From the sequence record AP019559: a stretch of 64,000 bases of DNA. One strand, written 5' to 3'. The notes below the pieces were generated by a model. It had not been told where the DNA came from. It saw nothing but the letters and a program-made list of their open reading frames with translations, and did not search any database. Every line of letters begins with the position of its first letter. Position 1 is the stretch's first letter. This DNA is from Escherichia phage SP15. Shown piece by piece: positions 1 to 64,000 of this stretch. Both the position numbers and the translations under genes were made by a program.

Positions 1-123
1 GGTGCAGTGGGTCGGGCGAAAATACTTAGTCTGCTAACCGCCACCCCCGTTACAATTACCATGCTAATTGTTTCACCCTGCAACCATTTTAATTGCAGGG
101 TGAAACAATTTCAACTTTAATTA

Positions 124-858
124 TTACGCAACTTTTAATTTCTCAATATATTGTTGCGGGCTGCAACTATATTCTGCGCGTTCTTCTTCGGTCATACTTT
201 CCCAACATAATTGCAGGCGGTCGGCTAGGAATTGATAATCATTATCATCGTCGAGCGATTCATCAATAAAGGTTTCACCTATCAATGTAACACCGATTGA
301 TAGAATATCGTTAATAGCTTGCGCGTCCAGCGTTTTAAATCCGTATGATGCCGCCGCTGATAGCACGCCTTTATGATCATCAATCATCGTAAAATCAGCG
401 TTCGGATATAACTGTTTAAATAACTCAAAATAATAAGATTTATAAACTGCGTCTTTGCTGTGGTATATTTCGCTAACTTTATCAGCTTCAAAATATTTGT
501 GCAGCGTGTCACGGGAGAACACGCGGATATTGCTGTTCCCACGCCCTCGCAATCCTTGCTTGCGTAGGAAGTAATAATCTGACTTGCTCATTAGTCGAGC
601 GGTGCAAATAATGTTTAAAGTATTTGCGTCATTCATGCACTGGCGCATATATGTAACAAGGGGCAATAAGGAATCTTGCATTATTAAATCATGTTTGCAG
701 GCTTCATTTTTATACTTATTTAAATCTAAATTGCCCTCGCTATCAAAGCAAGGCGCTACACGATGAAACGAATTAATGATAGTGCCGTCTAAATCCCAAA
801 TCATAACGCGGGAAATATGCGGGAAATTACGGGTAATATTCATTTTAACTTGATTCAT
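124..858 (-). CDS. dmp: 5'-deoxyribonucleotidase (HAD-superfamily dNMP phosphatase), T5 Dmp-like
   Basis: 244-aa ORF; N-terminal HAD motif I 'IWDLDGTI' (DxDGT); size and position match T5 pre-early dmp as I recall it. Confidence 0.8.
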   Translation of the reverse strand: MNQVKMNITRNFPHISRVMIWDLDGTIINSFHRVAPCFDSEGNLDLNKYKNEACKHDLIMQDSLLPLVTYMRQCMNDANTLNIICTARLMSKSDYYFLRKQGLRGRGNSNIRVFSRDTLHKYFEADKVSEIYHSKDAVYKSYYFELFKQLYPNADFTMIDDHKGVLSAAASYGFKTLDAQAINDILSIGVTLIGETFIDESLDDDNDYQFLADRLQLCWESMTEEERAEYSCSPQQYIEKLKVA

Positions 859-945
859 TTTGTTACGTTCTCCATTTAAGGGATTAGATTAATTCAATCT
901 AGCCCACTAATTATATTTTGTTAGTGGGCTATGTTTAATTAACTA

Positions 946-1344
946 TTAGAATGCTAGACCGAAAGCGAGAGCGTCGGCAATAAAGCTAACATCTTCACCT
1001 GATACATAGGAACGAATCCCCGCACAAGTATATACTTTTGCGCTGATCAATTGATCATCGAGGCAAGCGGGGCAAGGCGCGACAACTGCAAAGGCTAGGC
1101 CGGATTTTACAGCGTCGATGATAATCGTTTCTTGTTTCACCGTATCAATATAAACGCCTGCGGCCTTAATGTAACTACTTGCGCAGCCTTGCGTATAGGC
1201 AAAGGTAGTAACCTGCAAGGCGTCGTTAAATTCGATTAAATCATCGACAACGTGCCCCGCCTCGACGTGATAACGCTCACCATTAGAATAAACCAGAACA
1301 ATTGAGGATTGAGCGCGATCGAATGGAATATTTTGCTTTTTCAT
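946..1344 (-). CDS. hypothetical protein
   Basis: 132-aa ORF co-oriented in the compact pre-early array; no motif recognised. Confidence 0.5.
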   Translation of the reverse strand: MKKQNIPFDRAQSSIVLVYSNGERYHVEAGHVVDDLIEFNDALQVTTFAYTQGCASSYIKAAGVYIDTVKQETIIIDAVKSGLAFAVVAPCPACLDDQLISAKVYTCAGIRSYVSGEDVSFIADALAFGLAF

Positions 1345-1382
1345 ATTTATATAACTCCAATTAGTTTAATAAGGGGTTTAAT

Positions 1383-1640
1383 TTATTTGATAATAATCTG
1401 CATTTGATACGGCGTTAATTCACCGTTTACGGGTAAATTATTATCGCTTAGCCACTCATAAAAAGCACCATCATCATCAAAAGGGACAATATCGTTATCA
1501 CGGGAATCGACGGAAATAATACCATCCGTATTAGTTTTGGCGGCTAGGATAGGCCCGAAGCTGTAAACTTTATCAGATTCCATTTCATCCGGTGAAATGA
1601 ATACTTTTTCGTCCAATGTTTTGGGTAATGTAACTTTCAT
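1383..1640 (-). CDS. hypothetical protein
   Basis: 85-aa ORF, co-oriented, acidic. Confidence 0.5.
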   Translation of the reverse strand: MKVTLPKTLDEKVFISPDEMESDKVYSFGPILAAKTNTDGIISVDSRDNDIVPFDDDGAFYEWLSDNNLPVNGELTPYQMQIIIK

Positions 1641-1697
1641 TCTAATTTAGCTCCTGTAATAGCGGCTATATTTCAAGCCGCTAGGGTAATAATTTAA

Positions 1698-3362
1698 TTA
1701 TGCAAAGAATTTACCGTTCTTAAAGTCGATCAAAGTACGCTGACCGTTTGCATAGGTAATTAAATGCGTTTGTGTCCAGCTTGACGCGCCAACGTTGTAA
1801 CCCATATCCAGACTACCAGCTACGCCAGCGGTATATACCCCGCCGTAAATGCTGGCGGTATGAGTGTGCCCCGTGTTCAGTTTACCCAATTTCTTAAACT
1901 GTTTCGGATTGCCACGGCTGCCGTTTATGCCATTGTGACCGTGTACGCCGCATTCAATGCCTGCAATTTTAAATGATTGGTCAGTCGTTAGGAAAATGGC
2001 GTTAAACTCGCAACCTGCAACCTTACGCAGCGCATAATCTAGCACGTTGAAAGTATCGTCTTTTTCTGCAATAGCTCCATAAATCGCGGCATTAAGGCGG
2101 TGATATAGTTCCGCGTTTGCTGGGTCGTCTTTAATGTTAGCATTACGATCATCAAGCCAACGGGATAACGCCAGATCATGGTTAGATTCAACAATGATTG
2201 TTTGCGAGAAATCGCGCTCCATTGATTCCAGTACGCGCCCCGTATCGATGAGATCATCCAGAACTTTATCACGTCCGGAGGCATACTGTTTTGCTAGGAA
2301 TACACCCGAAGCGCGGTTGTGATGGTTGCGTGATGTAAAGTCGTGAACGTCATGGATAAACTGATATTTTGGTTTAAGAATATCAAGCAAGCTATTTTCG
2401 CCAGCCCATGACGCAGCGGCGCATTCTTCATCTAATTTTTCAGCGTGGATGTCGCCATATTGTAAACCTAAAACGTGCCCCGTTGTTTCATAGCATCCGG
2501 CAGGAGTAGCGCAAACATTCAGATCATAAAACACGCCGCTTTCGTCCATTGTTTCAAGCTGGCGAACAAAAAATTCCCCGTCCTCATCGAACTCAACAAT
2601 CAGCGCACCGAAATTATGCAGCGCCTCGGCCTTTTGTCCTGCTTTCTGCTGAATGTAATTTTTGAGCGTTGCCGTTCCGGTTGAATACATGCGGCGCACA
2701 ATTTCACCTTTTAAAGCTGGCACGCTTTCGGCGGTGATTTTAGCCGCTCCAATTGCCAGACCTTCCAGATTAAGCGCGGTTGCAGTTTCAGCGAATCCAG
2801 AAAGCGGATAATCTGCGGTTGGCAAAACATTAATTTCAGCCATGAAAGCAAAACGGCGGTTATTTAAAAACACGTTTTTATTGCAGATATATTTATCAAA
2901 AGCGGAATCATATTTGATTCCGTCTGCGCCCTCGCCATTTTGAAAACCGTTTTTGTTATAGATATATTTTGAAACGAGCAAATCAGCGCCGATATATTTA
3001 GCAAATTGCTCCAGTGAGGCTAAAAAGTTTTTATGCGGGAAAGTATTATTCTGAATCGATGTAATAATAAAGCGTTTGCCTTGTTTTACTTCCCAGCTTT
3101 CCACCGTGCTAGAAACAATCCCCGCCGCTTCTGGGCGCTCATCGTTTTTAATGGCTTTTGCTACTTTCGCCGCTTTCGGTTTAGCTGGTTTATTTGCTTC
3201 CAACCAGTCGCAGATAGCGGTCGAGTGTTTTGTTGTATCGTAGACCGCTTTTGATATATCGTCGCAGACCTCCAGTTTAGTAGCGCGCAGACGTTTACCA
3301 TAGAAATTAAAGTCAGCGGCCATTTTCAGGATAACGGTTTGTTTTTCTGCGGAAATAATCAT
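1698..3362 (-). CDS. A1: A1-like pre-early protein, calcineurin-type metallophosphoesterase (predicted nuclease)
   Basis: Track ORF extends to 3452; I place the start at the ATG at 3362 (MIISAEK..., GGAG about 10 nt upstream), giving ~554 aa; motifs 'GDIHAEKLD' and 'GHTHTASIYGG' typical of metallophosphoesterases. Confidence 0.7.
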   Translation of the reverse strand: MIISAEKQTVILKMAADFNFYGKRLRATKLEVCDDISKAVYDTTKHSTAICDWLEANKPAKPKAAKVAKAIKNDERPEAAGIVSSTVESWEVKQGKRFIITSIQNNTFPHKNFLASLEQFAKYIGADLLVSKYIYNKNGFQNGEGADGIKYDSAFDKYICNKNVFLNNRRFAFMAEINVLPTADYPLSGFAETATALNLEGLAIGAAKITAESVPALKGEIVRRMYSTGTATLKNYIQQKAGQKAEALHNFGALIVEFDEDGEFFVRQLETMDESGVFYDLNVCATPAGCYETTGHVLGLQYGDIHAEKLDEECAAASWAGENSLLDILKPKYQFIHDVHDFTSRNHHNRASGVFLAKQYASGRDKVLDDLIDTGRVLESMERDFSQTIIVESNHDLALSRWLDDRNANIKDDPANAELYHRLNAAIYGAIAEKDDTFNVLDYALRKVAGCEFNAIFLTTDQSFKIAGIECGVHGHNGINGSRGNPKQFKKLGKLNTGHTHTASIYGGVYTAGVAGSLDMGYNVGASSWTQTHLITYANGQRTLIDFKNGKFFA

Positions 3363-3451
3363 AGTATAAAACTCCATTAAAGGGACTAGGTTAATAACGG
3401 CAATATTGCCAAATATAACGCCGCAAATGAGTGGCGTTATAATTTGCAACA

Positions 3452-3649
3452 TTAATTTAAAGGTATAAGGCTAGAACTAACACCACAAGCAACGGCGGCA
3501 ATAAAACAAATCAGACCTAAACGCTTTGCCAATTTAGACTTACGTTTAAAATAATATGAATCTAAATCATTTTGAAAATAAGCGAATAGTAACGAGGCCG
3601 CCATAATAAATAAGCCTAGAATGAGGGATTCAGTAGGGTAAAAGATCAT
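3452..3649 (-). CDS. small two-helix membrane protein
   Basis: Track ORF 3452..3697 begins at a GTG inside an 18-bp palindrome; ATG at 3649 with GGAG upstream is the more likely start; two hydrophobic helices. Confidence 0.4.
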   Translation of the reverse strand: MIFYPTESLILGLFIMAASLLFAYFQNDLDSYYFKRKSKLAKRLGLICFIAAVACGVSSSLIPLN

Positions 3650-3679
3650 TTTAATAACTCCAGTCAAAGGGAAATTATA

Positions 3680-3697
3680 GTGGGGAATATTCCCCAC
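3680..3697. repeat. perfect 18-bp palindrome GTGGGGAATATTCCCCAC between the A2-like and A1-like genes
   Basis: Read directly; sequence is its own reverse complement. Confidence 0.8.
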
Positions 3698-3706
3698 TAA
3701 TTAAAT

Positions 3707-4123
3707 TTATTCGCCTGCGGCTTGTTTCACTTCATCGGCAACGCCTAACAGTTGCGCCACGGCGTCCAGCGTTTCCAGTTTTGCGCTTTCCAGTGATGCC
3801 AGATCGTCGGCGTCTTTGATAATGCCGGAATCGATGGCGTGTTTTGCAATTACGCGCACATAATGCGCTTTGCGGATTGAGCTACCGCCGCCAACTTTGC
3901 GCGGCTTATCGCTTTTCTGATACGCTTTCGCGCTGGTCAATTTTGAGCGAACGGACACGGGAGAAGCCGCGCCCACTGCTTTCGCGATCTCTTTCAGGCC
4001 GTCGCTATTTGCGAAATCTAAACCGTTTTCATTAATTAACTGCTGGTACATGGTAACAGCTTTTTGGGTGTTTTCTTCATTCCATGCAAATTTTGCGGAT
4101 TTTTCGGTTTTAACGTTAGCCAT
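3707..4123 (-). CDS. A2: A2-like pre-early DNA-binding protein (tentative)
   Basis: 138-aa basic/acidic protein immediately upstream (in transcription) of the A1-like gene; assignment rests on gene order and size. Confidence 0.5.
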   Translation of the reverse strand: MANVKTEKSAKFAWNEENTQKAVTMYQQLINENGLDFANSDGLKEIAKAVGAASPVSVRSKLTSAKAYQKSDKPRKVGGGSSIRKAHYVRVIAKHAIDSGIIKDADDLASLESAKLETLDAVAQLLGVADEVKQAAGE

Positions 4124-4221
4124 GATTGTAGCTCCTATTAGTTTAATTTAAGGGATAAGATTAACATAATGTTAATCGTTATATACCCCGAACTACTGGG
4201 GTATATAAAGTTAACACTAAA

Positions 4222-4473
4222 TTATAAAACAGCTTCCCATTTTTCGTTACGCTGGACAACCTTTACAACGTCGCCGGATTTAACGCGAACGCTAAAAACG
4301 GTTTTGCCGTTGTTACTACGTTCCGTTTCAGCGTATACCGCGTCGATTGTATCAAATGGCATAAGCGCCGCGCCTTTAATGCGTTCGGCCTTTCCGGTTA
4401 ATTCATCCGTTTTAGTAACGAAAGGAATAAAAACGGATTGACCAATTTTAGGCGTGGTAATAATGTTTTGCAT
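4222..4473 (-). CDS. hypothetical protein
   Basis: 83-aa ORF co-oriented. Confidence 0.5.
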   Translation of the reverse strand: MQNIITTPKIGQSVFIPFVTKTDELTGKAERIKGAALMPFDTIDAVYAETERSNNGKTVFSVRVKSGDVVKVVQRNEKWEAVL

Positions 4474-4671
4474 AGTATAAACTCCAAGTTATTTAGGGGA
4501 TTGTTCCGCATTACCTGCTAGAAAGTAGCAGGTAATAAGCAACAATCCGCTCGCCAATATAATCAATTTAAAGAACTCCACGCAGGCCGCTATATCCCAG
4601 TTAGGGGGCGGGGCACATTATGGTAAGTGCCGACCGTCAAATTTTATCAAATTATCGCTCTTATCGAACTG

Positions 4672-4960
4672 GGTACATCTTAAAGCCTATCGGCTAGGGT
4701 GTCAAACTATTTTTTGCAGTTTTTTATGGTTTTCCTTCAGGTCGATCATAATATTACGCCAGATCATTTCCAGACCTTGCTGGCGGCCTTTCTTGTACTG
4801 CGTGAATCGGTATTTTACCGATCTTTGCGCTACTGTCAACAAATTTTTTGTTTTGCTATCTAGTGCCTTGCTAGGCTTGCCAGTGATCAATAAAGTTTGT
4901 TTCATATCGTCGATTCCTTATAATGTATAAGTTTACCGCCGATAGGCTTTAAGATGTACC
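4672..4960. repeat. 22-bp perfect inverted repeat (4672-4693 / 4939-4960) flanking a 67-aa ORF
   Basis: GGTACATCTTAAAGCCTATCGG and its exact reverse complement, 245 bp apart. Confidence 0.8.
4702..4905 (-). CDS. hypothetical small basic protein
   Basis: 67-aa ORF lying exactly between the 22-bp inverted repeats. Confidence 0.4.
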   Translation of the reverse strand: MKQTLLITGKPSKALDSKTKNLLTVAQRSVKYRFTQYKKGRQQGLEMIWRNIMIDLKENHKKLQKIV

Positions 4961-4966
4961 CAATTT

Positions 4967-5191
4967 TTAAAGAGCGCGGCGGTAACTTCCCGCCGTGTAG
5001 TTCGTCATTGCCGTCCTACGTGATAAATAATAGGGGATTCCCGAAAATGGCGCAACCTTATTTTTGTAAAGAAACGTAAAGACACGATTCACCGCACGCC
5101 GTCCGGCGGCATGGGCGCGGCGCACTAAAATTAAAAGAAACGGGCGCGCGAGTACCACAAAACAGAGCAAATAGGCAAGTAATTTTTTCAT
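4967..5191 (-). CDS. hypothetical protein with hydrophobic N-terminus (doubtful)
   Basis: 74-aa ORF over a locally GC-rich patch; Arg-rich; coding status uncertain. Confidence 0.3.
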   Translation of the reverse strand: MKKLLAYLLCFVVLARPFLLILVRRAHAAGRRAVNRVFTFLYKNKVAPFSGIPYYLSRRTAMTNYTAGSYRRAL

Positions 5192-5362
5192 TTATATTTG
5201 CTTTGCCCTACTTGACAAAACTTAAAAAGCTCGTGGTAGCGATAAACGAGGGTAGGCAATGCAATGGCACGGCTAAAACTTTCATCGCGTTCTAGGGCGT
5301 TTTAGGCGCATTCTAGCCTTGTTGATAACTTATCCCCAAAAGCAAAAATGAAATTTTCCTAG

Positions 5363-5771
5363 TTATCCACTTGACTTTTATTTTCCAGTGGATAACTACT
5401 TATTTTATGAAATAAATTAATTGACTTTTATTTGTTAGTATGCATCGGAAGAATAGCAGACTAATAATTACTAGAATAATAATCATGCTGGTGGATTGTA
5501 ACGGCCTAAACTATCAGCAGACTATTAATCACGAAAAATCTCGTTAGCTAACTAACTATTTCATGATGTATAATATACATATAAATTAATGAGAAATAAT
5601 AATTATAATAAATAATAACTACAGTAAATAATAACTATAAGAAACTATCGGCCTAAGTGAGAACCACTATCATTTAAGTTATCCACAACGTTATCCACAG
5701 CACAAAATAATTTGACACGATAGGCGGCGATATAAGGGCTTATCCACAGACTTATCCACAGGTTATCCTAC
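5363..5771. promoter_or_regulatory. DnaA-box cluster A (six to seven TTATCCAC[A/T] 9-mers) with adjacent AT-rich low-complexity stretch
   Basis: Boxes at 5363-5371, 5387-5395 (opposite strand), 5679-5687, 5691-5699, 5740-5748, 5752-5760, variant 5763-5771; AT-rich tract about 5540-5640. Confidence 0.7.
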
Positions 5772-5786
5772 TGTATAAATATACAG
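5747..5786. repeat. left arm of a 40-bp inverted repeat (39/40 match with 9138-9177)
   Basis: Reverse complement of CAGACTTATCCACAGGTTATCCTACTGTATAAATATACAG recurs at 9138-9177 with one mismatch. Confidence 0.8.
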
Positions 5787-6053
5787 GGTAGAAAGGTAGT
5801 GTTAACAACTGCAATCAATTTTAAGCGGCCTAAAACGCTTTCTAACGAGCTAAATGCGGTGGGGTAATATTAAAGTAAAGCCTTCACCCGTCGCCCTGGT
5901 GGCTTCGCCGTGTTTTGCTCTTTATTGCACCGCTGCGCGGTTAGCATAAAACTAGGCGCTAGGCAAGGAAAATAAAAAGGTAAAATAATATTTGCCTATG
6001 TTAGAAAATTACCTTTATCATTCACTCACCGATTAACGAGGGAGGCCGAACAA

Positions 6054-7046
6054 ATGAGGCTATATAAACCAGATAACGCAACCGTCTTAAAAGGTGCGCT
6101 GCGTAACCTGCTGGACGGTAGCAGAACAACCAGCATCAAACATTTTGTTTTCAATATTGAAACTATTCATCAAAACTTTTTTGGTGATTATGATGCTTAT
6201 AATATGGATAGTTTTCTACCGTTATATAAACAAGGGGCAACGCTTGTTTTATATAATCAGGAATCTCACTTGCTTACTAGTCGAGGGCCAGATACTGATT
6301 TTATTTTAGTAAAAGGCAACACAGTAAAAGCCTATGATGCGGGGGCGGGCTTAGAAGTTTTCACAATAGAAAACTATGAGGCTAATGATAATGATCTTTA
6401 TGATGTAGAAAATTTTCTCGATTCATTTTGGCGTTATTTATCAGTTGGATGGAATCGATCAGATTATGACGGGTATCGTTTTGCGGCTGTAATGGCTTTT
6501 GATGATAACGGTAATTTTTTATTACCATCGGAATTATACCCGTATGTGCATAATGAGCTAGTACAAGAAGCGGGTTTTATTTTCTGGAAAGATGAAGATC
6601 AGATTATTGACAGCGTAGAAAACCATGCTGTAAATTCTAACACTCAAAGCGTTAAAACTCAAACTACTGAAAACAAAGGAAAAAACACCATGACCAAGAT
6701 CGCTAATATTGTTGCCGCTAATAAATCCGCTGTTGTAAACGCTGCAAAACTGGAAGCGGGTAAAATTGCACTGACTCAAATTACGAAAGTAGCGGCTAAA
6801 AAAGCACCGTTTATGATTAAAGGTTATATTGATACACCTATCGGTCGAGTAGTGATTGCCAACCTGCTGAGCGTAGCGGTTGACCAGTACGCCCCAAGTA
6901 ACCAAAAGGCGAAAGCGGTGGCAGGTGCAGCTATGGAAGCGGCTATGTTAGAAATGGTGCAAAGTTTTAACATCGCTGAGATGATTGATGAAATGGTAAA
7001 AGGTATTGATATTTCTACTTTTACCACTAGCACCGAAAGCGAGTAA
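6054..7046 (+). CDS. hypothetical protein
   Basis: 330-aa ORF; RBS GAGGGAGG upstream; first gene of the plus-strand cassette. Confidence 0.55.
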   Translation: MRLYKPDNATVLKGALRNLLDGSRTTSIKHFVFNIETIHQNFFGDYDAYNMDSFLPLYKQGATLVLYNQESHLLTSRGPDTDFILVKGNTVKAYDAGAGLEVFTIENYEANDNDLYDVENFLDSFWRYLSVGWNRSDYDGYRFAAVMAFDDNGNFLLPSELYPYVHNELVQEAGFIFWKDEDQIIDSVENHAVNSNTQSVKTQTTENKGKNTMTKIANIVAANKSAVVNAAKLEAGKIALTQITKVAAKKAPFMIKGYIDTPIGRVVIANLLSVAVDQYAPSNQKAKAVAGAAMEAAMLEMVQSFNIAEMIDEMVKGIDISTFTTSTESE

Positions 7047-7111
7047 TAATATTAAGCGGGGATTGTTACCCCGCTTTACTATTCCCTTGTTAACTAATAG
7101 GAGGCTAATAA

Positions 7112-7606
7112 ATGGCGGATGAAAAATATGGCTTCTCACTGGGAGAAGTGAGCACGGCAAAACATGATATGATCATTTTGGTCGATTGTCATACTGGCTA
7201 TTGCGGGGAAGGGAACACCGAGGAATATTTTGTTCCTACTGGTACGGATCTGGACGCTTTCGCTCAGGAAATGGCTATTGATAATGCCTCTCGTTTTGGT
7301 AGCGATGGTTACGAAGACGAAGAAACTGGCGAATGGTATGATAATGAAAACGTATATGCAAGCCTTTATCATTATCAATTAAGTAAATCCGGCACATATG
7401 TAAACGGCGGCGATCCTATTAATTCCGTCATGAGATTAATTATTAAATATGGCGGCGTCGAGATAATTGACAACAAAGCGGTAATATATGCAAACCGATT
7501 AAAACAGCTTGTTTATATTCCTGATAGTACCCGATGGGATGAATATGCTGTTTTGCATGACGAATTGAAACGATGTTTCAATATTGAATCCTTACAAGTA
7601 GTCTAA
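7112..7606 (+). CDS. hypothetical protein
   Basis: 164-aa ORF; RBS AGGAGG 7 nt upstream. Confidence 0.55.
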   Translation: MADEKYGFSLGEVSTAKHDMIILVDCHTGYCGEGNTEEYFVPTGTDLDAFAQEMAIDNASRFGSDGYEDEETGEWYDNENVYASLYHYQLSKSGTYVNGGDPINSVMRLIIKYGGVEIIDNKAVIYANRLKQLVYIPDSTRWDEYAVLHDELKRCFNIESLQVV

Positions 7607-7619
7607 TGTAAAGTTTTGT

Positions 7620-7651
7620 AAAGGTCGCCTTTTATGGTGGCCTTTTTTGTT
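7620..7651 (+). terminator. Rho-independent terminator candidate
   Basis: 10-bp stem (two G-U pairs) AAAGGTCGCC/GGTGGCCTTT, loop TTTTAT, then T-run. Confidence 0.5.
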
Positions 7652-7711
7652 ATAATGCCTTTACACCGTTTGAGGACGGTTGAAAATTTTCCCAAAAATT
7701 GGAGGCTTAAA

Positions 7712-7942
7712 ATGGTTGCTTACTCTTCTGCTAGTCATCTGTTCACCGCTCAAGGCTGGGTATCTAACCGCGTTATTATTCACGAAATGGTGCAAGAATA
7801 TGGCATTGCTAAAACTTACACTACCATTCAGGCGCTTTATGATAATGATCAAATCGATCAGCAAACGGCTGGCTTTTTGCTGGATACCCTGAAAGCAGAA
7901 CATTGCACCAAAAAACAAGCGGCTAAAATTGTTTTAATGTAA
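7712..7942 (+). CDS. hypothetical protein
   Basis: Track ORF 7634..7942 trimmed to the ATG at 7712, which has a GGAGG RBS and lies downstream of the terminator hairpin. Confidence 0.5.
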   Translation: MVAYSSASHLFTAQGWVSNRVIIHEMVQEYGIAKTYTTIQALYDNDQIDQQTAGFLLDTLKAEHCTKKQAAKIVLM

Positions 7943-7988
7943 TTAATAACGGGGGATATTATATCCCCCGCTAACTAGGAGGATGAAA

Positions 7989-8138
7989 ATGGTTATTTTT
8001 CGAGCTATTCTGGCGGGTATCTTGGGCGCTATTTTATCTTTATTTGCAATAGCTTTCGACGTTCACGCGGTTATTATCGGCGCGGGTATCGCTGTATTTT
8101 CTTATCTGCTGGGCTGCATGACTAGTAAAGGAGAATAA
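7989..8138 (+). CDS. small hydrophobic membrane protein (49 aa, below ORF-track cutoff)
   Basis: ATG with AGGAGG RBS; single long hydrophobic segment; stop 2 nt before the next ATG. Confidence 0.4.
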   Translation: MVIFRAILAGILGAILSLFAIAFDVHAVIIGAGIAVFSYLLGCMTSKGE

Positions 8139-8140
8139 AA

Positions 8141-8353
8141 ATGATCCGCAACGTTTCCCTTGCACGTTCGAAAGGCTTTAAGCTGGTGGACGTTAACACG
8201 TTCGAGCGTGAAGATTGTAAAATCGAATATGTAGCACGTAATAAGAATGCCTTTCGTGTTACCGAGAAAAAATTCGATAAGCGCGGCAACGTGATCGCTG
8301 AAACGGTTAAACACTTTGCCACCTTTTACGCTGCGTTTCGGGGAGTGTTATAA
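8141..8353 (+). CDS. hypothetical protein
   Basis: 70-aa ORF; RBS AAAGGAGA. Confidence 0.5.
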   Translation: MIRNVSLARSKGFKLVDVNTFEREDCKIEYVARNKNAFRVTEKKFDKRGNVIAETVKHFATFYAAFRGVL

Positions 8354-8354
8354 A

Positions 8355-8699
8355 ATGGTAATTTATGAAGGTAATCGTTTTGTTGCTAATTGCCGTCCGG
8401 CATTATTAGCAAACTATTTAAACCAGCTTTCACCAGCTTATAAGGGCGTTATTAATATTTATGAGGGCACGGCGCATTATAAAATCAATGCGGTCGTTGC
8501 CCGTGAACTAGCGTTTCAATTTTTGACCTTTGCATCTTGTGACGTTCAGGTTATGGGTGAAGCGTTAATTGCAGAAAATGAAGATGATTTTATTAATATT
8601 TTCCGCAAGATATGCACCGAGCGCCTGATAATGAAAGGCGCGTATATTCAATCCACTGCGGATAGTATTGAAACAGCGTTTCGAAAGGTGGCGCAATGA
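8355..8699 (+). CDS. hypothetical protein
   Basis: Track ORF 8316..8699 trimmed to the ATG at 8355 (MVIYEGN...) with GGGAG upstream. Confidence 0.5.
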   Translation: MVIYEGNRFVANCRPALLANYLNQLSPAYKGVINIYEGTAHYKINAVVARELAFQFLTFASCDVQVMGEALIAENEDDFINIFRKICTERLIMKGAYIQSTADSIETAFRKVAQ

Positions 8700-8799
8700 G
8701 ATTATATATTTTCGCGGGTAATGTTGAGGCTGCAAATGATTCCGCTGGTGGCGATAACGTTCGTCACTACTGGCAAAAATATATTTACTAGGGGTTATT

Positions 8800-8994
8800 A
8801 TGAGCAATAAAATTATTGTGACCAAAACTACCACAACGGTTGACGTTTTTTATGTGCCTGATACGCCGGAAAACCGGCAAGCGGTCGAGCGGGGCGAATA
8901 TGATAGCGTTATTTATGATCACGATGGTTACTACCAACATTTGGTGGATTCCTACGGGGAGGAGGAAAAAATCACGCATCAATTACCGGACTGA
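8800..8994 (+). CDS. hypothetical acidic protein
   Basis: 64-aa ORF, last gene of the plus-strand cassette. Confidence 0.5.
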   Translation: MSNKIIVTKTTTTVDVFYVPDTPENRQAVERGEYDSVIYDHDGYYQHLVDSYGEEEKITHQLPD

Positions 8995-9001
8995 CAACAA
9001 G

Positions 9002-9023
9002 CGGGGATCTGCTCCCCGTTTTT
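9002..9023 (+). terminator. Rho-independent terminator
   Basis: CGGGGA-tctgc-TCCCCG stem-loop followed by TTTTT directly after the stop at 8994. Confidence 0.7.
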
Positions 9024-9137
9024 CACGCCTCCAGTTAAATACCTCTTTGTTTTAGTATCCCCACCAAAATTAAACGCGTCAGAATGCGATCTAGGACGTT
9101 TTAGCGGTATATTAGAATTATTCACTACATAGGAATA

Positions 9138-9245
9138 CTGTATATTTATACAGTAGGATAAGCTGTGGATAAGTCTGTTAATAACGCTTCAAAATGGCTA
9201 GGATTCTGTCAAGTCAAATCGTGCTGTTAATAAGTCTGTGGATAA
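9138..9245. promoter_or_regulatory. DnaA-box cluster B (three boxes, opposite orientation to cluster A) including the right arm of the 40-bp inverted repeat (9138-9177)
   Basis: Reverse-complement TTATCCACA boxes at 9164-9172 and 9237-9245, variant at 9153-9161. Confidence 0.7.
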
Positions 9246-9255
9246 CTTAAATAAC

Positions 9256-9440
9256 AGTGTTTCTCACTTCCATTCTTAAATGAGAATCATTATCATTCGC
9301 ATTCCACTGTCTAACCGATAATCATTTCACTTTTTGAATAGTTCTCATTTCACTTCTTAAATGAGAATCATTATCATTCGCATTCCACTTCTTAAATGAT
9401 AATGATTCTCATTCAAAGTCGCAGGGCAATTGCCCTGCGC
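9256..9440. repeat. nested direct and inverted repeats ending in the perfect 18-bp palindrome GCAGGGCAATTGCCCTGC (9421-9438)
   Basis: 34-bp unit CTTAAATGAGAATCATTATCATTCGCATTCCACT at 9275-9308 and 9356-9389; inverted copy AATGATAATGATTCTCATT at 9395-9413. Confidence 0.75.
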
Positions 9441-9444
9441 TTTT

Positions 9445-10045
9445 GTGCAAATCCGACATTTGCCCCCATGGATTACGCGTGGGCATGTATGTGCAAATCC
9501 GACAATTTTTGGTAGTGTGCAAATCCGACCCGAAAAATTTTTATAGTGTGCAAATCCGACAATGAATTTTCCCAAAAACTCCAGCAATCACGAACTGCGT
9601 TCGAATCCTGTGGAATTAGCTAGAATATGTGCAAATCCGACATGTGTTGAGGTGTGCGAATCCGACAAGATTTTTATGACTTCGATGAGAAGGTGTGTGA
9701 TTGTATAGGTTTGAGGAAAAGATGAGAGAGCGAGAGAAATTTTGGGGCTAGAAGGATGTGGGCGCAGGATTGGTGCGGAGCACCTGATTTGCAGGTATTT
9801 TGGGGGAGAGTTGAGATAATTTGGGAAGATTTGAGATAGGTGCAGAAAAAGTAAAATTTTATTAGCTAAATGGGGCAAAATAGCTTGACAAGTGAAAATT
9901 CTTGTGGCTCTAAAAACTCAGGCAATCACGGGCCTTCGGCCCGAAATAATGCTGCTATTTTCAGGAGAGTAAGAGTTCCTAAAAACTTAGGCGTTTGTGC
10001 AAATCCGACCATAAATTTCTAGAAACACAATGTGCAAATCCGACA
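9445..10045. repeat. array of eight GTGCAAATCCGAC(A/C) 14-mers, irregularly spaced
   Basis: Copies at 9445, 9491, 9527, 9548, 9629, 9654 (one mismatch), 10007, 10032; a ninth copy inside a CDS at 11823. Confidence 0.8.
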
Positions 10046-10201
10046 GTAAAATCCAGAAATGTGTTTTCAAAAAATGTCTCCTAGAAATAACCGCCCTCCC
10101 TATAACCGCCCTATATTAACCGCCTATTGCTAGAGTTTCTAGGAACAATGAAAACCGCCTGAGTTGACTAGAGTTTTCCTAGAAACTTAGGAGTCTAGAA
10201 G
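10017..10201. repeat. TCTAGAAA-type palindromic motifs and four AACCGCC(C)T direct repeats
   Basis: TTTCTAGAAAC at 10017, CCTAGAAAT at 10081, AGTTTCTAGG at 10133, TTCCTAGAAAC at 10185; AACCGCC at about 10089, 10104, 10119, 10152. Confidence 0.6.
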
Positions 10202-10510
10202 AAAGTGTTGTGCCATCCTAGTAGATGAGCGGCAACAGGTGTATCATCTTGAACACAGATATTGCCTTTAAAAATATTTAAATAATATAAAGAAAAAGAG
10301 ACCCCCAATTTCATGAGAATCTCTCCTGGGGGCGCGTGATTAATTACGTGAGTACTCATGCCGTCATACCGCTGTTGCTAGGCCGCAAGCTATACGAGAC
10401 ATTCGTGTAATAATCATCGCCCCTAGAGTTAATCAACTAGAGTAGTTGTTAATCTATGAGATTATTATAACATGTTTGGGTATGAGAATGCAAGAACTTT
10501 TTGTTAACTT

Positions 10511-11224
10511 TTATTCCTCCTTCTTGGATTTGAGTTTGATGCCTAAGGATGCGAAGTAGATATAAGTTGCTAAATAGGAAGCAGTGGATCCTGTATCATC
10601 GTAATCCATAGTTCCACGAGCTGCTCTAGTATATTCAGGAGCATAGTTTAATATCGTGTAACTTGGCATTCCTAGCGACTTACATAGTTCTTTAAATGTA
10701 TCTTCGTATTTATGGCACATGAAATGCACAGCATTTTCTAATGGCGTTAACTCTAGATCTTTATGGAGAGCTACAGTCAAACTCGCTAGCATTGTGCCAA
10801 TCCCACGATAAACTTCATCTTTAACTAGAGTTGGTTTCTCTTTTTCTAGTGGAGGAAGGTGGGCATATTTCCCATGTTTGAAAGGGATAAGATCTTCGCT
10901 AGCTAATGCTTCTTTAAATGATGCTTCCTTAAATCTTGGGAGATCTTCATCGATTAGGATATGAATAGCATTAGAGGAGAAACCTTTTGCTTCAGGATCT
11001 AAAGCTTTCAACGCTTTATTCACTTCTACATATGAGCCTGACCAAACTACTTGTTTTGCATCTCGATCATACTTGATCTTACCTTTATCCCACCTAGCAG
11101 GATAATGATCTCCTAAAAACATTACTGCATATTTTTCTTCCTCAGTTAGCTGGGAAAGACTCTTTTGTGTAGCACCACGCGCTAACTGAATGAGACGTTT
11201 TAATTTTTCAGCTTCTTTAATCAT
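10511..11224 (-). CDS. hypothetical protein, possible GNAT-type acetyltransferase
   Basis: 237-aa ORF; 'VYRGIGTML' resembles a GNAT acetyl-CoA binding motif; weak. Confidence 0.45.
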   Translation of the reverse strand: MIKEAEKLKRLIQLARGATQKSLSQLTEEEKYAVMFLGDHYPARWDKGKIKYDRDAKQVVWSGSYVEVNKALKALDPEAKGFSSNAIHILIDEDLPRFKEASFKEALASEDLIPFKHGKYAHLPPLEKEKPTLVKDEVYRGIGTMLASLTVALHKDLELTPLENAVHFMCHKYEDTFKELCKSLGMPSYTILNYAPEYTRAARGTMDYDDTGSTASYLATYIYFASLGIKLKSKKEE

Positions 11225-11568
11225 ATATCAGACGCTTGCTCCCCTGTTTCTTTCTTTTCTGTCTTAGGTTTTCTTGCAACTTCTCCAAAGGTTCCTTTGG
11301 TTCTTTCTTTAGCTGGAAGATCTACTTTATACCATAGGATTCCTAATTGTTGCGCTAAATGGGCTATATTCTTTGGTGTTATACTTGGAACATCTTCCCT
11401 ATCAGAAACTTTAGAAATTATATCAAGTAACTCTCCTATTTTTGGCTTACTAGTAGTTATTAGAATATATTCTAATGTTTCTATTTCTACATTTTCATCT
11501 TTATAGTAAAGACTAAGAGTAATTAAATCGTCACCAGCAGAAGTTATTTTTGTTTTACCAAATATCAT
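11221..11568 (-). CDS. hypothetical protein
   Basis: 115-aa ORF, 4-nt overlap with the downstream gene. Confidence 0.5.
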   Translation of the reverse strand: MIFGKTKITSAGDDLITLSLYYKDENVEIETLEYILITTSKPKIGELLDIISKVSDREDVPSITPKNIAHLAQQLGILWYKVDLPAKERTKGTFGEVARKPKTEKKETGEQASDI

Positions 11569-12173
11569 TAACTACCTCTCTTATCTTCATTAAGAGCAGC
11601 TCCCAACGCTTCAAGGATAGTATCATTTATACTCCCAGGCCTAAGATTATTAAAGTGAGTAACATAGATGGGACTTCTAAAACCCTCAGCATCCGCAGGT
11701 GCTACGCTTCGCATATCAGATTCAAAAGCTTCTTGAGTATGTTGCAACTGTACAGAAGGGCCGTAATCTTCACCAACTCGATATGAGGAATTATTTTCTA
11801 TAACGCCACCACATGGAACATTGTGCAAATCCGACGTTATTTTAGGATTAAATGCGATACCACTTTTGGTCCAGGAACCTCCAACAGTCACAGGAGTACT
11901 AGGGCGGTTCACCTCAGTCTTTACGAGTTTATAACCAGCATCTATTAATGCGTTAATAAGGTTATCAGCTGGAATCCGAGCCTTGCCAAAGATCTTACGA
12001 GCTTCTTTTAATTTATGCTCAAGATCTTTACAGGCTTTAATATCAGTGTGCGCAAAGGTTAATTTCATAGATTTGAACTGTACAGTGGCAGTTAAGTCTT
12101 TAAAATCATAATCCCATGTATTTAATTCATGGTCTGGTACTACTTGAACAGGTTGTTGTGCATATAAAGTCAT
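11568..12173 (-). CDS. hypothetical protein
   Basis: 201-aa ORF; contains one copy of the 14-mer repeat at 11823-11836. Confidence 0.55.
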   Translation of the reverse strand: MTLYAQQPVQVVPDHELNTWDYDFKDLTATVQFKSMKLTFAHTDIKACKDLEHKLKEARKIFGKARIPADNLINALIDAGYKLVKTEVNRPSTPVTVGGSWTKSGIAFNPKITSDLHNVPCGGVIENNSSYRVGEDYGPSVQLQHTQEAFESDMRSVAPADAEGFRSPIYVTHFNNLRPGSINDTILEALGAALNEDKRGS

Positions 12174-12358
12174 TACTTATTCTCCAATTTGTCTAGTAGC
12201 TTGTGCGCTGCTATGTTATATTGTTTAAGTTCACGATTAAGGATTTGGTTTTCACACTTTAGCTCTAGATTCTTATTATTAAGAATATTGCAGATCAGTA
12301 GAAGTGCTAATATAACTAGCAAGGAACCTACGAGCATTAAAAGAAAAAGAGTTTCCAT
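12173..12358 (-). CDS. small membrane protein
   Basis: 61 aa, N-terminal hydrophobic helix then charged tail. Confidence 0.5.
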   Translation of the reverse strand: METLFLLMLVGSLLVILALLLICNILNNKNLELKCENQILNRELKQYNIAAHKLLDKLENK

Positions 12359-12591
12359 TATTTAACTCCCATGTAACGTTTGAGATATATGATGAAGTCT
12401 TCTGCTGTATGCTCTACGCTACCTTGAGCTACAAATAGTTTGAGGGCTTCACGTTGTAGTTTAAGAGCAGCCAACTCACCACGTAATTTTATTAGATCTT
12501 CTGCTAGTTCTTTAGCTCTGCGCATAATAGCAAATGATACAAATGTTACAATAAATAACATAACTGCTAAAATAATTACTATGATCTCCAT
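12358..12591 (-). CDS. small membrane protein
   Basis: 77 aa, N-terminal transmembrane helix and amphipathic helix. Confidence 0.5.
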   Translation of the reverse strand: MEIIVIILAVMLFIVTFVSFAIMRRAKELAEDLIKLRGELAALKLQREALKLFVAQGSVEHTAEDFIIYLKRYMGVK

Positions 12592-12869
12592 ATTAACATC
12601 CAGCTCTTATCATATATTTGGGCATGTTCTACTAATTCATTTATCGATGTAGAATTATCGTAGATACCCTCTAGTAAACGTTTTCTGTCAAATTTATCAA
12701 CCAAATACTCTGTGCCATTTATCACTACCCTATACAGCTCTGGAACTAAGGGGTGTTTGTTTGGTATTGGGCGACTACCTAAGTCTATTTCATTATATCC
12801 CCACGTTGTTTTAAATAGTTTGTTGCTAAGTGCTGCTAGTGGGTTTGACCATACAATATAGCTACTCAC
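12579..12869 (-). CDS. hypothetical protein
   Basis: 96-aa ORF co-oriented. Confidence 0.5.
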   Translation of the reverse strand: MSSYIVWSNPLAALSNKLFKTTWGYNEIDLGSRPIPNKHPLVPELYRVVINGTEYLVDKFDRKRLLEGIYDNSTSINELVEHAQIYDKSWMLIWRS

Positions 12870-13308
12870 TACTTATCTCCATTCTTAGCTTTGAAAACTT
12901 ATTATACCAAATTATATGATTATCGTCAATTACAAATTTATGGTAACATGCTGGTACGGTATAAGTTCCATAATCCGTGACACGCTGCACAACCTTGTGT
13001 GCACACAGTCGACAACCATGCCCTTCTAAATGAGATCTAGCAGTTTGCCAGTAATAACCATCGTGATCTGGACAATAGATCTCGACTTGCTGTTGCATTG
13101 TCTTATAATTTACACGCTCATATCCGAAGAAAGCCCCGTGAGCTGCAACGGCTTTCTTGATAAATATAAGGTTTAGTGCTTCTTGCTGGAAGTCGGGATG
13201 TAGCTGCTTAATCTTAGTTCTATTAATAGATCCATCCGATTTAATGAACCTATTTATTGGAAAGTTGTTAGCTTCCTCGATTAATAATTCATTTACTTTC
13301 TCTCTCAT
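12862..13308 (-). CDS. hypothetical Cys/His-rich protein
   Basis: Track ORF 12862..13410 trimmed to the ATG at 13308 (stop-start TAAtATG coupling with the upstream gene); 'CPDHDG...HGCRLC'. Confidence 0.45.
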   Translation of the reverse strand: MREKVNELLIEEANNFPINRFIKSDGSINRTKIKQLHPDFQQEALNLIFIKKAVAAHGAFFGYERVNYKTMQQQVEIYCPDHDGYYWQTARSHLEGHGCRLCAHKVVQRVTDYGTYTVPACYHKFVIDDNHIIWYNKFSKLRMEISSE

Positions 13309-13309
13309 A

Positions 13310-13588
13310 TTAAATAGTCTCACAGTTAAGGTAGAAACATTCGTAAGCATCTCCAGTAAACTCTTTATCTTGTAGTAAACACTTAGCTTGGTCTTCCGGT
13401 ACTCCAGCATCTAATAATTGTTGTTTACTTGGCTTTTCAGCGAATACTTTTACAAAATACTCACCATCCTGATTATACTCATTTATATCTCTGGTAAGGA
13501 CATATACTTGCATTTGAAGTTCCTTGAAAACATAAAAGGCCAGAACAATTAAGTCCTGGCCTCTAGAATTAATGAAGTTGTTTACCAC
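13310..13588 (-). CDS. hypothetical protein
   Basis: 92-aa ORF. Confidence 0.5.
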   Translation of the reverse strand: MVNNFINSRGQDLIVLAFYVFKELQMQVYVLTRDINEYNQDGEYFVKVFAEKPSKQQLLDAGVPEDQAKCLLQDKEFTGDAYECFYLNCETI

Positions 13589-13940
13589 TTCGTAACATAG
13601 TGGCTGTTTCCATAAGACCTAGCGTAGCATCACGCTTATTGATCTGTTTACCAAGTTCATCGGTACGTTTACCAATGTAAGCGTTAATAGCCATATTCAT
13701 AGCTGTAGCGAGATCTTCTTTGGTTATCTCTTCATCGTCTAAGGCTAATTTAGCCAAAGAATCAAATGTGCTAGAGAGTCCTATAAGATCTGAGGTTTCT
13801 CCAGCCAGAATAGGATTAATATTATCTACTGTTACTTCTAGCATGGAGTTAACAATATCTTCACCATCTATTAGACCAGATTCAATATTACTCTCCCACT
13901 CCTTCATCTGCTCCAATAATGGATTTTTCTTTTCTGTCAT
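13569..13940 (-). CDS. hypothetical protein
   Basis: Track ORF 13569..14006; ATG at 13940 with AGGAAA upstream preferred; start uncertain. Confidence 0.45.
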   Translation of the reverse strand: MTEKKNPLLEQMKEWESNIESGLIDGEDIVNSMLEVTVDNINPILAGETSDLIGLSSTFDSLAKLALDDEEITKEDLATAMNMAINAYIGKRTDELGKQINKRDATLGLMETATMLRSGKQLH

Positions 13941-14349
13941 GGTAGAGGTTTCCTGTGTCAGTCGGTAAGAAGGATGATTGAGCTTTAGGCGGATGTTGTT
14001 TAGCAATCCAGCTAAGAATCAGTACACGACTAGGAACAATATCAGTGTTGTACCAGAAATCATGAACCCATTGACGAGCATTCTCAAACTTACCAAATTT
14101 ATATGCTTTCTTAAACAATTCAAACCCAAAACAATCTGGTGTAAAGTCTACTTCACGATATTGAACTACTTTAGAACCAGTTAGGTCTTGGATCGCTGCA
14201 TTAATTTCTGTATGCGAGAATTTTGTTTCGTGAAACTTATTAAAGAATCGGTAGTTGAAGCGTCCGTTCGTTTCGACAAACAACTGGATGAAAAGATCGT
14301 TAAATTGGTTATCAAACCAGTAATTCTGTAGTTGTTGTAGTGCTGTCAT
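13888..14349 (-). CDS. hypothetical protein
   Basis: 153-aa ORF, aromatic-rich. Confidence 0.5.
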   Translation of the reverse strand: MTALQQLQNYWFDNQFNDLFIQLFVETNGRFNYRFFNKFHETKFSHTEINAAIQDLTGSKVVQYREVDFTPDCFGFELFKKAYKFGKFENARQWVHDFWYNTDIVPSRVLILSWIAKQHPPKAQSSFLPTDTGNLYHDRKEKSIIGADEGVGE

Positions 14350-14546
14350 TTACGAACTCCGTTAATTGCCACGATGATGCCTTCATACATAAAAGGAAGT
14401 AGTTCAGAAGTGTAGAAGATATTTTCCGTTATTCCTAGATGTCGAAAAAGTATATTAAATAATGCTGTTAGAAATACAATCTGGGGCAGTAATACAAAAT
14501 ACTCAGTTACAATCTTTGGTGCCCGATAAACAAGACGTTTTATCAT
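14346..14546 (-). CDS. small membrane protein
   Basis: 66 aa, hydrophobic. Confidence 0.45.
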   Translation of the reverse strand: MIKRLVYRAPKIVTEYFVLLPQIVFLTALFNILFRHLGITENIFYTSELLPFMYEGIIVAINGVRK

Positions 14547-14645
14547 TGTTTTTAAGTCTCCTTATTACTTTGGCCTGCTCCACAATAATGAAAACTGCGA
14601 GCACTAATAGTGCTATTAGCCCCGCAGTAATTGGTACTAAATCAA

Positions 14646-14972
14646 TCATGGGAGACGCCATACGTAATTAGCTGTCTGTAGAACCTTAGGTGTGTCATCA
14701 TGATACATTACTACAGACTTTGGTGAATAGCTATCAGCTAGCTCTTTACGAATCATCTTACATTCTTCACCAGTATCGATATTTTTAACTATCACTTTCA
14801 TATTAAGAGGTGTTAATACAGAAAGCGGTTTCCAGAAGTCCTCAATCTCAATTCCTACCTTTTTCTCGATTACCATGAGGACTTCTAGTGTATCATCTGG
14901 AATACTAATATTATTATTCACAAACTGTAATATCTCATGTAAGGTATTTAATTCATTAAAATTAAGCTTCAT
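14646..14972 (-). CDS. hypothetical protein
   Basis: Track ORF 14646..15023 trimmed to the ATG at 14972 to reduce overlap. Confidence 0.45.
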   Translation of the reverse strand: MKLNFNELNTLHEILQFVNNNISIPDDTLEVLMVIEKKVGIEIEDFWKPLSVLTPLNMKVIVKNIDTGEECKMIRKELADSYSPKSVVMYHDDTPKVLQTANYVWRLP

Positions 14973-15207
14973 CTTTAAGAATATCCTCAACCATATCACA
15001 GGACTGTTGCAATTCGTCAGCAATGCGCTTAATATCGGTCTTCGTCACTCTACCGATTAACATCACCAGTAACATAGAAAGTATAATAAGTGGGACTGGA
15101 ATAACAAATAAAGCTACCTTAACAACATTCTTTGGCGTCCATGTGTGGTACTTGGTAACCAGTACACCAACCACAATTAGATAAAACGCTAGAATAAACA
15201 TCATCAT
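14962..15207 (-). CDS. membrane protein
   Basis: 81 aa with two hydrophobic helices. Confidence 0.5.
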   Translation of the reverse strand: MMMFILAFYLIVVGVLVTKYHTWTPKNVVKVALFVIPVPLIILSMLLVMLIGRVTKTDIKRIADELQQSCDMVEDILKDEA

Positions 15208-15485
15208 TTTTTAATCTCCGTAATTATCTGTGCACGCATTACTTTATTAGGTAATTTTGTATTCCCAGCTATTGCTTCAATATTATTTAGTTTTTCTTTT
15301 AGAATATCTGAGCGTCTCTGTGCTAGTTCAATATCTTGTTCTTGTTCTATTAAGCGGCAGTGAAGTCCACTATTAGTAGTAAGCATACTCTCTATATTTT
15401 TTCGCATGCTTACAATACCAATAATCCCGCCAATCGCTACTAGTGTAGTAAGAACTAGTAACCCAATAAGAATTTCAATCAACAT
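15204..15485 (-). CDS. membrane protein with coiled-coil tail
   Basis: 93 aa, N-terminal transmembrane helix. Confidence 0.5.
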   Translation of the reverse strand: MLIEILIGLLVLTTLVAIGGIIGIVSMRKNIESMLTTNSGLHCRLIEQEQDIELAQRRSDILKEKLNNIEAIAGNTKLPNKVMRAQIITEIKK

Positions 15486-15507
15486 TAATTATATACTCCC
15501 TTAGTCC

Positions 15508-15777
15508 TTATTTCTTACCTTTCAGTTGCTTAACTTCACGCTCAAAAGATGCTGCACGACGTTCGGCAGTCGCTTGATGCTCTTTAGCAAAACGAGCTTC
15601 CTGTTTTGCAAGGTTGAACGCCATAGCATTCTTATTCAGAGAATCATACATCTTTTTCATCGCCGGAATAGACATCTTCATGAGCTGACCCTCAAAACCC
15701 TGCATGTCGAGGAGAATTGCCAGAACGTTAGCCATTTCGTTTTTAGTCATGTTTTCCATTAGAATTTCCTCTCTCAT
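15508..15777 (-). CDS. hypothetical protein
   Basis: 89-aa ORF directly downstream of an early promoter. Confidence 0.55.
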   Translation of the reverse strand: MREEILMENMTKNEMANVLAILLDMQGFEGQLMKMSIPAMKKMYDSLNKNAMAFNLAKQEARFAKEHQATAERRAASFEREVKQLKGKK

Positions 15778-15791
15778 TAACTTATGAACTT

Positions 15792-15820
15792 ATTATACAG
15801 AATTTTAAGGCTTAAAGCAA
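15792..15820 (-). promoter_or_regulatory. T5-type early promoter (sigma70-like)
   Basis: On minus strand TTGCTT, 17-nt spacer, TATAAT, AT-rich upstream. Confidence 0.6.
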
Positions 15821-15837
15821 CTGAATTTTTTAATTAC

Positions 15838-16269
15838 TTACCAATCGTTAACAACGCCGGAGAACTCAGAAGCAAAAACTTTTTCAAATTTCTCTGCAAT
15901 TTCAGGATGATCTTTGCAGATCAGCTCAATACATGCTTCTGGAGTCATTCCTTCATCTTCAGGATCACCATAGTATTTATCCCAAAGATCATCGGGAATG
16001 ATATGCTCCGCCAAATCTTGGAAAGAGACTAACTGATAACGTTCTGCCTCCTCAGCGATAAGAATTTCGCATAGATCTTTATCTATATCGCTACGATAAT
16101 CCGCAATTAATAAGGCATTGCAAGCATGACACTCCCAAACCATCAAGCGTTCAGAAATAGGATTAGACTTATCCTGTACGTAAGACTGAAACAGGGTTCG
16201 GAAAGTTGCCTTAACTTGTTCAAACTTATCTGCTGCTGCGAAAACTAGAGCTTTATCAACTTTGTTCAT
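15838..16269 (-). CDS. hypothetical acidic protein
   Basis: 143-aa ORF. Confidence 0.55.
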   Translation of the reverse strand: MNKVDKALVFAAADKFEQVKATFRTLFQSYVQDKSNPISERLMVWECHACNALLIADYRSDIDKDLCEILIAEEAERYQLVSFQDLAEHIIPDDLWDKYYGDPEDEGMTPEACIELICKDHPEIAEKFEKVFASEFSGVVNDW

Positions 16270-16299
16270 TTTGATTCCTTCTCATCAATTTATACAGTA

Positions 16300-16328
16300 A
16301 TTATACAGAAACTTAAGCATTTTAGCAA
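16300..16328 (-). promoter_or_regulatory. T5-type early promoter
   Basis: Minus strand TTGCTA, 17 nt, TATAAT. Confidence 0.6.
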
Positions 16329-16436
16329 ATAAAACTTTTAATTAAAATGCCTAATCCTGTGCCAATAGCAATACAAATGATTATAAGTATTGCTATCGCC
16401 TGTATGATTCGTTTAATAATAACCTCAGCTATATAC

Positions 16437-17027
16437 TTAGACATTTATATCGCCACGCAATACAGCAGCTACGTCTTCTCCTATTTGTAATACCTCGCCG
16501 GTAGTACAATTAACCACTCTATCGTAACTAGTAAACTTACCAGACACAATATCCTCTAGTGGAATTGGAGTTCTACTCATTTCAAATGAGACATTAATAT
16601 AACGTGGGTCACGTAAAGAAGTAGTATGTACATGTCCGTGAATATTTAGTTTGCCACGAAGTTCATTGGGATGCAAAGGGCAGTGAGATAGCCAAAACTT
16701 TTTGCCACCTCCAGTCTGTTTGCCTAGAGCTTGAATATCGTCATAAACTTCCGCTAAGTCCCTAATACTCAGTCCTTGACGCTCCGCATCATGATTACCC
16801 ATAATGAGTTGATTAGGGACATTGTGGATAACCGACTTTAATTTGGCCAGACCTTCACGACCTACTGCAATATCTCCTAGCAAAATAAGTTTTGTTCGTT
16901 TACCAATATGCTTGGACAAAGTATCTAGAATATACTCGTCGTGCTCTTTCATGTTCTTAAACCACGGACGGAAACGTAACGCTCCAGGGTGGTCTAGATG
17001 CAAGTCTGACCAGAATTTAACTTTCAT
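16437..17027 (-). CDS. calcineurin-like metallophosphoesterase
   Basis: Motifs 'DLHLDHPG', 'GDIAVG', 'GNHD'. Confidence 0.65.
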   Translation of the reverse strand: MKVKFWSDLHLDHPGALRFRPWFKNMKEHDEYILDTLSKHIGKRTKLILLGDIAVGREGLAKLKSVIHNVPNQLIMGNHDAERQGLSIRDLAEVYDDIQALGKQTGGGKKFWLSHCPLHPNELRGKLNIHGHVHTTSLRDPRYINVSFEMSRTPIPLEDIVSGKFTSYDRVVNCTTGEVLQIGEDVAAVLRGDINV

Positions 17028-17316
17028 TACTCTTTTCCTTATTCTGTATTAAACTATCAACCCAAGAGGTTAACACTTTGGTTTTAAACTCCTCGGGAGT
17101 CTCTCCTTCCTTAAGGTCTACCTCATTAAGGTAGGTAGTAAGCCTTGTTTCTATATCTATTTCAGTAGGAGAATTAAAACAAAAATTGACTGCTATTCCA
17201 GAATATATTACTCCGGTATCTCCTTTGACGAAAGCATTAACTAATGCCCTCCAACGAAGGGCATCAATACGCATTGCTCGTAATTCTTCTCGTACTTCTT
17301 TCATTCTATCATTCAT
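17017..17316 (-). CDS. hypothetical protein
   Basis: 99-aa ORF. Confidence 0.5.
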   Translation of the reverse strand: MNDRMKEVREELRAMRIDALRWRALVNAFVKGDTGVIYSGIAVNFCFNSPTEIDIETRLTTYLNEVDLKEGETPEEFKTKVLTSWVDSLIQNKEKSNES

Positions 17317-18191
17317 TAAAGAGTCCTCTGTACACCGCAGCTATTATTTTTGTCTGTGGTAAATGTGGTGATTTTGCCAGTTTCATCATTAACTTGCGCA
17401 ACCGTCAACTGCCCGTTGAAGACACCGCCAGTATCTAGGTAAACACGGTTTTTATAGAGAAGCGGGTAAGGTACTCCAGTATGCCCATGGAACACAAAGT
17501 CTACTCCACTAACTGGAGGTACTTCTACCATGTATTTTTCTTTAAATCCTGCATAACGCTGGAAATACGAGTGTTCCTCGCCATTTTTAGACAAATGGAA
17601 GCCTATTTCTTGGATTACATCTCGATCCCATAAGTATGGTTCAACATGGTATCCAGGATGGTCATGCGGGTCTTCCTTAGCTGCTTCTACTTGTGCAATA
17701 AGGTTATCCCATACTGGGGTTTCTACTTCGTTACCACATTCTTTGTACGTAAAAGGTACACCACCATGAACAACACCATACTTCTTACCACGATGTCTAA
17801 CAGTTAGGAATACTGGCATTTTTTCAGCCATGTCTTCGGCAATATTTTTAATGGTATCTGCATCTAGCTCATTCATAGCCCACATACCACCGTTATACAT
17901 CCAATTAGCCCAATCTCCCACAATCATAAACTGGTCGTGGTTTCCACGAACGCTACAAAAACGTGGATTATATAAGAATTTAGCTAAAACTTGTAGGTTC
18001 TGCGTGCCTCGATCAATTAAATCCCCCACGCATATAACGCAATCTTTCTTGCCGTTATAGCCAGCTAATTGTAGGGCATCTTCTAGCAAATCATTGCATC
18101 CATGAATATCGCCAACAAAGAATAAGTTAACATCATCAGGTACTACTAGTGTTTTATGCACATTAAATTCTTTTTTCATAATTATTCCCAA
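17316..18191 (-). CDS. Ser/Thr protein phosphatase (PPP family, lambda-phosphatase-like)
   Basis: Motifs 'GDIHG', 'GDLIDRG', 'GNHD'. Confidence 0.8.
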   Translation of the reverse strand: MGIIMKKEFNVHKTLVVPDDVNLFFVGDIHGCNDLLEDALQLAGYNGKKDCVICVGDLIDRGTQNLQVLAKFLYNPRFCSVRGNHDQFMIVGDWANWMYNGGMWAMNELDADTIKNIAEDMAEKMPVFLTVRHRGKKYGVVHGGVPFTYKECGNEVETPVWDNLIAQVEAAKEDPHDHPGYHVEPYLWDRDVIQEIGFHLSKNGEEHSYFQRYAGFKEKYMVEVPPVSGVDFVFHGHTGVPYPLLYKNRVYLDTGGVFNGQLTVAQVNDETGKITTFTTDKNNSCGVQRTL

Positions 18192-18427
18192 ATAACATTT
18201 AAAATAGTTGTGCCATATTCATTAGATAGTTGGAGAGTATAACCCTCTTTATTGAGGGCTTTTATAGCTTCATAACTAATTTCGTCACGGTTAAACTGCA
18301 CATAAGAACCTCCAATCTCTACAGAAGATACTATCCTCCGCTTAACCCATCTATATGTTTTCTTTCGGCTCTTAAGGGACGCGGCTCTATTTATCCTAGC
18401 TAAACGTTTTGCTTGCTCTGCTAACAT
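18182..18427 (-). CDS. hypothetical protein
   Basis: 81-aa ORF. Confidence 0.5.
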   Translation of the reverse strand: MLAEQAKRLARINRAASLKSRKKTYRWVKRRIVSSVEIGGSYVQFNRDEISYEAIKALNKEGYTLQLSNEYGTTILNVIWE

Positions 18428-18454
18428 TTAATCCTCCTATCAATCTATACAAAT

Positions 18455-18483
18455 ATTATACCAAAATTTTTAGCAAAAAGCAA
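18455..18483 (-). promoter_or_regulatory. T5-type early promoter
   Basis: Minus strand TTGCTT, 17 nt, TATAAT. Confidence 0.6.
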
Positions 18484-18524
18484 GTAAAATAAAAGCCTGA
18501 TCCGCTAAGATCAGGCTTGGTTTA

Positions 18525-18815
18525 TTAATCCTCTGGATTATCATCCAGGAAATTTTTAATAGCTTCGTGCATAGTTTCTTTACGAAGCTGACGTCCAATC
18601 AAAATATGATTAGCTTCTATTCGACCATTAGGTAAGCGATCTGCCAGAACTACTACAGGTACTTGACGTACACCAAATTTCTGCATTAATTCTGTATTAT
18701 CAGTCTCTTTATGGATTTCCAAATTATAGTCATTGACTACTTTATCAAATACTGGTTCGAAAAGTTTACATGGGTTACAGGTGGAACCTTTTAATAGATA
18801 GACTAATTTAGACAT
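18525..18815 (-). CDS. thioredoxin-fold redoxin (CxxC)
   Basis: Track ORF 18525..18842 trimmed to the ATG at 18815 (AAGGAAA RBS); 'CNPC' active-site-like motif. Confidence 0.5.
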   Translation of the reverse strand: MSKLVYLLKGSTCNPCKLFEPVFDKVVNDYNLEIHKETDNTELMQKFGVRQVPVVVLADRLPNGRIEANHILIGRQLRKETMHEAIKNFLDDNPED

Positions 18816-19314
18816 TTTTATTTCCTTTGCTGGCAAACTCACCGTGGAGTTCTTCTAGTTTTTCATCTCTCCATGCAATTGCTTCTTCCAAAGAACTGCA
18901 CGTTTTCATATAATTGATTCCTGCTCTAGAGATTTTTACTCTAAAAGACTTCCCTCTTTGAGATATATTTTTTAATCCCAATAGGTTATTTTTATTAGCC
19001 GATTTCCTATTAAAAGCATTTTGAGCTTTTGTAGCTTCTCTTAAGTTACCAATACGATTGTTTAGCGTATTGGTATCATCATGATCTACTATATCAGGTA
19101 AATAGCCTTTGTGCATAAAGAAGATTGCTCTATGCGCAAGTATTCGTTCTCCATCAATAGAGAGCATTAGATAGCCATCAGCATTAATAGACCCAGCAGG
19201 CATATTGTTAAGGCTAGTATTCCAACCTCTTGTACCTTCCGGTCTAGGTTTCCAGGTTAGAGTACCATCTTCGTGGTACTCTAATACCTCTAATAATCTC
19301 TCCCTAGTAATCAC
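18808..19314 (-). CDS. HNH homing endonuclease
   Basis: 'VDHDDTNTLNNRIGNLREATKAQN' HNH core; C-terminal tail shared with the ORF at 23623. Confidence 0.7.
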   Translation of the reverse strand: MITRERLLEVLEYHEDGTLTWKPRPEGTRGWNTSLNNMPAGSINADGYLMLSIDGERILAHRAIFFMHKGYLPDIVDHDDTNTLNNRIGNLREATKAQNAFNRKSANKNNLLGLKNISQRGKSFRVKISRAGINYMKTCSSLEEAIAWRDEKLEELHGEFASKGNKNV

Positions 19315-19739
19315 AATTTATTAATGGCCTCTAAGAAGTTTTTCATAGTTTTTACGGTTGCGGTGCTCAGATCAAGATTTACACCCAAACACTCGGTTAA
19401 TGCTTCCTGATAAGGAGCCTTTAATCTGCCTTCTGGGACTTCTACCTTCTTATACTCTTTATTTTTGACCTTTTTAATCATAGTCTCTAGTACAAGAAGC
19501 GGTAATTTAGCACCTTCAATATCAGTACCCAAAAGTTCAGTTAAAATTTTATTAAGATCAAGACGAGTTAACTTTTTGCCCTTAGACATAGATGCACCTA
19601 CCTTTGTATCAATAGATTTTTCCGCTTTCTTTTCGAGCTTTTTGTACTCAGGAGAGTCATGATCACGGAGTGCAATGTTTAGCTCGTAATGTGGTATACG
19701 AAAATGTTCCGCCATTTGAGTGTAGAAACGATCAGACAT
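19311..19739 (-). CDS. hypothetical protein
   Basis: 142-aa ORF. Confidence 0.5.
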   Translation of the reverse strand: MSDRFYTQMAEHFRIPHYELNIALRDHDSPEYKKLEKKAEKSIDTKVGASMSKGKKLTRLDLNKILTELLGTDIEGAKLPLLVLETMIKKVKNKEYKKVEVPEGRLKAPYQEALTECLGVNLDLSTATVKTMKNFLEAINKL

Positions 19740-19814
19740 AATATATACCTCTCTTAACTAATTTATGTATATATTATATAATAACTAGGGCTAAAAGTCA
19801 ACTACTTTTTTATC

Positions 19815-20231
19815 TTAATCTACTGCATGTATAAATCTTTTCCTAACTAGATACATAGTTATTGGGTAAATTGAGTACATAAGTATCGGGGAGAAAAGGG
19901 TGAAATACGCTGTAACTCCCCCAGCTAACATCAAAGGTATTAATGCTAGAGTAAGGGCCATAAGAATCATACCGAATGAAACAGCCAGAGCTATGGATAT
20001 AGGATTCTCTAGTTCCATCCATAACCAACAATATTTCGTATCTCTATGGCAATTGCATTTACAAACGCCGAATGAACCCATAATTATATACTCTAGTCCG
20101 TGAATAACCTTTATTAATAAGCTATTTCGGGTAGTTAATGCAATGATAGTAAAGACTATCATTAAAACGAATACTACTAGACTTATTTTCCAGATACCTA
20201 GCAGCATCATAGTGAATAGTTCTGCAAACAT
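19815..20231 (-). CDS. multi-pass membrane protein
   Basis: 138 aa with several hydrophobic segments. Confidence 0.45.
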   Translation of the reverse strand: MFAELFTMMLLGIWKISLVVFVLMIVFTIIALTTRNSLLIKVIHGLEYIIMGSFGVCKCNCHRDTKYCWLWMELENPISIALAVSFGMILMALTLALIPLMLAGGVTAYFTLFSPILMYSIYPITMYLVRKRFIHAVD

Positions 20232-20308
20232 GGCTTTCTCCTATCTTCAAAAATTATTAAAGCCCCCTTTGCCTAAAAAGGCGGGAATATTCCCGCCTAA
20301 GTTATTAA

Positions 20309-20722
20309 TTAAACTAGTTCGACATGACCGCCATCATAGGTACCACGTTTTATTTCATCGTGATAGTCTCCCGAAGCATTCCAATCAGCACCAAAACGAA
20401 GTTTAATGCCTAGCTCTTTACCAGCTTGTTCAAAAGCCTTTTTAACTGCCCAAAATGCTTCTAAGTCATTCCAATCAATTTTGCCATTAATATATGGAGC
20501 AAAATCAATAGCATCCCCAGTAATATGTTTGCTTTTACTAGGATCTTTTAGAAATGAAGTACCATTAGCAATGTTCTGGGCACTTTGTGCTACTGTACGA
20601 ATACCTTGCACGATTGTGAAATCATACGGAGATAGTTCTAAAGCCCTACGAGCTACTTTTTGTAGCTCGGGCTTAACGGTAGCTAATTGTTTTTCACTAT
20701 TTTTACCAAATTTAAAACTCAT
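20309..20722 (-). CDS. lys: endolysin, L-alanyl-D-glutamate peptidase (M15-type, EndoT5-like)
   Basis: 137-aa protein; length and sequence match what I recall of the T5 endolysin. Confidence 0.85.
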   Translation of the reverse strand: MSFKFGKNSEKQLATVKPELQKVARRALELSPYDFTIVQGIRTVAQSAQNIANGTSFLKDPSKSKHITGDAIDFAPYINGKIDWNDLEAFWAVKKAFEQAGKELGIKLRFGADWNASGDYHDEIKRGTYDGGHVELV

Positions 20723-21375
20723 ATTGATCTACCTAAAGATCTCTGTTGTGGGGAACAGAGCTTTGCTAAATATTCCTTGAACTGTTCAGAATCAGCTGTA
20801 TCTACCGGATTATCTTTCCAAGCAATACCAATGTACCCAGCATAGATATTTTTTAGATTGAAGTATGGACAAGTGTATATGTAATTAAAAGTAACGTTTT
20901 TAAACGCAGGTATATTTAACCCCATATATTTATTTACTCTTACACTTAAATCCGATGCGTAGTTAAAGCCCTCTAAATGACGTCTGTATAATTCAGACGT
21001 TTTATTTACCGCTTTATCGGCCAAGTCAGCCCTATCTAATTGCGCATTACTTTCCCATGCAATAATATTGGAATAATCATTGATAGCATCTGGTTTATAC
21101 TTGACTACAAAAACAGCATCTGCACCCGTTTGAGAGAAGAGAACCATGCTCTTTTCCCTCGCCACATTAGGGAAGTTATCTATCCTCTGGGTTTGTAAAT
21201 CTTGTAAAACTGCAGACGTGGAAAAAGTCTTTAAGAATGACATCACTTCACTAGTATTACTAACAAATAAGAAAATAATGACAGCAACTAAGATAGTTAG
21301 CAGACGTTTAAGAAGCGATGCTGGATCTTTCGCTTCTTGGAGCAGTACCGTTAATAATTGTAAGAACTTTTCCAA
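20719..21375 (-). CDS. holin-like membrane protein
   Basis: 218 aa with N-terminal transmembrane segment, directly upstream of and 4-nt overlapping the endolysin. Confidence 0.6.
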   Translation of the reverse strand: MEKFLQLLTVLLQEAKDPASLLKRLLTILVAVIIFLFVSNTSEVMSFLKTFSTSAVLQDLQTQRIDNFPNVAREKSMVLFSQTGADAVFVVKYKPDAINDYSNIIAWESNAQLDRADLADKAVNKTSELYRRHLEGFNYASDLSVRVNKYMGLNIPAFKNVTFNYIYTCPYFNLKNIYAGYIGIAWKDNPVDTADSEQFKEYLAKLCSPQQRSLGRSI

Positions 21376-21531
21376 TTGTAACCTCCTCTAACCAGTACCA
21401 TTATACTAATTTTGGAGGAAAATTACAATGTGTTTTTAAAGATCACTTCTGGAGCATAAAATTTTGTCGTTGTCAAGAAGAATTTTAGATAAAAGAAAAG
21501 CCAGGGTCGTTAAACCCTGGCTTAAAATTAC

Positions 21532-22131
21532 TTACTCTTCGTTATGCTCCTCGGATTGAGGTAACTGGGCTTTATTATATTGCTCAGATCGATATTTTGC
21601 CAAGATTTCAATACGCTTATGGATTTCTTTGCTATCTAGATAGATATTTTTGTTGTCTTTTACCATCTCGTCGATTTCGTCTATAGAGAAGAACGGATAG
21701 TAGACATCTAGCATCATATCTTCTACGAACTTGTTGTAAGATTCATAGGCTTTCTTGATTTCTTGACCCTTCTCACAGAATCCGCCAGAGAACGTGTGTC
21801 CCATTAGCGTAGCATGTGGATGTACTACCCATCCATGACAGGATAGGAAAATTGTGCAGTAAGCAGAAGCACTAGGACCAATCAGGTGTCCTATAACTGT
21901 TCCACGGCAATTAGCAATTAAGTTAGATAACTGTGCAGCAGTATCAACATAACCACCAGGGCCATTAATCATCAGATTAATTTCGTCGTCCTCATTTGCT
22001 TGCATAAGTACCATTGATAAATCACGGTATTCATCCGGCGGGCCTAATTCTTCATCAAAGAAAAAGGTATACTCATTAGACTGGCGAATGGAGTGAAACA
22101 GGTTAGTCTTTTCTTCTTTTTTATTAGTCAT
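21532..22131 (-). CDS. ClpP-like serine peptidase family protein
   Basis: 'INGPGGYV' and 'GPSASAY' resemble ClpP motifs. Confidence 0.5.
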   Translation of the reverse strand: MTNKKEEKTNLFHSIRQSNEYTFFFDEELGPPDEYRDLSMVLMQANEDDEINLMINGPGGYVDTAAQLSNLIANCRGTVIGHLIGPSASAYCTIFLSCHGWVVHPHATLMGHTFSGGFCEKGQEIKKAYESYNKFVEDMMLDVYYPFFSIDEIDEMVKDNKNIYLDSKEIHKRIEILAKYRSEQYNKAQLPQSEEHNEE

Positions 22132-22143
22132 AGCGATCCTTGA

Positions 22144-22896
22144 TTATCCAACTAGTGGTTCTAGCTCTAAGTCACAGAAGTTATAAACTTCTAGTTTAAG
22201 GTTATTGATACCATCGAATTTATTAACTAATTCGTGAGTAATATATTTTGCAGGAATACCACTTTCAGATGGATGATCTGATTTAATAGTGAACTTCTGC
22301 TCAGCGGGTACTACATTTACTATCAAAGAATCCATATCTAAATGGTTTGTTTCTCTGAGTAACTCTCCTTCATTGGGGAATCTAACATCTGTTATTACGG
22401 CGACATCTGGGTCGTCTTTAGCGATGGATTGCTCCAGAATTATGAGCCAAATGCGTTCATGTACCAGCTGCCTTCCTAGCTCTGTTCCTACGAGCTGTAA
22501 CATTTTTCTCGGAGAAATAAATAAACTATAAAGTCCGTCTTCTTTATTCTCTGAGATAAGTTGTTGAGGATTAAGATATTTTTCCTCAAAAATCGGCCAA
22601 ACGTACGAGAAGTCTTCAAACTTATTGATACCGTATTTAAACCATACGTCTCTAGCTCGCTCCAATTGAGATTGTGTGACCGTAAACCATTGGTCAATCT
22701 CTTTCCCCCTGCGCTCTCCTAGAAACTCTGGAGTTACACCGAGGATTACGGATGCAAGTTCATAAACGGGCTTAGCAAAACTATAACGACGGGGTAAACA
22801 CGTTGGATACGTGTCATTACACCAATCGATAATTAATTTTGCAACGGTATCTTTTCCCGAACCAGCTTCACCATGTAAACCGACTAATACTGACAT
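22144..22896 (-). CDS. dnk: deoxynucleoside monophosphate kinase
   Basis: P-loop 'GEAGSGKDT' near the N-terminus; 250 aa. Confidence 0.7.
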   Translation of the reverse strand: MSVLVGLHGEAGSGKDTVAKLIIDWCNDTYPTCLPRRYSFAKPVYELASVILGVTPEFLGERRGKEIDQWFTVTQSQLERARDVWFKYGINKFEDFSYVWPIFEEKYLNPQQLISENKEDGLYSLFISPRKMLQLVGTELGRQLVHERIWLIILEQSIAKDDPDVAVITDVRFPNEGELLRETNHLDMDSLIVNVVPAEQKFTIKSDHPSESGIPAKYITHELVNKFDGINNLKLEVYNFCDLELEPLVG

Positions 22897-23249
22897 TAAT
22901 CTTTCCTATTGTTAATTGGTGGATAATATACTAAACAACGTTTTTCTTGCAAATCTTGGCGGTAGAAGCAAACCATACTAGTCAGTCGTGAGATATATGA
23001 ATATTCTGCCTCACGGCATTTTGCCAACATATTCCAATCTTTGTATGGTACAACAACTACTACGCCATCTTCCCCATTTGTAGCTAATTTCTTTTCAAAC
23101 TTAAAGTCAAAGCTACAAGGCTGAAGTCCTTTAGGCCAATCCACATGGGCTTGCTTTAACTCATGTGACGGCTCTGGTACTACCGTTTCTGCACAGCCTG
23201 TGATTGTGATTGCGGCTGCGAGCAGTATTCCAAGTTTCCAGTTAAACAT
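22896..23249 (-). CDS. outer-membrane lipoprotein, o-spanin candidate
   Basis: Signal peptide with lipobox 'ITGC'; start lies inside the upstream gene. Confidence 0.5.
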   Translation of the reverse strand: MFNWKLGILLAAAITITGCAETVVPEPSHELKQAHVDWPKGLQPCSFDFKFEKKLATNGEDGVVVVVPYKDWNMLAKCREAEYSYISRLTSMVCFYRQDLQEKRCLVYYPPINNRKD

Positions 23250-23623
23250 GCTAATCTTTCCTCGAACTCCTTACTCTGCTTTTTAGCAATTAATGTAACC
23301 AATCCAGGCTTTGCAGCTATAATATCTTGGCGACTAAGAGCTTTGTCTAACTGCTTAATCTTTTTGTCTAGATCTGCTTGCGAAATATTATTCATTGTGA
23401 AATACTGATTCATTCTAGTCTCACGAAGTTCGCTTTCAGCTTTCACCTTATTGAGGGAAGTCTCTAGAGAAGAAATCTTTTTAGTAGCCACCGCAAGATC
23501 TCCTGCTAAAGTCTCCACTTTATCTACTAAGTGATAAGCACCGAACCCGATGCCTATCGCTAGACCTGCTCCCAGGATATACATCTTGTTATTCCAAACT
23601 AAGTCTACAAACCATTTCCGCAT
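23180..23623 (-). CDS. i-spanin candidate (type II membrane protein with coiled coil)
   Basis: N-terminal transmembrane helix then long coiled-coil; 3' end overlaps the lipoprotein ORF. Confidence 0.5.
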   Translation of the reverse strand: MRKWFVDLVWNNKMYILGAGLAIGIGFGAYHLVDKVETLAGDLAVATKKISSLETSLNKVKAESELRETRMNQYFTMNNISQADLDKKIKQLDKALSRQDIIAAKPGLVTLIAKKQSKEFEERLACLTGNLEYCSQPQSQSQAVQKR

Positions 23624-24120
23624 TAGCCTGTACTCGCAAACTCACCGTGGAGTTCTTTGAGTTTGGTATCCCGCCATTTTATAGCCTCTTCCAAACTCTT
23701 AAGTGTTTTCGAAACTTGCTTACCATGTTTGGTAATTCTTACTTGGTAAGTCCCATTTGTTTTTCTATGGATATTTTTAACGCCTAAATGGTTATCGCTT
23801 CTTACTTTTTGGTTACAAGCATTATCAGATCTTGTAGCAGGCCTTAGATTCTCAAATCTATCATTAGTTGAGTCTTTGTCCTTGTGATCAACTATTTCAG
23901 GCCATTCTCCAGTATGCCATGCATAGATTAATCTATGTGCCCCTATAGCTATGGAACCATTATATAGTTCAACTACTCTATGCCCTGTACTTTGTCTAGA
24001 TCCTGCTACTGTTCCGGCGAATATCTTATTAAAATGTTCGTCCCCTTCCCTGGGTTTCCAGATAAGATTACCATCTTCTTGGTAATCGAACATTCTTCTT
24101 AGCTCTTCCTTACTGATCAT
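23623..24120 (-). CDS. HNH homing endonuclease
   Basis: 'VDHKDKDSTNDRFENLRPATRSDN'; paralog of the ORF at 18808. Confidence 0.7.
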   Translation of the reverse strand: MISKEELRRMFDYQEDGNLIWKPREGDEHFNKIFAGTVAGSRQSTGHRVVELYNGSIAIGAHRLIYAWHTGEWPEIVDHKDKDSTNDRFENLRPATRSDNACNQKVRSDNHLGVKNIHRKTNGTYQVRITKHGKQVSKTLKSLEEAIKWRDTKLKELHGEFASTG

Positions 24121-24815
24121 CTTTTCATATTCCTAAAAGAAGTAACAGTATCAAATCCATGTGCAGCTAAGCGATCCTTATCGGAAATCGTAATAGTATT
24201 TGGTTCGCCGGTTCCTAACACGCCCCAGATATATTGCTCGATCATCTGGTGCAAACGGTATAAGTTACTTTCAATTTCCTGCCACGGAATACCTGACTGA
24301 TGGAAACGAATGTTAGTCTGAATCACGAAGTTACGAACATCATCGTTATCGTTCTTCTTGATACCTTTCACATATGCAATCGGTACACGCAGTTCGGACA
24401 AGATACGTTCTGCTTTAGGTTTTGCTTCAACGAGCAAATCACGCATTGTTTCACGAACATCTCCGCGACTCTTATCCATTAAGTAAGAGCGAGCATGCAA
24501 TCCCATCTCTTCCATTTTATCGAACATAGTGTCGAGGTTGAACGTTTTGAAGCTAAATGCTGGATGCCAGCAGTACAGCTCGTGTAACCAGTAAACTTCA
24601 CCTGCAACAAATAGTGGGTTTACAAAATATTCGAAATCACCACGGAAAGATAGCGAACCATCACGAAATACCTGACGACTATGCACGATGTTCTTTTCTG
24701 CATCATCAGTTACTTTAACCAGTAGCTCTTCAGTTTTACGCTCCCAAACACGATCTGCATCAAATAAACTGTTCTGCAAATCATATACATCGGCGAATTT
24801 AGAAATGATCCTCAT
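24117..24815 (-). CDS. hypothetical protein
   Basis: 232-aa ORF downstream of an early promoter. Confidence 0.55.
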   Translation of the reverse strand: MRIISKFADVYDLQNSLFDADRVWERKTEELLVKVTDDAEKNIVHSRQVFRDGSLSFRGDFEYFVNPLFVAGEVYWLHELYCWHPAFSFKTFNLDTMFDKMEEMGLHARSYLMDKSRGDVRETMRDLLVEAKPKAERILSELRVPIAYVKGIKKNDNDDVRNFVIQTNIRFHQSGIPWQEIESNLYRLHQMIEQYIWGVLGTGEPNTITISDKDRLAAHGFDTVTSFRNMKR

Positions 24816-24846
24816 ATTTAATCCTCTTGCCTCAATCTATAAACAT

Positions 24847-24874
24847 ATTATACAAAAGTTGGGCATCTAAGCAA
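24847..24874 (-). promoter_or_regulatory. T5-type early promoter
   Basis: Minus strand TTGCTT, 16-nt spacer, TATAAT. Confidence 0.55.
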
Positions 24875-24968
24875 CTAAAATTTTATTATAAAAATAGCCC
24901 AGTCGCAAAAGTGCAGGCTGGGCTTTGTCATTATTTGCTTTTGCTAGTAAGCTGACTTAGTGTCAATC

Positions 24969-25349
24969 TTATGTAATATTAGTTTCTCTAGCTTTGCGTA
25001 GTACCCCTGCATTTCTCCACAATTTGATGTCAGCAACTGTTTCTTTATAAGGAGCTATGGTAAAACCTAGTGGGCCAGCACTAAATAATCCTAAGAACCC
25101 TACAATACGCATGTAGAACAAGCATTCTTTGGCTGTCATATTATTTACTGCTTTTTTCTGCTTTTCATCTTTAAACTTCTGTTCTTGATCACCAATACGT
25201 AGATATTTAACAAACCATTCAGCAGAATGTTCGTCCAAATGTCTAATAATAGCTATCGCATATCCAGCACCGATTAAAAACCAAGTTGCAACAAGAATTA
25301 GTAATATAGTCATATTATCTCCAGTTAGGGCTAGCAGCCACCTCACCAC
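24969..25349 (-). CDS. membrane protein
   Basis: 126 aa, two or three hydrophobic helices. Confidence 0.5.
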   Translation of the reverse strand: MVRWLLALTGDNMTILLILVATWFLIGAGYAIAIIRHLDEHSAEWFVKYLRIGDQEQKFKDEKQKKAVNNMTAKECLFYMRIVGFLGLFSAGPLGFTIAPYKETVADIKLWRNAGVLRKARETNIT

Positions 25350-25423
25350 TTACCGCACTAAGGGGCACGACTCCCTTATCCGTAACAGTTGCAGGTGACG
25401 CAACTCGGTCCTACGCGAGTTCT

Positions 25424-25708
25424 TTAAGTATTCTGCATTTCAGCTTTAAATTTTTTCATATTACGAGTTTTTCTATAAAAGAAAAACACAGATGTTGGGC
25501 CTAGAAGAATATCCACAATAAATATCACAGATCTAGCACATCTGAGTAATGTTTTATCATCAAGAGGTGGCAGATCTAACGGTCGAGTTTTATGTATAAC
25601 GTATAATATTACATCTTTATTCTTAGAAATATAAAGATCATCAACCAAGCTGTAAATAGCAACCACAGATCCAATGACAAACCAAAGAGCAAATGGAGAG
25701 ATAATCAT
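25424..25708 (-). CDS. membrane protein
   Basis: 94 aa. Confidence 0.5.
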   Translation of the reverse strand: MIISPFALWFVIGSVVAIYSLVDDLYISKNKDVILYVIHKTRPLDLPPLDDKTLLRCARSVIFIVDILLGPTSVFFFYRKTRNMKKFKAEMQNT

Positions 25709-26001
25709 TTCAGATCCTTTTCATTAATTAGAATATTAGTAAACAGTGGAGTAACTCCTAGACTCATAGTAGGTCCAAACGTATTCATGGCTACCCATAG
25801 CTGCATAGTGATCATCCCATCTTTAATCTCTGGATCTTTATATTCTTCGATACGTTTCTTGGTAAAAGCAACTATATCTGGATTATTTTTATTTTCCTGA
25901 ATATAGTCATGCCAAAACTGAGTATTCTCACTACGTAGGAATGTTAAAACATCCTTAGTTGCTGGAATCTGCACTGTGCTGTTGATGTTTAGTCTTTTCA
26001 C
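25705..26001 (-). CDS. hypothetical protein
   Basis: 98 aa. Confidence 0.5.
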   Translation of the reverse strand: MKRLNINSTVQIPATKDVLTFLRSENTQFWHDYIQENKNNPDIVAFTKKRIEEYKDPEIKDGMITMQLWVAMNTFGPTMSLGVTPLFTNILINEKDLK

Positions 26002-26374
26002 GTTCTTCTCTCCGACGTTTGCGTTCTTTTATCATATGAGCTGCTACAACTTCATGGTAGTAGTCATTAATGTTATCTTCTGGCAAGAAATGCTTAATAG
26101 TCTCTAGCTGACAAATAACTCGATGAAGATGGTTATTTGGTAGACACAATTTTATACCTGCAACAAATCCAGAGAAGCCTGGAACACTGAACATGGGTTG
26201 GGCTTCTACTCTACCTTCAGAGTTGATATTAAGCTCAATTGAGATACCCATTTTCACGCTATAAAGCTGGCAATATTCTCCGTTACCAGACCTTGACCAA
26301 ACAGTGAAGTCCTCATCAATTTGATCTTGAATTTCTGTAATAGCAAATTTAATTCTAGGATCTAAATTATTCAT
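25955..26374 (-). CDS. hypothetical protein
   Basis: Track ORF 25955..26398; internal ATG at 26374 reduces overlap; start uncertain. Confidence 0.45.
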   Translation of the reverse strand: MNNLDPRIKFAITEIQDQIDEDFTVWSRSGNGEYCQLYSVKMGISIELNINSEGRVEAQPMFSVPGFSGFVAGIKLCLPNNHLHRVICQLETIKHFLPEDNINDYYHEVVAAHMIKERKRRREEREKTKHQQHSADSSN

Positions 26375-26666
26375 CTTCACCTTCAAAGTCGCAATCATAA
26401 CGACAAGTAAAAGAATCAGAACTATTAGTACGTTGAGTGGTTATTTCACCGCGTTTGCTAATAGTAACGGCTGGAGTAGAGAAGTTTTTATTAGTATATA
26501 TTTCTACTTTACCATTACGTTCCTTAACATCACGCACTTTACCATACTCGGTAATAATGCCGTTCTGTTGGACTTTAACATTACCATTTTTCATAGAAAC
26601 TTTGGTAGATGCCAGAGAACCGAAACTAACTGTGGAGATCATCAGTGCAATAATAAACTTATTCAT
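26367..26666 (-). CDS. secreted protein with signal peptide
   Basis: Track ORF 26367..26732 trimmed to MNKFIIAL... (GGAGG upstream); cleavable signal-like N-terminus. Confidence 0.45.
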   Translation of the reverse strand: MNKFIIALMISTVSFGSLASTKVSMKNGNVKVQQNGIITEYGKVRDVKERNGKVEIYTNKNFSTPAVTISKRGEITTQRTNSSDSFTCRYDCDFEGEDE

Positions 26667-26940
26667 CTTCATCCTCCCCACTACAATCACGACATACATC
26701 ATAATCGTTGAAAGAACGTTCGTGAGCTTCACACCACCAAGAACAAGAATCGCAGAGAAACATTTCGGTTTTCTCTAGTGCTTGACCTAAAAGATCATCA
26801 GCTTCCTCAGCAGTAATCTTCAATCCGCACACATCTGCCACACGTTCTTTAATTAAACGACCTGCTTCGTGATAAGACATACAGGTTCCCACAACATCAT
26901 GTTCAAGAACATGAACAGCACAGTCTAGACGAGTTTTCAT
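26659..26940 (-). CDS. Cys-rich acidic protein
   Basis: 93 aa with CxxC-like pairs and acidic tail. Confidence 0.5.
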   Translation of the reverse strand: MKTRLDCAVHVLEHDVVGTCMSYHEAGRLIKERVADVCGLKITAEEADDLLGQALEKTEMFLCDSCSWWCEAHERSFNDYDVCRDCSGEDEDE

Positions 26941-26970
26941 TTCAAACCTCTCTCATCAATTTATAAATAT

Positions 26971-26999
26971 ATTATAGCAAGAAAAGAGAGGTTTAGCAA
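26971..26999 (-). promoter_or_regulatory. T5-type early promoter
   Basis: Minus strand TTGCTA, 17 nt, TATAAT. Confidence 0.6.
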
Positions 27000-27016
27000 A
27001 TGAATTATTTCAGAAT

Positions 27017-27364
27017 TTAGTCATAGCACCACCATAATCCACGCTTACGCATGTCATGATCGCGATTATAATCATAATTTTCTGGATCTTTCATCACGCG
27101 GTGGAGTTCTTGACGATTCCCTTGACGAACCATTTTATTAGAATGCCACTTAACATTCTTACTAATAGAATTCCAGTTATAACCATCCTTTTTCTCATTA
27201 CGAATGGTTGCTTCCTTCATTTCCTGTTCTACATCATCCCAGGATTTAGCATAAATAACACGAATCCAGTAGCCATTTTCTTTGATGAAAGAATATTCTT
27301 GAGAGAATTGTTCTTTAGACTTCCACCACTGATCACCAGATTGTTTACGATAAGTACGGCTCAT
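27017..27364 (-). CDS. hypothetical basic Trp-rich protein
   Basis: 115 aa. Confidence 0.5.
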   Translation of the reverse strand: MSRTYRKQSGDQWWKSKEQFSQEYSFIKENGYWIRVIYAKSWDDVEQEMKEATIRNEKKDGYNWNSISKNVKWHSNKMVRQGNRQELHRVMKDPENYDYNRDHDMRKRGLWWCYD

Positions 27365-27485
27365 ATTACCTCCATTAAGTCTTTTAAATTAACCTAATGT
27401 GGATGAATTTTGTTATACATATATTATGTACCTTTATACAGAAAAACCCCAGACTACTTATTCAATAGCTGGGGTTTGTTATTAA

Positions 27486-27800
27486 TTACAGATCGGGGCG
27501 TTCATCTTCGAAACAGCCTGAGCTAATTCCTTCTCCGAATCCTACAAAGCCATCAAATTCATCATTTGAGATGCCCATAATCATTGCTTCCATTTTCCTA
27601 ATCTCCGAAATTTTCATGCCTGCTTTACTATTCTTATAATATTTGCGAGGGTTCCCGCACATCCAACAAGAACAGATGCAAGGAGTAGTAGTGATAATAC
27701 CTAACCGCTTAGGGCTTTCTTCATGTGGGAAGACTGTCCAATACTTCTTGCGGTTGTTCTTCACACGTTGCCGGTGATGGCGTCTTAATGCTCGATCCAC
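27486..27800 (-). CDS. zinc-ribbon-like Cys-rich protein
   Basis: 'CICSCWMCGNPRK' cluster. Confidence 0.5.
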   Translation of the reverse strand: MDRALRRHHRQRVKNNRKKYWTVFPHEESPKRLGIITTTPCICSCWMCGNPRKYYKNSKAGMKISEIRKMEAMIMGISNDEFDGFVGFGEGISSGCFEDERPDL

Positions 27801-27881
27801 ACATTTCTCCTAAAACTTGGGAGATAAACGGAGTTTGCTCGACTACCTTGCGTAGCTGGGAGAAATCATATCCAAACCCCA

Positions 27882-28250
27882 TTACATCGCCTGAGTAAAT
27901 GTACGACTAATAACGTCGTTCTGTTGTTCACGAGTCAGTGCATTAAATCGAACAGCGTAGCCAGAGACACGGATGGTCAACTGAGGATATTTTTCAGGAT
28001 GTTTCTGCGCATCCAAAAGCTGATCACGGCTTAACACATTGACATTTAGGTGCTGACCACCTTCGATTTGAGGGGCGACTTCCACCTTAACTTCACGGAA
28101 GGCTTCGGGATCGAATTGTGGTGTGATACCTTCTAGATCTTCAACTAGAACTTTCTGTTTAAGTTCACCATTGTCGGAGTATAGCTGAATAATCTGATTT
28201 TCATGAACAAGGTTAATTACGCCAGACTTAAGATTTTGATATGCTTTCAT
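27882..28250 (-). CDS. grcA: autonomous glycyl radical cofactor, GrcA/YfiD-like
   Basis: C-terminal '[10 protein letters not shown]...[17 protein letters not shown]' matches the glycyl-radical domain of E. coli GrcA as I recall it. Confidence 0.75.
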
Positions 28251-28292
28251 TAGATCTCCCTGATGTTAGAATTTGGCTCAGCTCTTTATTGT

Positions 28293-28487
28293 CTATAGTT
28301 TACCACGATATACAGAAACTGTCTTACCAGTTTGGTTCATAACGTATGCTACTTCATCTTCTTTTAAGAAGATTGCTTGATCTATTCCAGAAATAGCTAT
28401 GCTTTTATTTCTGGGATTAAACCCTACGCTTTTACCAACATGAATCTGCTCACCACCATCAGTGGACATTATTTTAACTGTTAACAT
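28293..28487 (-). CDS. hypothetical protein
   Basis: 64 aa. Confidence 0.5.
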   Translation of the reverse strand: MLTVKIMSTDGGEQIHVGKSVGFNPRNKSIAISGIDQAIFLKEDEVAYVMNQTGKTVSVYRGKL

Positions 28488-28524
28488 AATTGCTCCTATA
28501 TTTAGCTATCTCTAGCTCTTTTAA

Positions 28525-28600
28525 TGGTAGTTAGTAGTGGATTTGAACCACTGTAGTCGCTCCGTATGAAGGAGGTGCATAACCACTCTGCCAACTAACT
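28525..28600 (-). tRNA. tRNA, anticodon CAT (Met, or Ile if lysidine-modified)
   Basis: Hand fold: 7-bp acceptor, T-arm GGTTCAAATCC, anticodon loop TTCATAC, encoded CCA. Confidence 0.6.
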
Positions 28601-28696
28601 GTTATGTTTTACTAGACTAAGTAAGTATTCTTTATACTCTTTAGACCAATTAGCTTTTTTAAACTTTCCTGGACGCATAGTCTTAATTCCTAGATT

Positions 28697-28773
28697 TGGT
28701 ACTCCGGGAGGGATTTAAACCCCCGATCTCTCGGTTATCAGCCGAGTGCTTTAGATCGCTAAGCTACCGAAGT
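28697..28773 (-). tRNA. tRNA-Ile (GAT)
   Basis: Hand fold: perfect anticodon stem CTCGG/CCGAG, loop CTGATAA. Confidence 0.75.
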
Positions 28774-28788
28774 ATTAGAATATTTACA

Positions 28789-29079
28789 TCATACACTGTC
28801 TAAGTAAGAAGTATAATGGAATTTAGCTTCTCCAGTCTTATCTACTTCTACCTCAGTTCGTGGTACTTGACGAACCACACCATGAATCATCTTATAGCGA
28901 ATGCCTTTAGCTGGTTCATGATCTTTTGGGAATACTTGTTTAACCGTTACTACTTTATATCCTTCACGCGGTGTTAACACTACTACTTGATCACCTTCTT
29001 TGATTTTCCAAGAAGATGGAAATTCATAGGTATATCTTTGACCACCAGTTTGGAATACTACAGAAAGATAACGTTTCAT
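28789..29079 (-). CDS. hypothetical protein
   Basis: 96-aa ORF between tRNA genes with its own promoter. Confidence 0.55.
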   Translation of the reverse strand: MKRYLSVVFQTGGQRYTYEFPSSWKIKEGDQVVVLTPREGYKVVTVKQVFPKDHEPAKGIRYKMIHGVVRQVPRTEVEVDKTGEAKFHYTSYLDSV

Positions 29080-29109
29080 TTGGTTTCCCTCTCATTAATT
29101 TATATAGAT

Positions 29110-29138
29110 ATTATAACAAGAAATAAGAGAGAAGGCAA
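29110..29138 (-). promoter_or_regulatory. T5-type early promoter
   Basis: Minus strand TTGCCT, 17 nt, TATAAT. Confidence 0.55.
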
Positions 29139-29153
29139 ATGAATTTTTAAATT

Positions 29154-29228
29154 TGGTGCTCCCACCAGGAATCGAACCCGGTTCAGATGCTTACAAGGCA
29201 ACTGCATCGCCAGCAATGCTTTAGGAGC
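29154..29228 (-). tRNA. tRNA-Thr (TGT)
   Basis: Hand fold: loop CTTGTAA, acceptor GCTCCTA/TGGGAGC. Confidence 0.7.
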
Positions 29229-29395
29229 GATGATCCCGTTATTTCAACGGGATTTCTTTTTCAATAACAGGAGACTTATCAGTCATAACTGTCATTGCCA
29301 TTTGTTGTAGAAATTCAAAGGTGAAGGCTACACGTTCTTCACCAATCTCTACTTCTACACGTTTCTTTTGTTTATCAATCTTTACTTTTAGGTTG

Positions 29396-29617
29396 TCAGC
29401 CATCTTCGGGTTCTCGTTGCTGTACTACTTCTAGCCAGTCTGGTAGAAGAAACTTTGTACGAAATTCTTCGTAAGTTTCTTTGGGATAAAAGCTAAAACC
29501 TCCTTTCTCATCATTCAGGATAACAGAACCGTCAGTTTGTTCATATGCTCGATATGTTTCTCCAATAATGATAACTCGCTTATCAGTACTTTTATTATGA
29601 AACTCAAAAACGTGCAT
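29396..29617 (-). CDS. hypothetical protein
   Basis: 73 aa. Confidence 0.5.
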   Translation of the reverse strand: MHVFEFHNKSTDKRVIIIGETYRAYEQTDGSVILNDEKGGFSFYPKETYEEFRTKFLLPDWLEVVQQREPEDG

Positions 29618-29633
29618 AATGTTTCCTTAAAGT

Positions 29634-29709
29634 TGGAGCGGCTAGAGGGAATCGAACCCTACTCAGCGAGGCTTGGAAGGCCTGCGACACAACCCGTGTG
29701 CTTAACCGC
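29634..29709 (-). tRNA. tRNA-Gly (TCC)
   Basis: Hand fold: loop CTTCCAA; short D-arm. Confidence 0.65.
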
Positions 29710-29717
29710 TTATTATT

Positions 29718-29793
29718 TGGCTGGAGAAGGAGGAATCGAACCTACCATTAACGGAGTCAAAGGCCGTTGTGCTAACCGTTACACTACTCTCCA
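29718..29793 (-). tRNA. tRNA-Gln (TTG)
   Basis: Hand fold: loop CTTTGAC, U1-A72. Confidence 0.65.
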
Positions 29794-29799
29794 AGTATT

Positions 29800-29875
29800 T
29801 GGCTGGGATGCCACGGATTGAACGTGGAACCTTCGGAGTCAGAGGCCGACGATCTGCCAATTGATCTACATCCCA
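29800..29875 (-). tRNA. tRNA-Gln (CTG)
   Basis: Hand fold: perfect acceptor and T-stems, loop CTCTGAC. Confidence 0.7.
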
Positions 29876-29888
29876 ATAATTCTTTACT

Positions 29889-30083
29889 TTATGTAAATAG
29901 GGTAACTGGCTCAGGTTCTTCAAGGCGCTTACCTTCATGATCTACTCGAATGACTCCGCATCCTTCGCAAACCACAACTGCACCATAACCTTCTTTGACT
30001 TCGGCTTCTGTAATCAGACCAGATAAGTCACCAGTATCTCTGCCCCACATATTAATGGAGCATTGTTTGCAGAAATCAGCCAT
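29889..30083 (-). CDS. small zinc-ribbon protein
   Basis: 64 aa with CxxC...CxxC. Confidence 0.5.
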   Translation of the reverse strand: MADFCKQCSINMWGRDTGDLSGLITEAEVKEGYGAVVVCEGCGVIRVDHEGKRLEEPEPVTLFT

Positions 30084-30108
30084 ATTTTATTTCCTATTTA
30101 AGTTAATT

Positions 30109-30185
30109 TGGGGTGGCTAGTGGAATTCGAATCCACATAGGCCTGATTCACAATCAGGATCATTAACCAATTATGATATAGCCAC
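30109..30185 (-). tRNA. tRNA-His (GTG)
   Basis: Hand fold: loop TTGTGAA, discriminator C, all stems perfect. Confidence 0.8.
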
Positions 30186-30414
30186 AATTGAAAACTCGCA
30201 GGGTTAGCGAAACCTTCCTCAATTAGCATGTTCTAGAATACTAATCAAGTTATCTCCTATTGCACGCAGCTCAAGACGAGTACGAATTTTCAATTGTGGC
30301 AGCTCTCAGAAACTCTTCTATTCTAGCCCCAGAAGCTTACCCCCGAACGCATGTCGGGAAAGTCTTTCCAAGCGCATCAAATAGCACCGTTACACTTTGA
30401 GCCATTGATGTATC

Positions 30415-30499
30415 AAGGAACAGAAGGATTTGAACCTTCACGAGATAGACCATTTATCTCAACCGCTTTTAAGGTATATTTCTAGGAGTGGATGTTCCT
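30415..30499 (-). other. degenerate tRNA-like element
   Basis: Perfect 7-bp acceptor AGGAACA/TGTTCCT, T-arm GAAGG-TTCAAAT-CCTTC, variable-arm-like hairpin; no canonical D or anticodon arm; no CCA. Confidence 0.4.
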
Positions 30500-30552
30500 A
30501 GTAAACCTATTCGGCAGTCCCGTCTACCAATTCCGGCATATTCCAAGAATTT

Positions 30553-30726
30553 TTATAAACCAGCAGAAGCCTCATTTAAAGCATCAACAATAGCTTCACG
30601 TTGGGTCATTCCATACCCAGTGGAATCTAGGTGTGGCAAATAAGCCATCCATCCCTTATCTGTTTCATGAAGGCATGCTTTAAATTTTTTACCGTCCTTC
30701 ATTGTTACAGTAACTGTTTTGCTCAT
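30553..30726 (-). CDS. hypothetical small protein (57 aa, below ORF-track cutoff)
   Basis: ATG with AAGGAA RBS, fills the gap between tRNA genes. Confidence 0.4.
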   Translation of the reverse strand: MSKTVTVTMKDGKKFKACLHETDKGWMAYLPHLDSTGYGMTQREAIVDALNEASAGL

Positions 30727-30746
30727 AATGATTCCTTATAGTTAAT

Positions 30747-30836
30747 TGGAGGAAGGTAATGGAGTCGAACCATCACCGTATCACTACAGCGGGCTAGTTT
30801 TCAAGACTAGTTGCGTACCACTACGCCCTACCTTCC
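30747..30836 (-). tRNA. tRNA-Ser (TGA), class II
   Basis: Hand fold: loop CTTGAAA, long variable arm. Confidence 0.8.
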
Positions 30837-30843
30837 ATTTGTT

Positions 30844-30934
30844 TGGCGGAAGAGGAGAGATTTGAACTCTCAAGCCGTTTTACCAGTCAGCCACTTTCCA
30901 AGCGGTTTTCGTCGCCAATTCGATTTGCTCTTCC
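30844..30934 (-). tRNA. class II tRNA, anticodon unresolved (possibly Ser GGA)
   Basis: Acceptor GGAAGAG/CTCTTCC and T-arm resemble tRNA-Ser; D/anticodon region does not fold canonically by hand. Confidence 0.4.
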
Positions 30935-31046
30935 AAAAATAAGATGATGCCTCTATCACACCAGGCAGTTACGCCCCGCTGGGATTCGAACCCATTAAAA
31001 CAGCTCAACCGAGATAGTAGGTTTAATTTACTCTGACCATCAAATT

Positions 31047-31123
31047 TGGTGCGTGACAAGGGATTCGAACCCTCAAAACCCGACTTCTAAGGACGGTATG
31101 TATGCCAATTCCATCAATCACGC
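31047..31123 (-). tRNA. tRNA with anticodon TAG (Leu by anticodon) but class I architecture
   Basis: Hand fold: loop CTTAGAA, 5-nt variable loop, discriminator A. Confidence 0.55.
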
Positions 31124-31128
31124 GTATT

Positions 31129-31207
31129 TGGTGGAGGATAACGAATTCGAATCGTTCTGATGTCCTCGGTGCAAGCGAGGTGTCCACTCCCAGCAGACCC
31201 ATCCCCC
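31129..31207 (-). tRNA. tRNA-Ala (TGC)
   Basis: Hand fold: G3-U70 wobble in acceptor, loop CTTGCAC. Confidence 0.7.
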
Positions 31208-31492
31208 AAAATCTTTAGTTTACTAAGGCTATTAGCTCGGCGTAACTACAGCACCTTCGCTTCGAGCGGAAGGAACTACGTCATCTCGCAAACCCGATAC
31301 ACTATTCAGTTGCCGCTGAATCTAGTGGACTAATCTAGAACCTCTCCCGAGTCATAGGGATCGTGCTTTTTGGCAGCCAGTCCTAGGTCGAGCTAATACC
31401 TTAGTGAACTATGATGAGGATTTCTCCTCATCAATTTATATAAACATTATATCAAGAAATTAAGCATTAAGCAACTGAATTTCTTATTTAAT

Positions 31493-31566
31493 TGGTACTC
31501 AGTAGTGGAATCGAACCACTGCAACCACCGTGTAAAGATGGAGTTCTACCATTAAACTAACCGAGC
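31493..31566 (-). tRNA. tRNA-Val (TAC)
   Basis: Hand fold: loop TTTACAC. Confidence 0.7.
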
Positions 31567-31719
31567 AAAAGACGTTCTATAATATAGGCTTCAGTTATAA
31601 GCTCATAAAACCCTGCGAATATCATTGCAATAGTAAAATTATCTATGATTACTATTGGCTCTTTAATTTTTTGAATGATTAAATAAAACCAGATAGTCAT
31701 ATCTGACTTCCTCGTAATT

Positions 31720-31798
31720 TGGTAGATCGCCTGGGACTCGAACCCAGAACCTTCCGATTAAAAGTCGGATGCTACTAAACCTATTGAGCTAGCGACCT
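31720..31798 (-). tRNA. tRNA-Lys (TTT)
   Basis: Hand fold: perfect anticodon stem, loop CTTTTAA. Confidence 0.7.
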
Positions 31799-31987
31799 AT
31801 TAGTAGCCATTATATACTTCTTTAATAGAATGGACTTTTAAGTAAGGATGATTAATCCCAAACTCCGCCATTACTTCTTTTTCATCTTTTCCATAATGTG
31901 CAAGTAAGGATCTTGAGGTATTATTACCTAAACGTTTGTCATTTACTACTAATCGAAATACTTTCATTTCGAAATCCTCTATTAAAA

Positions 31988-32064
31988 TGGAAGCGGGTGC
32001 AGGAATCGAACCTACCTCTTTCTAGCTTATGAGACTAGCGATCTCTACCAGAGATCTAACCCGC
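31988..32064 (-). tRNA. tRNA, anticodon CAT (Met/fMet/Ile2 not resolved)
   Basis: Hand fold: loop CTCATAA; acceptor pairing ambiguous at the 1-72 position. Confidence 0.6.
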
Positions 32065-32071
32065 AATTGTT

Positions 32072-32147
32072 TGGTCAGTGCGGCAGGACTCGAACCTGCG
32101 ACCCGAAGCATCCAAGGCTCCCACGCTACCAACTGCGCTACGCACTG
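32072..32147 (-). tRNA. tRNA-Pro (TGG)
   Basis: Hand fold: perfect acceptor CAGTGCG/CGCACTG, loop CTTGGAT. Confidence 0.8.
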
Positions 32148-32156
32148 TTAATTCTT

Positions 32157-32354
32157 TTATTGTGGGGGGATATTAATAATTCGTCCATCTACACAATAAA
32201 CGGTACTAGGGATTGTACTGTATATGTAGAAATTCTTTATATTACTCTCTCCGCCACAGAAATTTTTAGCAAATTCATACTCTTTATTAATGGTTGAGTC
32301 AAGTTTAAAACAACCAGTAAGTAGGAATACAGATAGCAATAAAACTTTCTTCAT
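32157..32354 (-). CDS. small lipoprotein
   Basis: 65 aa, signal peptide with lipobox 'LLTGC'; early-type promoter upstream. Confidence 0.5.
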   Translation of the reverse strand: MKKVLLLSVFLLTGCFKLDSTINKEYEFAKNFCGGESNIKNFYIYSTIPSTVYCVDGRIINIPPQ

Positions 32355-32564
32355 TTTGCTTTCCTTCTCTTCACTTTATAAAATATATTATACAGAGAAT
32401 TAAGTAAAATAGCAAATGAATTTTTAATAAATTTACTTATTGTGTAGGCCACCTGGAGGCTATGAACCCCACGGCTGACAAAGAAGTTTGCGAGACTTCT
32501 CTTAAAAGCCAGAATAGACCCGCCGATCTATCGGAACCTACATAATAAGTAAACTTTATAGTGT

Positions 32565-32640
32565 CATTCTAGACAGGACTCGAACCTGTTATCACTTGTG
32601 CGGACTTACGAGAACCATTCTTTCACTCGAATCGAACGAG
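32565..32640 (-). other. degenerate tRNA-like element with two T-arm-like hairpins
   Basis: ACAGG-TTCGAGT-CCTGT and CTCG-TTCGATT-CGAG hairpins; no canonical anticodon arm. Confidence 0.35.
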
Positions 32641-32807
32641 CTTCTGCCCTAGCCAAGCTGGTTTCCCCATCAACCACGCTAGAATGTTTGATTGTTTTCA
32701 GTGCAAGAGTCCGAGTCTTGGACACGACCGCTTCGCAAGTACATAGGCAGCTTATCATGAGTCAGCACTTCCGAATTGCTAGCCCCGTGTTCTGCACTGA
32801 AATTTTA

Positions 32808-33155
32808 TTAGTTTAACCGTAAAGTATTATCTACTTCACCATTAATTGTTCGGCATTCCTCTGGGATTGCTGGTGTAGCCTTGTATTCCCACCACTCAGC
32901 ACCATCATATTCCCCACGTTCTAGCCAAGTTCCATCGGCAAACCATACATTACCATAAAGTAATTGTCCACCGTATCCAGAATCATATTCAAAGTCTAGG
33001 TTATTAAGAAACCCCTCAATGTCTTCTTCTGTATAACCTAAAGGTAATACCCAGACTTTTTTGTCCCCATAATACCCAAATTCTATTTTAATACACTTAA
33101 CTTTAGAATTGGTATTTTTTAAGGCGAGTAACAGCTCTTCTTTAGCATTACGCAT
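32808..33155 (-). CDS. hypothetical protein
   Basis: 115 aa, Trp/Tyr/Gly-rich. Confidence 0.5.
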   Translation of the reverse strand: MRNAKEELLLALKNTNSKVKCIKIEFGYYGDKKVWVLPLGYTEEDIEGFLNNLDFEYDSGYGGQLLYGNVWFADGTWLERGEYDGAEWWEYKATPAIPEECRTINGEVDNTLRLN

Positions 33156-33180
33156 AGTATATTCTCATACTGAATTAAGT

Positions 33181-33257
33181 TGGCGCGACCGATGGGATTT
33201 GAACCCACATTCTCTCCCGTGACAGGGGAGTACCATTACCAAGCCAGCCCCGGTCGC
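33181..33257 (-). tRNA. tRNA-Asp (GTC)
   Basis: Hand fold: perfect acceptor GCGACCG/CGGTCGC, loop CTGTCAC. Confidence 0.8.
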
Positions 33258-33266
33258 ATAATTCAT

Positions 33267-33452
33267 TTACTCAGCTTTGAGTTTTTCAATAGCTGCATTA
33301 AGTTCTTTAAGAAACTCTTTTCGTACATTAAGACGATTGAGACTTACTAGTATATCGTGTTTAAGTTCTTCGATGTATTTCTTTTCAACTTCAATATTGT
33401 TGATAGTGCTATCACGATGAACTTCTAGCTGCGCAATTACATTCTTGGACAT
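33267..33452 (-). CDS. small coiled-coil protein
   Basis: 61 aa. Confidence 0.5.
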   Translation of the reverse strand: MSKNVIAQLEVHRDSTINNIEVEKKYIEELKHDILVSLNRLNVRKEFLKELNAAIEKLKAE

Positions 33453-33554
33453 GCTTGTTTCCTCAGTTATTAATGAAAATGGTATCTGTGGCTGAATTCG
33501 ATGTCAGCAATGATAGCTGGTTGGCTACCGGTTTACTTAACTCTACACAGAATT

Positions 33555-33637
33555 TGGCGGGCCGTGTAGGATTCGAACCTACGTTGTCTTTCGACATGGA
33601 TTAACAGTCCACCGCCAAACCGCTTGGCTAACGACCC
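33555..33637 (-). tRNA. class II (long variable arm) tRNA with anticodon GTT (Asn by anticodon), discriminator G
   Basis: Hand fold is clean: D-stem GCCA/TGGC, anticodon stem GTGGA/TCCAT, loop CTGTTAA, variable hairpin GTC-GAAA-GAC, T-arm GTAGG-TTCGAAT-CCTAC. Confidence 0.6.
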
Positions 33638-33789
33638 TAAATTTATATTGCTGACTAGGATTTTCACCTAGACGGAGTTAGCACCGTAGCGTGTAGCGGC
33701 ATACCTCTCCAAACCGTGCCTCATCTTTCAATTACGGAGACAGTGTTCCTACGCGTGCCTGAATTGATTCAACAATTCTTCCAGCAAAT

Positions 33790-33865
33790 TGGACGACCGC
33801 ATGAGATTTGAACTCACATAAAAAGGATTTGCAATCCTTCGCCTAAGCCCTTCAGCCAACGGTCG
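33790..33865 (-). tRNA. tRNA-Cys (GCA)
   Basis: Hand fold: perfect anticodon stem AAGGA/TCCTT, loop TTGCAAA. Confidence 0.75.
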
Positions 33866-33934
33866 GTTTATCTTGTTCTGTCATGTTGCTTCTCCAGTTC
33901 AATTTATGTAATTATTATACAGAACTTTTGGAAA

Positions 33935-34207
33935 CTAAGCAACTACATTTTTTAAGAATTTGATGCCTTTCTTTTTCTTCTTATATTTCCACGTTAATGG
34001 ATTCTGTCGATTATGAACGCTTGAGATCTTTGTCTCGTCAAAGTTCTTCAATATCATGTAATCACAGGATAATTGTTCTAGTAGAATGTGATCACCGTCA
34101 AAAGCGTATACATAAGGCTGTTGACTAACACGATAATGATAGACTTTGTTAATTCTACGTTTCAGCGACTTATCAGCGCAGTAAATAAAGAAGTTTTCAG
34201 GATGCAT
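33935..34207 (-). CDS. hypothetical basic protein
   Basis: Track ORF 33935..34222 (TTG start) trimmed to the ATG at 34207 with AAGGAG RBS. Confidence 0.5.
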   Translation of the reverse strand: MHPENFFIYCADKSLKRRINKVYHYRVSQQPYVYAFDGDHILLEQLSCDYMILKNFDETKISSVHNRQNPLTWKYKKKKKGIKFLKNVVA

Positions 34208-34224
34208 CAGCAGCTCCTTCAATT

Positions 34225-34299
34225 TGGTGCACCCTGTTCGTATCGAACGAACCTCTCAAGCTCTTCAGGCAAGCGCTAATCCATCTCAGCTAAAGGTGC
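34225..34299 (-). tRNA. tRNA-Phe (GAA)
   Basis: Hand fold: U8-A9, D-stem GCTG/TAGC, loop CTGAAGA; two U-U mismatches in anticodon stem. Confidence 0.55.
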
Positions 34300-34305
34300 A
34301 AATTT

Positions 34306-34382
34306 TGGCAAACCTACTAGGACTCGAACCTAGACCGTACGGTTTTGGAGACCGACATGCTGTCCAGTAACACTCTAGGAAT
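34306..34382 (-). tRNA. tRNA-Trp (CCA)
   Basis: Hand fold: loop CTCCAAA, perfect T-stem; acceptor has two U-U mismatches. Confidence 0.55.
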
Positions 34383-34390
34383 GCAGAAAT

Positions 34391-34467
34391 TGGCGTCCTG
34401 TGCGGGGATCGAACCCGCAAATCCTACCTTGAAAGGGTAGTGACTTTACCAGTTTGTCTAACAGGAC
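34391..34467 (-). tRNA. tRNA-Glu (TTC)
   Basis: Hand fold: all four stems perfect, loop CTTTCAA. Confidence 0.85.
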
Positions 34468-34474
34468 TTAAATT

Positions 34475-34565
34475 TGGTGTTGGATGATGGAGTCGAACCA
34501 CCCGAGACCCTTCCGAGTCGGCAGATTTACAGTCTGCTTCGCTACCTCTACGATACTAATCCAAC
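34475..34565 (-). tRNA. tRNA-Tyr (GTA), class II
   Basis: Hand fold: perfect acceptor GTTGGAT/ATCCAAC, anticodon arm GCAGA-CTGTAAA-TCTGC, long variable arm. Confidence 0.75.
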
Positions 34566-34630
34566 ATATTTAGAAGTATTCAAAAATTCTCATTTAAACA
34601 CTTTTAAATATGTTTTCAAATTAGGTAACT

Positions 34631-34687
34631 ATTATACCAAGTTTTAAGGCACTGAGCAAGTCAAATTTTAAAGAACTTGCTCAGTGC
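34631..34687 (-). promoter_or_regulatory. early promoter for the tRNA cluster overlapping a 13-bp perfect inverted repeat
   Basis: Minus strand TTGCTC, 17 nt, TATAAT (34631-34659); inverted repeat GCACTGAGCAAGT 34649-34661 / 34675-34687. Confidence 0.55.
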
Positions 34688-34695
34688 TATATTAG

Positions 34696-34971
34696 TTAGT
34701 CGAACTTAGGAGTGACAGTTAAGGAGAACGGAAGTTCGAAAACTTCTTCACCCTCATTACTAACGGTAACTACACGACCTTTAAGTTCAGACATTAAAAT
34801 ATCAATATCAGCTTTTGCATCTGGAGCCATACCAGCTTCAACACATTTAGCTTTAACTTCCGGCAGAAGTTCGACATCGTAGAAATAAAGCCATTCAATC
34901 TCACCTTCCCAGCCTTCCCAGGATTTACAGATTGCACTTTCAATACCAGTTGCTACAACACGATTTTGCAT
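34696..34971 (-). CDS. hypothetical acidic protein
   Basis: 91 aa. Confidence 0.5.
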   Translation of the reverse strand: MQNRVVATGIESAICKSWEGWEGEIEWLYFYDVELLPEVKAKCVEAGMAPDAKADIDILMSELKGRVVTVSNEGEEVFELPFSLTVTPKFD

Positions 34972-35061
34972 TCGTTAACTCCTTCATCAATTTATACAAC
35001 TATTATATCAGAAATTTAAAGCAAAAGGCAAGTACATTTTTAAAAATTCTGTTTGGAGGAG

Positions 35062-35268
35062 CTAAACTCCAGATTCTTCAGCTAAGTCTAGGCTAATAAG
35101 AGTTATAGCCATAATTGCTGCACCGTGTTCTTTTTCTCCGGTGTTTTTAGCAGAGTCTATAATAGTCTTAATCTGTTCGTAATAGCCTTTTACTTCTTGT
35201 TCAATACCTGCCTCGGCTATCATGCCTTTAGTCATGATTCGTTGCATAGTAATTTCACGGTTAGCCAT
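35062..35268 (-). CDS. hypothetical protein
   Basis: 68 aa. Confidence 0.5.
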   Translation of the reverse strand: MANREITMQRIMTKGMIAEAGIEQEVKGYYEQIKTIIDSAKNTGEKEHGAAIMAITLISLDLAEESGV

Positions 35269-35428
35269 GATGTTTCTCCAGCTTCATTTTTAATAGTTTA
35301 CAAATGAAATCAACGTCTTCATCTGTACCTAGATCTCTATCTTCAAGAGTTGCCTTGAAGTTTTTAGTCAATTCCATGAGGATAACTTCTCTAGAACGAC
35401 GTGTTGGCGGAGGTGGATGTCTATACAT
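35261..35428 (-). CDS. hypothetical small protein (55 aa, below ORF-track cutoff)
   Basis: ATG with AAGGAAATAAG RBS; 8-nt overlap with the downstream gene. Confidence 0.35.
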   Translation of the reverse strand: MYRHPPPPTRRSREVILMELTKNFKATLEDRDLGTDEDVDFICKLLKMKLEKHHG

Positions 35429-35443
35429 CTTATTTCCTTAGTT

Positions 35444-35520
35444 TGGTAGGGGTGGTGGGATTCGAACCCACAAAACCTGAATTTTAAGTCCAGTACCTAT
35501 GCCAATTCGATTACACCCCC
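35444..35520 (-). tRNA. tRNA with anticodon TAA (Leu by anticodon) but class I architecture
   Basis: Hand fold: good acceptor and T-stem, loop CTTAAAA, 5-nt variable loop, discriminator A. Confidence 0.55.
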
Positions 35521-35527
35521 GTGTAGT

Positions 35528-35716
35528 TTAGTCAATTACTTTTGAGGCTTCAAGGTAGTCGATATAGTGTATGTTTTCTACCGTAATCATATAATCTGTC
35601 ACTTTATCCATAGCTTGGGCTTCAGAGGTAGCTCTGGCTAACCTATATCCTTTTTTATATTCATCCGGGTATTCTCTATCTTGGATAAACACAACATAAA
35701 CTATATATAGATCCAT
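35528..35716 (-). CDS. hypothetical protein
   Basis: 62 aa. Confidence 0.5.
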   Translation of the reverse strand: MDLYIVYVVFIQDREYPDEYKKGYRLARATSEAQAMDKVTDYMITVENIHYIDYLEASKVID

Positions 35717-35735
35717 TTGTGACCTCTATTTAATT

Positions 35736-35813
35736 TGGTGGCTCCCCGAGGATTCGAACCTACGTACCTTCCGGTTATGAGCCGGGTGCTCATACCATAT
35801 GAGCTTGAGAACC
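35736..35813 (-). tRNA. tRNA, anticodon CAT (third copy)
   Basis: Hand fold: perfect D-stem GCTC/GAGC, loop CTCATAA; weak T-stem. Confidence 0.5.
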
Positions 35814-35819
35814 AGAATT

Positions 35820-35908
35820 TGGCGGAAGAAGCGGGAATCGAACCCACAAGGCTATATTTCAAACCGACAGATTAGCAATCTGCTGCAATACCGTTATGCT
35901 ATTCTTCC
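35820..35908 (-). tRNA. tRNA-Ser (GCT), class II
   Basis: Hand fold: perfect acceptor GGAAGAA/TTCTTCC, loop TTGCTAA, long variable arm. Confidence 0.75.
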
Positions 35909-35929
35909 GAATTTATAAGATATATTATA

Positions 35930-36448
35930 TTAGAAATTTAGCTTCATAGCAAGAAAATTTTTCAAGTTTTCGGTAGACATCTCATCCACATCTACGGGAG
36001 AAACAAAGCCGTTTAATTTTCTAGCAAATTTTTCACCCGCAGGATCATTATCTCCGACAGCTACCAATTTAAAAGGTAGTAATTTCAGTTGCTTTAATAA
36101 CGCTTTTCCTGGAGAAGAACCCAACATTGCTAGGGCTGGATAACCAGCATTATGTAACGCAACTGCCTTAAATACAGATTCAGCAATCAATACTACTTTT
36201 TCATCTCCATTGAGAGTTTCTAGTCCCCATACACACTGGGTAGTAGAATAAGTAAAGTATTTAGCTTCAAAGGGGCACTTACCATGACCTTTTGGAGCAG
36301 AAGGATTATAAGTTTGATAGCCCCTCAACATCCCAGAGAAGTCATACAACGGGACTGTTAGCCATCCTTCCGGACTTAACCAGCAATGATATTTATCTGT
36401 ATCAAATCCTCTAGATAAGAGGTGCTGTGTTAGCTCATCAACATTCAT
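35930..36448 (-). CDS. TOPRIM-domain protein (small primase or nuclease-like)
   Basis: Track ORF 35930..36499 trimmed to the ATG at 36448 (AAGAGGAA RBS); conserved Glu in 'LIAESVF' and 'VGDNDPAGE' DxD motif. Confidence 0.5.
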   Translation of the reverse strand: MNVDELTQHLLSRGFDTDKYHCWLSPEGWLTVPLYDFSGMLRGYQTYNPSAPKGHGKCPFEAKYFTYSTTQCVWGLETLNGDEKVVLIAESVFKAVALHNAGYPALAMLGSSPGKALLKQLKLLPFKLVAVGDNDPAGEKFARKLNGFVSPVDVDEMSTENLKNFLAMKLNF

Positions 36449-36623
36449 ATTTGGTTCCTCTTTCAAATTTATAGATATATTATACAGAGAATTTAGCATT
36501 CAAGCAATCAAATTTTTTAACTTTTTAGAGGAAAATCATAGGGCACTTAAGGATAGCAGATAAGTGGTGAGGACCAAAATTTGTGACCCCACTAAAAATT
36601 CAGGGGCAATTTTTAAAGACCCC

Positions 36624-36652
36624 TTGACATTTTCGCTGGGGTAGTGTAAAGT
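36624..36652 (+). promoter_or_regulatory. sigma70-type promoter for the plus-strand three-gene module
   Basis: Consensus TTGACA, 17-nt spacer, TAAAGT. Confidence 0.55.
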
Positions 36653-36713
36653 ATATGTTATGGATGAGTGATCAAAGAGACACACATTTTCTATATACTA
36701 GGAGGTGTCAAAA

Positions 36714-37697
36714 ATGACAGAAGAAGTAGCTAAGAGTCCTGAGACCGTCGCTAGCGTTGCAGCAGAACTGCACCGTCACGAGGAATCAGATAAGAAAAAG
36801 TGGGAGAAGGTCAGAGCCTACGAAGAAAAACATCGTGAACACGATGATGAAGAAGATGACGATGAACATTGTCATAAATATGGAAAACATAAAATGCAAG
36901 AACCAGTAAACGTATTTACTAGTGGCTTCCCTGGCCTACTGGGTGGTTACCCAGCAAACGCAGGTGCTTTCGGTGGTGAAGGTATGGGACTATTCGGAGC
37001 TATCCTAATCGGTGCTCTATTAACAGGCGGATTCGGTGGTTTCGGTGGATTCGGTGGACGTGGTGTAGTTGGTGATGGTACCGCAGTTGATGCAGTACTT
37101 CAGAACCAAGATACCGCTAGTATTCTAGCAGCTATTAACACTACTCGTACAGAAGCTAACCAGGGTACTGGAGCTGTTTTAAGCGCAGTTAACAATGGGT
37201 TTAGCCAGACATCCCAAAACCAGAGCCGTGATACTCAGTCTGTACTAACTACGATCTATGGTACAGGTGCTAATCTGTCTAATCAGATCTGTCAGGAAAC
37301 TCGCAACGTTATTCAGGGTCAGTTCGATCTTTCTCGCCAGATTGATCAATCTTTCGCAGCTAATCAGATAGCTCGTGCACAAGATAAGTTTGATTCTGCA
37401 CAGATCGCTTTCCAGCAGACTTTACAAACTAATAACCAGTTTGCCGCTGTTCAGGCTCAGATGTGTGCTAACCAGAACTCTCTGGAACGTCAGATCGCTG
37501 AATGTTGCTGTGAACTTCAGACTGCTATCGCTGGTGTAACTACTGCTCGTATTCAGGATGAGTTAGATGCATGTCGCCTACGTGAAGCAATCGCTGCGGG
37601 TAACGGTGCTAACGGTCAGGTAATTAATCAAATCGCTGTAAGTCTTGGTGCTATCACTCAGACTCTGGCTGGTCTGCAGGCTAAACTGCCGGCTTAA
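36714..37697 (+). CDS. glycine-zipper membrane protein with long Q/N/A/T-rich helical domain
   Basis: Track ORF starts at a GTG at 36705; ATG at 36714 has AGGAGG 8 nt upstream; 'GGFGGFGGFGG' hydrophobic Gly-rich segment; 'CCC' near the C-terminus; host-like codon usage. Confidence 0.6.
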   Translation: MTEEVAKSPETVASVAAELHRHEESDKKKWEKVRAYEEKHREHDDEEDDDEHCHKYGKHKMQEPVNVFTSGFPGLLGGYPANAGAFGGEGMGLFGAILIGALLTGGFGGFGGFGGRGVVGDGTAVDAVLQNQDTASILAAINTTRTEANQGTGAVLSAVNNGFSQTSQNQSRDTQSVLTTIYGTGANLSNQICQETRNVIQGQFDLSRQIDQSFAANQIARAQDKFDSAQIAFQQTLQTNNQFAAVQAQMCANQNSLERQIAECCCELQTAIAGVTTARIQDELDACRLREAIAAGNGANGQVINQIAVSLGAITQTLAGLQAKLPA

Positions 37698-37718
37698 TAT
37701 TAAGGGGAGGAGCCCATT

Positions 37719-38135
37719 ATGAGTAAATATGGTTTTGTAAATAACGGACTTAATCAAAGTATGGGCTCCCAGCAGCCCATTCCGGGTCTGGATAACCCCT
37801 ACTTACAACAATTGCAACAGCGTTTAGCAGAAGCGCAACAGATGCAACAACAACTCCAGCAAAACCCTGGAAGTGTGAGTCCTATGCAAATGATGCAGCA
37901 AATGAGCGGGCAGTCGCAAATGCCTCAACAAATGCAGCAACAGATGCCGCAGCAGCAAGTTCAGCAGCAAACCCAACAACCGCAGGTTTCTGCGGAAGGA
38001 CAGGCAGTACTAGCCCTTTTCGAAGACTTCACAAAGACAGAGGATGGGAAGCAGCTTGTATCACTTATGGGTAAGTTTAATAGCTTCTGCCAAAGCCAAG
38101 TTGCAAAAGCTCAAAATGGTGGTAATAACTCCTAA
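37719..38135 (+). CDS. Gln-rich low-complexity protein
   Basis: 138 aa with poly-Q/M stretch; RBS GGGGAGGAG. Confidence 0.55.
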   Translation: MSKYGFVNNGLNQSMGSQQPIPGLDNPYLQQLQQRLAEAQQMQQQLQQNPGSVSPMQMMQQMSGQSQMPQQMQQQMPQQQVQQQTQQPQVSAEGQAVLALFEDFTKTEDGKQLVSLMGKFNSFCQSQVAKAQNGGNNS

Positions 38136-38144
38136 GGAGAAATT

Positions 38145-38339
38145 ATGTGTTGCAGAAAACCTGTTTCGTGCTGCCCAATGCCTGTAGCACGTTGTTGCTC
38201 TCCAGCAATGTTTACACAAATACCGGCGTTCAATCCCTTTGCCTTTAAGCCTACTCTTATCCTGCCCCCTAGAGTAGATTTTCAGTCAAGATTGGCCTCC
38301 CGTATGGGTGGTTGCTGTACACCGAGAGTGTGGTTCTGA
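38145..38339 (+). CDS. Cys-doublet-rich small protein
   Basis: 64 aa with four CC doublets; RBS AAGGAGA. Confidence 0.5.
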   Translation: MCCRKPVSCCPMPVARCCSPAMFTQIPAFNPFAFKPTLILPPRVDFQSRLASRMGGCCTPRVWF

Positions 38340-38354
38340 AGAACCAAACAATAA

Positions 38355-38390
38355 AGCCCCTAGTCGAAAGACTTAGGGGCTTTTCTGTAT
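38355..38390 (+). terminator. Rho-independent terminator
   Basis: 11-bp stem with one bulge around a GAAA loop, followed by TTTTCTGTATTT. Confidence 0.65.
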
Positions 38391-38394
38391 TTAA

Positions 38395-38436
38395 GATAAA
38401 AGAAAAGCCCTGCGCTCTCCAGGGAACGCAGGGCTT
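38395..38436 (-). terminator. Rho-independent terminator for the SPFH gene
   Basis: 10-bp stem AAGCCCTGCG/CGCAGGGCTT; on the minus strand followed by TTTTCTTTT. Confidence 0.65.
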
Positions 38437-38459
38437 ACTTCAGATGTTACATGCGGATA

Positions 38460-39407
38460 TTATTTATTACGCATATCCATGATCATTTGACCATCGTAGC
38501 CAGTACCTACCACAGTCTGTGGTACACCACCTTGATATTTCTGAGCACGAATCATTTCGACTTCCAGTTGTTTCCAACGAATCATCTCAGGAGTAATGGT
38601 ACGTTGCAGTGCGGCGTTAGCTTCAGCTTCTTTCTTAGCTGCGTACAGTTTAGCATCTGCGTCACGTTCATTAGCGATAGCTTGGTTGTTGCGAGCTTCA
38701 CGATCTGCTTCTGCTTGTTTAACTTTTTGCTGTGCTTCCTGTTCAACACGAGCTAATTCAGCTTTAGCAGCATTAACCTGTTCTTCACGAACTTTGGTAT
38801 TCTGTACCTGTTCCATGATTACCGGTGGCAAAGTAATATCCTGAAGGAATACCTGCTTAACTGTGTAACCATATGGGCGTGCATACTCTTCAACTTCCTG
38901 TTGAATTGCAGTTTGCAATTGAGCCTGAATTTTAGCATCAAACAAATCTTGTGCTTTAGGTACAGACTTACCAAACTCACGAATAGTAGACAGTAATTTT
39001 TCAGTTACATATTTGTCTAACGCTTGATCCTGAGTACCTGCGTTAATACGGTTAATTGGTGCCTTAGAACCATCAAACTGCAACATAACAGTCAGGTCAA
39101 CAGTGGATTTAAACTTATCCTGGCTAGGAACCTGAAGTTTATCTAATTTTACAGCAATATCTTTTGTACTAAAAGTGTCGAAAGATGCAAATGGGTTTAC
39201 AAGATGGAAACCTGGTAATACTGGGTTAGGATCTACTTTACCCAGAAATGTTTGGGTTTTAACCGTACCATCAGAAACAATAGTATATGAATTAAAGGCT
39301 AGAATCAAGCCTGCTAAACCAACTACAGCACCAATACCCCAACGTTTAATAGTACGAATTACTTTCTGCTCAGAAGTCAGTTCTTTCATATTTTTAGTAT
39401 TAAACAT
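38460..39407 (-). CDS. SPFH/band-7 (stomatin/prohibitin/HflK-C-like) membrane protein
   Basis: N-terminal transmembrane helix, central SPFH-like region, C-terminal A/E/Q-rich coiled-coil; host-like codon usage. Confidence 0.7.
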   Translation of the reverse strand: MFNTKNMKELTSEQKVIRTIKRWGIGAVVGLAGLILAFNSYTIVSDGTVKTQTFLGKVDPNPVLPGFHLVNPFASFDTFSTKDIAVKLDKLQVPSQDKFKSTVDLTVMLQFDGSKAPINRINAGTQDQALDKYVTEKLLSTIREFGKSVPKAQDLFDAKIQAQLQTAIQQEVEEYARPYGYTVKQVFLQDITLPPVIMEQVQNTKVREEQVNAAKAELARVEQEAQQKVKQAEADREARNNQAIANERDADAKLYAAKKEAEANAALQRTITPEMIRWKQLEVEMIRAQKYQGGVPQTVVGTGYDGQMIMDMRNK

Positions 39408-39441
39408 ATATTTCCTTTGTTTTAGTTACAGTTAATAAAAT

Positions 39442-39516
39442 TGGCCGAGGTGACAGGATTCGAACCTGCATAAAGGAATTTAGAAGACTCCTGCCTCTCC
39501 CTTAGACTACACCCCG
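39442..39516 (-). tRNA. tRNA-Arg (TCT)
   Basis: Hand fold: acceptor CGGGGTG/CACCTCG, loop CTTCTAA, discriminator G; isolated from the main cluster. Confidence 0.7.
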
Positions 39517-40018
39517 TTTAAATATTTTTAAGAACTCTCGTAAAAACTCTTAAAAATACAGACGATACCGGGAGAGTCATAAGTCTCACTCATTAAGTAT
39601 TTCAAGACAAAATACAGTAACGTCTATTATTTTCCAGTTTAAGTCAGGGTGACTTAGTGGTTAGGTCCTGCGGTATATTGAGGACTCGGTTAGGCTTGGG
39701 GTCATGACTTCCCGCCTTTTGCTGCTACTCAACAGGAGTTATCGCGAATTACCTGTGCTATTGTGCACCATTAGTGACATCTCTCATGTCAGCATTTCCC
39801 ACTTTGTGGATAGCTTGAAAAACTACTCCGATATGGAGAAAAAACTTCACTATCCTAGAATACCTTCTAAAGTTCTTCTTTAGCCTGGACATAGTTAAAT
39901 CGTAATAAAACTATTCAGCAGACTGGTTGGTTAGCCTGGAACCAACTACCGCGTGGTTTAGGCAGTGCGCAACTAACCTCGGAAGCTTTTACGTTAAAAG
40001 CATCAGTTATCCAGTTCT

Positions 40019-40090
40019 TACCGACCGTAGGATTCGAACCTATATCTTCCACCAGTTACGGCTTGATAATACCAATTATACTAGGACGGC
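40019..40090 (-). other. degenerate tRNA-like element inside an ~800-bp non-coding region
   Basis: Acceptor-like pairing GCCGTCC/GGTCGGT and T-arm TAGG-TTCGAAT-CCTA; no canonical anticodon arm. Confidence 0.35.
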
Positions 40091-40328
40091 AGTGTTACTA
40101 CATAAGTGATTTCCACACCCCACTATTTATAAATTAGAGAAGAGTTTAGGGGAGAGGTTTCAGACGCCTCATTTTACACGTTCTAGCCACTAACCGGGAT
40201 TGCCGCCCCCTGTGTACTAGTTTTACAACTAACCTACCGACTCTATTCAACGAATCTTAGTGCTCGACGCATCTTACATTAAGACAAGTTCAGCGTAATC
40301 GGCTCGCTGTTCTCTAATTTATGAATAT

Positions 40329-40357
40329 ATTATACAGAATTTATAAGCATTTAGCAA
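40329..40357 (-). promoter_or_regulatory. T5-type early promoter reading into the non-coding leader, tRNA-Arg and the SPFH gene
   Basis: Minus strand TTGCTA, 17 nt, TATAAT. Confidence 0.55.
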
Positions 40358-40365
40358 ATAAATTT

Positions 40366-40809
40366 TTAATTAAATTCACCAGCAATCTGAGCAGCAGTAC
40401 CACCATCATAACGCCCAGGAAATTCTTCCTTAATCGCTTTCATCAGCATACCTTTTGTAATTCCAGGGTTTAGCTTAACTAATTCTGCAAAGTATTTACG
40501 AATCTCAGTATCAGATAACTGAGGGGGCAGATACTCCTGCAACCACTTATTTAGAATGTACTCATACTGAGCGGACTGCAAGCTATAACTATCAAGATCT
40601 TGACCATGAAGTTTAGCTTTCATCTGGTTAATGCTTTTTAGTTGAGCTTTGAGATAAGACACAAATTGTTCAGAAGTGATGAAATCTTTATTAATACGCT
40701 GAAGATCCCCGATTATGGTCTGATAGCTTTTAGCGACTTCTTTATCAGAACCATTAAACTTAGAATCCTGCAAAGCTCTACGCAAAACATCTAAAATATT
40801 CTCTTCCAT
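40366..40809 (-). CDS. hypothetical protein (possible GatB/YqeY-like domain)
   Basis: 147-aa ORF; weak similarity impression at the C-terminus. Confidence 0.45.
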   Translation of the reverse strand: MEENILDVLRRALQDSKFNGSDKEVAKSYQTIIGDLQRINKDFITSEQFVSYLKAQLKSINQMKAKLHGQDLDSYSLQSAQYEYILNKWLQEYLPPQLSDTEIRKYFAELVKLNPGITKGMLMKAIKEEFPGRYDGGTAAQIAGEFN

Positions 40810-40979
40810 TATTTCATTCCTAACGCTTGGTTAAAAGATTGTTCTGTCATAACTGCTGAGACTTTGGCGAAATCAAACTTTTTAGGGTTCGTAGTGATCT
40901 CAGCAACGTTAGAAGTTTTAACAATTTTCGTAGTACGAATACCGCGAGTGTTAACACCAATAATTACAACTGATTTCAT
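40809..40979 (-). CDS. hypothetical small protein (56 aa, below ORF-track cutoff)
   Basis: ATG with GAGGAAG RBS; TAATG stop-start overlap with the downstream gene. Confidence 0.4.
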   Translation of the reverse strand: MKSVVIIGVNTRGIRTTKIVKTSNVAEITTNPKKFDFAKVSAVMTEQSFNQALGMK

Positions 40980-41047
40980 ATTTCGCTTCCTCTCATTAAT
41001 TTATGGAAGTATTATACGGAAATTTAAGTATTTAAGCAAGTAAATTT

Positions 41048-41515
41048 TTAAGTTTTAGTGACAACAGGTTTATAAAACGTATGTCCCTTAATCTTAGTTG
41101 TTTTCTTAAACTTCTTTGTCCAGTAAGGTTTATCTTTACCACTATGGAAGTATAGTGCTCCATGTGTAGGATCTTGTGGTAAATCAACGTAGTATATCAC
41201 TCTAGCTAAATTCTTAGCGGTTTGCCAAGCCTCATCAGTTTTATCAACTTTTGGTCTCTTAGATACCCAAGAGAACTGGTTAGACTGATATACTACTTTA
41301 CAGTAGGAATCTGGGAATTTACCGGAGTTTACACGGTTTTTAGTAACGTGTGCAATCGCCGTCATTCCCTTTATGCCCTCACCACGACTTTCGAAATAGA
41401 TATTTTTAGCAATGCAATCTATTTCTTTTGCATCGTGCGATGCCTGACTACTAAAGCTGAAGGTAAGGGCAGCTACTAAAAGCAAAGCTGCCTTCATTCT
41501 TTTTACTCCTGCCAA
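41048..41515 (-). CDS. secreted cell-wall hydrolase, SleB/CwlJ-like
   Basis: Signal peptide; 'FESRGEG...AIAHVTKNRV...VVYQSNQFSW' resembles the cell-wall hydrolase family. Confidence 0.6.
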   Translation of the reverse strand: MAGVKRMKAALLLVAALTFSFSSQASHDAKEIDCIAKNIYFESRGEGIKGMTAIAHVTKNRVNSGKFPDSYCKVVYQSNQFSWVSKRPKVDKTDEAWQTAKNLARVIYYVDLPQDPTHGALYFHSGKDKPYWTKKFKKTTKIKGHTFYKPVVTKT

Positions 41516-41820
41516 TCATATTCAACACGATTGGGGTTTTCTTTGTACCCTAAGTCAAGCAAATCATTACGCATATGTTGCTTAGCTACTGGGTTCGAGG
41601 TTACTAGTACCACTTTCTTTGGTCTCTGCCCAAATTCTAAGAGTAAACGAAGAATTTGATAACCTTCCATACCATCTACAGCCAAGTCATTATCCATATA
41701 AACGAAGTGGCCTGTGGTATCAGTTTTATTCAGAAACTCGACAGCGGCTTCTGGGGTTCGAATGATAATGTCCATTCCGTGAAGATTACGCACATCATCA
41801 ATCAAAATATGAAAAGTCAT
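41503..41820 (-). CDS. hypothetical protein (possible receiver-like fold)
   Basis: 105-aa ORF; assignment weak. Confidence 0.45.
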   Translation of the reverse strand: MTFHILIDDVRNLHGMDIIIRTPEAAVEFLNKTDTTGHFVYMDNDLAVDGMEGYQILRLLLEFGQRPKKVVLVTSNPVAKQHMRNDLLDLGYKENPNRVEYDWQE

Positions 41821-42262
41821 AATAGCCTCGTTTCATCAATTTAAAAATATATTATACAGATAACTTAGTAAATTAGCAAATACATTTTTAAATTGTGAAA
41901 CTAGTAAACCGATAAACAGCCTAGAGGCGCCACAGGCCATATCTTATGAGCCATGTACCTTTGATCTAGGGTTTGAATCATCAACGAATACTTTGCATCT
42001 TTTAGCTTTAGAAGTTTAGAAGTTTGAGTTCTTTAAACTTTTCAGCTTTCATACTTAAATGTTGATCTTTGAAGTTGTGTCGGTAATATCAACGACGCTT
42101 TGTTCTTACGTGTCAGCTTAAAAGGCTGGTGTAATAAACATAATCTCCAATAGATTATACTTTATAGTATGGTCAGCGGTCTTATTTAACCTCGTATTTC
42201 AACCGCTGCTGCGAGGTAAGATGCTTGGGCTTTCGTCTACCGATTTACTAGCTTTTAAATTA

Positions 42263-42901
42263 TTACTCTACTTCAATGAAGGTAGAGGCGTTAGACTCGG
42301 ACAGAACAAAGTCAACATTTGTTGCAAAGTCCTGGTATTCCTCGTCATGCTGCTTAATCAGCTTTTCCAGTTCCAGCGGATCAATCAAGAATGGAGTATT
42401 CTTGAGTTCCAGCAGGTTGAGCTGCATTTTAACTTCATCTTCGGAAGTTTTCTTATCGCGGGTAGCCATGCTATCCTGCAAACGCTCATATTTAGCATCA
42501 AACTGTGCTTTCTGCGTATTAAACTTAACCGTAGCGGCATGGAACTGCTTACGCATGTTAGCCAGCAGTTGAGCTTTAAGTTCCATAGAACGCTTAGCTT
42601 CAATTGCTTCCGCAACAGTCATCTTACGAGAACCGATCTCAACGATTGTTTCTGCATTGCTCTTAATCAGAGCAGATTTAATACGATCACGCCGAGACAT
42701 CATATCCAGCAGAGATTGGAAATCAGTCTTAATACGAGTAGACAGATCAGCTACTTCGATTGCAGCGCCAACTACAACCTGGTTTTTATCCTTACCTTCA
42801 CCAACAGCAATCAGAAGATGTTGTTCAGTAGCTTTACGGATTTTAGCTTCCAGAGATTTGATAGTTGCCAGAGCGCGAGTTTTAGAAATACGAGTAGTCA
42901 T
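42263..42901 (-). CDS. hypothetical coiled-coil protein
   Basis: 212-aa ORF with good codon usage; the overlapping plus-strand 237-aa ORF is rejected. Confidence 0.55.
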   Translation of the reverse strand: MTTRISKTRALATIKSLEAKIRKATEQHLLIAVGEGKDKNQVVVGAAIEVADLSTRIKTDFQSLLDMMSRRDRIKSALIKSNAETIVEIGSRKMTVAEAIEAKRSMELKAQLLANMRKQFHAATVKFNTQKAQFDAKYERLQDSMATRDKKTSEDEVKMQLNLLELKNTPFLIDPLELEKLIKQHDEEYQDFATNVDFVLSESNASTFIEVE

Positions 42902-42954
42902 TATTTGCTTCCTTATATGAAGTTTGAGATTTGAATTTGTTTAAAGTTGGCCTA

Positions 42955-43137
42955 TTACAGACCAATTGCCAGCAGAGTGCGCAGAACAGTATCATTACTG
43001 TTATCAATTTTAGGATTAGCACGATTTAGCAGATCAAAGATTTTCTGGATACCTGATTGACGTTCAGCCATACGACGGATACCAAGATTACGAGTAGCTT
43101 TCTTACCATTTTTACGAACATTTTTAGATACTGGCAT
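42955..43137 (-). CDS. small basic protein
   Basis: 60 aa. Confidence 0.45.
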   Translation of the reverse strand: MPVSKNVRKNGKKATRNLGIRRMAERQSGIQKIFDLLNRANPKIDNSNDTVLRTLLAIGL

Positions 43138-43207
43138 ATTTGTTTTCCTTTTATTGTTTTCTCAAATTTATGAATATATTATACAGAATTTTGGAGCCGG
43201 AAGCAAA

Positions 43208-43909
43208 TCAAATTTTCATTTTTTCGATCATAGCTGCAACACAATAGCTTTCAACTAAGGCATCAAATGCAGGATCATGCTTAACAGGATAGATCCCATA
43301 ACGAATAGTGTCCATCTTCTCCATTTTAGCTATTGCCCAGCTAATACCTTCGGTCTCTAGAGCCTTATAACTGTATCCAGCTTGCATCCAGAGATTACGG
43401 AGAGATCTAACATTACCCAAGTTCCAGAATTTCCACGGAACTATTTCTTCATTGGTTCCAGCATGGAAAGTGTTTGCAGAGTAGATAGTCATATCAAACT
43501 CTGGGCCATTGCCATAATACAAAGCATTTTCGCCTAGAGCCAACTCCATAATATTTTGAGCCATAGAGAAGGCAGCATGGTTAGAGCCAAGTTTATTAGT
43601 GCAATGATGTTTACCATTTTGGAAGGCAATCAGTTTTGGATTACGCTCATTCATAGCTTCCATAATGTGGATAGCAGACGGGCTATGTTTAGCCTGATCC
43701 ATCCAGAATGCTAGAGTAGGTGCTGTAACTTTGGCACCAGAATTAAGTTGATCTTGTACATCTAAAGTAACAAATACTAGATCAGGGTCTTTATCAATTC
43801 CATGCATAGCCACAAAAGCGAATGAAGGCATTACGATATGAGTAGTACCACAATCTCCTGGAGTTCCTAGAGATTCAATATCTAGCATACCAAATGGTTT
43901 TACTTTCAT
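43208..43909 (-). CDS. DEDD-family 3'-5' exonuclease (DnaQ-like)
   Basis: N-terminal 'FGMLDIESLGT' Exo I motif. Confidence 0.55.
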   Translation of the reverse strand: MKVKPFGMLDIESLGTPGDCGTTHIVMPSFAFVAMHGIDKDPDLVFVTLDVQDQLNSGAKVTAPTLAFWMDQAKHSPSAIHIMEAMNERNPKLIAFQNGKHHCTNKLGSNHAAFSMAQNIMELALGENALYYGNGPEFDMTIYSANTFHAGTNEEIVPWKFWNLGNVRSLRNLWMQAGYSYKALETEGISWAIAKMEKMDTIRYGIYPVKHDPAFDALVESYCVAAMIEKMKI

Positions 43910-43937
43910 AACTTATCCTTTATTGTGTAGAAAACTA

Positions 43938-44174
43938 TTAAAGAGCTGTCTCTTTAATAGACTCCCACTTCTTGGGGTCTTTAAAACCAGGGAGCATATC
44001 CTCACTGACATCCCAGTTCTCTTCCATAGAGAAGTCGGGCCATTCATTCCAGCTACCTTCCAGCTCTTCATAAGAGGTATCCATTACCTCATGACTAGAA
44101 AGTCGTGTATAATCCCTAGCTGACTTATGTGTGCTAGCACGGTTAAAATCATTCTTTGCTACAAAATTACGCAT
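43938..44174 (-). CDS. hypothetical acidic protein
   Basis: 78 aa. Confidence 0.5.
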   Translation of the reverse strand: MRNFVAKNDFNRASTHKSARDYTRLSSHEVMDTSYEELEGSWNEWPDFSMEENWDVSEDMLPGFKDPKKWESIKETAL

Positions 44175-44215
44175 AGTTTCTCCAAATAAGAGGGGCTTTC
44201 GCCCCCTGATTTAAA

Positions 44216-44431
44216 TTACTTGCCCAGCAGTTTAAGGATATTTTCCATAATAGTTTGGGCAGATTTTTCACTCTTGTTGGTTTCAGCCAACTTTAAAGCG
44301 AGTTCTTCCTGCTGTTTCTGAATATCCGCAGCAATTTTTTGATCAGCCTCAATACGAGCTTGAAGCTCATCAGTGATAGTGGTAAAGGAAGCAACGATTT
44401 CAGTAACGGAACGTGGTTTCTTAGAGAACAT
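44216..44431 (-). CDS. hypothetical coiled-coil protein
   Basis: 71 aa. Confidence 0.5.
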   Translation of the reverse strand: MFSKKPRSVTEIVASFTTITDELQARIEADQKIAADIQKQQEELALKLAETNKSEKSAQTIMENILKLLGK

Positions 44432-44496
44432 AAAAAAATATCCTTGATTAGTTAGAGAATCAGTAGATTGTAGGGGCTCTCGCCCCTATTTATCTG

Positions 44497-45012
44497 TTAC
44501 TTCGCTTTACGCTTGCGCGCTGGTTTAGCAGATTTACGAGCAGAATCACCCGTGAACTTAATGCCTACACCGTAACACAGAGCACGAACATTATCTTTAC
44601 TATACTCTACGCCAAAGATATTTGGCTTAACAGAGCCAAACTGTCCACGAGTATCACGCAATACATCTGCTGTTGGTTTACGCTTCTGGTTAACTGCCTT
44701 CTCATAGTCTTTCATAGACATACCATTACGAGAGAACAATTCAGCCCCAGCGTTGAAGCTCAGGGAAACTGGGACAGATTTGTGGCCGTAATTTTCTACA
44801 TACATAACCATTTTGTAGGATTTACGGGTAGCATTTTTAGCTTTAGGCTTCTGACGAATCGGAGCCGGATTATTCAGTGCTTGCGCAGCCTGAGCATCGG
44901 TAGGATGCTTACGCAGGTGACGTTCCAGGCGAGCTTTGCGATTAGCCTCAGTCTTCTGGAAAGTTTTAACTGCCGGAGCTGCTTGAGTTTTTGCGTTTTT
45001 CTGCTTAGCCAT
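44497..45012 (-). CDS. basic protein, possibly nucleic-acid binding
   Basis: 171 aa, Lys/Arg-rich termini. Confidence 0.5.
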   Translation of the reverse strand: MAKQKNAKTQAAPAVKTFQKTEANRKARLERHLRKHPTDAQAAQALNNPAPIRQKPKAKNATRKSYKMVMYVENYGHKSVPVSLSFNAGAELFSRNGMSMKDYEKAVNQKRKPTADVLRDTRGQFGSVKPNIFGVEYSKDNVRALCYGVGIKFTGDSARKSAKPARKRKAK

Positions 45013-45095
45013 TATTTGTTTTCCTTTTTGTTTATCAATTTATGAAGTATATTATACGAGAATTTGAAGCGTTTAGCAAATGAATTTTTTAAAAA

Positions 45096-45374
45096 TTATC
45101 TACCAACCATCTTAGCTTGTTCGGCATCTGAGACATATTGATACGCTCCTTTATTATATGCTGGAGCAGTACACATTTTCTTACGCTCAATCTCTTCTTG
45201 AGCTTTTCTTTCGCGTTCAGCTAATTCTTCGTCCAGATAAACTAAACGTTGTTCTGGAGGAGGTGGAAGACGTGTTTCTGGCTCACCAATATTAGCCTTT
45301 CTTATTTGACGAGGTGATTGTGCACGTTTTCTCAATGGTTTAAATCCTAATGAATTTGAGTTATAAATTCGCAT
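45096..45374 (-). CDS. hypothetical protein
   Basis: 92 aa. Confidence 0.5.
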   Translation of the reverse strand: MRIYNSNSLGFKPLRKRAQSPRQIRKANIGEPETRLPPPPEQRLVYLDEELAERERKAQEEIERKKMCTAPAYNKGAYQYVSDAEQAKMVGR

Positions 45375-45449
45375 AAAGCCCCCTCACTTTCAATACGAAT
45401 ATTATACTAAATTAGGGGGCTTTAAGCAAGTGAATTTTTAATTTATTTA

Positions 45450-45926
45450 TTACATCTCGGCCATTTCAGCTTCAGTAATAACTGTGTTACACAGTGCATC
45501 TACAGCTTCATTACCACTAATACCAGAATGCCCTTTAACCTTAATAAAGGTAGGATTAGTATTATGAAAGTTGATATACTGCTGTGTTAATTTAAATGCT
45601 TCCTGCCAAAGTTCTAGATTAAGAGGAACTTCACCATCTGCTTTCTTCCAGCCTTTCCTTTGCCAAGAAAACATCCAACTTTCCATACCATTTTTGCAAT
45701 AAGCAGAATCAGTATAGATAGCAATTGGTCTATTATCTTTTTTAACAGACCAACGTAGAGCTTCTATAATAGCTGTGAGTTCCATCTCATTATTTGTAGT
45801 TTTAGGATTATAACCAGATTTAGAACCTAAACGATCGTCGTTATCATCATAGACAATAAAACCCCAAGCACCTGGACCTGGATTAGACTTACAAGCACCA
45901 TCTGTGTAAATGTGGAAAACCGACAT
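45450..45926 (-). CDS. rnh: ribonuclease H
   Basis: 'IYTDGACKSNPGPGAWG' RNase H motif and 'KVKGHSG...NEAVD' C-terminal block. Confidence 0.8.
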   Translation of the reverse strand: MSVFHIYTDGACKSNPGPGAWGFIVYDDNDDRLGSKSGYNPKTTNNEMELTAIIEALRWSVKKDNRPIAIYTDSAYCKNGMESWMFSWQRKGWKKADGEVPLNLELWQEAFKLTQQYINFHNTNPTFIKVKGHSGISGNEAVDALCNTVITEAEMAEM

Positions 45927-46189
45927 TATTTTTCACCTTCTGTTACAACTCTAGTTTTTGGCGGAGTAGGAGGCATTGGTGGAACTCTTGGGTACTCTCT
46001 TTGTGGACCATTTGATGCTAAAGACGGCTCAGGAGGCTTAGGTTTTATAACCTCTAATTCCCTATCCAAGAATTCCTCTATTGCTCTATCTACAAAGTAG
46101 TCATAAGGTAAATGATAGTATTCTGATAGAGTAAGAAGTTTGTGTTCTTGCCTTTCTGTTAAATAAATTTTCTTTCTAAAGAGTCCCAT
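45926..46189 (-). CDS. hypothetical protein with Pro-rich C-terminus
   Basis: 87 aa. Confidence 0.5.
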   Translation of the reverse strand: MGLFRKKIYLTERQEHKLLTLSEYYHLPYDYFVDRAIEEFLDRELEVIKPKPPEPSLASNGPQREYPRVPPMPPTPPKTRVVTEGEK

Positions 46190-46283
46190 ATGTGTACCTC
46201 CAATTTATAAAATATATTATATTTAAATTTCACTAAATAAGCAAATGAAATTTAAATATAATAGCCCCGAAGGGCTATTTAAA

Positions 46284-47123
46284 TTAAGAAGACATTTTAG
46301 CTTTAAGAGCTGGATGCGGATCATATCCTTCAAGCTGGAAGGACCAAGCCGCAGTATTATTCTCTAATAAATCATAAAGGTCTACAAATTCTGGCATTAC
46401 TAGAGTTGGCAGATGACGTGGTTTACGTTTCAGTTGCTCCTCTACTTGCTCTATATGATCACTGTAAATGTGTGTATCTCCACCACTAAAGATGAGATAA
46501 CGAGGTTTTAGCCCAGTCAGTTTTGCCAGGATATGTGTTAATAAAGCATAACTAGCAATATTGAAAGGTAGGCCTAGAAAACAGTCTACAGAACGTTGTG
46601 TCCATTTAAGATCTAAGTATCCATCATTACTTACGTAGCACTGAAAACCATAATGACATGGTGGTAGTGCCATCTTATCCAGTTCAGCAACGTTCCATGC
46701 AGATACTAGGTGTCTACGACCATGTGGATTATTCTTGAGTCCCTCAATGAGTTCTAAAATCTGATCTCGTCCACCAAAGTTGCGCCATTGTTTACCATAT
46801 ACTGGTCCCAGATTACCCCTGTCATAACCCATGCTTATGGCTTGGTCTTCATAATTTGGAGTCCAGATAGTCCACTGTCCTTCGTCACGCCCAAATGTGA
46901 ATACTCGCAGATCATGGAGATTTGTAGATCCAGATAAAAACCATAAGAGTTCTCCAACTACCGATTTCCAAGCTAGACGTTTAGTGGTTACGGCAGGGAA
47001 CCCCTCACGTAGATCGAACTTAGCATAGGAATCAAAAATTGAAACTGTGCCTGTTCCTGTACGATCATTACGTGGTTCGCCTAGTAGAATTACATCTGTT
47101 AGAATTTTTAAATATTGTTGCAT
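46284..47123 (-). CDS. thyA: thymidylate synthase
   Basis: Blocks '...RLAWKSVVGELLWFLSG...', 'PCH' active-site Cys and 'GDTHIY'. Confidence 0.9.
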   Translation of the reverse strand: MQQYLKILTDVILLGEPRNDRTGTGTVSIFDSYAKFDLREGFPAVTTKRLAWKSVVGELLWFLSGSTNLHDLRVFTFGRDEGQWTIWTPNYEDQAISMGYDRGNLGPVYGKQWRNFGGRDQILELIEGLKNNPHGRRHLVSAWNVAELDKMALPPCHYGFQCYVSNDGYLDLKWTQRSVDCFLGLPFNIASYALLTHILAKLTGLKPRYLIFSGGDTHIYSDHIEQVEEQLKRKPRHLPTLVMPEFVDLYDLLENNTAAWSFQLEGYDPHPALKAKMSS

Positions 47124-47656
47124 TAATAAGTAACCAATTCCTGTACAAATCGCAGGCTGTTATCACTGTTTGCGCCAGTTGCGTAAACTAAACGAGTAGA
47201 TTCATAGTTGTAATCTAGAATCGTATTATCCAGATGTACATCTGCCTCTAGTTTTTGATTACTAAAGATTGTGGATACAAAAGCACTTTCGATATGTCCA
47301 TGAATGTACATTTCGTACAGTAATGTTGCGCCACCTAAAACCACTGTCTGTTGATCTTTTAAGAATGTAGGTAATGTATCCCCAATCTTAGAAATTGGAG
47401 TGTAAATATCATGTGTAATATCGTCTGGCAGTGGACGATCAGCACGAATAAATAGGTCAGAAGCTCCAATCATACGTTCTCTAACGGCGTATGGAAGAGC
47501 TAAATAAGTACCCGCACCAATGATGATGTTATCTGGATTCAACACGTCCAGTTGAGAATAGAAAGCATCTAGTTCTTCTTTGAAGGAACCCCATGGAAGT
47601 TTACCACGGAGGCCGAACTCTCCATTCGGCCCAACTGCGTACATTGCTGTAATCAT
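47123..47656 (-). CDS. frd: dihydrofolate reductase
   Basis: N-terminal 'MYAVGPNGEFGLRGKLPW' DHFR motif; overlaps thyA start by 1 nt. Confidence 0.75.
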   Translation of the reverse strand: MITAMYAVGPNGEFGLRGKLPWGSFKEELDAFYSQLDVLNPDNIIIGAGTYLALPYAVRERMIGASDLFIRADRPLPDDITHDIYTPISKIGDTLPTFLKDQQTVVLGGATLLYEMYIHGHIESAFVSTIFSNQKLEADVHLDNTILDYNYESTRLVYATGANSDNSLRFVQELVTY

Positions 47657-48798
47657 AAGAAATCTCCAAATTCATTACCCAGATCTTTCAGAGTATCAGT
47701 AGAGGTCTCAGTTACCTGACCTACACGGTAAGCTGCACCAATCTGGATTTCTTGTGGAGCAGGCTGTAAAGAAGTGGTATCCAACCAGTTCATGATCCAC
47801 GGAATAGGGTTTTTGGTGATTACTGGTAAATGACTAGGCCATTCTACACCAATGTGCATAAATGCATTACGCCCCACAAAGTACAGATATTCTTCTAGAA
47901 GTTCTGCATTCAAGCCAATCAGACTACGACCTTTGAAAATGAAATGACCCCATTCAATTTCAGTTTTCAGAGTTTTCAGGAGCTGTGCTGGTGCTTTAGC
48001 CACTGCTTCATCTACCAGATCTTTGTCAAACTGCTGGAACATAATCTGGATGATTGTTTTAGACATCTGAGTATGTAGGGCTTCATCTTTAGCAATCAAT
48101 TGCAGATTTTTAGCAATACCTTGCAGAATATCGTTCTCTGCTAACGCAAAGGTACATGCAAAGGATGCGTAAAACTGCATTGCTTCCAGACCATAGATAG
48201 CAAAGTAAGCGTCTAATAGTTTAGCCTGAGTTTCACGTTTAACTTCAGGGAACTCCGTTTCTGGGTATGTATTGTCGCCACGATGATCGCGTACTGCGAT
48301 GAAATACTGACCTAACTGGTATAGTTCATCGAATAGTTCAACAGAATCAGCGATGCGTGCGAATGCTTCTTGGTTTTTGGTTACAGAATCAATAAATTCT
48401 GCTGGATCAGTCAGAACATTACGAATAATATTGCTATAAGCACGACTATGCAGGTCTTCAAAATAGCTCCACTGTTTGAGCATACCTTCCAATTCTGGAC
48501 GACTTACAAGCGGCATAATAGCTGCTTCAGGGGCACGACTGATAAAGGAATCAGTTTGAGTCTGCCATGCTAAGTTCAGGAGTGTAATTTCCTGAATTTC
48601 ACGCGGGAGATTAGGCCATTGTTTCTTATCTGCTTCCAGACTGATTTCAGTTTCAGTCCAAAATTGAGAACGTTGCAGAAGTGCCAGACGTTCTAGTTCT
48701 GGATGTGCTACACGTACATAATCTGCGATACCGAGAGAATCTCCCAGGAAAAGGTCAGCGTTAGTATGATCCCAATTCAGGTTTAGTAAAGTAGTCAT
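47653..48798 (-). CDS. nrdB: ribonucleoside-diphosphate reductase beta subunit
   Basis: Di-iron ligand blocks 'EALHTQ', 'EGMLKQWSYFEDLH'; adjacent to nrdA. Confidence 0.85.
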   Translation of the reverse strand: MTTLLNLNWDHTNADLFLGDSLGIADYVRVAHPELERLALLQRSQFWTETEISLEADKKQWPNLPREIQEITLLNLAWQTQTDSFISRAPEAAIMPLVSRPELEGMLKQWSYFEDLHSRAYSNIIRNVLTDPAEFIDSVTKNQEAFARIADSVELFDELYQLGQYFIAVRDHRGDNTYPETEFPEVKRETQAKLLDAYFAIYGLEAMQFYASFACTFALAENDILQGIAKNLQLIAKDEALHTQMSKTIIQIMFQQFDKDLVDEAVAKAPAQLLKTLKTEIEWGHFIFKGRSLIGLNAELLEEYLYFVGRNAFMHIGVEWPSHLPVITKNPIPWIMNWLDTTSLQPAPQEIQIGAAYRVGQVTETSTDTLKDLGNEFGDFL

Positions 48799-48904
48799 TG
48801 ATTTTCCTCTTTCTCACTATTTCAGGAATATTATAGCAAATCTGATAGCGATTAGCAAGTAAAATTTCAAAGAAAAAGGAGACCCGAAGATCTCCTTGTT
48901 TTTA

Positions 48905-51235
48905 TTAAATAGTACAACCACCTGATGCACAACCGGCTGCTTCTTCTCCAGCACCACCACCATTTGCGGTGTTGAAGTTAGCATAATACCAAGTTTTCCA
49001 CCCGTATTTAACAGCAGTCATGAAATCACGAACTACTACTGGGCCAGGAATAATTTCATTCTCAAACTTGGTGTAGTCGTAGTACATATTCGTACTGATA
49101 GACTGACTGAAGAATTTCTGCATAGTTGCTACCCATTTGATCCACTCGATACGATCTACATCATAAGCCAGTTTATAGCTCATTAAAGTTTCCCAATCGG
49201 TTGCACCTGGAGCAATTGCAATTACTTTATTCACTGCACTACCCTTGATAGACACAATCTTACGAGGTGGTTCAATAGAGTTAGTAACCCCTAACAGAAC
49301 GGAAGAACTTTCTCCCGGCATCTGCGCAGTCAGAACAGAGTTACGCATACCATATTTCAGAATATCTGCACGTAGAGACTCCCAATCCATTTCTAGACCT
49401 ACGGATACCAGTTCATCAACAGTTTTCTTGTATGTGTCGATTACCAGAATTCCTTTAGATGGTTTAGTACGATCAAACCACTCACATGCACCCTGTTCTT
49501 TAGCTAGGCGTACAGAGGCTTTATGCAGGAAGTAAGACAGTTTTTCAGCCTCACGGTGAATCCAGTTACGGGCTTCAATACCTTCATAAGCCAGACCTTC
49601 TGCTGCCATTGCACCTGCTGCGTTCATCAGGCCAATACCAACATTACGACGTTTCTTAGCCGTATATTCCATAGTTGGGAACGGATAATCCTGAATTTCA
49701 ATAATTGTATCAACGAATTTCAGGAGGATGTAGCAAGTTTTTTCCCACTCAGCCAGAGATTCCATGCGTCCAAGTACAACACCACCTAAGTTACATAGAG
49801 ATACTTCACCAATATCCTCCGGCTTCATTTGATCAAGTTGTTCTTTTGTTTTATACAGTTCCGTGATATGGTGGAACGGGCGTGTAGGCTGAGTAATCTC
49901 AACACAAAGGTTTGTCATACGGATCGGATCAAGGAAATTACCGTGACGATTAGATTCCCCGATGTGATGCGCATACATACGTCCTGTTTCCATTCGGATA
50001 CGTAGCCAAGTATCTAGGATTTCTTTTGCAGAGACTTTAGGAGCTGCTGGAACTGTTTTTCCTTCGTGGTCGATCTTTGTAAGAGATGCCACACGTTTCT
50101 CCGCTGCCACGTAGATTTCTTCAAATTTAGCCTCGTCATCACTATAAAACGCTTCATGAACTTCTGGAGCATAGAAGTATGACATTAGCGTAATATCTTC
50201 GTTTTTAAGATAACGTTTTAACAAAAGATTGTTGAAGCTCAGAGAATAATCCATCTTATCGATTTTATTCTCATCTGTAGCACGTTGTTGCTTAACCTGC
50301 ATCAATTGAATGATTTCAGGGTCGAAGTATGGATAAGATACTGTAGCAGAACCACCACGAGTTTGCTGAGTATTGGCCTTTACTGAGCGGTCAATGTGTC
50401 GATAATATGGCAGTTTTCCGGAATGCGGGAATGCCCCATTTCGCACCGGATCAGCAATTGATCGGCTTTCAAGATGATACCCGATTCCCGCTCTGGCTGC
50501 GACCATTTTGAAGACGATGTGCTCGGCGGTGTCGATTGAATCCAACGTGTCAGTGGAATCCACGAGACAGCAACTAGCAAATCCACGGTCACTAGAGCGC
50601 AGACCAACCAGTGGCGGCGTAGGAACGTTGATTTTGTGGAGTGACATTGCGTTGTAGAGGTCGATTGCATCTAGAATTGTCCAGTTAGGTTGAGAAAGCA
50701 TCGCCATTGCCATACCCATGTAGGCAAACTGCGGGGTTTCATAAATTTCACCAGTGGCTATATTACGACGGGAATACTTATCAAAGAACTGCTTCAGCCC
50801 ACCACTAGTAAAAAGACGGTCACGATCATGGTCGATAACCTGATTCAGAGCCTCAAATTGCTCATCGGTAATCCATGCACTCATGTCTTCCCATGCACCT
50901 ACGCTAACCATGTGGTCATGGAAGAAGCGTAGAGAAGGCGGTTCGAAAGAGTCATAAAGGCGTTTACGCATTTGCGCAAGACGTAATTCCTTTGCTGGCA
51001 CATCGTATGCTGGGTTATCTTTGATAAGACTTTCAGCAGCTTTAATTAATGCGTCCATCAGAGTGTCGGAATCTACAACCCCTTTAGGTAGAGTTTTTTG
51101 AGCAGCCATAGTAATGGCGGACCAACTTACATCAACTGTTTTGCAACCATACTCTGCCCAACCATTGAGTTTTTCAGGAGCAAAGTCTTCTACAGTACCG
51201 TCACGTTTAATTACTTTTTCAATGCGATGGCTCAT
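48905..51235 (-). CDS. nrdA: ribonucleoside-diphosphate reductase alpha subunit
   Basis: Track ORF 48905..51340 trimmed to the ATG at 51235 (AAGGAAAG RBS, MSHRIEKVIKRDG ATP-cone start); class I RNR catalytic blocks. Confidence 0.85.
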   Translation of the reverse strand: MSHRIEKVIKRDGTVEDFAPEKLNGWAEYGCKTVDVSWSAITMAAQKTLPKGVVDSDTLMDALIKAAESLIKDNPAYDVPAKELRLAQMRKRLYDSFEPPSLRFFHDHMVSVGAWEDMSAWITDEQFEALNQVIDHDRDRLFTSGGLKQFFDKYSRRNIATGEIYETPQFAYMGMAMAMLSQPNWTILDAIDLYNAMSLHKINVPTPPLVGLRSSDRGFASCCLVDSTDTLDSIDTAEHIVFKMVAARAGIGYHLESRSIADPVRNGAFPHSGKLPYYRHIDRSVKANTQQTRGGSATVSYPYFDPEIIQLMQVKQQRATDENKIDKMDYSLSFNNLLLKRYLKNEDITLMSYFYAPEVHEAFYSDDEAKFEEIYVAAEKRVASLTKIDHEGKTVPAAPKVSAKEILDTWLRIRMETGRMYAHHIGESNRHGNFLDPIRMTNLCVEITQPTRPFHHITELYKTKEQLDQMKPEDIGEVSLCNLGGVVLGRMESLAEWEKTCYILLKFVDTIIEIQDYPFPTMEYTAKKRRNVGIGLMNAAGAMAAEGLAYEGIEARNWIHREAEKLSYFLHKASVRLAKEQGACEWFDRTKPSKGILVIDTYKKTVDELVSVGLEMDWESLRADILKYGMRNSVLTAQMPGESSSVLLGVTNSIEPPRKIVSIKGSAVNKVIAIAPGATDWETLMSYKLAYDVDRIEWIKWVATMQKFFSQSISTNMYYDYTKFENEIIPGPVVVRDFMTAVKYGWKTWYYANFNTANGGGAGEEAAGCASGGCTI

Positions 51236-51377
51236 TTGGCTTTCCTTTTTATAGTTATCAGGATTTAAGGAATATTTTACTTTATTATCGGTCATTAGGC
51301 AAATAAAATTTTCTGATAGAAAAGGCCCGAGTATTTTCATACCCAGGCCCTGTATATTACCAGTCTAGCTTTTTAGC

Positions 51378-51599
51378 TTATTCAATTACTTTAGCTCTAG
51401 CTACTTCTTTTAATAGAATATCTATGGAGGTGCTCAGCTCGTTATAATTGAATGGTTTATTTGGATTTGAGGTTACAATTTTCCACGCTAGGGTTGTCTT
51501 AGGACTTTCTTCCCCTTCCTTACGTGTAATCATATTAGCAGCACTCAGTGAAGTACGATGTATTTTAGTTTTACGGCTCAGATGAACGACGTTTCCCAT
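51378..51599 (-). CDS. hypothetical small protein
   Basis: Track ORF 51378..51650 trimmed to the ATG at 51599, directly after the phoH stop. Confidence 0.4.
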   Translation of the reverse strand: MGNVVHLSRKTKIHRTSLSAANMITRKEGEESPKTTLAWKIVTSNPNKPFNYNELSTSIDILLKEVARAKVIE

Positions 51600-51600
51600 A

Positions 51601-52362
51601 TTACACCTTCCCCATGTCTTTAAAGATGTCATAGAATGCTTTAGACTCAACAGAACGAACGTTATCCATCAATTCGATCATTGAGAATGGGGCATTTTCG
51701 TATTTCTCATAGACTTCCATAAGGAGTGCTAGACCTGAGTCACCTTTAATGTCTTTCTGAGCTATATCTCCGCAGATAATTAAACGGCAGTCTTGTCCTA
51801 CACGAGTTAGGAGACAAATCATTGCCTCAACGGAAATATTCTGAGCTTCATCGACAATTACATAGGAGTTGTTGAAAGTTCTGCCACGAGCATGTTCGAT
51901 AGCCAAAAATTTAATTTTCTGACGTTCGACATATCCCTTATAGGCATGTTCGCCGATGGCCCATTTCATACCATCAGCTATTGGCTCCAACCAAGGCTCT
52001 AGCTTTTCTGCTAGATCACCAGGAAGCATACCAAGAGACTTACCTAGAGGTTCATTAGGACGTACGAGGATCACTTGCTCAATATCTGAGTGAATGTCTA
52101 CGAGTTCCTGAGCTGCAAGAACGGACGGAATAAAGGTTTTACCAGTACCTGGCTCACCGATACCCACAGTCACTGTGTTGTTCTTGATCATATTGATATA
52201 TGATTTTTGCTCGCGGTTTTTACCTACTAGGGATTTAGCAACTGGGTTAGCGTAATCATTAGAAAAATCAGCCTGAATTACGTTATTCTCATACTTGTTG
52301 CCACGCTTTCTTGAACCATTGCGGTTCTCTCTTTTTTGACGTGCTTTTCCCATAAATAACAC
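51601..52362 (-). CDS. phoH: PhoH-like ATPase
   Basis: Walker A 'GEPGTGKT' and PhoH-like length. Confidence 0.8.
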   Translation of the reverse strand: MLFMGKARQKRENRNGSRKRGNKYENNVIQADFSNDYANPVAKSLVGKNREQKSYINMIKNNTVTVGIGEPGTGKTFIPSVLAAQELVDIHSDIEQVILVRPNEPLGKSLGMLPGDLAEKLEPWLEPIADGMKWAIGEHAYKGYVERQKIKFLAIEHARGRTFNNSYVIVDEAQNISVEAMICLLTRVGQDCRLIICGDIAQKDIKGDSGLALLMEVYEKYENAPFSMIELMDNVRSVESKAFYDIFKDMGKV

Positions 52363-52647
52363 TCCTATAGTGTACTTCGCTAACAGAGGATCAACAAAAA
52401 GATCTTGTTTATCAACTTACAAATATATTATACCAATATATACAGTAAAAAGCAACTACAATTTTAAATAAGCCTATGATATTGCATTTAAATAAAAAAT
52501 TTGCTTGCTTTTAACGTGAGATGTGTGATACTAGATAATCATTTTATATCGCGTGCACGAGTGCGTGATTATACAATTTTTAATAGAGATTGGCAAATAA
52601 AATTTTTTGACTCAGATCATGTTACAGAACTTTATAGTAAAATATTG

Positions 52648-52676
52648 TTGACATCCGCCCTCGAATGAGTTATAAT
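52648..52676 (+). promoter_or_regulatory. consensus sigma70-type promoter driving nrdD
   Basis: TTGACA, 17-nt spacer, TATAAT; AAGGAG RBS before the ATG at 52706. Confidence 0.75.
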
Positions 52677-52705
52677 AGTAGTCTTAGTTAGAGAAGGAGA
52701 GTATA

Positions 52706-54580
52706 ATGAATCGCAATGAAGAACTGAAGTATAAAGAAATGCAGGCGTTAATTAGAAACTGCAAAGAGATTATCGAAGGGTCAGCAGATGAAGAGCTGCT
52801 GTTTAATAATGCCAATAAACCCTCAGAACGTTTCCCTACACAAAGGGATATGCTTGCAGGTGAGTTGAGTAAGTATCTAATTCTAGAAGAAATGCCAATT
52901 CAGATTCGAAATGCTCATATGATTGGGGATATTCATTTCCATGATGCTGATTATGCTGCATTAGGCATGACTAACTGTTGCCTGGTAGCTCTGGAAGATA
53001 TGTTGAAGAATGGTATGAAGGTTGGTAATGCTGAAATTAGCACTCCAAACTCTATCACTACTGCGGCGGCTATCACTGCTCAGATTATCACTCAAGTTAG
53101 CTCCCATCAGTATGGCGGTACTTCTGTAGATCGCCTTGATGAAGTATTAGCCCCTTATGTTCGTAAATCCTATGACAAAAATCATGCGTTTGCAAAACGT
53201 TGGACTAAGGATGAAGCCAAAGCATCCGTAATGGCTACGGAGATGACTGAAAAAGAAGTCTATGATGCTTGTCAGGGTCTAGAGTATGAAATCAATACGA
53301 TGTTCAACTCTAATGGTCAGAGTCCGTTTATTACCTTTGGCTTTGGTCTGGGAACTTCTTGGGAGGCACGTCTAGTACAGAAAGCAATACTGAAAGTACG
53401 TATGGATGGTTTAGGTATCAATAAACGTACAGCTATCTTCCCGAAACTGGTATTTGTGCTTCGTGATGGCGTAAATATGAAACCAGGAGATGTTAATTAT
53501 GACATCAAGAAGTTAGCTATGAAATGTACTGCTGAACGTATGTATCCAGATTATATCAGCTATGACAAAGTTGTAGAAGTTACTGGAGACTACAAAGTTT
53601 CTATGGGCTGCCGTTCATTCCTAGCTGCTACAGAAGATGGTGAAACTGCCGGTCGTAATAACTTAGGTGTTGTTTCTGTAAACTTGCCTAGAATTGCTAT
53701 CGAAGCTGAAGGAAATATTGACCTATTCTTTGATTTGCTTGAGCTACGTGTGGATACAGCGTTAAAAGCATTGGAGTGGAGAGTTGATCGCTTAAAATAC
53801 ATTCAAGCTAAAGCTGCGCCCATCCTCTATATGTCAGGAGCCTTTGGACTGCGCTTGGAGCCTGATGAATATGTATTCGATCATTTCTATAACCGTGCTT
53901 CTGTATCTCTAGGGTATATTGGTTGCCATGAAATGCTACAGTTCATGTTTGGCAAAGATGTAGACACAATGTCCGAGACCTGCATCAAGTTTGTTCAGCG
54001 TGTATTGCAGTACATGCGGGATAGAGTAGATCAGAAGAAGGAAGAAACTAAGTTAGGTTATAGCCTGTATGCTACACCATCAGAGTCCCTGTGTGACCGT
54101 TTTTGTCGTCTAGACCGTGAATATTTCCCGGAGCATGAAGATATTCTGTCCAAAGGATACTACACTAACTCTCACCACCTTGATGTGGAACGTAAAGTTG
54201 CTCCTAACGTCAAATTTGATTATGAGTCTAACTTTACTCCTATTGCTTCTGGTGGGTGCATCTCCTATGTAGAATTACCGGATATGAAACGATTCCCAGA
54301 TGCACTGGAATGGGTTATTAATTATGCTGCTAGTAAGGTTCATTACTTCGGTATTAATACTCCAGTGGATTCTTGTGGTAAATGTGGATTCTTAGGTGAA
54401 ACAATAGCATCCGAAGATGGATTTAAGTGCCCTATCTGTGGTAATCATGACCCCGAAACTCTTGAAGTAACTCGCCGAGTTTGTGGGTATCTTGGAAATC
54501 CAGGTGCTCGTCCATTTAACCCCGGCAAACAGCACGAGGTGATGGGTAGAGTTAAGCATCAGGATATTCGAGCTAAGTAA
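52706..54580 (+). CDS. nrdD: anaerobic ribonucleoside-triphosphate reductase
   Basis: C-terminal 'CxxC...C' zinc ribbon and glycyl-radical motif 'RVCGYLGNPGARPFN'. Confidence 0.85.
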   Translation: MNRNEELKYKEMQALIRNCKEIIEGSADEELLFNNANKPSERFPTQRDMLAGELSKYLILEEMPIQIRNAHMIGDIHFHDADYAALGMTNCCLVALEDMLKNGMKVGNAEISTPNSITTAAAITAQIITQVSSHQYGGTSVDRLDEVLAPYVRKSYDKNHAFAKRWTKDEAKASVMATEMTEKEVYDACQGLEYEINTMFNSNGQSPFITFGFGLGTSWEARLVQKAILKVRMDGLGINKRTAIFPKLVFVLRDGVNMKPGDVNYDIKKLAMKCTAERMYPDYISYDKVVEVTGDYKVSMGCRSFLAATEDGETAGRNNLGVVSVNLPRIAIEAEGNIDLFFDLLELRVDTALKALEWRVDRLKYIQAKAAPILYMSGAFGLRLEPDEYVFDHFYNRASVSLGYIGCHEMLQFMFGKDVDTMSETCIKFVQRVLQYMRDRVDQKKEETKLGYSLYATPSESLCDRFCRLDREYFPEHEDILSKGYYTNSHHLDVERKVAPNVKFDYESNFTPIASGGCISYVELPDMKRFPDALEWVINYAASKVHYFGINTPVDSCGKCGFLGETIASEDGFKCPICGNHDPETLEVTRRVCGYLGNPGARPFNPGKQHEVMGRVKHQDIRAK

Positions 54581-54587
54581 GATAATC

Positions 54588-54625
54588 AGCCGGGTTGCTA
54601 GTCGACCTGGCTTTTATTTTATTTG
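54588..54625 (+). terminator. Rho-independent terminator after nrdD
   Basis: 8-bp stem AGCCGGGT/ACCTGGCT then TTTTATTTTATTT; abuts the next promoter. Confidence 0.55.
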
Positions 54626-54651
54626 CTTTCAGCCAAAAATTTATATATAAT
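54623..54651 (+). promoter_or_regulatory. T5 early promoter, P_N26-like
   Basis: TTGCTT, 17 nt, TATAAT, then ATAAATTTGAGAGGAG; near-duplicate of the 62066 promoter. Confidence 0.7.
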
Positions 54652-54679
54652 AGATTTATAAATTTGAGAGGAGAAAGAT

Positions 54680-55060
54680 ATGGAATTAAAGCCCTATATA
54701 GTTGAGTCTACGTGTGGTAGTTTCCATCTGGGCGTGGATGATATTGCTGAAGCTGTCTTTGCTGCCACAGGTGATTACTCGCATATAGAGGGTGTTGCAT
54801 ACCCTACCATTATTGGCGATTGGGTGGGAACAAATCTAGATGTATCGCCTTATAACCCATATTGCTTGTTTGATGAAGACAGAGATGAAGTAAAATGTAA
54901 TCTTGAATTTGTGTATAATAGAGTGTTAAAAGTATACCAACGTAGCCCCAATGGATACGAAGATATTACTTGGAGTATTAAACAGTATCTTAAAGATGTA
55001 TACTCTAGTTTTTCTGACGAAGACCTAGAAACAGTTGCAGTGGAGTTTAATAATGACTAA
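54680..55060 (+). CDS. hypothetical acidic protein
   Basis: 126 aa, first gene after the promoter. Confidence 0.5.
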   Translation: MELKPYIVESTCGSFHLGVDDIAEAVFAATGDYSHIEGVAYPTIIGDWVGTNLDVSPYNPYCLFDEDRDEVKCNLEFVYNRVLKVYQRSPNGYEDITWSIKQYLKDVYSSFSDEDLETVAVEFNND

Positions 55061-55259
55061 GAATGTAAAACATCTTAAATATCGCTTAATTTATAACGGA
55101 CGTATGGAAACAGAAGATCTGGCCCAGTTAGCTATTAATTCTAATGAGGTTACAGTGCGTGCGCTGGCAATTGAAAAGTTGCGTGCCTCTTATGAAAATC
55201 GTGTTATGGAACTAGAGGAGAAACTTTATGGCATTCTCGAAGCCGATGCTACCAGATAA
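55053..55259 (+). CDS. hypothetical protein
   Basis: Track ORF 55035..55259 trimmed to the ATG at 55053. Confidence 0.45.
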   Translation: MTKNVKHLKYRLIYNGRMETEDLAQLAINSNEVTVRALAIEKLRASYENRVMELEEKLYGILEADATR

Positions 55260-55449
55260 GGGTTTAAACGCCGCTTTGGAAAACGCATTAATGCAGCACT
55301 GGGAAACTGGCTATAAGGATGGTGTTGAATCCTGCGCTACTATGCTAGAAGTTATTGCTAATACCTTAATGGAGAAAGGCAATAAAGAATTAGCTGAGCT
55401 ATTAGACAGTATTGGGCAAAACTTCAGAGAACAGGTGAAAAATGCGTAG
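55228..55449 (+). CDS. hypothetical protein
   Basis: 73 aa; start may be the internal ATG at 55246. Confidence 0.45.
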   Translation: MAFSKPMLPDKGLNAALENALMQHWETGYKDGVESCATMLEVIANTLMEKGNKELAELLDSIGQNFREQVKNA

Positions 55450-56260
55450 ATTAATTATTATTAGCGGTGCAGGTTTGAGTGTTGAAAGTGGTGTACGAGC
55501 TTTTCGTACTGATACTGCTAGTGGTAAAGCATTGTGGGATGATTATGATCTAGAAGAAGTATGTAATATTCATGCCTTTCGTGGTAATTTTTATCATAAA
55601 ACCCATATGTTTTACAACAAGCGTCGTGAAGAGCTAAAAACTGTTGAACCTAATCTTGCTCATTTGCGTATTGGTGAGTGGTATAAACAATATCCAGGTC
55701 AAGTAGTAAACTTGACTACCAACGTTGATGACCTTATTGAGCGTGCTGGCGTTCCACATAGTGACATTCTGCACATTCATGGGTACTTAAAAGAGGTTGT
55801 TGTGGCTGATAGTCACAATAGTAGTAATAAACGAGTTATTGATGTAGGATACAATTCTATTGATCCAGATGACTATAAATGGGTTAAACCTAATGTAATC
55901 TTCTTTGGGGAGCATGCTCCAGCATATGCAGAAATGTACAATATTTTTGATGGTATTACCAATCAAGATATGATCATTGTGGTTGGTTGCTCTAACCAAG
56001 TAATTAACTTCTACTGGGAATTATTTCCTATTCTTAACCGTACTGCTGCCAAGCTAATGGTAGTTAACTACTATGATAGTGCCCTAGCGGCAGAACCAGG
56101 CTATCAAGGTATGACTCGTAGTGAGATGTACCAGCTGGAAGAACGCGGTATCCCTTACTGGAGTAAAGGGGCTGTAGATGCCTTCAGTGATCCTGATTTT
56201 ATTGCTCGTGTAGAAGCTCATCTAGAGGGTAGACCTTATGTGTCAGGAAGTAAGAAATAA
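55442..56260 (+). CDS. Sir2-family NAD-dependent deacetylase / ADP-ribosyltransferase-like protein
   Basis: 'ISGAGLSVESGVRAFR' (GAGxSxxxG...FR), 'TTNVDDLIERAG', 'HIHG' Sir2 blocks. Confidence 0.7.
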   Translation: MRRLIIISGAGLSVESGVRAFRTDTASGKALWDDYDLEEVCNIHAFRGNFYHKTHMFYNKRREELKTVEPNLAHLRIGEWYKQYPGQVVNLTTNVDDLIERAGVPHSDILHIHGYLKEVVVADSHNSSNKRVIDVGYNSIDPDDYKWVKPNVIFFGEHAPAYAEMYNIFDGITNQDMIIVVGCSNQVINFYWELFPILNRTAAKLMVVNYYDSALAAEPGYQGMTRSEMYQLEERGIPYWSKGAVDAFSDPDFIARVEAHLEGRPYVSGSKK

Positions 56261-56423
56261 TGAATGGGATATTTTCATAACTGAGTCTGGTACTTGGTGC
56301 TATAGATTTGCCTATAGGTTTCCTAGTGTAAGAAAACGGCTGGGGTACACATATAAAATTATCTACACTACAGATAATATATGGTTGTCCTCTGGAGATG
56401 AGGGGAAACAGATATGTCCATAG
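56238..56423 (+). CDS. hypothetical small protein, paralog pair member
   Basis: 61 aa; shares 'DIF..G.WCYR' with the next ORF. Confidence 0.4.
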   Translation: MCQEVRNNEWDIFITESGTWCYRFAYRFPSVRKRLGYTYKIIYTTDNIWLSSGDEGKQICP

Positions 56424-56596
56424 TTAAATCTGTGTATACACATCCCGATGATATATTTGTATGGGCGGATGGTAGTTGGTGCTATCGATGTGAGCTATGG
56501 GAAATGGACTATAAATCTGATGACTATGGTGTCATATATGTTGATACGGTTGAGTATGATACGTTCTTAGAAAGGGACAAAAATGGAAATAAGTAA
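56414..56596 (+). CDS. hypothetical small protein, paralog pair member
   Basis: 60 aa; 'DDIFVWADGSWCYRCELW'. Confidence 0.4.
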   Translation: MSIVKSVYTHPDDIFVWADGSWCYRCELWEMDYKSDDYGVIYVDTVEYDTFLERDKNGNK

Positions 56597-57089
56597 TACT
56601 CCAATTATTTTTCTAGACATTGATGGGGTGCTTAATTCGAGCATCTCCCACCATCATGCACCTGATGATGAAAAGATTTTCTTTGGAAGTGACTGGGTTT
56701 TTAAGCCACTTCTCAAGGCTTTTCAGGACTTTATTCGTCCTTCTCCAATAATGATTGTTGGGGTATCTTCATGGTTCTCTGTCAGGAATGAGATGGAGAA
56801 CGTTCAGATTATGACCGGATTAGATCTTATCGATCGTTTTCTTGGTACAACGGATTTTACTGGTGGTGGGCTATCTAGGGGTAATTCTGTTCTTCGCTTC
56901 GTTGAAAAGCATAAGCTCAAACATTGGTGTGTGCTGGATGACGCTGGTGCTATGATGTATCAGTATCCAACTGTTATAGTCAATGGTAGAATTGGAATAA
57001 ATCTTCAAGATTTAAGAGCTGTTAGCTATATGTTAGAATTTAGTCCAGATCTTGAAATGTGTAAAGCCCTACAACAATTTAAGGTGTAA
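56583..57089 (+). CDS. HAD-superfamily hydrolase
   Basis: Motif I 'IIFLDIDGVLN'. Confidence 0.55.
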   Translation: MEISNTPIIFLDIDGVLNSSISHHHAPDDEKIFFGSDWVFKPLLKAFQDFIRPSPIMIVGVSSWFSVRNEMENVQIMTGLDLIDRFLGTTDFTGGGLSRGNSVLRFVEKHKLKHWCVLDDAGAMMYQYPTVIVNGRIGINLQDLRAVSYMLEFSPDLEMCKALQQFKV

Positions 57090-57091
57090 AT

Positions 57092-57520
57092 ATGTTCAAT
57101 AATGTGTTCTCTAAAGAAGCTAACCCAATATTAGTTAATTTTTGGCGTACTCTTCCAGCCAACCTGTACAATGAGGCTATTAATGCTCTGAAAATATGGT
57201 GTGAGAATAATGAAATCTCCTTTGCTTTTAAAGGCGAGGTTGAAGAGGCTCCCTGTATTGGTTTAATTGTGCAGGTGGAGGATGGTCTTGAAGAGATTGT
57301 CGGCTGGAAAGAGTTGGATGAAATGGGCTTGGTTTTTGCGTTAAACTATAAGCTGTTTATGCCCAATAAACACCGTATTGTTGTTAACTATAAAACCAAT
57401 GAATCTCCTGGTTTTCAAGTTAATGAACGGTATGGTTGGTCTTACTCACCGGAAGAGGTAAATGATGGTATCCAGAAACTTCGTCGTTTTGGTTATCAAA
57501 TTCCGGGTTTAACTGCCTAA
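57092..57520 (+). CDS. hypothetical protein, tandem paralog A
   Basis: 142 aa; shares 'PCIG', 'MGL.ALN..LF.P', 'IPGL' with the next ORF. Confidence 0.5.
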   Translation: MFNNVFSKEANPILVNFWRTLPANLYNEAINALKIWCENNEISFAFKGEVEEAPCIGLIVQVEDGLEEIVGWKELDEMGLVFALNYKLFMPNKHRIVVNYKTNESPGFQVNERYGWSYSPEEVNDGIQKLRRFGYQIPGLTA

Positions 57521-57529
57521 GGAGGCACA

Positions 57530-57922
57530 ATGGAACAAGTATATTGGCGTCAGATCGACCCTAGTTTGGTGAAGCGTGCAGAGAAGCTGCTACAACGTTG
57601 GTTGGGGGTAAGACAAGCCTCCTTCACTTTTCCGGAGCAGCAAATAGACGATCCCTGTATTGGTGTTTTCCTATCAGGCTACGCTAGGGAATGGGAATTG
57701 GATTGGAATGAATTGTCTGCTATGGGTTTAATTGTTGCACTAAATTTCTCTTTGTTCCATCCACGTGGTTTGGCCATATGTCGTGTGCCTGAGGACGGTT
57801 GTTCGCCCCATCTTTTACAGGTGGAAGATGATATTTGGGAGTACACTCCAGATATTCTCAAAGAAGCCAAAGAACAATTAAACCGTGTTGGAATTTATAT
57901 TCCAGGCCTGAATGATGAATGA
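57530..57922 (+). CDS. hypothetical protein, tandem paralog B
   Basis: 130 aa; same motif set. Confidence 0.5.
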   Translation: MEQVYWRQIDPSLVKRAEKLLQRWLGVRQASFTFPEQQIDDPCIGVFLSGYAREWELDWNELSAMGLIVALNFSLFHPRGLAICRVPEDGCSPHLLQVEDDIWEYTPDILKEAKEQLNRVGIYIPGLNDE

Positions 57923-58061
57923 TTTTTATTGGTTGACCTCTATAATCCGGGCTATTAGTGCTCGGATTATTGCCTAATCTTTCCAGCTAATTGACAGCAT
58001 GAATAAATTGTCATTGACAAATTGAATAGATTATGTAATAATATGTGTATTGGAGGTAAAG

Positions 58062-58514
58062 ATGTCGCTCACACAACAAGAACTTTTAGATAATTTCCGA
58101 TATGAAGATGGAAAATTATTTAGAACCACAGGAAGAAATGCAGGCAAGGAATGTTGTGTTTCAACGGGAAATGGGTATTATCGTATTTCTCTAGGTAGTA
58201 AAACTATGCTCCGACACAGAGCCATCTTCTTAATGCATCATGGTTATCTCCCTGATTTAGTAGATCATGAGAATACTATAAAAGGTGATGATCGTATTGA
58301 AAATCTTAGAGAGCAGACAGTATCCGGTAATCTAAGAAATATCAAATATAAGAAAGGAATGCATGTTTACCCTTCTGGTAGTAAGAACTGGCAAGTAGTA
58401 TTTACTATTAACCGTAAACGTATAGTTAAAGGAACATATGACAACTATGAGGTTGCATGTTCTATGGCCAAGATGTTTAGAGGTCAATTATACGGTAGGG
58501 AATCAATCCAGTAA
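58062..58514 (+). CDS. HNH homing endonuclease
   Basis: Track ORF starts at a TTG at 58050; ATG at 58062 has GGAGGT upstream; 'VDHENTIKGDDRIENLRE'. Confidence 0.65.
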   Translation: MSLTQQELLDNFRYEDGKLFRTTGRNAGKECCVSTGNGYYRISLGSKTMLRHRAIFLMHHGYLPDLVDHENTIKGDDRIENLREQTVSGNLRNIKYKKGMHVYPSGSKNWQVVFTINRKRIVKGTYDNYEVACSMAKMFRGQLYGRESIQ

Positions 58515-58522
58515 AATTTCAT

Positions 58523-58552
58523 TTGCAAGGGAGTATTATTTTATAGTATAAT
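58523..58552 (+). promoter_or_regulatory. candidate sigma70-type promoter preceding a ~480-nt leader
   Basis: TTGCAA, 18-nt spacer, TATAAT. Confidence 0.4.
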
Positions 58553-59049
58553 ATTCCCATAAATGAGAGATATTAGTAAAAATTGATTTTGCTAATTTTT
58601 CTTGTTTACAATCCGCGATACGGAACAGTTAGGCTGCCCCATTAAGGGTTGTTTTAACTGTTACGTGTTAGTTTTTAAGCAAATAATTAATAGAATACTT
58701 AGCGATCTGCGTCCCGTAGGAACCCTGGTAAGGCCTCGAAGCAACCTAGATAGAGGTGGTTGTGAAGTGAGACGGGAGGAGTGAAAAACTCCGAGACGTG
58801 ATTCTGTAAGTTATATTGCATCTAGTATGAGCTAGTATATGAAGCATTAGGTGAGCAAATCTGGCTTAGCGGCCATCCTCAAGGATTTGTGCGGTATAGC
58901 AAAGCAGCAGCGCAGCGTGAAAGTGGAAGTTGCCACCCCACTTCAGTATTTGCGATTAATTTGTTGAGAAATTGACAGTAACAGTTGTTCTATTCTTTCT
59001 GAATAGTCCTAAAGAAAACTTATTTCATTTCCAACACAGGAGTATTGTT

Positions 59050-61839
59050 GTGTTTTCAATCCTACAAGGTCATGCAGGATTTCATCGCGATTTAGCCACA
59101 GGCAATTGGCGAGAAGTTAAGGCAGAAGATTATCTTTTTGCTAAAAGATTTTCCTCAAAGCATCCCGAAGGTAAACCAGCTTCAATGCCCTTCAAGTTTG
59201 ATGTAATTGATGAAGTTGATCCTCAAACCCTAGTAGAAATGCTTCCTCTTATGAGACGTTTAACGTCTGACCCTCATATCGTTGCGGTACGAGGTCGATG
59301 TCTTGCACCTAAAAATAATGTGCGACGTAAGAAGGGCAACTTTAATGTATCTAATCCAAGTCATATAATCGCAATGGATGTGGATGGTATTGTAGATACA
59401 GGAGGTTGTAACAAGTTTGATCTTGTTGGCATGGCGCGTCATATTATTAGGATGTTGAATAGTATTAGTGAGGATATGTTTCCTCTTGATGCAGGGTTTA
59501 TTGCTCATGCATCATCTTCGGCTGGCCTAAAACCAGGTATCCGAATGCACTTAATACTAGAATCTAATGTTAAAGTTACACAGGGTCAGATCAAGTTCTT
59601 ATTTACATCTATCAACGAAAGTAGTAGACAAAAGTATGGCTTTGATATTGCCGACTTAGCTTATTACTCTTCCGTACAGCTCCACTATTTTGCAGATCCT
59701 TTATTTACTGATGGTATAGTTGATCCGTTTAAAGCGGAGGGTGCTTCACGTCTGGTATTTGTTAAAGGCTCAAAAGTAAATTTACCTAATAATCTAGTTG
59801 ACTATGAAACAACTAGAGGAGAGTTTAAAGAGGAATTCTACTCTTTACTCGATCAAATTAAAGGTAAAAAAGCCGCCTCCGATAAAGTAGAGGAAACTAT
59901 CAGCGAACTAGAAGAAGCTGAGGATGGAGTGTATCTACGTATTATTCCTAAACTCTATCACAGGGCTTTAGAGGATGGTGTTGATTTTGCATGGCTAGAA
60001 AAAGAAATCCGCCCAGCCTTATCAGAGTATATTGCAACTAAAGATAATAGTCGTAATATTCAAGATTATTTTAACAACGGTAGAAAACAGGCTCTGAAAG
60101 CGTTTGTTAATAATTCTAAACGTGATATACCGGATGTTTTAAAAGGTATTCCACTTAAAAAGCTAGAAACTAACTCTCTAGAGACTGATAACTTCTTGAA
60201 ATTAAATACTGTACCACCAGAAGGTTATATGACTTTTGTAAAAGCAAGTCTAGGTACAGGTAAAACTACGGCGGTTGTGCGTTGGTTAGATTCAGGAGTT
60301 ATTAAGGGTAATTTCTTAGCAATTACCAATACTCGAGCACTGGTATCTTCAAATGCTAAGAAATTTAGTGCAGGACAATATGATAAGTCTGTAGATATGC
60401 TTAATTTTAAGCGTGGCGCTATTGACCGTATGTCCACAACTATACATTCTTTGCATAAGTTCAAGAGTTTTATTGGTCAAATCGATGCAATCTTTATCGA
60501 TGAATGTGACGCTGTAATGAATGACCTATTATTCGCCCCGGTTGTTAAACAACGTCGTGAATGTATTCAGGTTCTTCGGGATATTCTTGCAACTGCAAAA
60601 ATCATTATATTATCTGATGGTGATATTAGTGCTGAAACAATTGAAGCATATGGTTCTTTGATTGAGTTTGATAAACCGGTTGCATTTTATAATCATCACC
60701 GTAAGATGCTGTCAAAAGCTCATGCTTATGAGTTCCCTGATGAATCTAGTATTTGGGTTGCACTTCAGACCTCTCTAGAGATGGGTGAGAAATCTATTCT
60801 GGTATCTGATTGTGGGCCGGATGAGCTGAATGAGAAAGGTATGGCACTGCGTCGTAATACGGGTGCGTTAGTTAAGGAAATCCATTCAAACTCTACCTCA
60901 GATGTGGATATTAGACGTATTCTGGATTACACAACTAATGAACTAATTGATCAACAAATTGATTGTTTATTATGTAGTCCATCCGTAACGAGTGGTGTTG
61001 ACTTTAACTATTTTGATAACGTATTTGTTATTACTAGAACTAGTAATCAAGCGCCAAACATGCGTTTCCAAGCAATCAGGCGCGACCGTGGTGCTCAGAA
61101 TATCTATTATTTTATTGATAAATCCACTAGTGGATTCTCCGCAGGTTCTGAACAATATAATATTGATGAGGGTTGGCTGGAGTTAGCACAGCAATTATAC
61201 GCACGTCGCAGGGAGCTGGAATCTAGGAACTATACTAGTACTTTACGTTATTACTTACTTGATCAGGGTGCAACTATTGATATTTTCAGTGAAAGCTGGG
61301 GAACTATTGAAGGTGCTGGTAAAGAGTATACAGAAGAGCGAATCAAAGCTATTCTGCACTCAACTCCTGATTATTGTGCTCCACGTCATGCGGATGCGTA
61401 TGAAGCTAAACTACTTCTTGTTCGCTATTATCATCTGGAGTCTATTAAAGATGTAACCGTTGAGCATGTTGAACAATATATCAAAGATAAGCCGAATGAT
61501 CGAGCTGCATTCTTCCATAAGATGCATGAGATGTTCTGGGAAGATATTAAGAAGTGTTCAAATGTCACTATCAAACCTTTCATAGAAGCTCTGAAAGGTA
61601 AGAAGAAAGATTTCTTCCTTAAAACAGGTCAGAGTGCTAACCCAAAATATGCTAGAATGTATCTTGGTATGATGGGTATTGGTAAAGATATGAACACGGA
61701 GAATATCGTAGACTGGTACAGAACCTATTGTAAAATCGAGTGTATGCCAATTCCTTTCAAATTCATGACAGAGGAAGAACGTCAGATGCACGAGGAAGCA
61801 ATGTCAGAGCTAGGTGCTAGAAATGACAGTGAAGAATAA
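59050..61839 (+). CDS. primase-helicase-like protein (AEP-type primase/polymerase-like N-terminus fused to P-loop NTPase)
   Basis: Track ORF starts at 58972; GTG at 59050 has AGGAG 7 nt upstream; 'IIAMDVDG' DxD motif, Walker A 'GTGKTT', Walker B 'IFIDECD'. Confidence 0.55.
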   Translation: MFSILQGHAGFHRDLATGNWREVKAEDYLFAKRFSSKHPEGKPASMPFKFDVIDEVDPQTLVEMLPLMRRLTSDPHIVAVRGRCLAPKNNVRRKKGNFNVSNPSHIIAMDVDGIVDTGGCNKFDLVGMARHIIRMLNSISEDMFPLDAGFIAHASSSAGLKPGIRMHLILESNVKVTQGQIKFLFTSINESSRQKYGFDIADLAYYSSVQLHYFADPLFTDGIVDPFKAEGASRLVFVKGSKVNLPNNLVDYETTRGEFKEEFYSLLDQIKGKKAASDKVEETISELEEAEDGVYLRIIPKLYHRALEDGVDFAWLEKEIRPALSEYIATKDNSRNIQDYFNNGRKQALKAFVNNSKRDIPDVLKGIPLKKLETNSLETDNFLKLNTVPPEGYMTFVKASLGTGKTTAVVRWLDSGVIKGNFLAITNTRALVSSNAKKFSAGQYDKSVDMLNFKRGAIDRMSTTIHSLHKFKSFIGQIDAIFIDECDAVMNDLLFAPVVKQRRECIQVLRDILATAKIIILSDGDISAETIEAYGSLIEFDKPVAFYNHHRKMLSKAHAYEFPDESSIWVALQTSLEMGEKSILVSDCGPDELNEKGMALRRNTGALVKEIHSNSTSDVDIRRILDYTTNELIDQQIDCLLCSPSVTSGVDFNYFDNVFVITRTSNQAPNMRFQAIRRDRGAQNIYYFIDKSTSGFSAGSEQYNIDEGWLELAQQLYARRRELESRNYTSTLRYYLLDQGATIDIFSESWGTIEGAGKEYTEERIKAILHSTPDYCAPRHADAYEAKLLLVRYYHLESIKDVTVEHVEQYIKDKPNDRAAFFHKMHEMFWEDIKKCSNVTIKPFIEALKGKKKDFFLKTGQSANPKYARMYLGMMGIGKDMNTENIVDWYRTYCKIECMPIPFKFMTEEERQMHEEAMSELGARNDSEE

Positions 61840-62056
61840 AAAATGGGAAACAAGGAAGTTTCCAGTAAAAGAACGCAAAGTTCCTGTTTATGATACTTCG
61901 GAGAAGCTATGTAGGGTGGTACCGCATAGATTAGCTGGTATCCCTAACATATCCGAGTGGTTACTTAAACAACGGAGGACTAACGTATCTCTTCGCGTAG
62001 GGTTTGAGTTAGATAAAGTATATGCTGAACTTTCTTCTTTGCTCAAAGAATCATAA
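61823..62056 (+). CDS. hypothetical basic protein
   Basis: Track ORF 61814..62056 trimmed to the ATG at 61823. Confidence 0.45.
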   Translation: MTVKNKKWETRKFPVKERKVPVYDTSEKLCRVVPHRLAGIPNISEWLLKQRRTNVSLRVGFELDKVYAELSSLLKES

Positions 62057-62065
62057 AAAATTTAT

Positions 62066-62094
62066 TTGCTTTCAGGAAAAATTTTCTGTATAAT
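62066..62094 (+). promoter_or_regulatory. T5 early promoter, P_N25-like
   Basis: TCATAAAAAATTTATTTGCTTTCAGGAAAAATTTTCTGTATAATAGATTCATAAATTTGAGAGAGGAG matches my recollection of the classic T5 P_N25 promoter; TTGCTT, 17 nt, TATAAT. Confidence 0.8.
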
Positions 62095-62125
62095 AGATTC
62101 ATAAATTTGAGAGAGGAGTTTAAAT

Positions 62126-62830
62126 ATGGCTGGTTCTCGCAGAAAGAAACATATCCATGAAATCCCGGATGAAGTCTTTAAAAAAGTTATAGAGCACCTG
62201 GAGAACGGTGGTACTAAGAAAGCAGCATGTGAAATGCTCGGCGTATCATCCAATCCAACTATGGAAAGGATGATAGAAGAGTGGCAAGACCGGCAGATCC
62301 AAGTTGCCGAGATGAAGAAAAAGAAACGCGGTACACTCATTGAAGGCATTGAGTTGGCCAACGTTATTGAACAGTATCTATCTGGTGATTCCTTTGAGGA
62401 GATTGCCGATCGTAATTATCGTTCTGTAGCAATGGTTAAATCTGTTCTGGAACGCTATGGTGCTCTGCTTCGTTTGAACGATATTGTAGATCCATTGAAC
62501 CCACCAATTATTCCTGATGATGCTGTAGCAGAAGAATTTGAGGTAGGTGAGCTTGTTTGGGTTCCTGGATACCAGTGTATCGGTGAAATCAAAAAAGCAA
62601 TGGATAACCCTGTCGGTTGTTACCGTGTATGGCTTCTATCAGAAGGCAAACAACAGAACGTTCATTATATGAATTACGAGCTGGCTTCTGTTAAACATCT
62701 GGAAAAGTTAGGGGTTGATGTAAAGTCTCTGGGGTACAAATGGTCCCGGGAAGAAGTTATCACACTGATTAACGAAGCTGTTAAGGCTGCCCTGAAACTT
62801 GATAAAGAAAAAGGTAAACGTCGTGAGTAG
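62126..62830 (+). CDS. helix-turn-helix DNA-binding protein
   Basis: N-terminal 'GGTKKAACEMLGVSSNPTMERMIEEW' HTH-like segment. Confidence 0.55.
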   Translation: MAGSRRKKHIHEIPDEVFKKVIEHLENGGTKKAACEMLGVSSNPTMERMIEEWQDRQIQVAEMKKKKRGTLIEGIELANVIEQYLSGDSFEEIADRNYRSVAMVKSVLERYGALLRLNDIVDPLNPPIIPDDAVAEEFEVGELVWVPGYQCIGEIKKAMDNPVGCYRVWLLSEGKQQNVHYMNYELASVKHLEKLGVDVKSLGYKWSREEVITLINEAVKAALKLDKEKGKRRE

Positions 62831-63074
62831 ACTAACTGATTTACTTAAAGATGGGGAAGTAAAAACGCTATATCGTAGAAGCTGGGATAACGATAATAAC
62901 GGCTTAGTGTTACTAACTTTAGATGCTGACTCGGATGTAGCTACTCAGCATACCTGGGTAGCCGGTAACTATCCATATAGCGAGGTTGTTTCATTAACAG
63001 TATGCGAAGCTATTGCGGACGATTGGGAGGTTGCCAGCATTGATGATATGCTCGCTGTTGGCCTGGTGGAGTAA
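62823..63074 (+). CDS. hypothetical protein
   Basis: Track ORF 62799..63074; in-frame GTG at 62823 overlapping the upstream stop preferred; start uncertain. Confidence 0.4.
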   Translation: MSRLTDLLKDGEVKTLYRRSWDNDNNGLVLLTLDADSDVATQHTWVAGNYPYSEVVSLTVCEAIADDWEVASIDDMLAVGLVE

Positions 63075-63177
63075 CTACTTAAAAATTTCAGTTGCTTAAT
63101 CCTATAATTCTTGATATAATATTCTCATAGTTTGAAAGAACTATTCTGTTTAATTCTTAATTAAGGAAATATAAAAT

Positions 63178-63588
63178 ATGACTACTCCAACTCAGTGGAC
63201 TGATGAACTGTTTGAAAAAATGTCTTCCGAATATGTTGCTCGTATGGAGCAATTCCCAGAGGATGAACGTCCGGGTGTTAGCATGGAAATTGTTAGCGAA
63301 ATTGCCCAGGAAAATGGTGTAACTCCGAACGGTTTTCGTATGAAGCTGACTAAAGCAGGTTTGTATATCAAGAAAGCTGCTGGTTCTACTTCGAAATCTA
63401 GCGCATCTACTGGAGAAAAAGCTTCCGGTGGTTCTCGTACCTCCAAAGCTCAAGCCCATGCCGACCTTCGTTCAGCTTTCTCTGATGCTGGCTTAGCACC
63501 AGATTTTCTGGATGATGCAATTATCGACAAACTGACCGGTAAAGCGGCTGCTCATCTGGCAGAAGCAATCCGAGCTATCACTAAGTAA
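63178..63588 (+). CDS. hypothetical protein
   Basis: 136 aa; RBS AAGGAAA. Confidence 0.55.
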   Translation: MTTPTQWTDELFEKMSSEYVARMEQFPEDERPGVSMEIVSEIAQENGVTPNGFRMKLTKAGLYIKKAAGSTSKSSASTGEKASGGSRTSKAQAHADLRSAFSDAGLAPDFLDDAIIDKLTGKAAAHLAEAIRAITK

Positions 63589-63625
63589 TATTTAGATAAA
63601 TCCACCAACAAAAGGAACTATAGCT

Positions 63626-63922
63626 ATGACTAAAGCTGAAATTATTGCACAGTGCGAAAAATTTGGTGAGTTTTATCTTCATTACGAGAAACTTCGTCAG
63701 AAAGGAACCACGTACCTTCAGGGTACAATGGAATTTGATCCAGCCCAAGATAAATATCTGGCTGAGCGTATTAAACGTGAACGTATTCGTAAAGCGAAAG
63801 ATGATGAAATCCTTGTCTTCTCTCGTACTAATGATAGCTTCCGTTTTATTCCTGTCGAGAAAGTTCGTCGTGTGACTAGCCTCCAATCAGAGTTAGATCG
63901 TGCTTCTCCAGTAGGCCGATAA
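63626..63922 (+). CDS. hypothetical protein
   Basis: 98 aa; RBS AAAGGAA. Confidence 0.55.
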   Translation: MTKAEIIAQCEKFGEFYLHYEKLRQKGTTYLQGTMEFDPAQDKYLAERIKRERIRKAKDDEILVFSRTNDSFRFIPVEKVRRVTSLQSELDRASPVGR

Positions 63923-64000
63923 GAAAACAATTAGCCCCTATATGGGGCTTTTTGTGTATTTGGGATATGTAAATGAGCGAACAGGTAAATCAAAACTATG

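What the first reader, a model, noticed from the sequence alone, without database searches (positions are those of the whole stretch)
9690..9850. Purine-rich tract with TTTGRGG / TTGAGAT direct repeats
A strongly strand-biased purine stretch carries six to seven short direct repeats at roughly 10-20-bp spacing with no credible ORF on the purine-rich strand; the opposing track ORF (9588..9878) is low-complexity. This is an iteron-like arrangement.
Basis: seen in the sequence. Interest (0 to 1): 0.4.

Follow-up and report, generated by a model that had tools for sequence, protein, structure and literature searches.

The report
T5-type terminal-repeat end spacer DNA
The purine-rich stretch is a non-coding piece of the already described, still unexplained repeat region at the right end of the long terminal repeat of T5-like phages, and it looks like helically phased spacer DNA next to the genome-end cut site rather than a set of replication iterons.

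Summary
The window is the left 64 kb of a T5-like phage. Positions 9690-9850 lie in the 1.4-kb non-coding gap known in T5 as Repeat Region 3, or the injection-stop-signal region.

**Composition:** the bias is real. The tract has the highest GC skew (+0.72) and the lowest C content (6%) of any 161-nt stretch in the window.

**Repeats:** the "six to seven repeats" are mostly a product of that composition. Only a tandem 19-20-nt pair (9800-9838, T5's annotated direct repeat A copies 2 and 3) is a solid repeat. The iteron-like elements are eight copies of GTGCAAATCCGAC that flank the tract.

**Opposing ORF:** it is frameshifted or stopped in all nine aligned relatives.

**Position:** the tract ends 60 bp inside the exact terminal-repeat boundary (9910|9911).

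**Conservation:**
- The length of the region is fixed to within 1 nt in ten phages, although a core of it is only 55% identical between clades.
- It has the strongest 10-bp A/T periodicity in the window.
- A C-depleted tract occupies the same place in four other lineages, out to a Vibrio phage.

**Best reading (inferred):** it is an architectural, probably bent, arm of the protein-DNA complex that makes the right genome end. A role in injection stop or restart is the main rival. The locus is already known; its function is untested.

The parts
9162..9246 (+). Context: two pairs of DnaA-box-like sites (TGTGGATAA / TGTTAATAA), equivalent to T5 IRD'-spacer-IRC'
   Evidence: family D8. T5 annotation. 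Description in Davison 2020.
9261..9407 (+). Context: two 66-nt direct repeats (T5 DRE1/DRE2) with internal inverted repeats
   Evidence: D3 (86% identical) and I1/I2..
9414..9445 (+). Context: GC hairpin carrying CCCTGCGC, the homologue of T5 'major nick 1, 7.9%'. It is also terminator-like on the + strand.
   Evidence: T5 nick feature 9661-9668 = CCCTGCGC; terminator-like 9420-9439. CCCTGCGCT also at 22707 and 38408. and 87/88: the PhageTerm 'ends' of Sugarland and Seafire fall on this motif.
9445..9666 (+). Six copies of the 13-mer GTGCAAATCCGAC (T5 direct repeat D copies 1-6). This is the iteron-like array to the left of the tract.
   Evidence: 11 matches vs 0.92 expected.; 84% identity between clades.
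9667..9715 (+). Nearly invariant left block of the tract (AAGATTTTT.TGACTTCGAT...GGTGTGTGATTGT..GGTTTG)
   Evidence: 40 of 49 columns invariant, 0.91 identity between clades. Alignment.
9716..9800 (+). Variable core of the tract. It is sequence-divergent between clades, but its length stays at 84-86 nt. It contains a decayed copy of the 13-mer (about 9721-9734; intact GTGCGAATCCGAC in Epseptimavirus-type relatives), an inverted weak copy of the nick motif (9762-9768), and a small conserved hairpin GGTGC-gga-GCACC (9772-9784).
   Evidence: 0.55 identity between clades, lengths 84-86.
9800..9838 (+). Tandem 19-20-nt pair TTGGGGGAGAGTTGAGATA / TTTGGGAAGATTTGAGATA (T5 direct repeat A copies 2 and 3). 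Together with 9786-9799 it forms five consecutive units of about 10 nt, each starting with a T-run.
   Evidence: D5.. TTTTGGGG and the second TTGAGAT are invariant in ten phages. A TTGAGAT pair is also present in Slocum.
9761..9900 (.). Segment with the strongest 10-bp periodicity of A/T-A/T steps in the whole window
   Evidence: rank 1 of 6386 140-nt segments. The top spectral peak lies at 9.75-10.25 bp in the window, T5, sal2, Sugarland, Slocum and KKP_3711.
9845..9962 (+). Near-invariant block holding TTGACA (9885-9890), the terminal-repeat right boundary (9910|9911, GTGGCTC|TAAAAACTC) and a GC hairpin (9929-9943)
   Evidence: 96 of 118 columns invariant. T5, BF23 and Sw2 ends fall in the same column. 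Sepoy, same site. Slocum, within 2 nt; this is the only part still alignable with Sugarlandvirus, and the record end of vB_EcoS_I14 corresponds to window 9911.
9997..10044 (+). Two further copies of GTGCAAATCCGAC, outside the terminal repeat (T5 direct repeat D copies 7-8)
10089..10159 (+). Context: four copies of AACCGCC(CT), conserved in all lineages examined except Vibrio phage phi 3, where I did not see it

Best explanation
Identity (well supported): 9690-9850 is the C-depleted, G-run and T/A-run spacer inside the conserved non-coding region at the right end of the long direct terminal repeat of a T5-like phage. In T5 this region is called Repeat Region 3, or the iss region. The tract is DNA-level, not coding, and shows no sign of being transcribed. 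It lies between two arrays of the 13-bp repeat GTGCAAATCCGAC and ends 60 bp inside the exact repeat boundary.

Mechanism (inferred): the tract is an architectural element. Its T/A-runs and G-runs alternate every 10 bp or so, which should make it intrinsically curved or bendable in one direction. Its length is held constant, which would set the distance and rotational phase between proteins on the 13-mer array and the near-invariant TTGACA...GTGGCTC|TAAAAAC block. I think this nucleoprotein complex is most likely the one the terminase uses to recognise and cut the right genome end in concatemers, like lambda cosB or SPP1 pac. T5 injects its left end first. By the usual last-in, first-out rule, the right end is then packaged first, so the tract would lie on the packaged side of the initiating cut.

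Shown: position, composition, phasing, length constraint, conservation and the non-coding state.
Inferred: bending, the proteins that bind, and the link to packaging.

The confidence of 0.4 applies to the packaging-complex mechanism. The identity part alone I would put at about 0.9.
For: - The window starts at T5 position 1. It carries the T5 gene order and 23 tRNA genes. The region is 92-96% identical to T5 and BF23.
- T5's own annotation places direct repeat D copies 1-6, direct repeat A copies 2-3, the left-repeat end, then direct repeat D copies 7-9 in the same order.
- Repeat ends determined independently for T5, BF23, Sw2 and Sepoy fall at one point, window 9910|9911. Slocum's falls within 2 nt of the equivalent site.
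- The best-conserved block surrounds that cut: 0.92 identity between clades. The core of the tract is only 0.55 identical, yet stays 84-86 nt long. No indel longer than 1 nt occurs between 9445 and 10045 in ten phages.
- The segment starting at 9761 has the strongest 10-bp A/T periodicity of 6386 segments. Lineages that cannot be aligned with it show the same period.
- A C-depleted tract (GC skew +0.37 to +0.92) sits at the same place in Sugarland, Slocum, KKP_3711 and Vibrio phage phi 3, whose A1 protein is only 34% identical.
- The flanking gene is only 33-47% identical at protein level in phages whose tract and cut site are 78-79% identical at DNA level.
- Terminator-like hairpins bracket the region, and it contains no promoter-like site.
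- There is no Rfam hit, and folding is not clearly better than shuffles.
Against: - No experiment links any part of this region to packaging. The papers I could read treat it as the injection stop region and say its roles are untested.
- Bending is inferred from periodicity only.
- The sequence at the left repeat boundary shows no obvious similarity to the right one, so a single shared recognition element is not evident.
- Conservation on both sides of the boundary fits a function in the intact left repeat (injection) as well as one in concatemers.
- Packaging direction is deduced from the order of injection, not measured.
- Three database records place the repeat end elsewhere: about 9702 in saus47N and cott162, and 9882 in K38.
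Confidence: 0.4

Rival explanations
1. The tract is part of the injection stop / restart machinery. In the left repeat it lies just past the point reached by first-step transfer. It could be where DNA is held, or where the A1/A2 proteins act to release or cleave the DNA, as in Davison's proposed A1/A2 site to the right of the stop signal.
For: - The tract lies in the annotated iss interval: AY543070 feature 9140-10149, and AY692264 'injection stop signal' lies under the match.
- Davison's model needs a conserved site between the DnaA boxes and the repeat end.
- Conservation spans the repeat/unique junction, which is contiguous only in the left copy and in concatemers.
- The architecture is shared by all A1/A2-bearing relatives examined.
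Against: - The candidates favoured in the literature are the DnaA-box inverted repeats and the 66-bp repeats further left. The estimated shear point (T5 9618) is about 280-450 bp to the left of the tract's T5 homologue.
- No experiment exists.
- This reading does not explain why the tightest conservation sits exactly at the repeat boundary.
Confidence: 0.25
2. One reading: an iteron-like array of short direct repeats that binds an initiator-type protein, so that the tract is part of a replication origin.
For: - Short T-run/G-run motifs recur.
- DnaA boxes and a true direct-repeat array lie within 500 bp, which Davison calls reminiscent of oriC.
Against: - The repeats in the tract are 7-mers and are not above chance for the local composition.
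- They are not replicated as a motif in other genera.
- No initiator gene is evident next to the tract.
- T5 origins are reported near the genome centre, and replication genes are not expressed during first-step transfer.
Confidence: 0.05
3. The G-rich strand forms G-quadruplexes, or acts as a telomere-like end element. It runs 5' to 3' towards the right physical end in the right repeat copy and carries TTTTGGGG units.
For: - TTTTGGGG is invariant in ten phages.
- Canonical quadruplex motifs occur in Sugarland and JIPh_Kp127, and the G4Hunter score is high in phi 3.
- The strand polarity is the same in all lineages.
Against: - There is no canonical motif in the window, T5, the Epseptimavirus type, Slocum or KKP_3711, and G4Hunter scores there are only 1.2-1.44.
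- The G-run array differs by a deletion of about 48 nt between two members of the Sugarlandvirus genus.
- The tract is internal, 60 bp or more from the end, and double-stranded.
Confidence: 0.05
4. The tract is upstream curved DNA (UP-element-like) for a promoter that uses the perfectly conserved TTGACA at 9885-9890 and drives a short rightward transcript.
For: - TTGACA is conserved in the window, T5, Sugarland, Slocum and KKP_3711 (KKP_3711), with phased A/T tracts upstream.
Against: - No acceptable -10 hexamer lies at 16-19 nt in any lineage, and the sequence there is not conserved between genera.
- A rightward transcript would run antisense into the early genes.
- There is no Rfam match.
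Confidence: 0.05
5. The tract is a spacer without a function of its own. Its skew would be a by-product of decayed 13-mer copies and mutational bias, and only its flanks are selected.
For: - The core 9716-9800 is only 55% identical between clades and holds a decayed 13-mer.
- The G-run array is shorter in JIPh_Kp127 than in Sugarland.
Against: - Length is fixed to within 1 nt in ten phages.
- C-depletion and 10-bp phasing recur in lineages that cannot be aligned with each other.
- The left block and the TTTTGGGG and TTGAGAT positions are invariant.
Confidence: 0.12
6. The opposing ORF 9588-9878 (-) encodes a small protein.
For: - It is open for 96 codons in the window.
- Some database records call CDSs over the homologous stretch.
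Against: - It is frameshifted or stopped in all nine relatives.
- The database CDS calls disagree in strand and frame, and T5 and BF23 annotate none.
- It has no family match.
- The absence of stops is expected when the other strand lacks C.
Confidence: 0.01

Closest known systems
Phage T5 'Repeat Region 3' / injection-stop-signal region (GenBank AY587007 features; Davison 2020 bioRxiv 10.1101/866236)
   Same: Orthologous. It has the same position between pre-early and early genes and the same order of elements: DnaA boxes, 66-bp repeats, nick hairpin, direct repeat D x6, direct repeat A copies 2-3, repeat end, then more direct repeat D copies. Nucleotide identity is 94%.
   Different: Only point differences (for example TTTTGGGG here, TTTGGGAGG in T5) and one 1-nt indel. 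In the sources I could read, the tract is not discussed as a unit. Only direct repeat A copies 2 and 3 are annotated, and 'purine' does not occur in Davison 2020.
Terminase recognition regions next to the cut site: lambda cosB, SPP1 pacL/pacR (from general knowledge, not tested here)
   Same: Short repeated sites plus bent DNA lie within about 50-250 bp of the genome-end cut, on the packaged side. Spacing and phase matter more than the sequence between the sites.
   Different: No sequence relation. T5-type phages make 10-kb direct terminal repeats, not cohesive ends or headful cuts. The binding proteins here are unknown.
T7 concatemer junction: short-repeat arrays flanking the 160-bp terminal repeat, pacB, and a hairpin intermediate (recalled from Dunn & Studier 1983 and Chung & Hinkle 1990; not checked here)
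   Same: Arrays of short direct repeats lie on both sides of a terminal-repeat boundary in a phage that injects its left end first. A hairpin lies just outside the repeat: here 9929-9943, with different GC hairpins at the same place in other genera.
   Different: Unrelated sequences, a repeat 60 times longer, and different enzymes.
Iterons of plasmid and phage replication origins
   Same: Direct repeats in one orientation lie near DnaA boxes.
   Different: That description fits the flanking 13-mers, not the tract. There is no adjacent initiator gene, and T5 origins map elsewhere.
Ciliate telomeric T4G4 repeats (analogy only)
   Same: TTTTGGGG units lie on the strand whose 3' end points to the nearby physical end in the right repeat copy.
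   Different: They are not tandem, not terminal and double-stranded, and there are only 2-3 units.

Membership tests
T5 Repeat Region 3 / iss region | Lies in the non-coding gap between the rightward pre-early genes and the leftward early genes, at the right end of the left terminal repeat | tested here: met
   ORF map. BF23 and T5 annotation. Window position 1 equals T5 position 1.
T5 Repeat Region 3 / iss region | Paired DnaA boxes, two 66-bp repeats, and 8-9 copies of direct repeat D | tested here: met
   (D8, D3, D1); 8 copies between 9445 and 10044.
T5 Repeat Region 3 / iss region | Direct repeat A copies 2 and 3 between direct repeat D copy 6 and the repeat end; sequence homology to T5 | tested here: met
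   D5 (9800-9838).. 94% identity.
T5 Repeat Region 3 / iss region | Halts DNA transfer after about 8% of the genome | not testable with these tools
   Functional property. The papers read say it is untested even for T5.
Replication-origin iterons | Three or more near-identical direct repeats of about 17-22 bp in a regular array | tested here: not met
   Within 9690-9850 there are only 7-mers and one 19-nt pair. The excess of repeated k-mers is not significant.
Replication-origin iterons | Adjacent gene for the cognate initiator; the site coincides with a mapped origin | tested here: not met
   The neighbours are small hypothetical genes. T5 origins are reported near the genome centre (from the literature). 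I did not search every neighbouring protein for Rep-like domains.
Terminase recognition site (cosB / pac type) | Lies directly beside the genome-end cleavage site | tested here: met
   The tract ends 60 bp from 9910|9911, the end mapped in T5, BF23, Sw2 and Sepoy, and within 2 nt of the equivalent site in Slocum.
Terminase recognition site (cosB / pac type) | Bent DNA or phased sites with constrained spacing | tested here: inconclusive
   10-bp A/T periodicity ranks first in the window. Length is fixed to within 1 nt. Bending itself was not measured or modelled.
Terminase recognition site (cosB / pac type) | Bound by the small terminase subunit and required for packaging | not testable with these tools
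   Needs binding and packaging assays.
G-quadruplex-forming sequence | Four runs of 3 or more G separated by loops of 1-7 nt | tested here: not met
   No canonical motif on either strand of the window. G4Hunter maximum in the tract is 1.32.
Protein-coding gene (opposing ORF) | Reading frame kept open in relatives | tested here: not met
   Frameshifts or stops in all nine relatives. No Pfam or PHROG hit.
Structured non-coding RNA | Match to a known family, or folding clearly better than shuffles, plus a promoter | tested here: not met
   No Rfam match in the tract. Folding z-scores are -1.4 (DNA) and -1.9 (RNA). No promoter-like site.

The most novel reading that the evidence does not exclude
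The strand-specific T-run/G-run tract, conserved in composition, phase and position from Vibrio to E. coli T5-like phages, could itself be the physical brake or latch of two-step DNA delivery, or an end-protection element. One version: when transfer pauses, the DNA still held in the roughly 200-250-nm tail and portal would be the stretch a few hundred bp to the right of the shear point, which is about where the tract and the 13-mer arrays lie. A bent, G-rich segment there could be what a virion or envelope component grips until A1/A2 act. This rests on rough lengths and is inference only.
Probability: 0.1. Interest if true: 0.7.

Novelty: already known. Interest (0 to 1): 0.3.

Why it matters
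How T5 stops DNA transfer after 8% of its genome, and how T5-type phages cut and duplicate their 10-kb terminal repeats, are old open questions. The region that must hold both signals has been described but never dissected. This analysis does not discover a new element. It does sharpen the map in four ways:

- It fixes the repeat boundary to one nucleotide position shared across genera.
- It separates sequence-constrained blocks from a block constrained only in length and phase.
- It shows that C-depletion and 10-bp phasing are the conserved properties of the tract.
- It shows that some PhageTerm 'ends' in database records are really the conserved nick site.

These points give concrete, cheap mutational tests, such as 5-bp versus 10-bp insertions, phase-preserving scrambles, and changing one repeat copy at a time.

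Tried and rejected
- **Coding on the opposite strand:** rejected.
- **Known RNA family or stable structure:** nothing found.
- **Sigma-70 promoter in or next to the tract:** none found by the scan. The conserved TTGACA has no conserved -10 partner.
- **Nick site inside the tract:** the T5 major-nick motif is CCCTGCGC(T) on the + strand at 9433, 22707 and 38408. The tract holds only a weaker, inverted copy (TCCTGCGCC, 9762-9768) that is absent from Epseptimavirus-type relatives. It is probably not a major nick.
- **Chi site in the tract:** none within one mismatch.
- **G-quadruplex:** no canonical motif in the window.
not replicated, except the TTGAGAT pair in Slocum.
- **Similarity between the left and right repeat boundaries:** none seen by eye.
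- **Literature on T5 terminase sites and on transcription of this region:** nothing usable found. Davison 2015 is not held.
- **Curvature modelling with wedge parameters:** not run, because I could only recall the parameters from memory.

Full report
**What the window is.** The 64-kb window is the left part of a T5-like phage genome (family Demerecviridae).
- Position 1 aligns with position 1 of T5 (98% identity over 240 nt).
- dmp/A1/A2-type ORFs occupy the first 4 kb.
- 23 tRNA genes lie at 28.5-39.5 kb on the minus strand.
- The region 9000-10500 finds 454 phage records. The best are Salmonella phage VSe12 (94%) and BF23 (92%).
- Rightward genes end at 8994 and leftward genes start at 11224->10511, which leaves a gap of about 1.5 kb (8995-10510) with no credible gene.

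**What the finding sits in.** This gap is the homologue of the T5 region annotated as 'injection stop signal (iss)' in AY543070. In AY587007 it is dissected into palindromes and repeats. Davison calls it Repeat Region 3 and compares it in 25 phages. Its anatomy in the window, left to right, is:
- two pairs of DnaA-box-like sites (9162-9246);
- two 66-nt repeats (9261-9407);
- a GC hairpin with CCCTGCGC (9414-9445), the homologue of T5 'major nick 1, 7.9%';
- six copies of GTGCAAATCCGAC (9445-9666);
- the tract in question;
- a near-invariant block with TTGACA (9885-9890);
- two more copies of the 13-mer (9997-10044);
- four AACCGCC(CT) repeats (10089-10159).

The tandem pair at 9800-9838 is T5's 'direct repeat A' copies 2 and 3.

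**Checking the observation.**

*Composition.* The bias is real and extreme. The tract has 6% C, 38.5% G, purine 0.68 and GC skew +0.72. These are the extreme values among all 161-nt stretches of the window.

*Repeats.* This claim is weaker. TTTGRGG occurs three times and TTGAGAT twice. Once local dinucleotide composition is kept, the general excess of repeated 6- to 10-mers is not significant (P 0.13-0.34 for 6- to 9-mers; no 10-mer repeats). I re-tested the same motifs in four lineages whose tracts cannot be aligned with this one. That test confirmed only a TTGAGAT pair in Serratia phage Slocum and an excess of TTGGGG/TTTGGG in Vibrio phage phi 3 and KKP_3711.

*Where the iteron-like repeats are.* The array that looks like iterons is the 13-mer on both flanks. 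It gives 11 matches in the window at up to 2 mismatches, against 0.9 expected.

**Coding and RNA.**
- The opposing ORF 9588-9878 is frameshifted in T5, BF23 and K38. It has 2-3 in-frame stops in N3, cott162, Sw2, Sds2 and sal2.
- It and the two small + strand ORFs have no Pfam or PHROG match.
- CDSs called over this stretch in other records disagree in strand and frame. The T5 and BF23 records call none.
- No Rfam family matches the tract.
- Folding is not clearly better than shuffles (z -1.4 as DNA, -1.9 as RNA).
- No promoter-like site lies in the tract. Terminator-like hairpins at 9420-9439 (+) and 10327-10294 (-) bracket it.

The element is therefore best read as DNA-level.

**Relation to the genome end.**
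- The repeat ends given for T5 (10139), BF23 (PhageTerm, 9743) and Sw2 (PhageTerm, 9816) fall in the same alignment column. That column is window 9910|9911, GTGGCTC|TAAAAACTC.
- Sepoy (PhageTerm) has the identical junction.
- In Slocum, a different genus, the PhageTerm end is GTGTGGC|TCAAAC, within 2 nt of the equivalent site and 18 nt after TTGACA.
- The record of vB_EcoS_I14 ends at the position corresponding to window 9911.

So the tract lies 60-220 bp inside the right boundary of the terminal repeat. In the right-hand copy, that is 60-220 bp from the physical right end of the virion DNA.

Three records disagree: saus47N and cott162 place the end at about 9702, and K38 at 9882. The passage I read from the source paper for the first two gives no method.

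**Conservation pattern.** Ten Markadamsvirinae were aligned.

| Segment | Identity between the two clades | Note |
|---|---|---|
| Left block 9667-9715 | 0.91 | nearly invariant |
| Core 9716-9800 | 0.55 | length 84-86 nt in every phage |
| Direct repeat A pair 9801-9844 | 0.68 | TTTTGGGG and the second TTGAGAT invariant |
| Block around the cut 9845-9962 | 0.92 | |

- No indel longer than 1 nt occurs between 9445 and 10045.
- Where the window reads ATGAGAGAGCGAG, Epseptimavirus-type phages have an intact extra 13-mer GTGCGAATCCGAC. Part of the tract is therefore a decayed copy of that repeat.
- The neighbouring gene 10511-11224 is only 33-47% identical at protein level in phages whose tract and cut site are 78-79% identical at DNA level. 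This agrees with Davison's remark that the non-coding repeats are better conserved than the genes.

T/A-runs and G-runs alternate with a period of about 10 bp:

GATTTGCAGGT / ATTTTGGGGGAGA / GTTGAGATA / ATTTGGGAAG / ATTTGAGATAGG

The 140-nt segment starting at 9761 has the highest spectral power at 9.5-11 bp for A/T-A/T steps among 6386 segments of the window. The top spectral peak lies at 9.75-10.25 bp in the window, T5, sal2, Sugarland, Slocum and KKP_3711.

**Other lineages share the architecture.** Sugarland (Klebsiella), Slocum (Serratia), KKP_3711 (Enterobacter) and Vibrio phage phi 3 (A1 protein 34% identical) have:
- DnaA boxes;
- tandem repeats;
- a GCGC hairpin;
- an array of GTGCAAA(T/A)CCGA;
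- a C-depleted tract with GC skew +0.37 to +0.92;
- T/CTGACA.

All four also have more copies of their own short repeats beyond that point. Sugarland, Slocum and KKP_3711 additionally carry the AACCGCCCT repeats and a GC hairpin, of a different sequence in each, just after the TTGACA block.

What is conserved in the tract is composition, strand, phase and place, not sequence.

**Mechanism.** These features are fixed length, 10-bp phasing, weak sequence constraint in the middle, and strong constraint at both edges and at the cut. Together they are what one expects of an architectural segment that bends, or lets itself be bent, and so sets distance and rotational phase between proteins bound on either side.

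Its nearest neighbour is the exact repeat boundary. T5 injects its left end first, so by the usual last-in, first-out rule the right end should be packaged first. I therefore think the most likely complex is the one that recognises and cuts the right end in concatemers, comparable to lambda cosB or SPP1 pac. That comparison comes from general knowledge and is an analogy only. I put this at about 0.4.

The main rival, at about 0.25, is a role in arrest or restart of DNA transfer. That is the role the literature assigns to the whole region without experimental test. Lower-ranked rivals are:
- a functionless spacer (0.12);
- a quadruplex or telomere-like element (0.05), since no canonical motif exists in the window;
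- curved DNA upstream of a TTGACA promoter (0.05), since there is no -10 element;
- origin iterons (0.05);
- a gene (0.01).

**Novelty.** The locus is already known and annotated in T5. I did not find the tract's composition, phasing and length constraint, or its precise relation to a boundary shared across genera, in the sources I could read. The word 'purine' is absent from Davison 2020. These points are refinements and not a new kind of element.

**Limits.**
- There is no experimental evidence for any function.
- Bending was not modelled.
- Davison 2015, Wang 2005 and Heusterspreute 1987 could not be read.
- The statements about T7, lambda and SPP1 come from memory.

Noticed in passing
window 9445-10044, and 11823-11835: There are eight copies of GTGCAAATCCGAC, all on the + strand (T5 direct repeat D). 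A ninth exact copy lies alone inside the gene 11568-12173(-). The core GTGCAAA(T/A)CCGA is conserved as far as Vibrio phage phi 3, where it forms 17-nt tandem arrays (L018 2600-2790).
   Followed up: partly
window 9433-9441, 22707-22715, 38408-38416; L011 917-923; L021 1086-1093: CCCTGCGCT occurs on the + strand at 9.4, 22.7 and 38.4 kb. These positions match T5's major nicks at 7.9, 18.5 and 32.6%. The PhageTerm 'terminal repeat ends' in the Sugarland and Seafire records fall exactly on this motif (CCTGCGC| and CCCTGCG|C), not on the conserved boundary. Those two annotations probably report the nick and not the genome end.
   Followed up: partly
window 5487, 8182, 8744: The only three exact Chi octamers (GCTGGTGG) in 64 kb all lie in the terminal repeat and all on the + strand. 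In the right repeat copy that is the orientation that would be active for RecBCD entering from the right end. The count alone is not significant (3 vs 1.0 expected). One-mismatch Chi-like octamers are about twice as frequent as expected (50 vs 23).
   Followed up: partly
window 9574-9602 and 9912-9943: A unit AAAAACTC(C/A)(A/G)GCAATCA followed by a GC hairpin occurs twice, and the second copy starts right after the repeat boundary. The first hairpin (CGAAC-tgc-GTTCG) shows compensatory changes in relatives: CGAGC-gcg-GCTCG in N3 and GATGC-tgc-GCATC in Sw2. The hairpin after the boundary is replaced by different GC hairpins in Sugarland, Slocum and KKP_3711.
   Followed up: partly
window ~9701-9703 (L006 844; L007 842): Two records from one study (saus47N, cott162) put the end of the left terminal repeat at GGTGTGTGAT(TG)|, inside the nearly invariant left block of the tract and 208 bp before the boundary found in T5, BF23, Sw2 and Sepoy. 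The method is not given in the passage I read. This could be an assembly convention or a second discontinuity.
   Followed up: partly
window 1-15: The first 15 bases differ from T5 only by G/C exchanges (GGTGCAGTGGGTCGG vs TGTCCACTGCCTCCG), while the next 225 are almost identical. This may be an end-sequencing artefact in one of the records.
   Followed up: no
window 10511-11224 (-) versus 9000-10500: The genome is mosaic around the non-coding region. The first early gene is 99% identical to VSe12-type Salmonella phages but only 33-60% identical to most relatives, whereas the non-coding region is closest to T5 and BF23.
   Followed up: no
L011 1150-1200 versus L012: Sugarland carries a canonical G-quadruplex motif (GGGG-ttaatt-GGGG-caattc-GGGG-atgat-GGGGG-ca-GGGGG) that JIPh_Kp127, of the same genus, lacks through a deletion of about 48 nt. 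The G-run array can therefore expand or contract in units of about 10 nt.
   Followed up: partly

Follow-up and report, generated by a model that had tools for sequence, protein, structure and literature searches.

The window analysed here, a 64,000-nucleotide stretch of the Escherichia phage SP15 genome (AP019559), carries many copies of one near-consensus promoter sequence. They raise the questions of what these sites are, whether two of them form a duplicated pair, and what an inverted repeat does where it overlaps one of them ahead of a cluster of tRNA genes.

A family of early promoters

The first-pass annotation described more than a dozen sites sharing an A/T-rich block, TTGCT(T/A), a 17-nt spacer and TATAAT, and a scan of the whole window confirms it: TTGCTW-N17-TATAAT has 21 exact matches against 0.09 expected, and none of 100 shuffles reaches 21. 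Eighteen of the matches lie on the minus strand (15792..52455) and three on the plus strand (54623, 62066, 63092). A PWM of the family finds 25 sites at or above 25 bits, with a null maximum of about 0; where spacers of 16-18 nt are permitted, the family count in the window rises to 28, comprising 27 co-oriented early-region sites and one relic. The early-region members (21 strict and 6 relaxed) combine a TTGCT-type -35 box, a spacer of 17 ± 1 bp, and TATAAT or a near-perfect -10 box. A scan with the generic sigma-70 consensus shows no enrichment (34 found, 43.4 ± 6.2 expected); the signal is thus carried only by the family-specific pattern. The pre-early region is without true family members: its sole match (5545) has a degenerate -35 box and no downstream ORF, and the annotated pre-early promoters P-D/E20 and P-H22 have -35 boxes of the TTGACA type. 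The early-region sites are:

15792..15820, minus strand: early promoter with TTGCTT, 17-nt spacer and TATAAT; 98.5% identical to T5 st0 putative promoter 16243-16310; Shine-Dalgarno (SD) sequence and ATG 32 nt past the -10 box
16300..16328, minus strand: early promoter, P-F30 orthologue; 98.6% identical to the annotated 'promoter P-F 30'
18455..18483, minus strand: early promoter; T5 putative promoter 18549-18615; terminator hairpin immediately 5', its T-run merging into the A/T block
19773..19801, minus strand: family member with TTGACT as -35 box; 100% identical to T5 putative promoter 19366-19432
24847..24874, minus strand: family member with a 16-nt spacer and a terminator hairpin 5' of the site
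26971..26999, minus strand: early promoter; T5 putative promoter 26720-26787
29110..29138, minus strand: early promoter P11 with TTGCCT as -35 box; phage 5 'promoter P11', T5 putative promoter 28598-28665
31446..31474, minus strand: early promoter P13b, ahead of stable RNA and tRNA genes; maps to an annotated promoter
32387..32415, minus strand: early promoter P13a; maps to an annotated promoter
33914..33942, minus strand: early promoter P14b, 5' of tRNA-Cys; 100% identical to phage 5 P14b
34631..34659, minus strand: early promoter P14a with TTGCTC as -35 box; 39.9 bits; annotated in AJ604531 and NC_005859; precedes tRNA-Tyr/Glu/Trp/Phe (34565-34225)
35002..35031, minus strand: early promoter P15c with TTGCCT and an 18-nt spacer; 100% identical to phage 5 P15c; annotated in NC_005859
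35924..35952, minus strand: early promoter P15b, directly 5' of tRNA-Ser (35908); maps to an annotated promoter
36479..36507, minus strand: early promoter P15a; maps to an annotated promoter
40329..40357, minus strand: early promoter P16-17, 5' of stable 'RNAX' and tRNA-Arg; maps to an annotated promoter
41011..41039, minus strand: early promoter, T5 P-D/E33 orthologue
41851..41879, minus strand: early promoter; T5 putative promoter 34860-34927
43178..43206, minus strand: early promoter; T5 putative promoter 36186-36253
45051..45079, minus strand: early promoter, T5 P-H207 orthologue, 75/75 identical
45401..45429, minus strand: early promoter, its spacer complementary to the downstream SD region
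46216..46244, minus strand: early promoter with a terminator hairpin 5' of the site; T5 homology ends just past the -10 box
48830..48858, minus strand: early promoter with a terminator hairpin 5' of the site; in T5 an HNH endonuclease gene follows right after the -10 box
52427..52455, minus strand: last of the leftward early promoters, where the two directions of early transcription diverge; 100% identical to T5 45431-45497
54623..54651, plus strand: rightward early promoter past the nrdD terminator; T5 putative promoter 47660-47727 (unnamed)
58523..58552, plus strand: family member with TTGCAA and an 18-nt spacer, past an HNH endonuclease ORF; T5 putative promoter 50951-51018
62066..62094, plus strand: T5 P_N25 orthologue with one spacer mismatch; predicted +1 at A 62101
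63092..63120, plus strand: T5 P_N26 orthologue with one spacer mismatch

The window is a T5-like (Tequintavirus) genome, mosaic and 84-97% identical to T5, and 26 of the 27 sites map to promoters annotated in T5 (AY692264, NC_005859) or Salmonella phage 5 (AJ604531), in keeping with their first-pass description as near-consensus early promoters. The named orthologues are P-F30, P11, P13a/b, P14a/b, P15a/b/c, P16-17, P-D/E33, P-H207, P-N25 and P-N26. The site at 24847 is only a probable orthologue, since the T5 putative promoter that aligns to it (24441-24508, to window 24819-24885) has TTGCAT and a 17-nt spacer, unlike the 16-nt spacer of the window. Conversely, 19 of the 20 matches to the same strict pattern in the T5 record fall inside annotated promoter features. 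For T5 P15A, primer extension has yielded a product of the early class, though one described as barely visible on the gel (Klimuk et al., 2020; PMC7472727), and the T5 early promoters were studied by Gentz and Bujard (1985; cited in PMC7472727).

All 27 sites are co-directional with neighboring long ORFs or tRNA genes. Twenty of the 25 tested are followed by an SD sequence, a start codon and an ORF of 56 aa or more, with the start codon 26-33 nt past the -10 box in 16 of these; the remaining five precede tRNA or stable-RNA genes. The sites are thus enriched, uniform in architecture and orientation, and orthologous to T5 promoters that have been annotated and studied experimentally. As a set they are the strong early promoters well known from T5, present here in a close T5 relative, and since these are already known, the finding is real but ordinary. 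Promoter activity in this phage and the exact transcription starts are inferred from orthology and architecture. We consider it very probable that the sites are sigma-70-dependent early promoters of a T5-like phage and that the inverted repeat at P14a, described below, is an RNA stem-loop.

Architecture of the promoter cassette

Column consensus and information content show conservation beyond the two hexamers. The A/T block directly 5' of the -35 box has the consensus aAAAAaTTtA, and the flank 3' of the -10 box is conserved as ATaTtcATAAATTgatGAGAGG. The discriminator starts with ATAT in 10 of 25 sites and with AT in 16 of 25, P_N25 itself having AGATTC; the ATATT discriminator reported to be common to all known T5 early promoters (Klimuk et al., 2020; PMC7472727) is thus only partly borne out. 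The same study attributes the transcription of all three T5 gene classes to the sigma-70 holoenzyme and describes the temporal control of the early promoters as unresolved.

Each site is a standardized cassette of about 95 bp. Its A/T block, spanning about -47 to -37, is similar to a proximal UP element, with which the alpha-CTD of RNA polymerase would make contact; the core consists of the -35 TTGCTW, the 17-bp spacer, the perfect -10 TATAAT and a discriminator rich in A/T (often ATATT); and the initial transcribed region, conserved as ATAAATTGATGAGAGG, leads into the Shine-Dalgarno sequence, with the start codon about 26-33 nt past the -10 box. Some 27 such cassettes divide the early region, tRNA and stable-RNA clusters included, into short units. 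The leftward units extend between about 52.4 and 15.8 kb and the rightward ones begin at about 54.6 kb; the host RNA polymerase holoenzyme would read them after DNA entry in the second-step transfer.

The rightward promoters

Two of the rightward sites, 54623-54651 and 62066-62094, had been taken for a duplicated pair resembling P_N25 and P_N26. The latter is indeed the P_N25 orthologue (the -12 to +2 sequence of P_N25, TATAATAGATTCAT, is given in PMC7472727). The former was rejected as P_N26: it maps to T5 47660-47727, and the true P_N26 lies at 63092-63120. The sites at 62066 and 63092 match the annotated T5 sequences, are 1026 bp apart, as P_N25 and P_N26 are in T5, and flank the first rightward gene pair past obp. 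P_N25 and P_N26 are identical to each other at 31 of 55 positions, the family average being about 33.

The sites at 54623 and 62066 were said to share about 60 nt, which is roughly right: 48 of 55 positions are identical (from -7 of the -35 box to +19 past the -10 box), and the longest exact word common to both, TTTATTTGCTTTCAG, has 15 nt. This supports a duplication only weakly: among 300 pairs they rank first, but those that follow reach 45, 44 and 44 (family mean 60%, sd 8%); their likeness is the tail of a continuum, marginally ahead of other pairs. It is doubtful that they arose by recent duplication or gene conversion, beyond their membership of an old family. They are the top-ranked pair, they share the 15-nt word, and their unusual AGATT discriminator is confined to them in the window; but their lead over several unrelated pairs is only 3-4 positions, their spacers differ at 7 positions, and nothing is shared in the upstream flanks, where one site has a terminator and the other has coding sequence. 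Both, moreover, stand at orthologous places in T5, so that any duplication would be older than the split between T5 and the window.

The inverted repeat at P14a

The 13-bp inverted repeat noticed at first pass is present at P14a: on the minus strand, GCACTGAGCAAGT (34687-34675) and ACTTGCTCAGTGC (34661-34649) enclose a 13-nt loop. The 3' arm includes the -35 hexamer TTGCTC (34659-34654), and the loop of the hairpin (34649..34687) contains the A/T block of the promoter. The hairpin begins 9 nt past the stop codon of a T5.072 homologue, the ORF upstream, and folds as RNA with -22.6 to -26.5 kcal/mol (z = -5.06).

Across relatives, 96.8% of the stem cells are paired, against 23-40% with slid partners. 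Two pairs are altered on both sides. L016, L008 and L029 show U.G or G.U intermediates, and the changes in L021/L034 and L029 are fully compensated. RA40 has gained 1 bp through compensated insertions in the two arms; gmork and SE3 carry an insertion in one arm only. No Epseptimavirus sequence keeps the second pair from the base of the stem. The support for a stem conserved with pairing-preserving changes is modest, as the covariation comprises few independent events, perhaps 3-5 lineages, and the shuffle control (2/500) is not a probability. Modest, too, is the strand preference indicated by the wobble pairs, with 5 sense-only cells versus 2 distinct antisense-only sequences (at three loci, L030 and L021/L034).

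The first-pass annotation had read the repeat as a sign of operator control of the tRNA transcript. On this reading a dimeric repressor of phage or host, bound to both arms, would control the tRNA-Tyr/Glu/Trp/Phe cluster. The promoter does stand ahead of this tRNA transcript, the perfect palindrome covers its -35 box, and both arms are strongly conserved, the left one being non-coding. Two-arm changes keep the dyad symmetry as well, so that compensated changes do not by themselves speak against a protein site. However, the 13 nt between the arms place the half-site centers 26 bp apart, an unusual distance for an operator; the arm motif has no other copy in the 64 kb, even with 2 mismatches permitted; three lineages tolerate transitions in a single arm that leave only G.U pairing; and one lineage has a base pair inserted in both arms, which would alter the half-site but not the helix. 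No repressor is known for the T5 early promoters (PMC7472727). With its arm gap, unique motif and hairpin-type substitutions, the repeat does not bear out operator control, which we regard as highly improbable. An RNA stem-loop in read-through transcripts is the more likely reading, as it accounts better for the G·U intermediates, the compensated pairs and the compensated insertion in both arms.

Such a stem-loop would arise only in transcripts that continue from P15c and the ORF upstream, and would happen to overlap the A/T block and -35 box of P14a. It could also end the P15c-ORF transcript as a terminator or attenuator, leaving the tRNA cluster to be transcribed only from P14a. The hairpin is very stable and close behind a stop codon, and canonical terminators directly precede five other family promoters, which makes terminator-then-promoter a local design rule; at P14a, however, the stem is followed by CUUAAAACUUGG, without a U-tract, the loop has 13 nt, and a terminator scan that called the hairpin 5' of the 48830 site did not call this one. 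We consider termination unlikely. The RNA stem-loop is probably a protective 3'-end structure, or a weakly attenuating one, between the mRNA and the tRNA cluster.

Composite modules and mosaic junctions

Five of the 27 sites form composite modules of terminator and promoter. A second promoter-overlapping hairpin is found at 45401, where the spacer sequence AAAGCCCCCT (45423-45414) is complementary to the SD region, AGGGGGCTTT (45384-45375). Three mosaic junctions lie at promoter cores: at about 46208, at 48823/48828 (HNH gene in T5) and at 58547 (HNH gene in the window); at the 58523 site, homology to most relatives begins at the -10 box.

The cassettes might also be recombination junctions, serving modular exchange and the insertion of homing-endonuclease genes as in the promoter-early stem-loop (PeSL) cassettes of T4-type phages (PMC2839356, PMC4122927); this is a tentative proposal, to which we give less than even weight. 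In three cases a junction of the window with T5 or another relative falls no more than 10 nt from a promoter core, and five of the modules are terminator-promoter composites. Four of 27 block endpoints are near cores, which uniform placement matches in 15 of 5000 trials, although this null disregards the shared preference of junctions and promoters for intergenic DNA. The other 23 endpoints are at least 62 nt from any core, and the BLAST endpoints, from one genome pair, are imprecise. A recombination role is thus only suggested. It is possible, if rather doubtful, that promoter elements double as hairpin arms at two or more sites (P14a and 45401 among them) and that the cassettes are PeSL-like crossover points in Demerecviridae. 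If so, the hairpins would exist only in read-through RNA, so that local and read-through transcripts would be processed or translated differently, and the cassettes would be sites of module exchange and homing-endonuclease gene insertion in this family.

Comparison with known systems

The sites agree with the T5 early promoters in position, orientation and nearly identical sequence, as well as in architecture (A/T block, TTGCTW, 17 nt, TATAAT, conserved downstream region). P_N25, the promoter of the pQE expression vectors, and P_N26 each differ from the window orthologue by one spacer base; -35 box, spacer length or flanking genes differ at 24847, 46216, 48830 and 58523. With UP-element-containing sigma-70 promoters such as rrnB P1, which are likewise very strong, they share the A/T-rich block immediately 5' of the -35 box, but only its proximal part is conserved in the phage sites, and contact with the alpha-CTD is putative here.

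In repressor operators the dyad half-sites stand close together and usually recur at several of the promoters under control. P14a resembles lambda- or lac-type operators that overlap the -35 box in its palindrome over a core promoter element, and differs from them in its arms 13 nt apart, its single site and its RNA-like substitutions. The T4-type PeSL cassettes, finally, are similar in that a conserved early-promoter motif is repeated, in some copies joined to a terminator stem-loop, at the boundaries of variable gene modules; they belong to another phage family and have another sequence, and in the window the terminator part is present at only 5 of the 27 sites.

A promoter family with a TTGCTW −35 box

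Hundreds of T5-like phages (Demerecviridae, mostly Tequintavirus) match two 3-kb samples of the window, at up to 96.7% and up to 99.4% identity, none of the matches to these samples being a record identical to it. Aligned to T5 strain st0, the window breaks up into a mosaic whose blocks are 83-97% identical to that strain; the pre-early left end occupies about 0-10 kb, with the early region next. Scanned over its whole length for TTGCTW-N17-TATAAT, the window yields 21 matches (0.09 expected), 18 on the minus strand, from 15792 to 52455, and three on the plus strand, at 54623, 62066 and 63092 (sites are named by their start coordinate). The repeated near-consensus early promoter sites of the first-pass annotation are thus far above chance, and the scan recovers a genuine regulatory family out of raw sequence. 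The generic sigma-70 consensus TTGACA/TATAAT is not enriched (34 matches; 43.4 ± 6.2 expected), which makes the signal specific to the TTGCTW family, about whose members that scan is itself uninformative.

Aligned, the strict sites share an A/T block (aAAAAaTTtA) that stops one base short of the −35 box, a partially conserved spacer, and a conserved block 3' of the −10 box, ATaTtcATAAATTgatGAGAGG, that continues into the ribosome-binding site. A position weight matrix built from these 21 sites finds 25 sites at or above 25 bits (Markov-shuffled sequence peaks at about 0), and 28 when spacers of 16-18 nt are permitted.

Elements added with the relaxed spacer
24847-24874, minus strand: promoter site
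58523-58552, plus strand: promoter site
5545-5574, plus strand: relic

Correspondence to annotated T5 promoters

Promoters are annotated at orthologous positions in T5 st0 (AY692264), in the T5 RefSeq record and in AJ604531, a curated 'Bacteriophage 5 tRNA gene region' that is 99.4% identical to the window in the 3-kb sample at 33.5-36.5 kb. The assignments below come from placing annotated promoter features on the window by BLAST, with named promoters linked to sequence through the GenBank annotations.

Named promoters and their sites in the window (start coordinate; placed by BLAST of the annotated feature, for P-H207 with the identity found)
16300: P-F30
29110: P11
31446: P13b
32387: P13a
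33914: P14b
34631: P14a
35002: P15c
35924: P15b
36479: P15a
40329: P16-17
41011: P-D/E33
45051: P-H207 (75/75 identical)
62066: P-N25
63092: P-N26

Sites without a named counterpart, 58523 among them, are T5 'putative promoters'; for 24847 this correspondence is probable, since the T5 counterpart has TTGCAT and 17 nt of spacer. Within T5 the strict pattern has 20 matches, 19 of them within annotated promoter features. One strict match in T5 st0 without a promoter annotation (45599-45627, minus strand) lies between divergent early promoters, and the corresponding window position holds no strict match.

Judged by this orthology to annotated T5 and phage 5 promoters, the window sites are the known T5 early promoter family, and the early promoter reading of the first pass, P_N25 included, was right. 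As a discovery the family is of little weight, being already known and annotated in public T5, phage 5 and BF23 records; T5 early promoters have been under study since the 1980s, and one is used in commercial expression vectors. Promoters of this family are recognised directly by the E. coli sigma-70 holoenzyme, as is well established. Judging by the architecture of the sites, and against the background of the Bujard-laboratory literature, the A/T block may work in the manner of a proximal UP element, and later steps of initiation may be influenced by the transcribed region.

The host sigma-70 holoenzyme transcribes all T5 gene classes, strong sigma-70 promoters preceding the early genes, and an ATATT discriminator is common to known early promoters (Klimuk et al. 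2020; PMC7472727). The same paper gives positions −12 to +2 of P_N25 as TATAATAGATTCAT, which places +1 at window 62101, and reports for P15A an early-class primer-extension product 'barely visible' on the gel (PMC7472727). Complex formation between the T5 N25 promoter and RNA polymerase, a finding of the Bujard laboratory, proceeds at one of the highest rates known (PMC7059391). Literature searches on modern mapping of T5 transcription starts and on PN26 returned nothing relevant.

P_N25, P_N26 and the site at 54623

Window 62059-62120 differs from T5 P-N25, and 63072-63146 from T5 P-N26, by one spacer base each, and the two promoters are 1026 bp apart in the window and T5 alike. The first pass had instead taken 54623 for P_N26, wrongly: 54623 corresponds to an unnamed T5 promoter (T5 47660-47727), directly after the nrdD terminator, and the assignment is here corrected to 63092. 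Its further proposal, that 54623 and 62066 are a duplicated pair, is weakly supported. Over a block from 7 positions before the −35 box to 19 after the −10 box the two sites agree at 48/55 positions, the closest among 300 pairs, and they are the sole two sites with an AGATT discriminator; the next-best pairs reach 45, 44 and 44 of 55, against a family mean of 60 ± 8%, and the genuine P_N25/P_N26 pair agrees at 31/55. Since both sites occupy orthologous positions in T5, any duplication would be old.

Genomic context

All 27 early-region sites are co-oriented with their neighbouring genes; the direction, as in T5, is leftward for sites up to 52.4 kb and rightward for those from 54.6 kb on. Twenty of the 25 sites tested are followed by a Shine-Dalgarno (SD) sequence and the start codon of an ORF of at least 56 codons, the start codon lying 26-33 nt past the −10 box in 16 of them; the other five (31446, 33914, 34631, 35924, 40329) lie upstream of tRNA or stable-RNA genes. 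The pre-early region contains no members of the TTGCTW family, and the T5-annotated promoters P-D/E20 and P-H22 within it (window about 4.65-4.85 kb) have −35 boxes of the TTGACA type. The family is the predicted source of some, not all, early transcription in this genome.

The pre-early relic at 5545-5574 (plus strand), probably a promoter cassette that has decayed, retains the −10 box of the family type and the block that follows it (TATAATatacatataaattaatgaga); its −35 box (TAGCTA) is degenerate, no ORF lies downstream, and the surrounding segment is unalignable to T5. Promoters of a type other than TTGCTW are used by the plus-strand islands and by the first unit that runs rightward; the T5 orthologue of the promoter at window 52648-52699 (plus strand) reads TTGACA-N17-TATAAT, and phage 5 P12, 100% identical to window 36605-36679 (plus strand), reads TTGACA...TAAAGT.

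Among RNA genes, the Rfam tRNA model scores 40.3 bits at 35739-35813 (minus strand), a locus uncalled by ARAGORN that corresponds to phage 5 tRNA-Ile2, and a borderline tRNA-like match (28.3 bits; gathering score 29) lies at 40019-40090 (minus strand), within the 'RNAX' stable-RNA region. A leader of about 490 nt (58560-59045, plus strand) runs from the 58523 promoter to the obp gene, whose SD and GTG lie at about 59050. Most T5-like phages conserve this leader, and its GC content is higher than that of the flanking sequence; no ORF in it is convincing, and its predicted fold has z = −3.01. Candidate identities are a structured 5' UTR, a non-coding RNA and DNA related to an origin.

Predicted stem-loops overlapping promoters

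P14a (34631-34659, minus strand), upstream of the genes for tRNA-Tyr/Glu/Trp/Phe, overlaps an inverted repeat whose arms, read on the minus strand, are GCACTGAGCAAGT (34687-34675) and ACTTGCTCAGTGC (34661-34649), with a loop of 13 nt. The repeat begins 9 nt past the stop codon of the ORF upstream, the homologue of T5.072; the A/T block of the promoter falls within the loop and the −35 box, TTGCTC, within the 3' arm. Its predicted RNA fold has −26.5 kcal/mol as the minimum free energy and −22.6 kcal/mol for the centroid, with z = −5.06.

The repeat was compared across T5, EC148, six Epseptimavirus genomes, 15 viral contigs, 6 metagenome contigs and six more phages; the 15 and 6 contig loci, found by scanning with a −10/leader anchor, are mostly the same isolates, which limits covariation statistics. 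Over 17 distinct sequences free of gaps, pairing holds in 96.8% of cells and falls to 23-40% with slid partners; G.U or U.G states occur at four pairs, and at two pairs both members change. The left arm is non-coding yet almost invariant. The substitutions form a series of the kind classically seen in helices. In one relative (L016) the left arm alone has changed, by C>U and A>G, giving U.G and G.U; others (L021/L034 and L029) add the matching right-arm G>A and U>C, so that the −35 box becomes TTGCCC, and phiR2-01 has two more A>G wobbles. Both arms of RA40 contain a 1-nt insertion, yielding a perfect 14-bp stem, and gmork and SE3 have just one of these two insertions apiece. No Epseptimavirus sequence keeps the second pair from the base of the stem. 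Independent covarying events are few, and the strand preference indicated by the wobble pairs is modest.

The first pass had read this repeat as an operator. The repeat is real, and symmetric change would preserve a palindromic operator as well as a stem; however, the arms are separated by a 13-nt gap, asymmetric intermediates are tolerated, RA40 has an inserted base pair, and the site is unique, the arm motif occurring nowhere else in the window at up to two mismatches. An operator is thus disfavoured, and an RNA hairpin explains the repeat better. The terminator scanner leaves the hairpin uncalled because of its 13-nt loop and its tail, CUUAAAACUUGG; taken together, fold, pairing pattern, unique motif and terminator scan favour an RNA stem-loop in read-through transcripts from P15c and the upstream ORF. 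At the border between mRNA and tRNA cluster, such a stem-loop would most plausibly protect the 3' end or attenuate weakly. The unsupported operator reading here gives way to a testable one, the RNA stem-loop. Also considered was a divergent promoter, on the plus strand, within the palindrome's left arm; it was rejected, there being no −10-like hexamer at usable spacing.

A second hairpin, predicted at 45375-45423 (minus strand), would form between the spacer of the 45401 promoter, AAAGCCCCCT, and the complementary SD region, AGGGGGCTTT, of the gene that follows. The fold has −28.1 kcal/mol and z = −5.41; T5 has AAAGCCCTC/GAGGGCTTT (CCCTC/GAGGG), a compensated pair, and a metagenome contig has a U.G variant. 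Because transcription from this promoter would start 3' of the first arm, this hairpin too could form in read-through RNA only, where it would mask the SD sequence. At both hairpins and at the 58.5-59 kb leader, Rfam returns tRNAs and noise, nothing else.

Terminator composites and mosaic junctions

Five family promoters (18455, 24847, 46216, 48830, 54623) lie directly 3' of a canonical terminator hairpin, the T-run of this GC-rich hairpin merging into the A/T block of the promoter.

Terminator-promoter composites (hairpin and T-run; approximate coordinates)
18484-18520
24875-24915
46245-46275
48876-48897
54580-54615

Three junctions at which the window departs from T5 and other relatives, by mosaicism or indel, lie inside a promoter core or at most 10 nt from one.

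Mosaic junctions at promoter cores
about 46208
48823/48828: T5 HNH homing-endonuclease gene T5p093 inserted directly after the −10 box
58547: window HNH homing-endonuclease ORF 58050-58514 upstream; homology to most relatives begins at the −10 box

Junctions at promoters make up 4 of 27 block endpoints, a count reached by uniform placement in 15 of 5000 trials; the excess at promoter cores is suggestive only, because the uniform null ignores the intergenic preference of both junctions and promoters. Both these junctions and the hairpins that include promoter elements, which would form in read-through RNA only, could be material for a modest comparative study of early-gene organisation and exchange in T5-like phages. 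The five terminator-promoter composites are similar to the PeSL (promoter-early stem-loop) motifs of T4-type phages, which are composites of promoter and terminator.

Follow-up and report, generated by a model that had tools for sequence, protein, structure and literature searches.

The window, a stretch of 64,000 nucleotides that forms the left 64 kb of a T5-like phage, carries three open reading frames that, judged by their sequences, are very probably free-standing homing endonuclease genes of the HNH_3-AP2 type. The first-pass annotation had called three HNH open reading frames, and all of them were found intact:

18808..19314, minus strand: HNH1, HNH_3-AP2 endonuclease gene (probable), 168 aa, GTG start
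23623..24120, minus strand: HNH2, orthologue of T5 hegF (annotated as H-N-H endonuclease F-TflVI), 165 aa
58062..58514, plus strand: HNH3, HNH_3-AP2 endonuclease gene (probable) of the AKFV33 orf111 type, 150 aa

In the mechanical ORF list, HNH3 begins at TTG 58050, yet the ATG at 58062 is preceded by GGAGG at 58052-58056. The three proteins are paralogues, with tblastn E-values of 1e-39 for HNH1/HNH2, 1e-15 for HNH1/HNH3, and 3e-9 for HNH2/HNH3. A partial survey of the window, by tblastn with these three proteins and T5 hegA/C/D/E/G/H/I and by Pfam comparison of 20 other ORFs, revealed no additional endonuclease gene.

Each of the three proteins matches the Pfam domain HNH_3 (PF13392). The E-values are 2e-13, 6.5e-13, and 1.2e-10 and the bit scores 50.2, 48.5, and 41.3 for HNH1, HNH2, and HNH3, respectively, all above the curated cut-off of 24.8. 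The phage protein family phrog_99 matches each protein end to end (2.3e-52 for HNH1 and 1.3e-41 for HNH3). A profile of 42 homologues aligns with I-HmuI (1u3e) over positions 41-114 with an E-value of 1.7e-8, and residues of the window proteins align to the I-HmuI motif VDHKD...NLR...N..N. The D, the H, the N-L-R triplet, and two downstream N residues are invariant in HNH1, HNH2, and HNH3, and D78, H79, N91, and N103 (HNH2 numbering) are invariant among the 42 homologues. We take the D-H pair, the structural N of the NLR triplet, and the distal N of the window proteins to correspond to D74/H75, N87, and N96 of I-HmuI, which Shen et al. reportedly described in 2004 as catalytic or metal-binding residues. 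Inactive catalytic residues had been named as a possible objection to the first-pass reading; the D-H...N...N set is intact in all three proteins. Some variation is seen in the 'DNN' motif of I-HmuI, the first N of which is kept in HNH1 and HNH2 and is Asp in HNH3, while the second is Asn in HNH1 as in I-HmuI and Asp in HNH2 and HNH3. AlphaFold2 models of HNH2 and HNH3 (pLDDT 95.8 and 90.8, respectively) predict a beta-beta-alpha-metal fold. The best Foldseek match of both models is 1u3e, with a probability of 1.00 and an E-value of only ~2e-3 because the domains are small.

A near-identical C-terminal tail shared by HNH1 and HNH2 had also been described from the sequence. This tail is real, as 20 of its 24 residues are identical compared with 54 of 138 (39%) in the remainder of the two proteins, but it is not special to them: it is a family-wide motif that has diverged in HNH3, and its ELHGEF element is at least 90% conserved in the 42 homologues. 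The block is the C-terminal helix of the AP2-type DNA-binding domain that defines the HNH-AP2 family, and it is maintained by selection at the protein level rather than by recent exchange.

As single sequences, none of the three proteins matched Pfam AP2 (PF00847) at E<0.1, and their AP2 domain was recognised only through the family profile and the fold. Over positions ~107-160 of the 42-homologue profile, corresponding to the C-terminal ~55 residues, the AP2/ERF proteins WRI1 (3.9e-9), TEM1 (7.5e-7), ERF096 (2.3e-4), and AtERF1 (1.7e-3) were matched, and a precomputed PF00847 AP2 assignment is present on about one-third of the homologues listed, many of them full-length. In the models, a three-stranded antiparallel sheet (residues 117-119, 125-131, and 134-140 in HNH2; 100-105, 109-116, and 119-126 in HNH3) is predicted to pack on the C-terminal helix (143-161 and 129-144, respectively). 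The AP2 domain of TEM1 is the second-best fold match, with an rmsd of 2.7 Å for HNH2 and 4.3 Å for HNH3 and a probability of 1.00 for both, with the caveat that the alignments fed to the models include AP2-bearing homologues. The combination of HNH_3 and AP2 is an architecture typical of homing endonucleases (PMC5714182).

The homing-type mobility proposed in the first-pass annotation is well supported by comparison with relatives: by empty sites, by sporadic and independent presence, by stronger conservation of the genes than of their flanks, and by flank blocks that track gene presence. Among the ~453-460 T5-like records, taken as those matching the flanks, full-length copies of HNH1, HNH2, and HNH3 occur in 15, 52, and 41 (~3-11%); the HNH3 figure applies to a coverage of at least 80% (~453 records), any match being found in 50. 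T5 itself is without HNH1 and HNH3, the three genes assort independently in IMG/VR contigs, and carriers are filed under Tequintavirus as well as Epseptimavirus. Presence is sporadic and far from the invariance that would have spoken against mobility. The neighbours at all three loci are conserved across T5-like phages, in agreement with insertion between conserved genes, and relatives have clean empty sites at each locus, with no gene remnants. The neighbour genes remain intact where they adjoin or overlap the endonuclease ORFs, and they lie directly adjacent to each other in empty-site genomes. The window genes fit the free-standing class, being located outside any intron or intein and leaving the host genes undisrupted.

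Across carriers the ORFs are intact and ~94-99.8% identical, and gene identity is 99-100% between phages with flanks that are ~94-95% identical. At the HNH1 and HNH2 sites, a block of 60-116 nt beside the gene, with mostly synonymous substitutions, separates carriers from non-carriers, and the next block out shows no association, an indirect sign of co-conversion or immunity; the compared genomes are related and partly duplicated between collections, and the counts and Mann-Whitney values are therefore not independent samples.

HNH1 has the T5.038 homologue on one side and the thioredoxin gene (T5.037 homologue) on the other and overlaps both. Its GTG shares bases with the TGA of the gene upstream, and there is an 8-nt overlap between its stop and the thioredoxin ATG. 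The site is empty in T5, phiLLS, and CitS1 and occupied in HMD-P4 and HASG4, and the gene is already annotated in the latter two and in others. Between the window and HASG4, HNH1 is 99.6% identical, compared with 95.1% for the flanks. The start of the thioredoxin gene is a candidate HNH1 target and immunity region:

18756..18815, minus strand: HNH1-linked diverged block, first 20 codons of the thioredoxin gene

Compared with the window, HNH1 carriers differ at 2 of these 60 positions and empty-site genomes at 6-15. When the thioredoxin gene is compared with that of T5, codons 1-25 hold 13 nt differences and 1 aa change, whereas the remaining 71 codons hold 5 nt differences. In H8 and other contigs, the HNH1 site is occupied by unrelated HNH-AP2 genes.

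HNH2 lies between the i-spanin gene and the T5.047 homologue, overlapping its upstream neighbour in an ATGA and its downstream neighbour in a TAATG. It is the orthologue of T5 hegF (T5.046, YP_006874.1, F-TflVI), from which it shows essentially no difference: both genes are 498 nt long, occupy the same locus, and have a nucleotide identity of 99.6%. The gene is missing in phiLLS and HASG4. In T5, VEc33, and H8, hegF is 99.6-99.8% identical, compared with 94.0-95.6% for the surrounding 9 kb. Two adjoining stretches vary with its presence:

24135..24250, minus strand: hegF-linked diverged block, 3' end of the T5.047 homologue
23582..23623, minus strand: start of the i-spanin gene, first 14 codons, which differ between hegF carriers and non-carriers

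The former is a candidate hegF target and immunity region. Over its 116 nt, seven other hegF carriers show 1-7 differences from the window and 17 hegF-less genomes show 9-34, with complete separation; in the same comparison, the adjacent next 115 nt showed no association with hegF presence. A hegF-less genome, L012 (SP3 contig), has a carrier-like flank with 9 differences, and the linkage of flank and gene is therefore not absolute. Between the window and phiLLS, the last 50 codons of the T5.047 homologue contain 38 nt and 9 aa changes, whereas the preceding 100 codons contain 10 nt and 0 aa changes. The start of the i-spanin gene, which reads MRKWFVDLVWNNKMY in the window and MIKNFISSLWQGKWY at the empty site of HASG4, is part of the inserted or replaced segment; phiLLS has a third version of this start that overlaps the upstream gene. 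No published biochemistry of F-TflVI was found in the searchable literature, and the only enzymes cited as having been characterised are F-TflI, II, and IV (Akulenko et al. 2004, as cited in PMC10644984 and PMC2330249).

HNH3 belongs to a cassette located between the T5.107 homologue and the replication-origin-binding gene. The carriers aligned over this cassette were the window, 8sent1748, AKFV33, SHSML-45, and one metagenomic contig, and they were compared with ~20 empty-site genomes.

57927..58560, plus strand: HNH3 cassette, ~620 nt in place of ~130 nt of intergenic DNA (terminator and promoter)
58014..58042, plus strand: promoter-like site (TTGACA, 17 nt, TG-AATAAT), 20 nt upstream of HNH3
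58523..58552, plus strand: promoter-like site at the right end of the cassette, 10/12 consensus matches

The site at 58014..58042 may act as a promoter; with 11/12 consensus matches it is the best site of the region, in a scan whose total hits were not above those in shuffled sequence. The site at 58523..58552 lines up with TATAATATT, the -10 region in empty-site genomes, and it may substitute for the promoter that precedes the replication-origin-binding gene in those genomes. HNH3 is 99.4% identical at the nucleotide level to the HNH gene at the same intergenic site of Salmonella phage 8sent1748, compared with 95.5% for the flanks, and 93.1% identical to orf111 ('putative homing endonuclease') of Escherichia phage AKFV33, also located before the replication-origin-binding gene. 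There is no substantive difference from either gene; the left edge of the cassette varies slightly between AKFV33-type and window-type alleles. Orf111 has been discussed earlier as a divergent homing endonuclease (PMC3326045).

Site-specific nicking had been put forward beside homing, and one or more of the HNH proteins could be the enzyme that makes the T5-type nicks in virion DNA, a defined role without mobility. To our knowledge, these nicks occur throughout the T5 group, and if they are family-wide, genes found in only ~3-11% of T5-like records are therefore not the enzyme behind them. The lack of HNH1 and HNH3 in T5 and the independent assortment of the genes likewise count against this role. 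I-HmuI-type HNH enzymes are natural nickases (PMC3017599), and PMC10644984 documents specific nicks in virion DNA, in its case of T5 and BF23 only. Nick sites within this region are annotated in the T5 record, and the window has kept the motif CCCTGCGCTCTCC near 22714, but nothing ties this motif to the insertion sites. An involvement in the T5 genome nicks is not supported and we consider it extremely improbable, whereas nicking as the chemical step of homing is plausible by analogy with I-HmuI.

Strong mosaicism runs through all of the T5-like genomes, and the patchiness of the genes could result from repeated deletion and ordinary mosaic recombination if they are ancestral and being lost, with proteins that may be inactive or no longer mobile. 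A truncated-looking alternative HNH gene at the HNH1 site (L044) fits such a loss. However, the ORFs of the window are intact with conserved catalytic residues, the gene and a short adjacent tract are more alike between carriers than the surrounding DNA, and the empty sites are clean of remnants. Different family members are moreover present at the same site in different phages, and independent gains are therefore required. Loss is an unlikely explanation. The endonucleases might also be kept mainly for the benefit of the carrier, as weapons between phages (marker exclusion) or as stimulators of recombination or replication, and not as purely selfish elements. In T4-type phages, free-standing endonucleases have documented effects of this kind (PMC2330249, PMC2988022), nuclease genes have been reported at boundaries of phage genetic exchange (work cited in PMC12639943), and in the window the linkage between flank and gene decays within ~60-120 nt. 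Carrier benefit overlaps homing mechanistically and is not exclusive of it, but a strong general benefit is hard to square with the low frequency of each gene, and a 2026 preprint states that the contribution of the nine HNH enzymes of T5 to infection is unclear. As the main reason for the retention of the genes, it is very unlikely.

For homing, the reading preferred here, we infer that the proteins are active nucleases that nick or cut both strands at the positions given below, that carriers are immune, and that the genes are mobile at present. In a mixed infection, the enzyme of the carrier would recognise a long degenerate site on the genome of a second T5-like phage, in the allele that lacks the gene. 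The target sites would lie at or beside the insertion points. For HNH1 the target would be the start of the thioredoxin gene, over its first ~20 codons; for HNH2 (hegF), the final ~40 codons of the T5.047 homologue; and for HNH3, the intergenic stretch with terminator and promoter ahead of the replication-origin-binding gene. The enzyme would nick or cut the gene-less allele at the target, and recombinational repair off the carrier genome would copy in the endonuclease gene and a short tract of its flank. The many, mostly synonymous, substitutions in the flank of the carrier should confer immunity. On the other hand, the flank blocks could be DNA that hitch-hiked from the donor lineage, and the recognition site may lie outside them.

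The window proteins share their nuclease core (VDHxD...NLR...N) with I-HmuI (PDB 1u3e), an intron-encoded HNH nicking homing endonuclease of Bacillus phage SPO1, at an identity of ~20%. I-HmuI is located inside a group I intron and has a different C-terminal DNA-binding region, whereas the window genes are free-standing and carry AP2. The same two-domain architecture is found in the HNH-AP2 homing endonucleases of phages and bacteria (Magnani et al. 2004; Wessler 2005; His-Me finger group 2, PMC5714182), relatives of the plant AP2/ERF DNA-binding domains, from which the window proteins differ in that they fall, as single sequences, below the Pfam AP2 threshold. With the free-standing seg and mob homing endonucleases of T4-type phages, such as SegB and MobE, the window genes have a common lifestyle (PMC2330249, PMC2790892, PMC2988022): small genes wedged between conserved genes, a patchy distribution, a target in the neighbour gene, and co-conversion of flanking markers. 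Of the two examples, SegB belongs to the GIY-YIG enzymes and MobE to the HNH enzymes, the likeness of MobE to the window genes being one of lifestyle. Cleavage and homing have been demonstrated experimentally for the T4-type enzymes, whereas they are presumed for the window genes. The trio of HNH-AP2 genes is known biology, an ordinary feature of T5-like genomes that has been annotated before, and T5-like genomes are reported to differ from one another mainly through their homing endonuclease genes (PMC10644984).

All three free-standing HNH endonuclease genes called in the first-pass annotation are present in the window:

18808-19314, minus strand: HNH1, 168 aa
23623-24120, minus strand: HNH2, 165 aa, orthologue of T5 hegF
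58062-58514, plus strand: HNH3, 150 aa

The proteins match the Pfam family HNH_3 (PF13392) well over the cut-off, with E values of 2e-13, 6.5e-13 and 1.2e-10 for HNH1, HNH2 and HNH3, respectively, and each matches PHROG 99, 'HNH endonuclease', end to end. HNH1 and HNH2 are 45-46% identical (tblastn 1e-39), and HNH3 is further off, with 29-34% identity to the other two (tblastn 1e-15 and 3e-9). Judged by sequence, the three are paralogues. HNH2 shares 99.6% nucleotide identity and the same neighbours with T5 hegF ('H-N-H-endonuclease F-TflVI'), for which no biochemistry was found in the searchable literature. HNH1 matches annotated HNH genes of HASG4 (99.6%), HMD-P4 (98.4%) and others. For HNH3, the annotated matches are HNH or homing endonuclease genes of 8sent1748 (99.4%), AKFV33 (orf111, 93.1%) and others; orf111 was treated as a homing endonuclease already in 2012 (PMC3326045). 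The HNH1 protein has 15 records at 95% identity or above, followed by a gap down to below 60%, and since some relative occurs in 1192 phage records, the family is very common. Because they are at least 99% identical to annotated public phage genes and belong to a well-described family, HNH1, HNH2 and HNH3 are already known.

Of the 460 phage records matched by the 9 kb around HNH1 and HNH2, almost all are T5-like (Demerecviridae, Markadamsvirinae); Salmonella phage vB_Sen_I1 is closest (96.9%) and T5 stands at 94.4%. As dmp lies at 124-858, exactly its position in T5, the window begins at the left genome end and so spans the pre-early and early regions in the leftmost 64 kb of a T5-like phage. 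Used as tblastn queries, HNH1, HNH2 and HNH3 and T5's hegA, C, D, E, G, H and I did not detect further endonuclease copies in the window; these seven of T5's nine genes are absent from it. Pfam scans of 20 further window ORFs did not detect other nuclease genes. At 5248-5656, about 400 nt are unmatched and contain no hegG. T5 has a pre-early segment of about 860 nt there with hegG, a putative HNH endonuclease reported to be toxic on expression in E. coli. In place of hegE, which T5 has between T5.050 and T5.052, the window carries at 25955-26732 a pair of ORFs of 147 and 121 aa that gave no Pfam match and show no similarity to hegE.

A near-identical C-terminal block had been noted in HNH1 and HNH2. 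The block is real, with 20 of 24 residues identical compared with 39% identity elsewhere, but it is not exclusive to HNH1 and HNH2. A database query with HNH2 yielded 80 homologues, the majority full-length, and about one-third of them carry a precomputed AP2 domain (PF00847) beside HNH_3. In an alignment of 42 members, conservation is 90% or higher for L-H-G-E within the ELHGEF motif, and one alanine of the preceding helix is invariant. Single-sequence searches were inadequate for the AP2 domain and a family profile was needed: Pfam gave no AP2 match in HNH1, HNH2 or HNH3, and phmmer against the PDB gave a weak match to I-HmuI (E 0.097) amid spurious antibody light-chain matches. The profile of the 42-member alignment matched I-HmuI (1u3e) at positions 41-114 (E 1.7e-8) and plant AP2/ERF domains at positions ~107-160 (WRI1, 3.9e-9; TEM1, 7.5e-7; ERF096, 2.3e-4; AtERF1, 1.7e-3). 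In the AlphaFold2 model of HNH2 (pLDDT 95.8), the C-terminal end comprises three strands and a long helix, and the model is closest in fold to I-HmuI and to the TEM1 AP2 domain (rmsd 2.7 Å for TEM1 over 60 columns). The HNH3 model (pLDDT 90.8) shares this C-terminal unit and the two top fold matches, with QLYGRES as the counterpart of ELHGEFA. Based on the family motif, the profile matches and the two modelled folds, the tail is predicted to be the helix of the recognition domain, an AP2 DNA-binding domain that the whole family has and that HNH3 carries in diverged form. PMC5714182, citing Magnani 2004 and Wessler 2005, describes the pairing of HNH_3 with AP2 as typical for homing endonucleases.

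A tail private to HNH1 and HNH2 is thus ruled out by the family-wide motif and the shared fold of HNH3. A recent exchange of the tail between HNH1 and HNH2 is ruled out as well, since synonymous divergence is equal in the block and elsewhere: identical residues use the same codon at 11 of 20 positions in the block and at 26 of 54 outside it. This indicates that the likeness of the tails is kept by selection at the protein level.

The VDHxD...NLR...N..N motif aligns to I-HmuI without gaps. All three proteins share the D, the H, the NLR asparagine and the N residues downstream, and 42 of 42 homologues share D, H, N-L-R and one N. In the 'NN' of the I-HmuI 'DNN', the first position is Asp in HNH3 and Asn in HNH1, HNH2 and I-HmuI, and the second is Asp in HNH3 and HNH2 and Asn in HNH1 and I-HmuI. 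The roles of the aligned I-HmuI catalytic residues are reportedly those described by Shen et al. in 2004. Inactive catalytic residues would have spoken against homing-type mobility or site-specific nicking; as read from the alignment, the residues are intact in all three.

The three genes are neither fixed nor linked among relatives. Empty sites, in which the same neighbours occur without the endonuclease gene, were found for each, and presence is far from invariant, as listed below together with identities to other phages.

Identity of gene and flanks to other carriers, and full-length copies among about 453-460 records matching the flanks (GenBank/RefSeq duplicates included)
HNH1 (HASG4): gene 99.6%, flank 95.1%; 15 copies
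HNH2, hegF (T5, VEc33, H8): gene 99.6-99.8%, flanks 94.0-95.6%; 52 copies
HNH3 (8sent1748): gene 99.4%, flank 95.5%; 41 copies (any match, 50)

T5 is without HNH1 and HNH3, phiLLS is without HNH1 and HNH2, HASG4 has HNH1 and not HNH2, and CitS1 carries HNH2 alone. In the T5-like contigs of IMG/VR, the three genes assort independently and no contig has all three.

At site 1, HNH1 is flanked by the T5.038 homologue and the thioredoxin gene, with an overlap on either side (GTGA where it starts, ATGTCTAA where it ends); these two neighbours overlap directly by 8 nt in T5. At site 2, the hegF start and the stop codon of the T5.047 homologue overlap as ATGA, and the hegF end abuts the i-spanin start (TAATG). 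Empty sites differ in the first 14 codons of the i-spanin gene, which begins there at or inside the upstream gene's end. At site 3, HNH3 is part of a cassette of ~620 nt. The ~130 nt of intergenic DNA that it replaces hold a terminator and the replication-origin-binding gene's promoter. Candidate signals in the cassette are the following:

Promoter-like site: TTGACA, 17 nt, TG-AATAAT (11 of 12 matches, by consensus match only)
Ribosome-binding site: GGAGG
Right edge of the cassette: replacement promoter-like site (by consensus match only)

A hairpin, AATCCGGGC...GCTCGGATT, lies upstream of HNH3 at ~57946-57970, and the consensus scan did not pick it up as a terminator. Two IMG/VR T5-like contigs (L056 and L063) have an extra ~170 nt right after the stop of the T5.107 homologue, aligned after window position 57922, which is a different insertion at the HNH3 site. 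In the non-coding segment at 58660-58990, upstream of the replication-origin-binding gene, the T5 allele is barely alignable and the allele of the window is common to 8sent1748, CitS1 and APCEc03.

Between phages, each of the three genes is better conserved than the DNA around it, and sequence blocks next to two of them track their presence. In the T5.047 homologue, the 116 nt beside hegF (24135-24250) differ from the window at 1-7 positions in seven other carriers and at 9-34 in 17 non-carriers, a complete separation (Mann-Whitney U = 0) among genomes that are related and partly redundant. The next 115 nt showed no association with hegF presence. Similarly, the first 60 nt of the thioredoxin gene (18756-18815) differ from the window at 2 positions in three HNH1 carriers and at 6-15 in 18 empty-site genomes, again related and partly redundant, and the preceding ~100 nt showed no association with HNH1 presence. 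The changes in the diverged blocks are mostly synonymous: thioredoxin codons 1-25 have 13 nucleotide changes and one amino acid change, and the last 50 codons of T5.047 have 38 and nine, compared with 10 and none in the preceding 100 codons. One SP3 contig from IMG/VR (L012) has no hegF, yet its flank is carrier-like, with 9 differences versus 23-34 in most other empty-site genomes; this could reflect a precise loss of hegF or a cleavage-resistant empty site. Within the T5.047 homologue at 24300-24700, HASG4 is only 50-64% identical, with 83-99% in adjoining segments; this divergent allele has sharp edges within a conserved gene and seems to recur in other contigs.

Site 1 is occupied in H8 and two further contigs (L016 and L041) by other, only distantly related HNH-AP2 genes of 177-180 aa. 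Such distantly related genes at one site require independent invasions. Another contig (L044) has only a 118-aa open frame of another HNH-AP2 gene there, apparently truncated, and the short frame suggests decay. That different family members use the thioredoxin/T5.038 junction as a hotspot is a modest addition to what is known.

The proposed homing-type mobility is supported by the gene-versus-flank identities, by the flank blocks that track presence and by the other HNH-AP2 genes at site 1, and classical homing by free-standing endonucleases is the best explanation of the sequence patterns. In a mixed infection, the enzyme would cleave or nick the gene-less allele near the insertion point, repair off the carrier genome would copy the endonuclease gene with a short flank, and the diverged flank would shield the carrier allele. 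I-HmuI and I-BasI nick one strand (PMC3017599), and by analogy a nick would be as likely as a double-strand break for the window enzymes.

Site-specific nicking had also been put forward, and one reading would be that the three enzymes make the well-known nicks of T5 virions. To our knowledge, such nicks are a trait of the T5 group as a whole. They are documented for T5 and BF23 (PMC10644984), but each of the three genes is rare among T5-like records and HNH1 and HNH3 are missing from T5 itself, so this role is not tenable. The identity of the T5 nicking enzyme was not found in the searchable literature. The two 'major single-chain interruption' sites of T5 have the motif CCCTGCGCTCTCC in common; the window counterpart at ~22700-22730, in the dnk gene, is conserved (98.7% over 300 nt), and the region at ~38377-38411 is 87.5% identical. 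Besides homing, one gene, most plausibly the commonest, hegF, might have been co-opted to help the phage, although we consider this improbable. Examples would be the exclusion of co-infecting T5-like competitors or the setting of recombination boundaries beside the modules for lysis and replication.

The chief source of differences among T5-like genomes is homing endonuclease genes (PMC10644984), and a preprint (bioRxiv 10.64898/2026.04.02.716235) calls it unclear what T5's nine HNH enzymes contribute to infection. That this phage has T5's hegF and two genes absent from T5, without seven of T5's nine, is little beyond bookkeeping. For annotators, the conserved "ELHGEFA" tail can serve to flag an AP2-type DNA-binding domain. 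A by-product is target-site predictions for three uncharacterised HNH–AP2 enzymes, namely the short diverged blocks beside HNH1 and beside HNH2 and, for HNH3, the intergenic DNA that its cassette replaces. Explicit target regions of this kind are a modest addition, and such enzymes are of occasional interest as rare-cutting nickases. If co-option were true, the thioredoxin and T5.047 genes would keep, in their synonymous blocks, a record of target-site escape in an arms race, and recognition sequences could be read directly from genomes via the diverged blocks.
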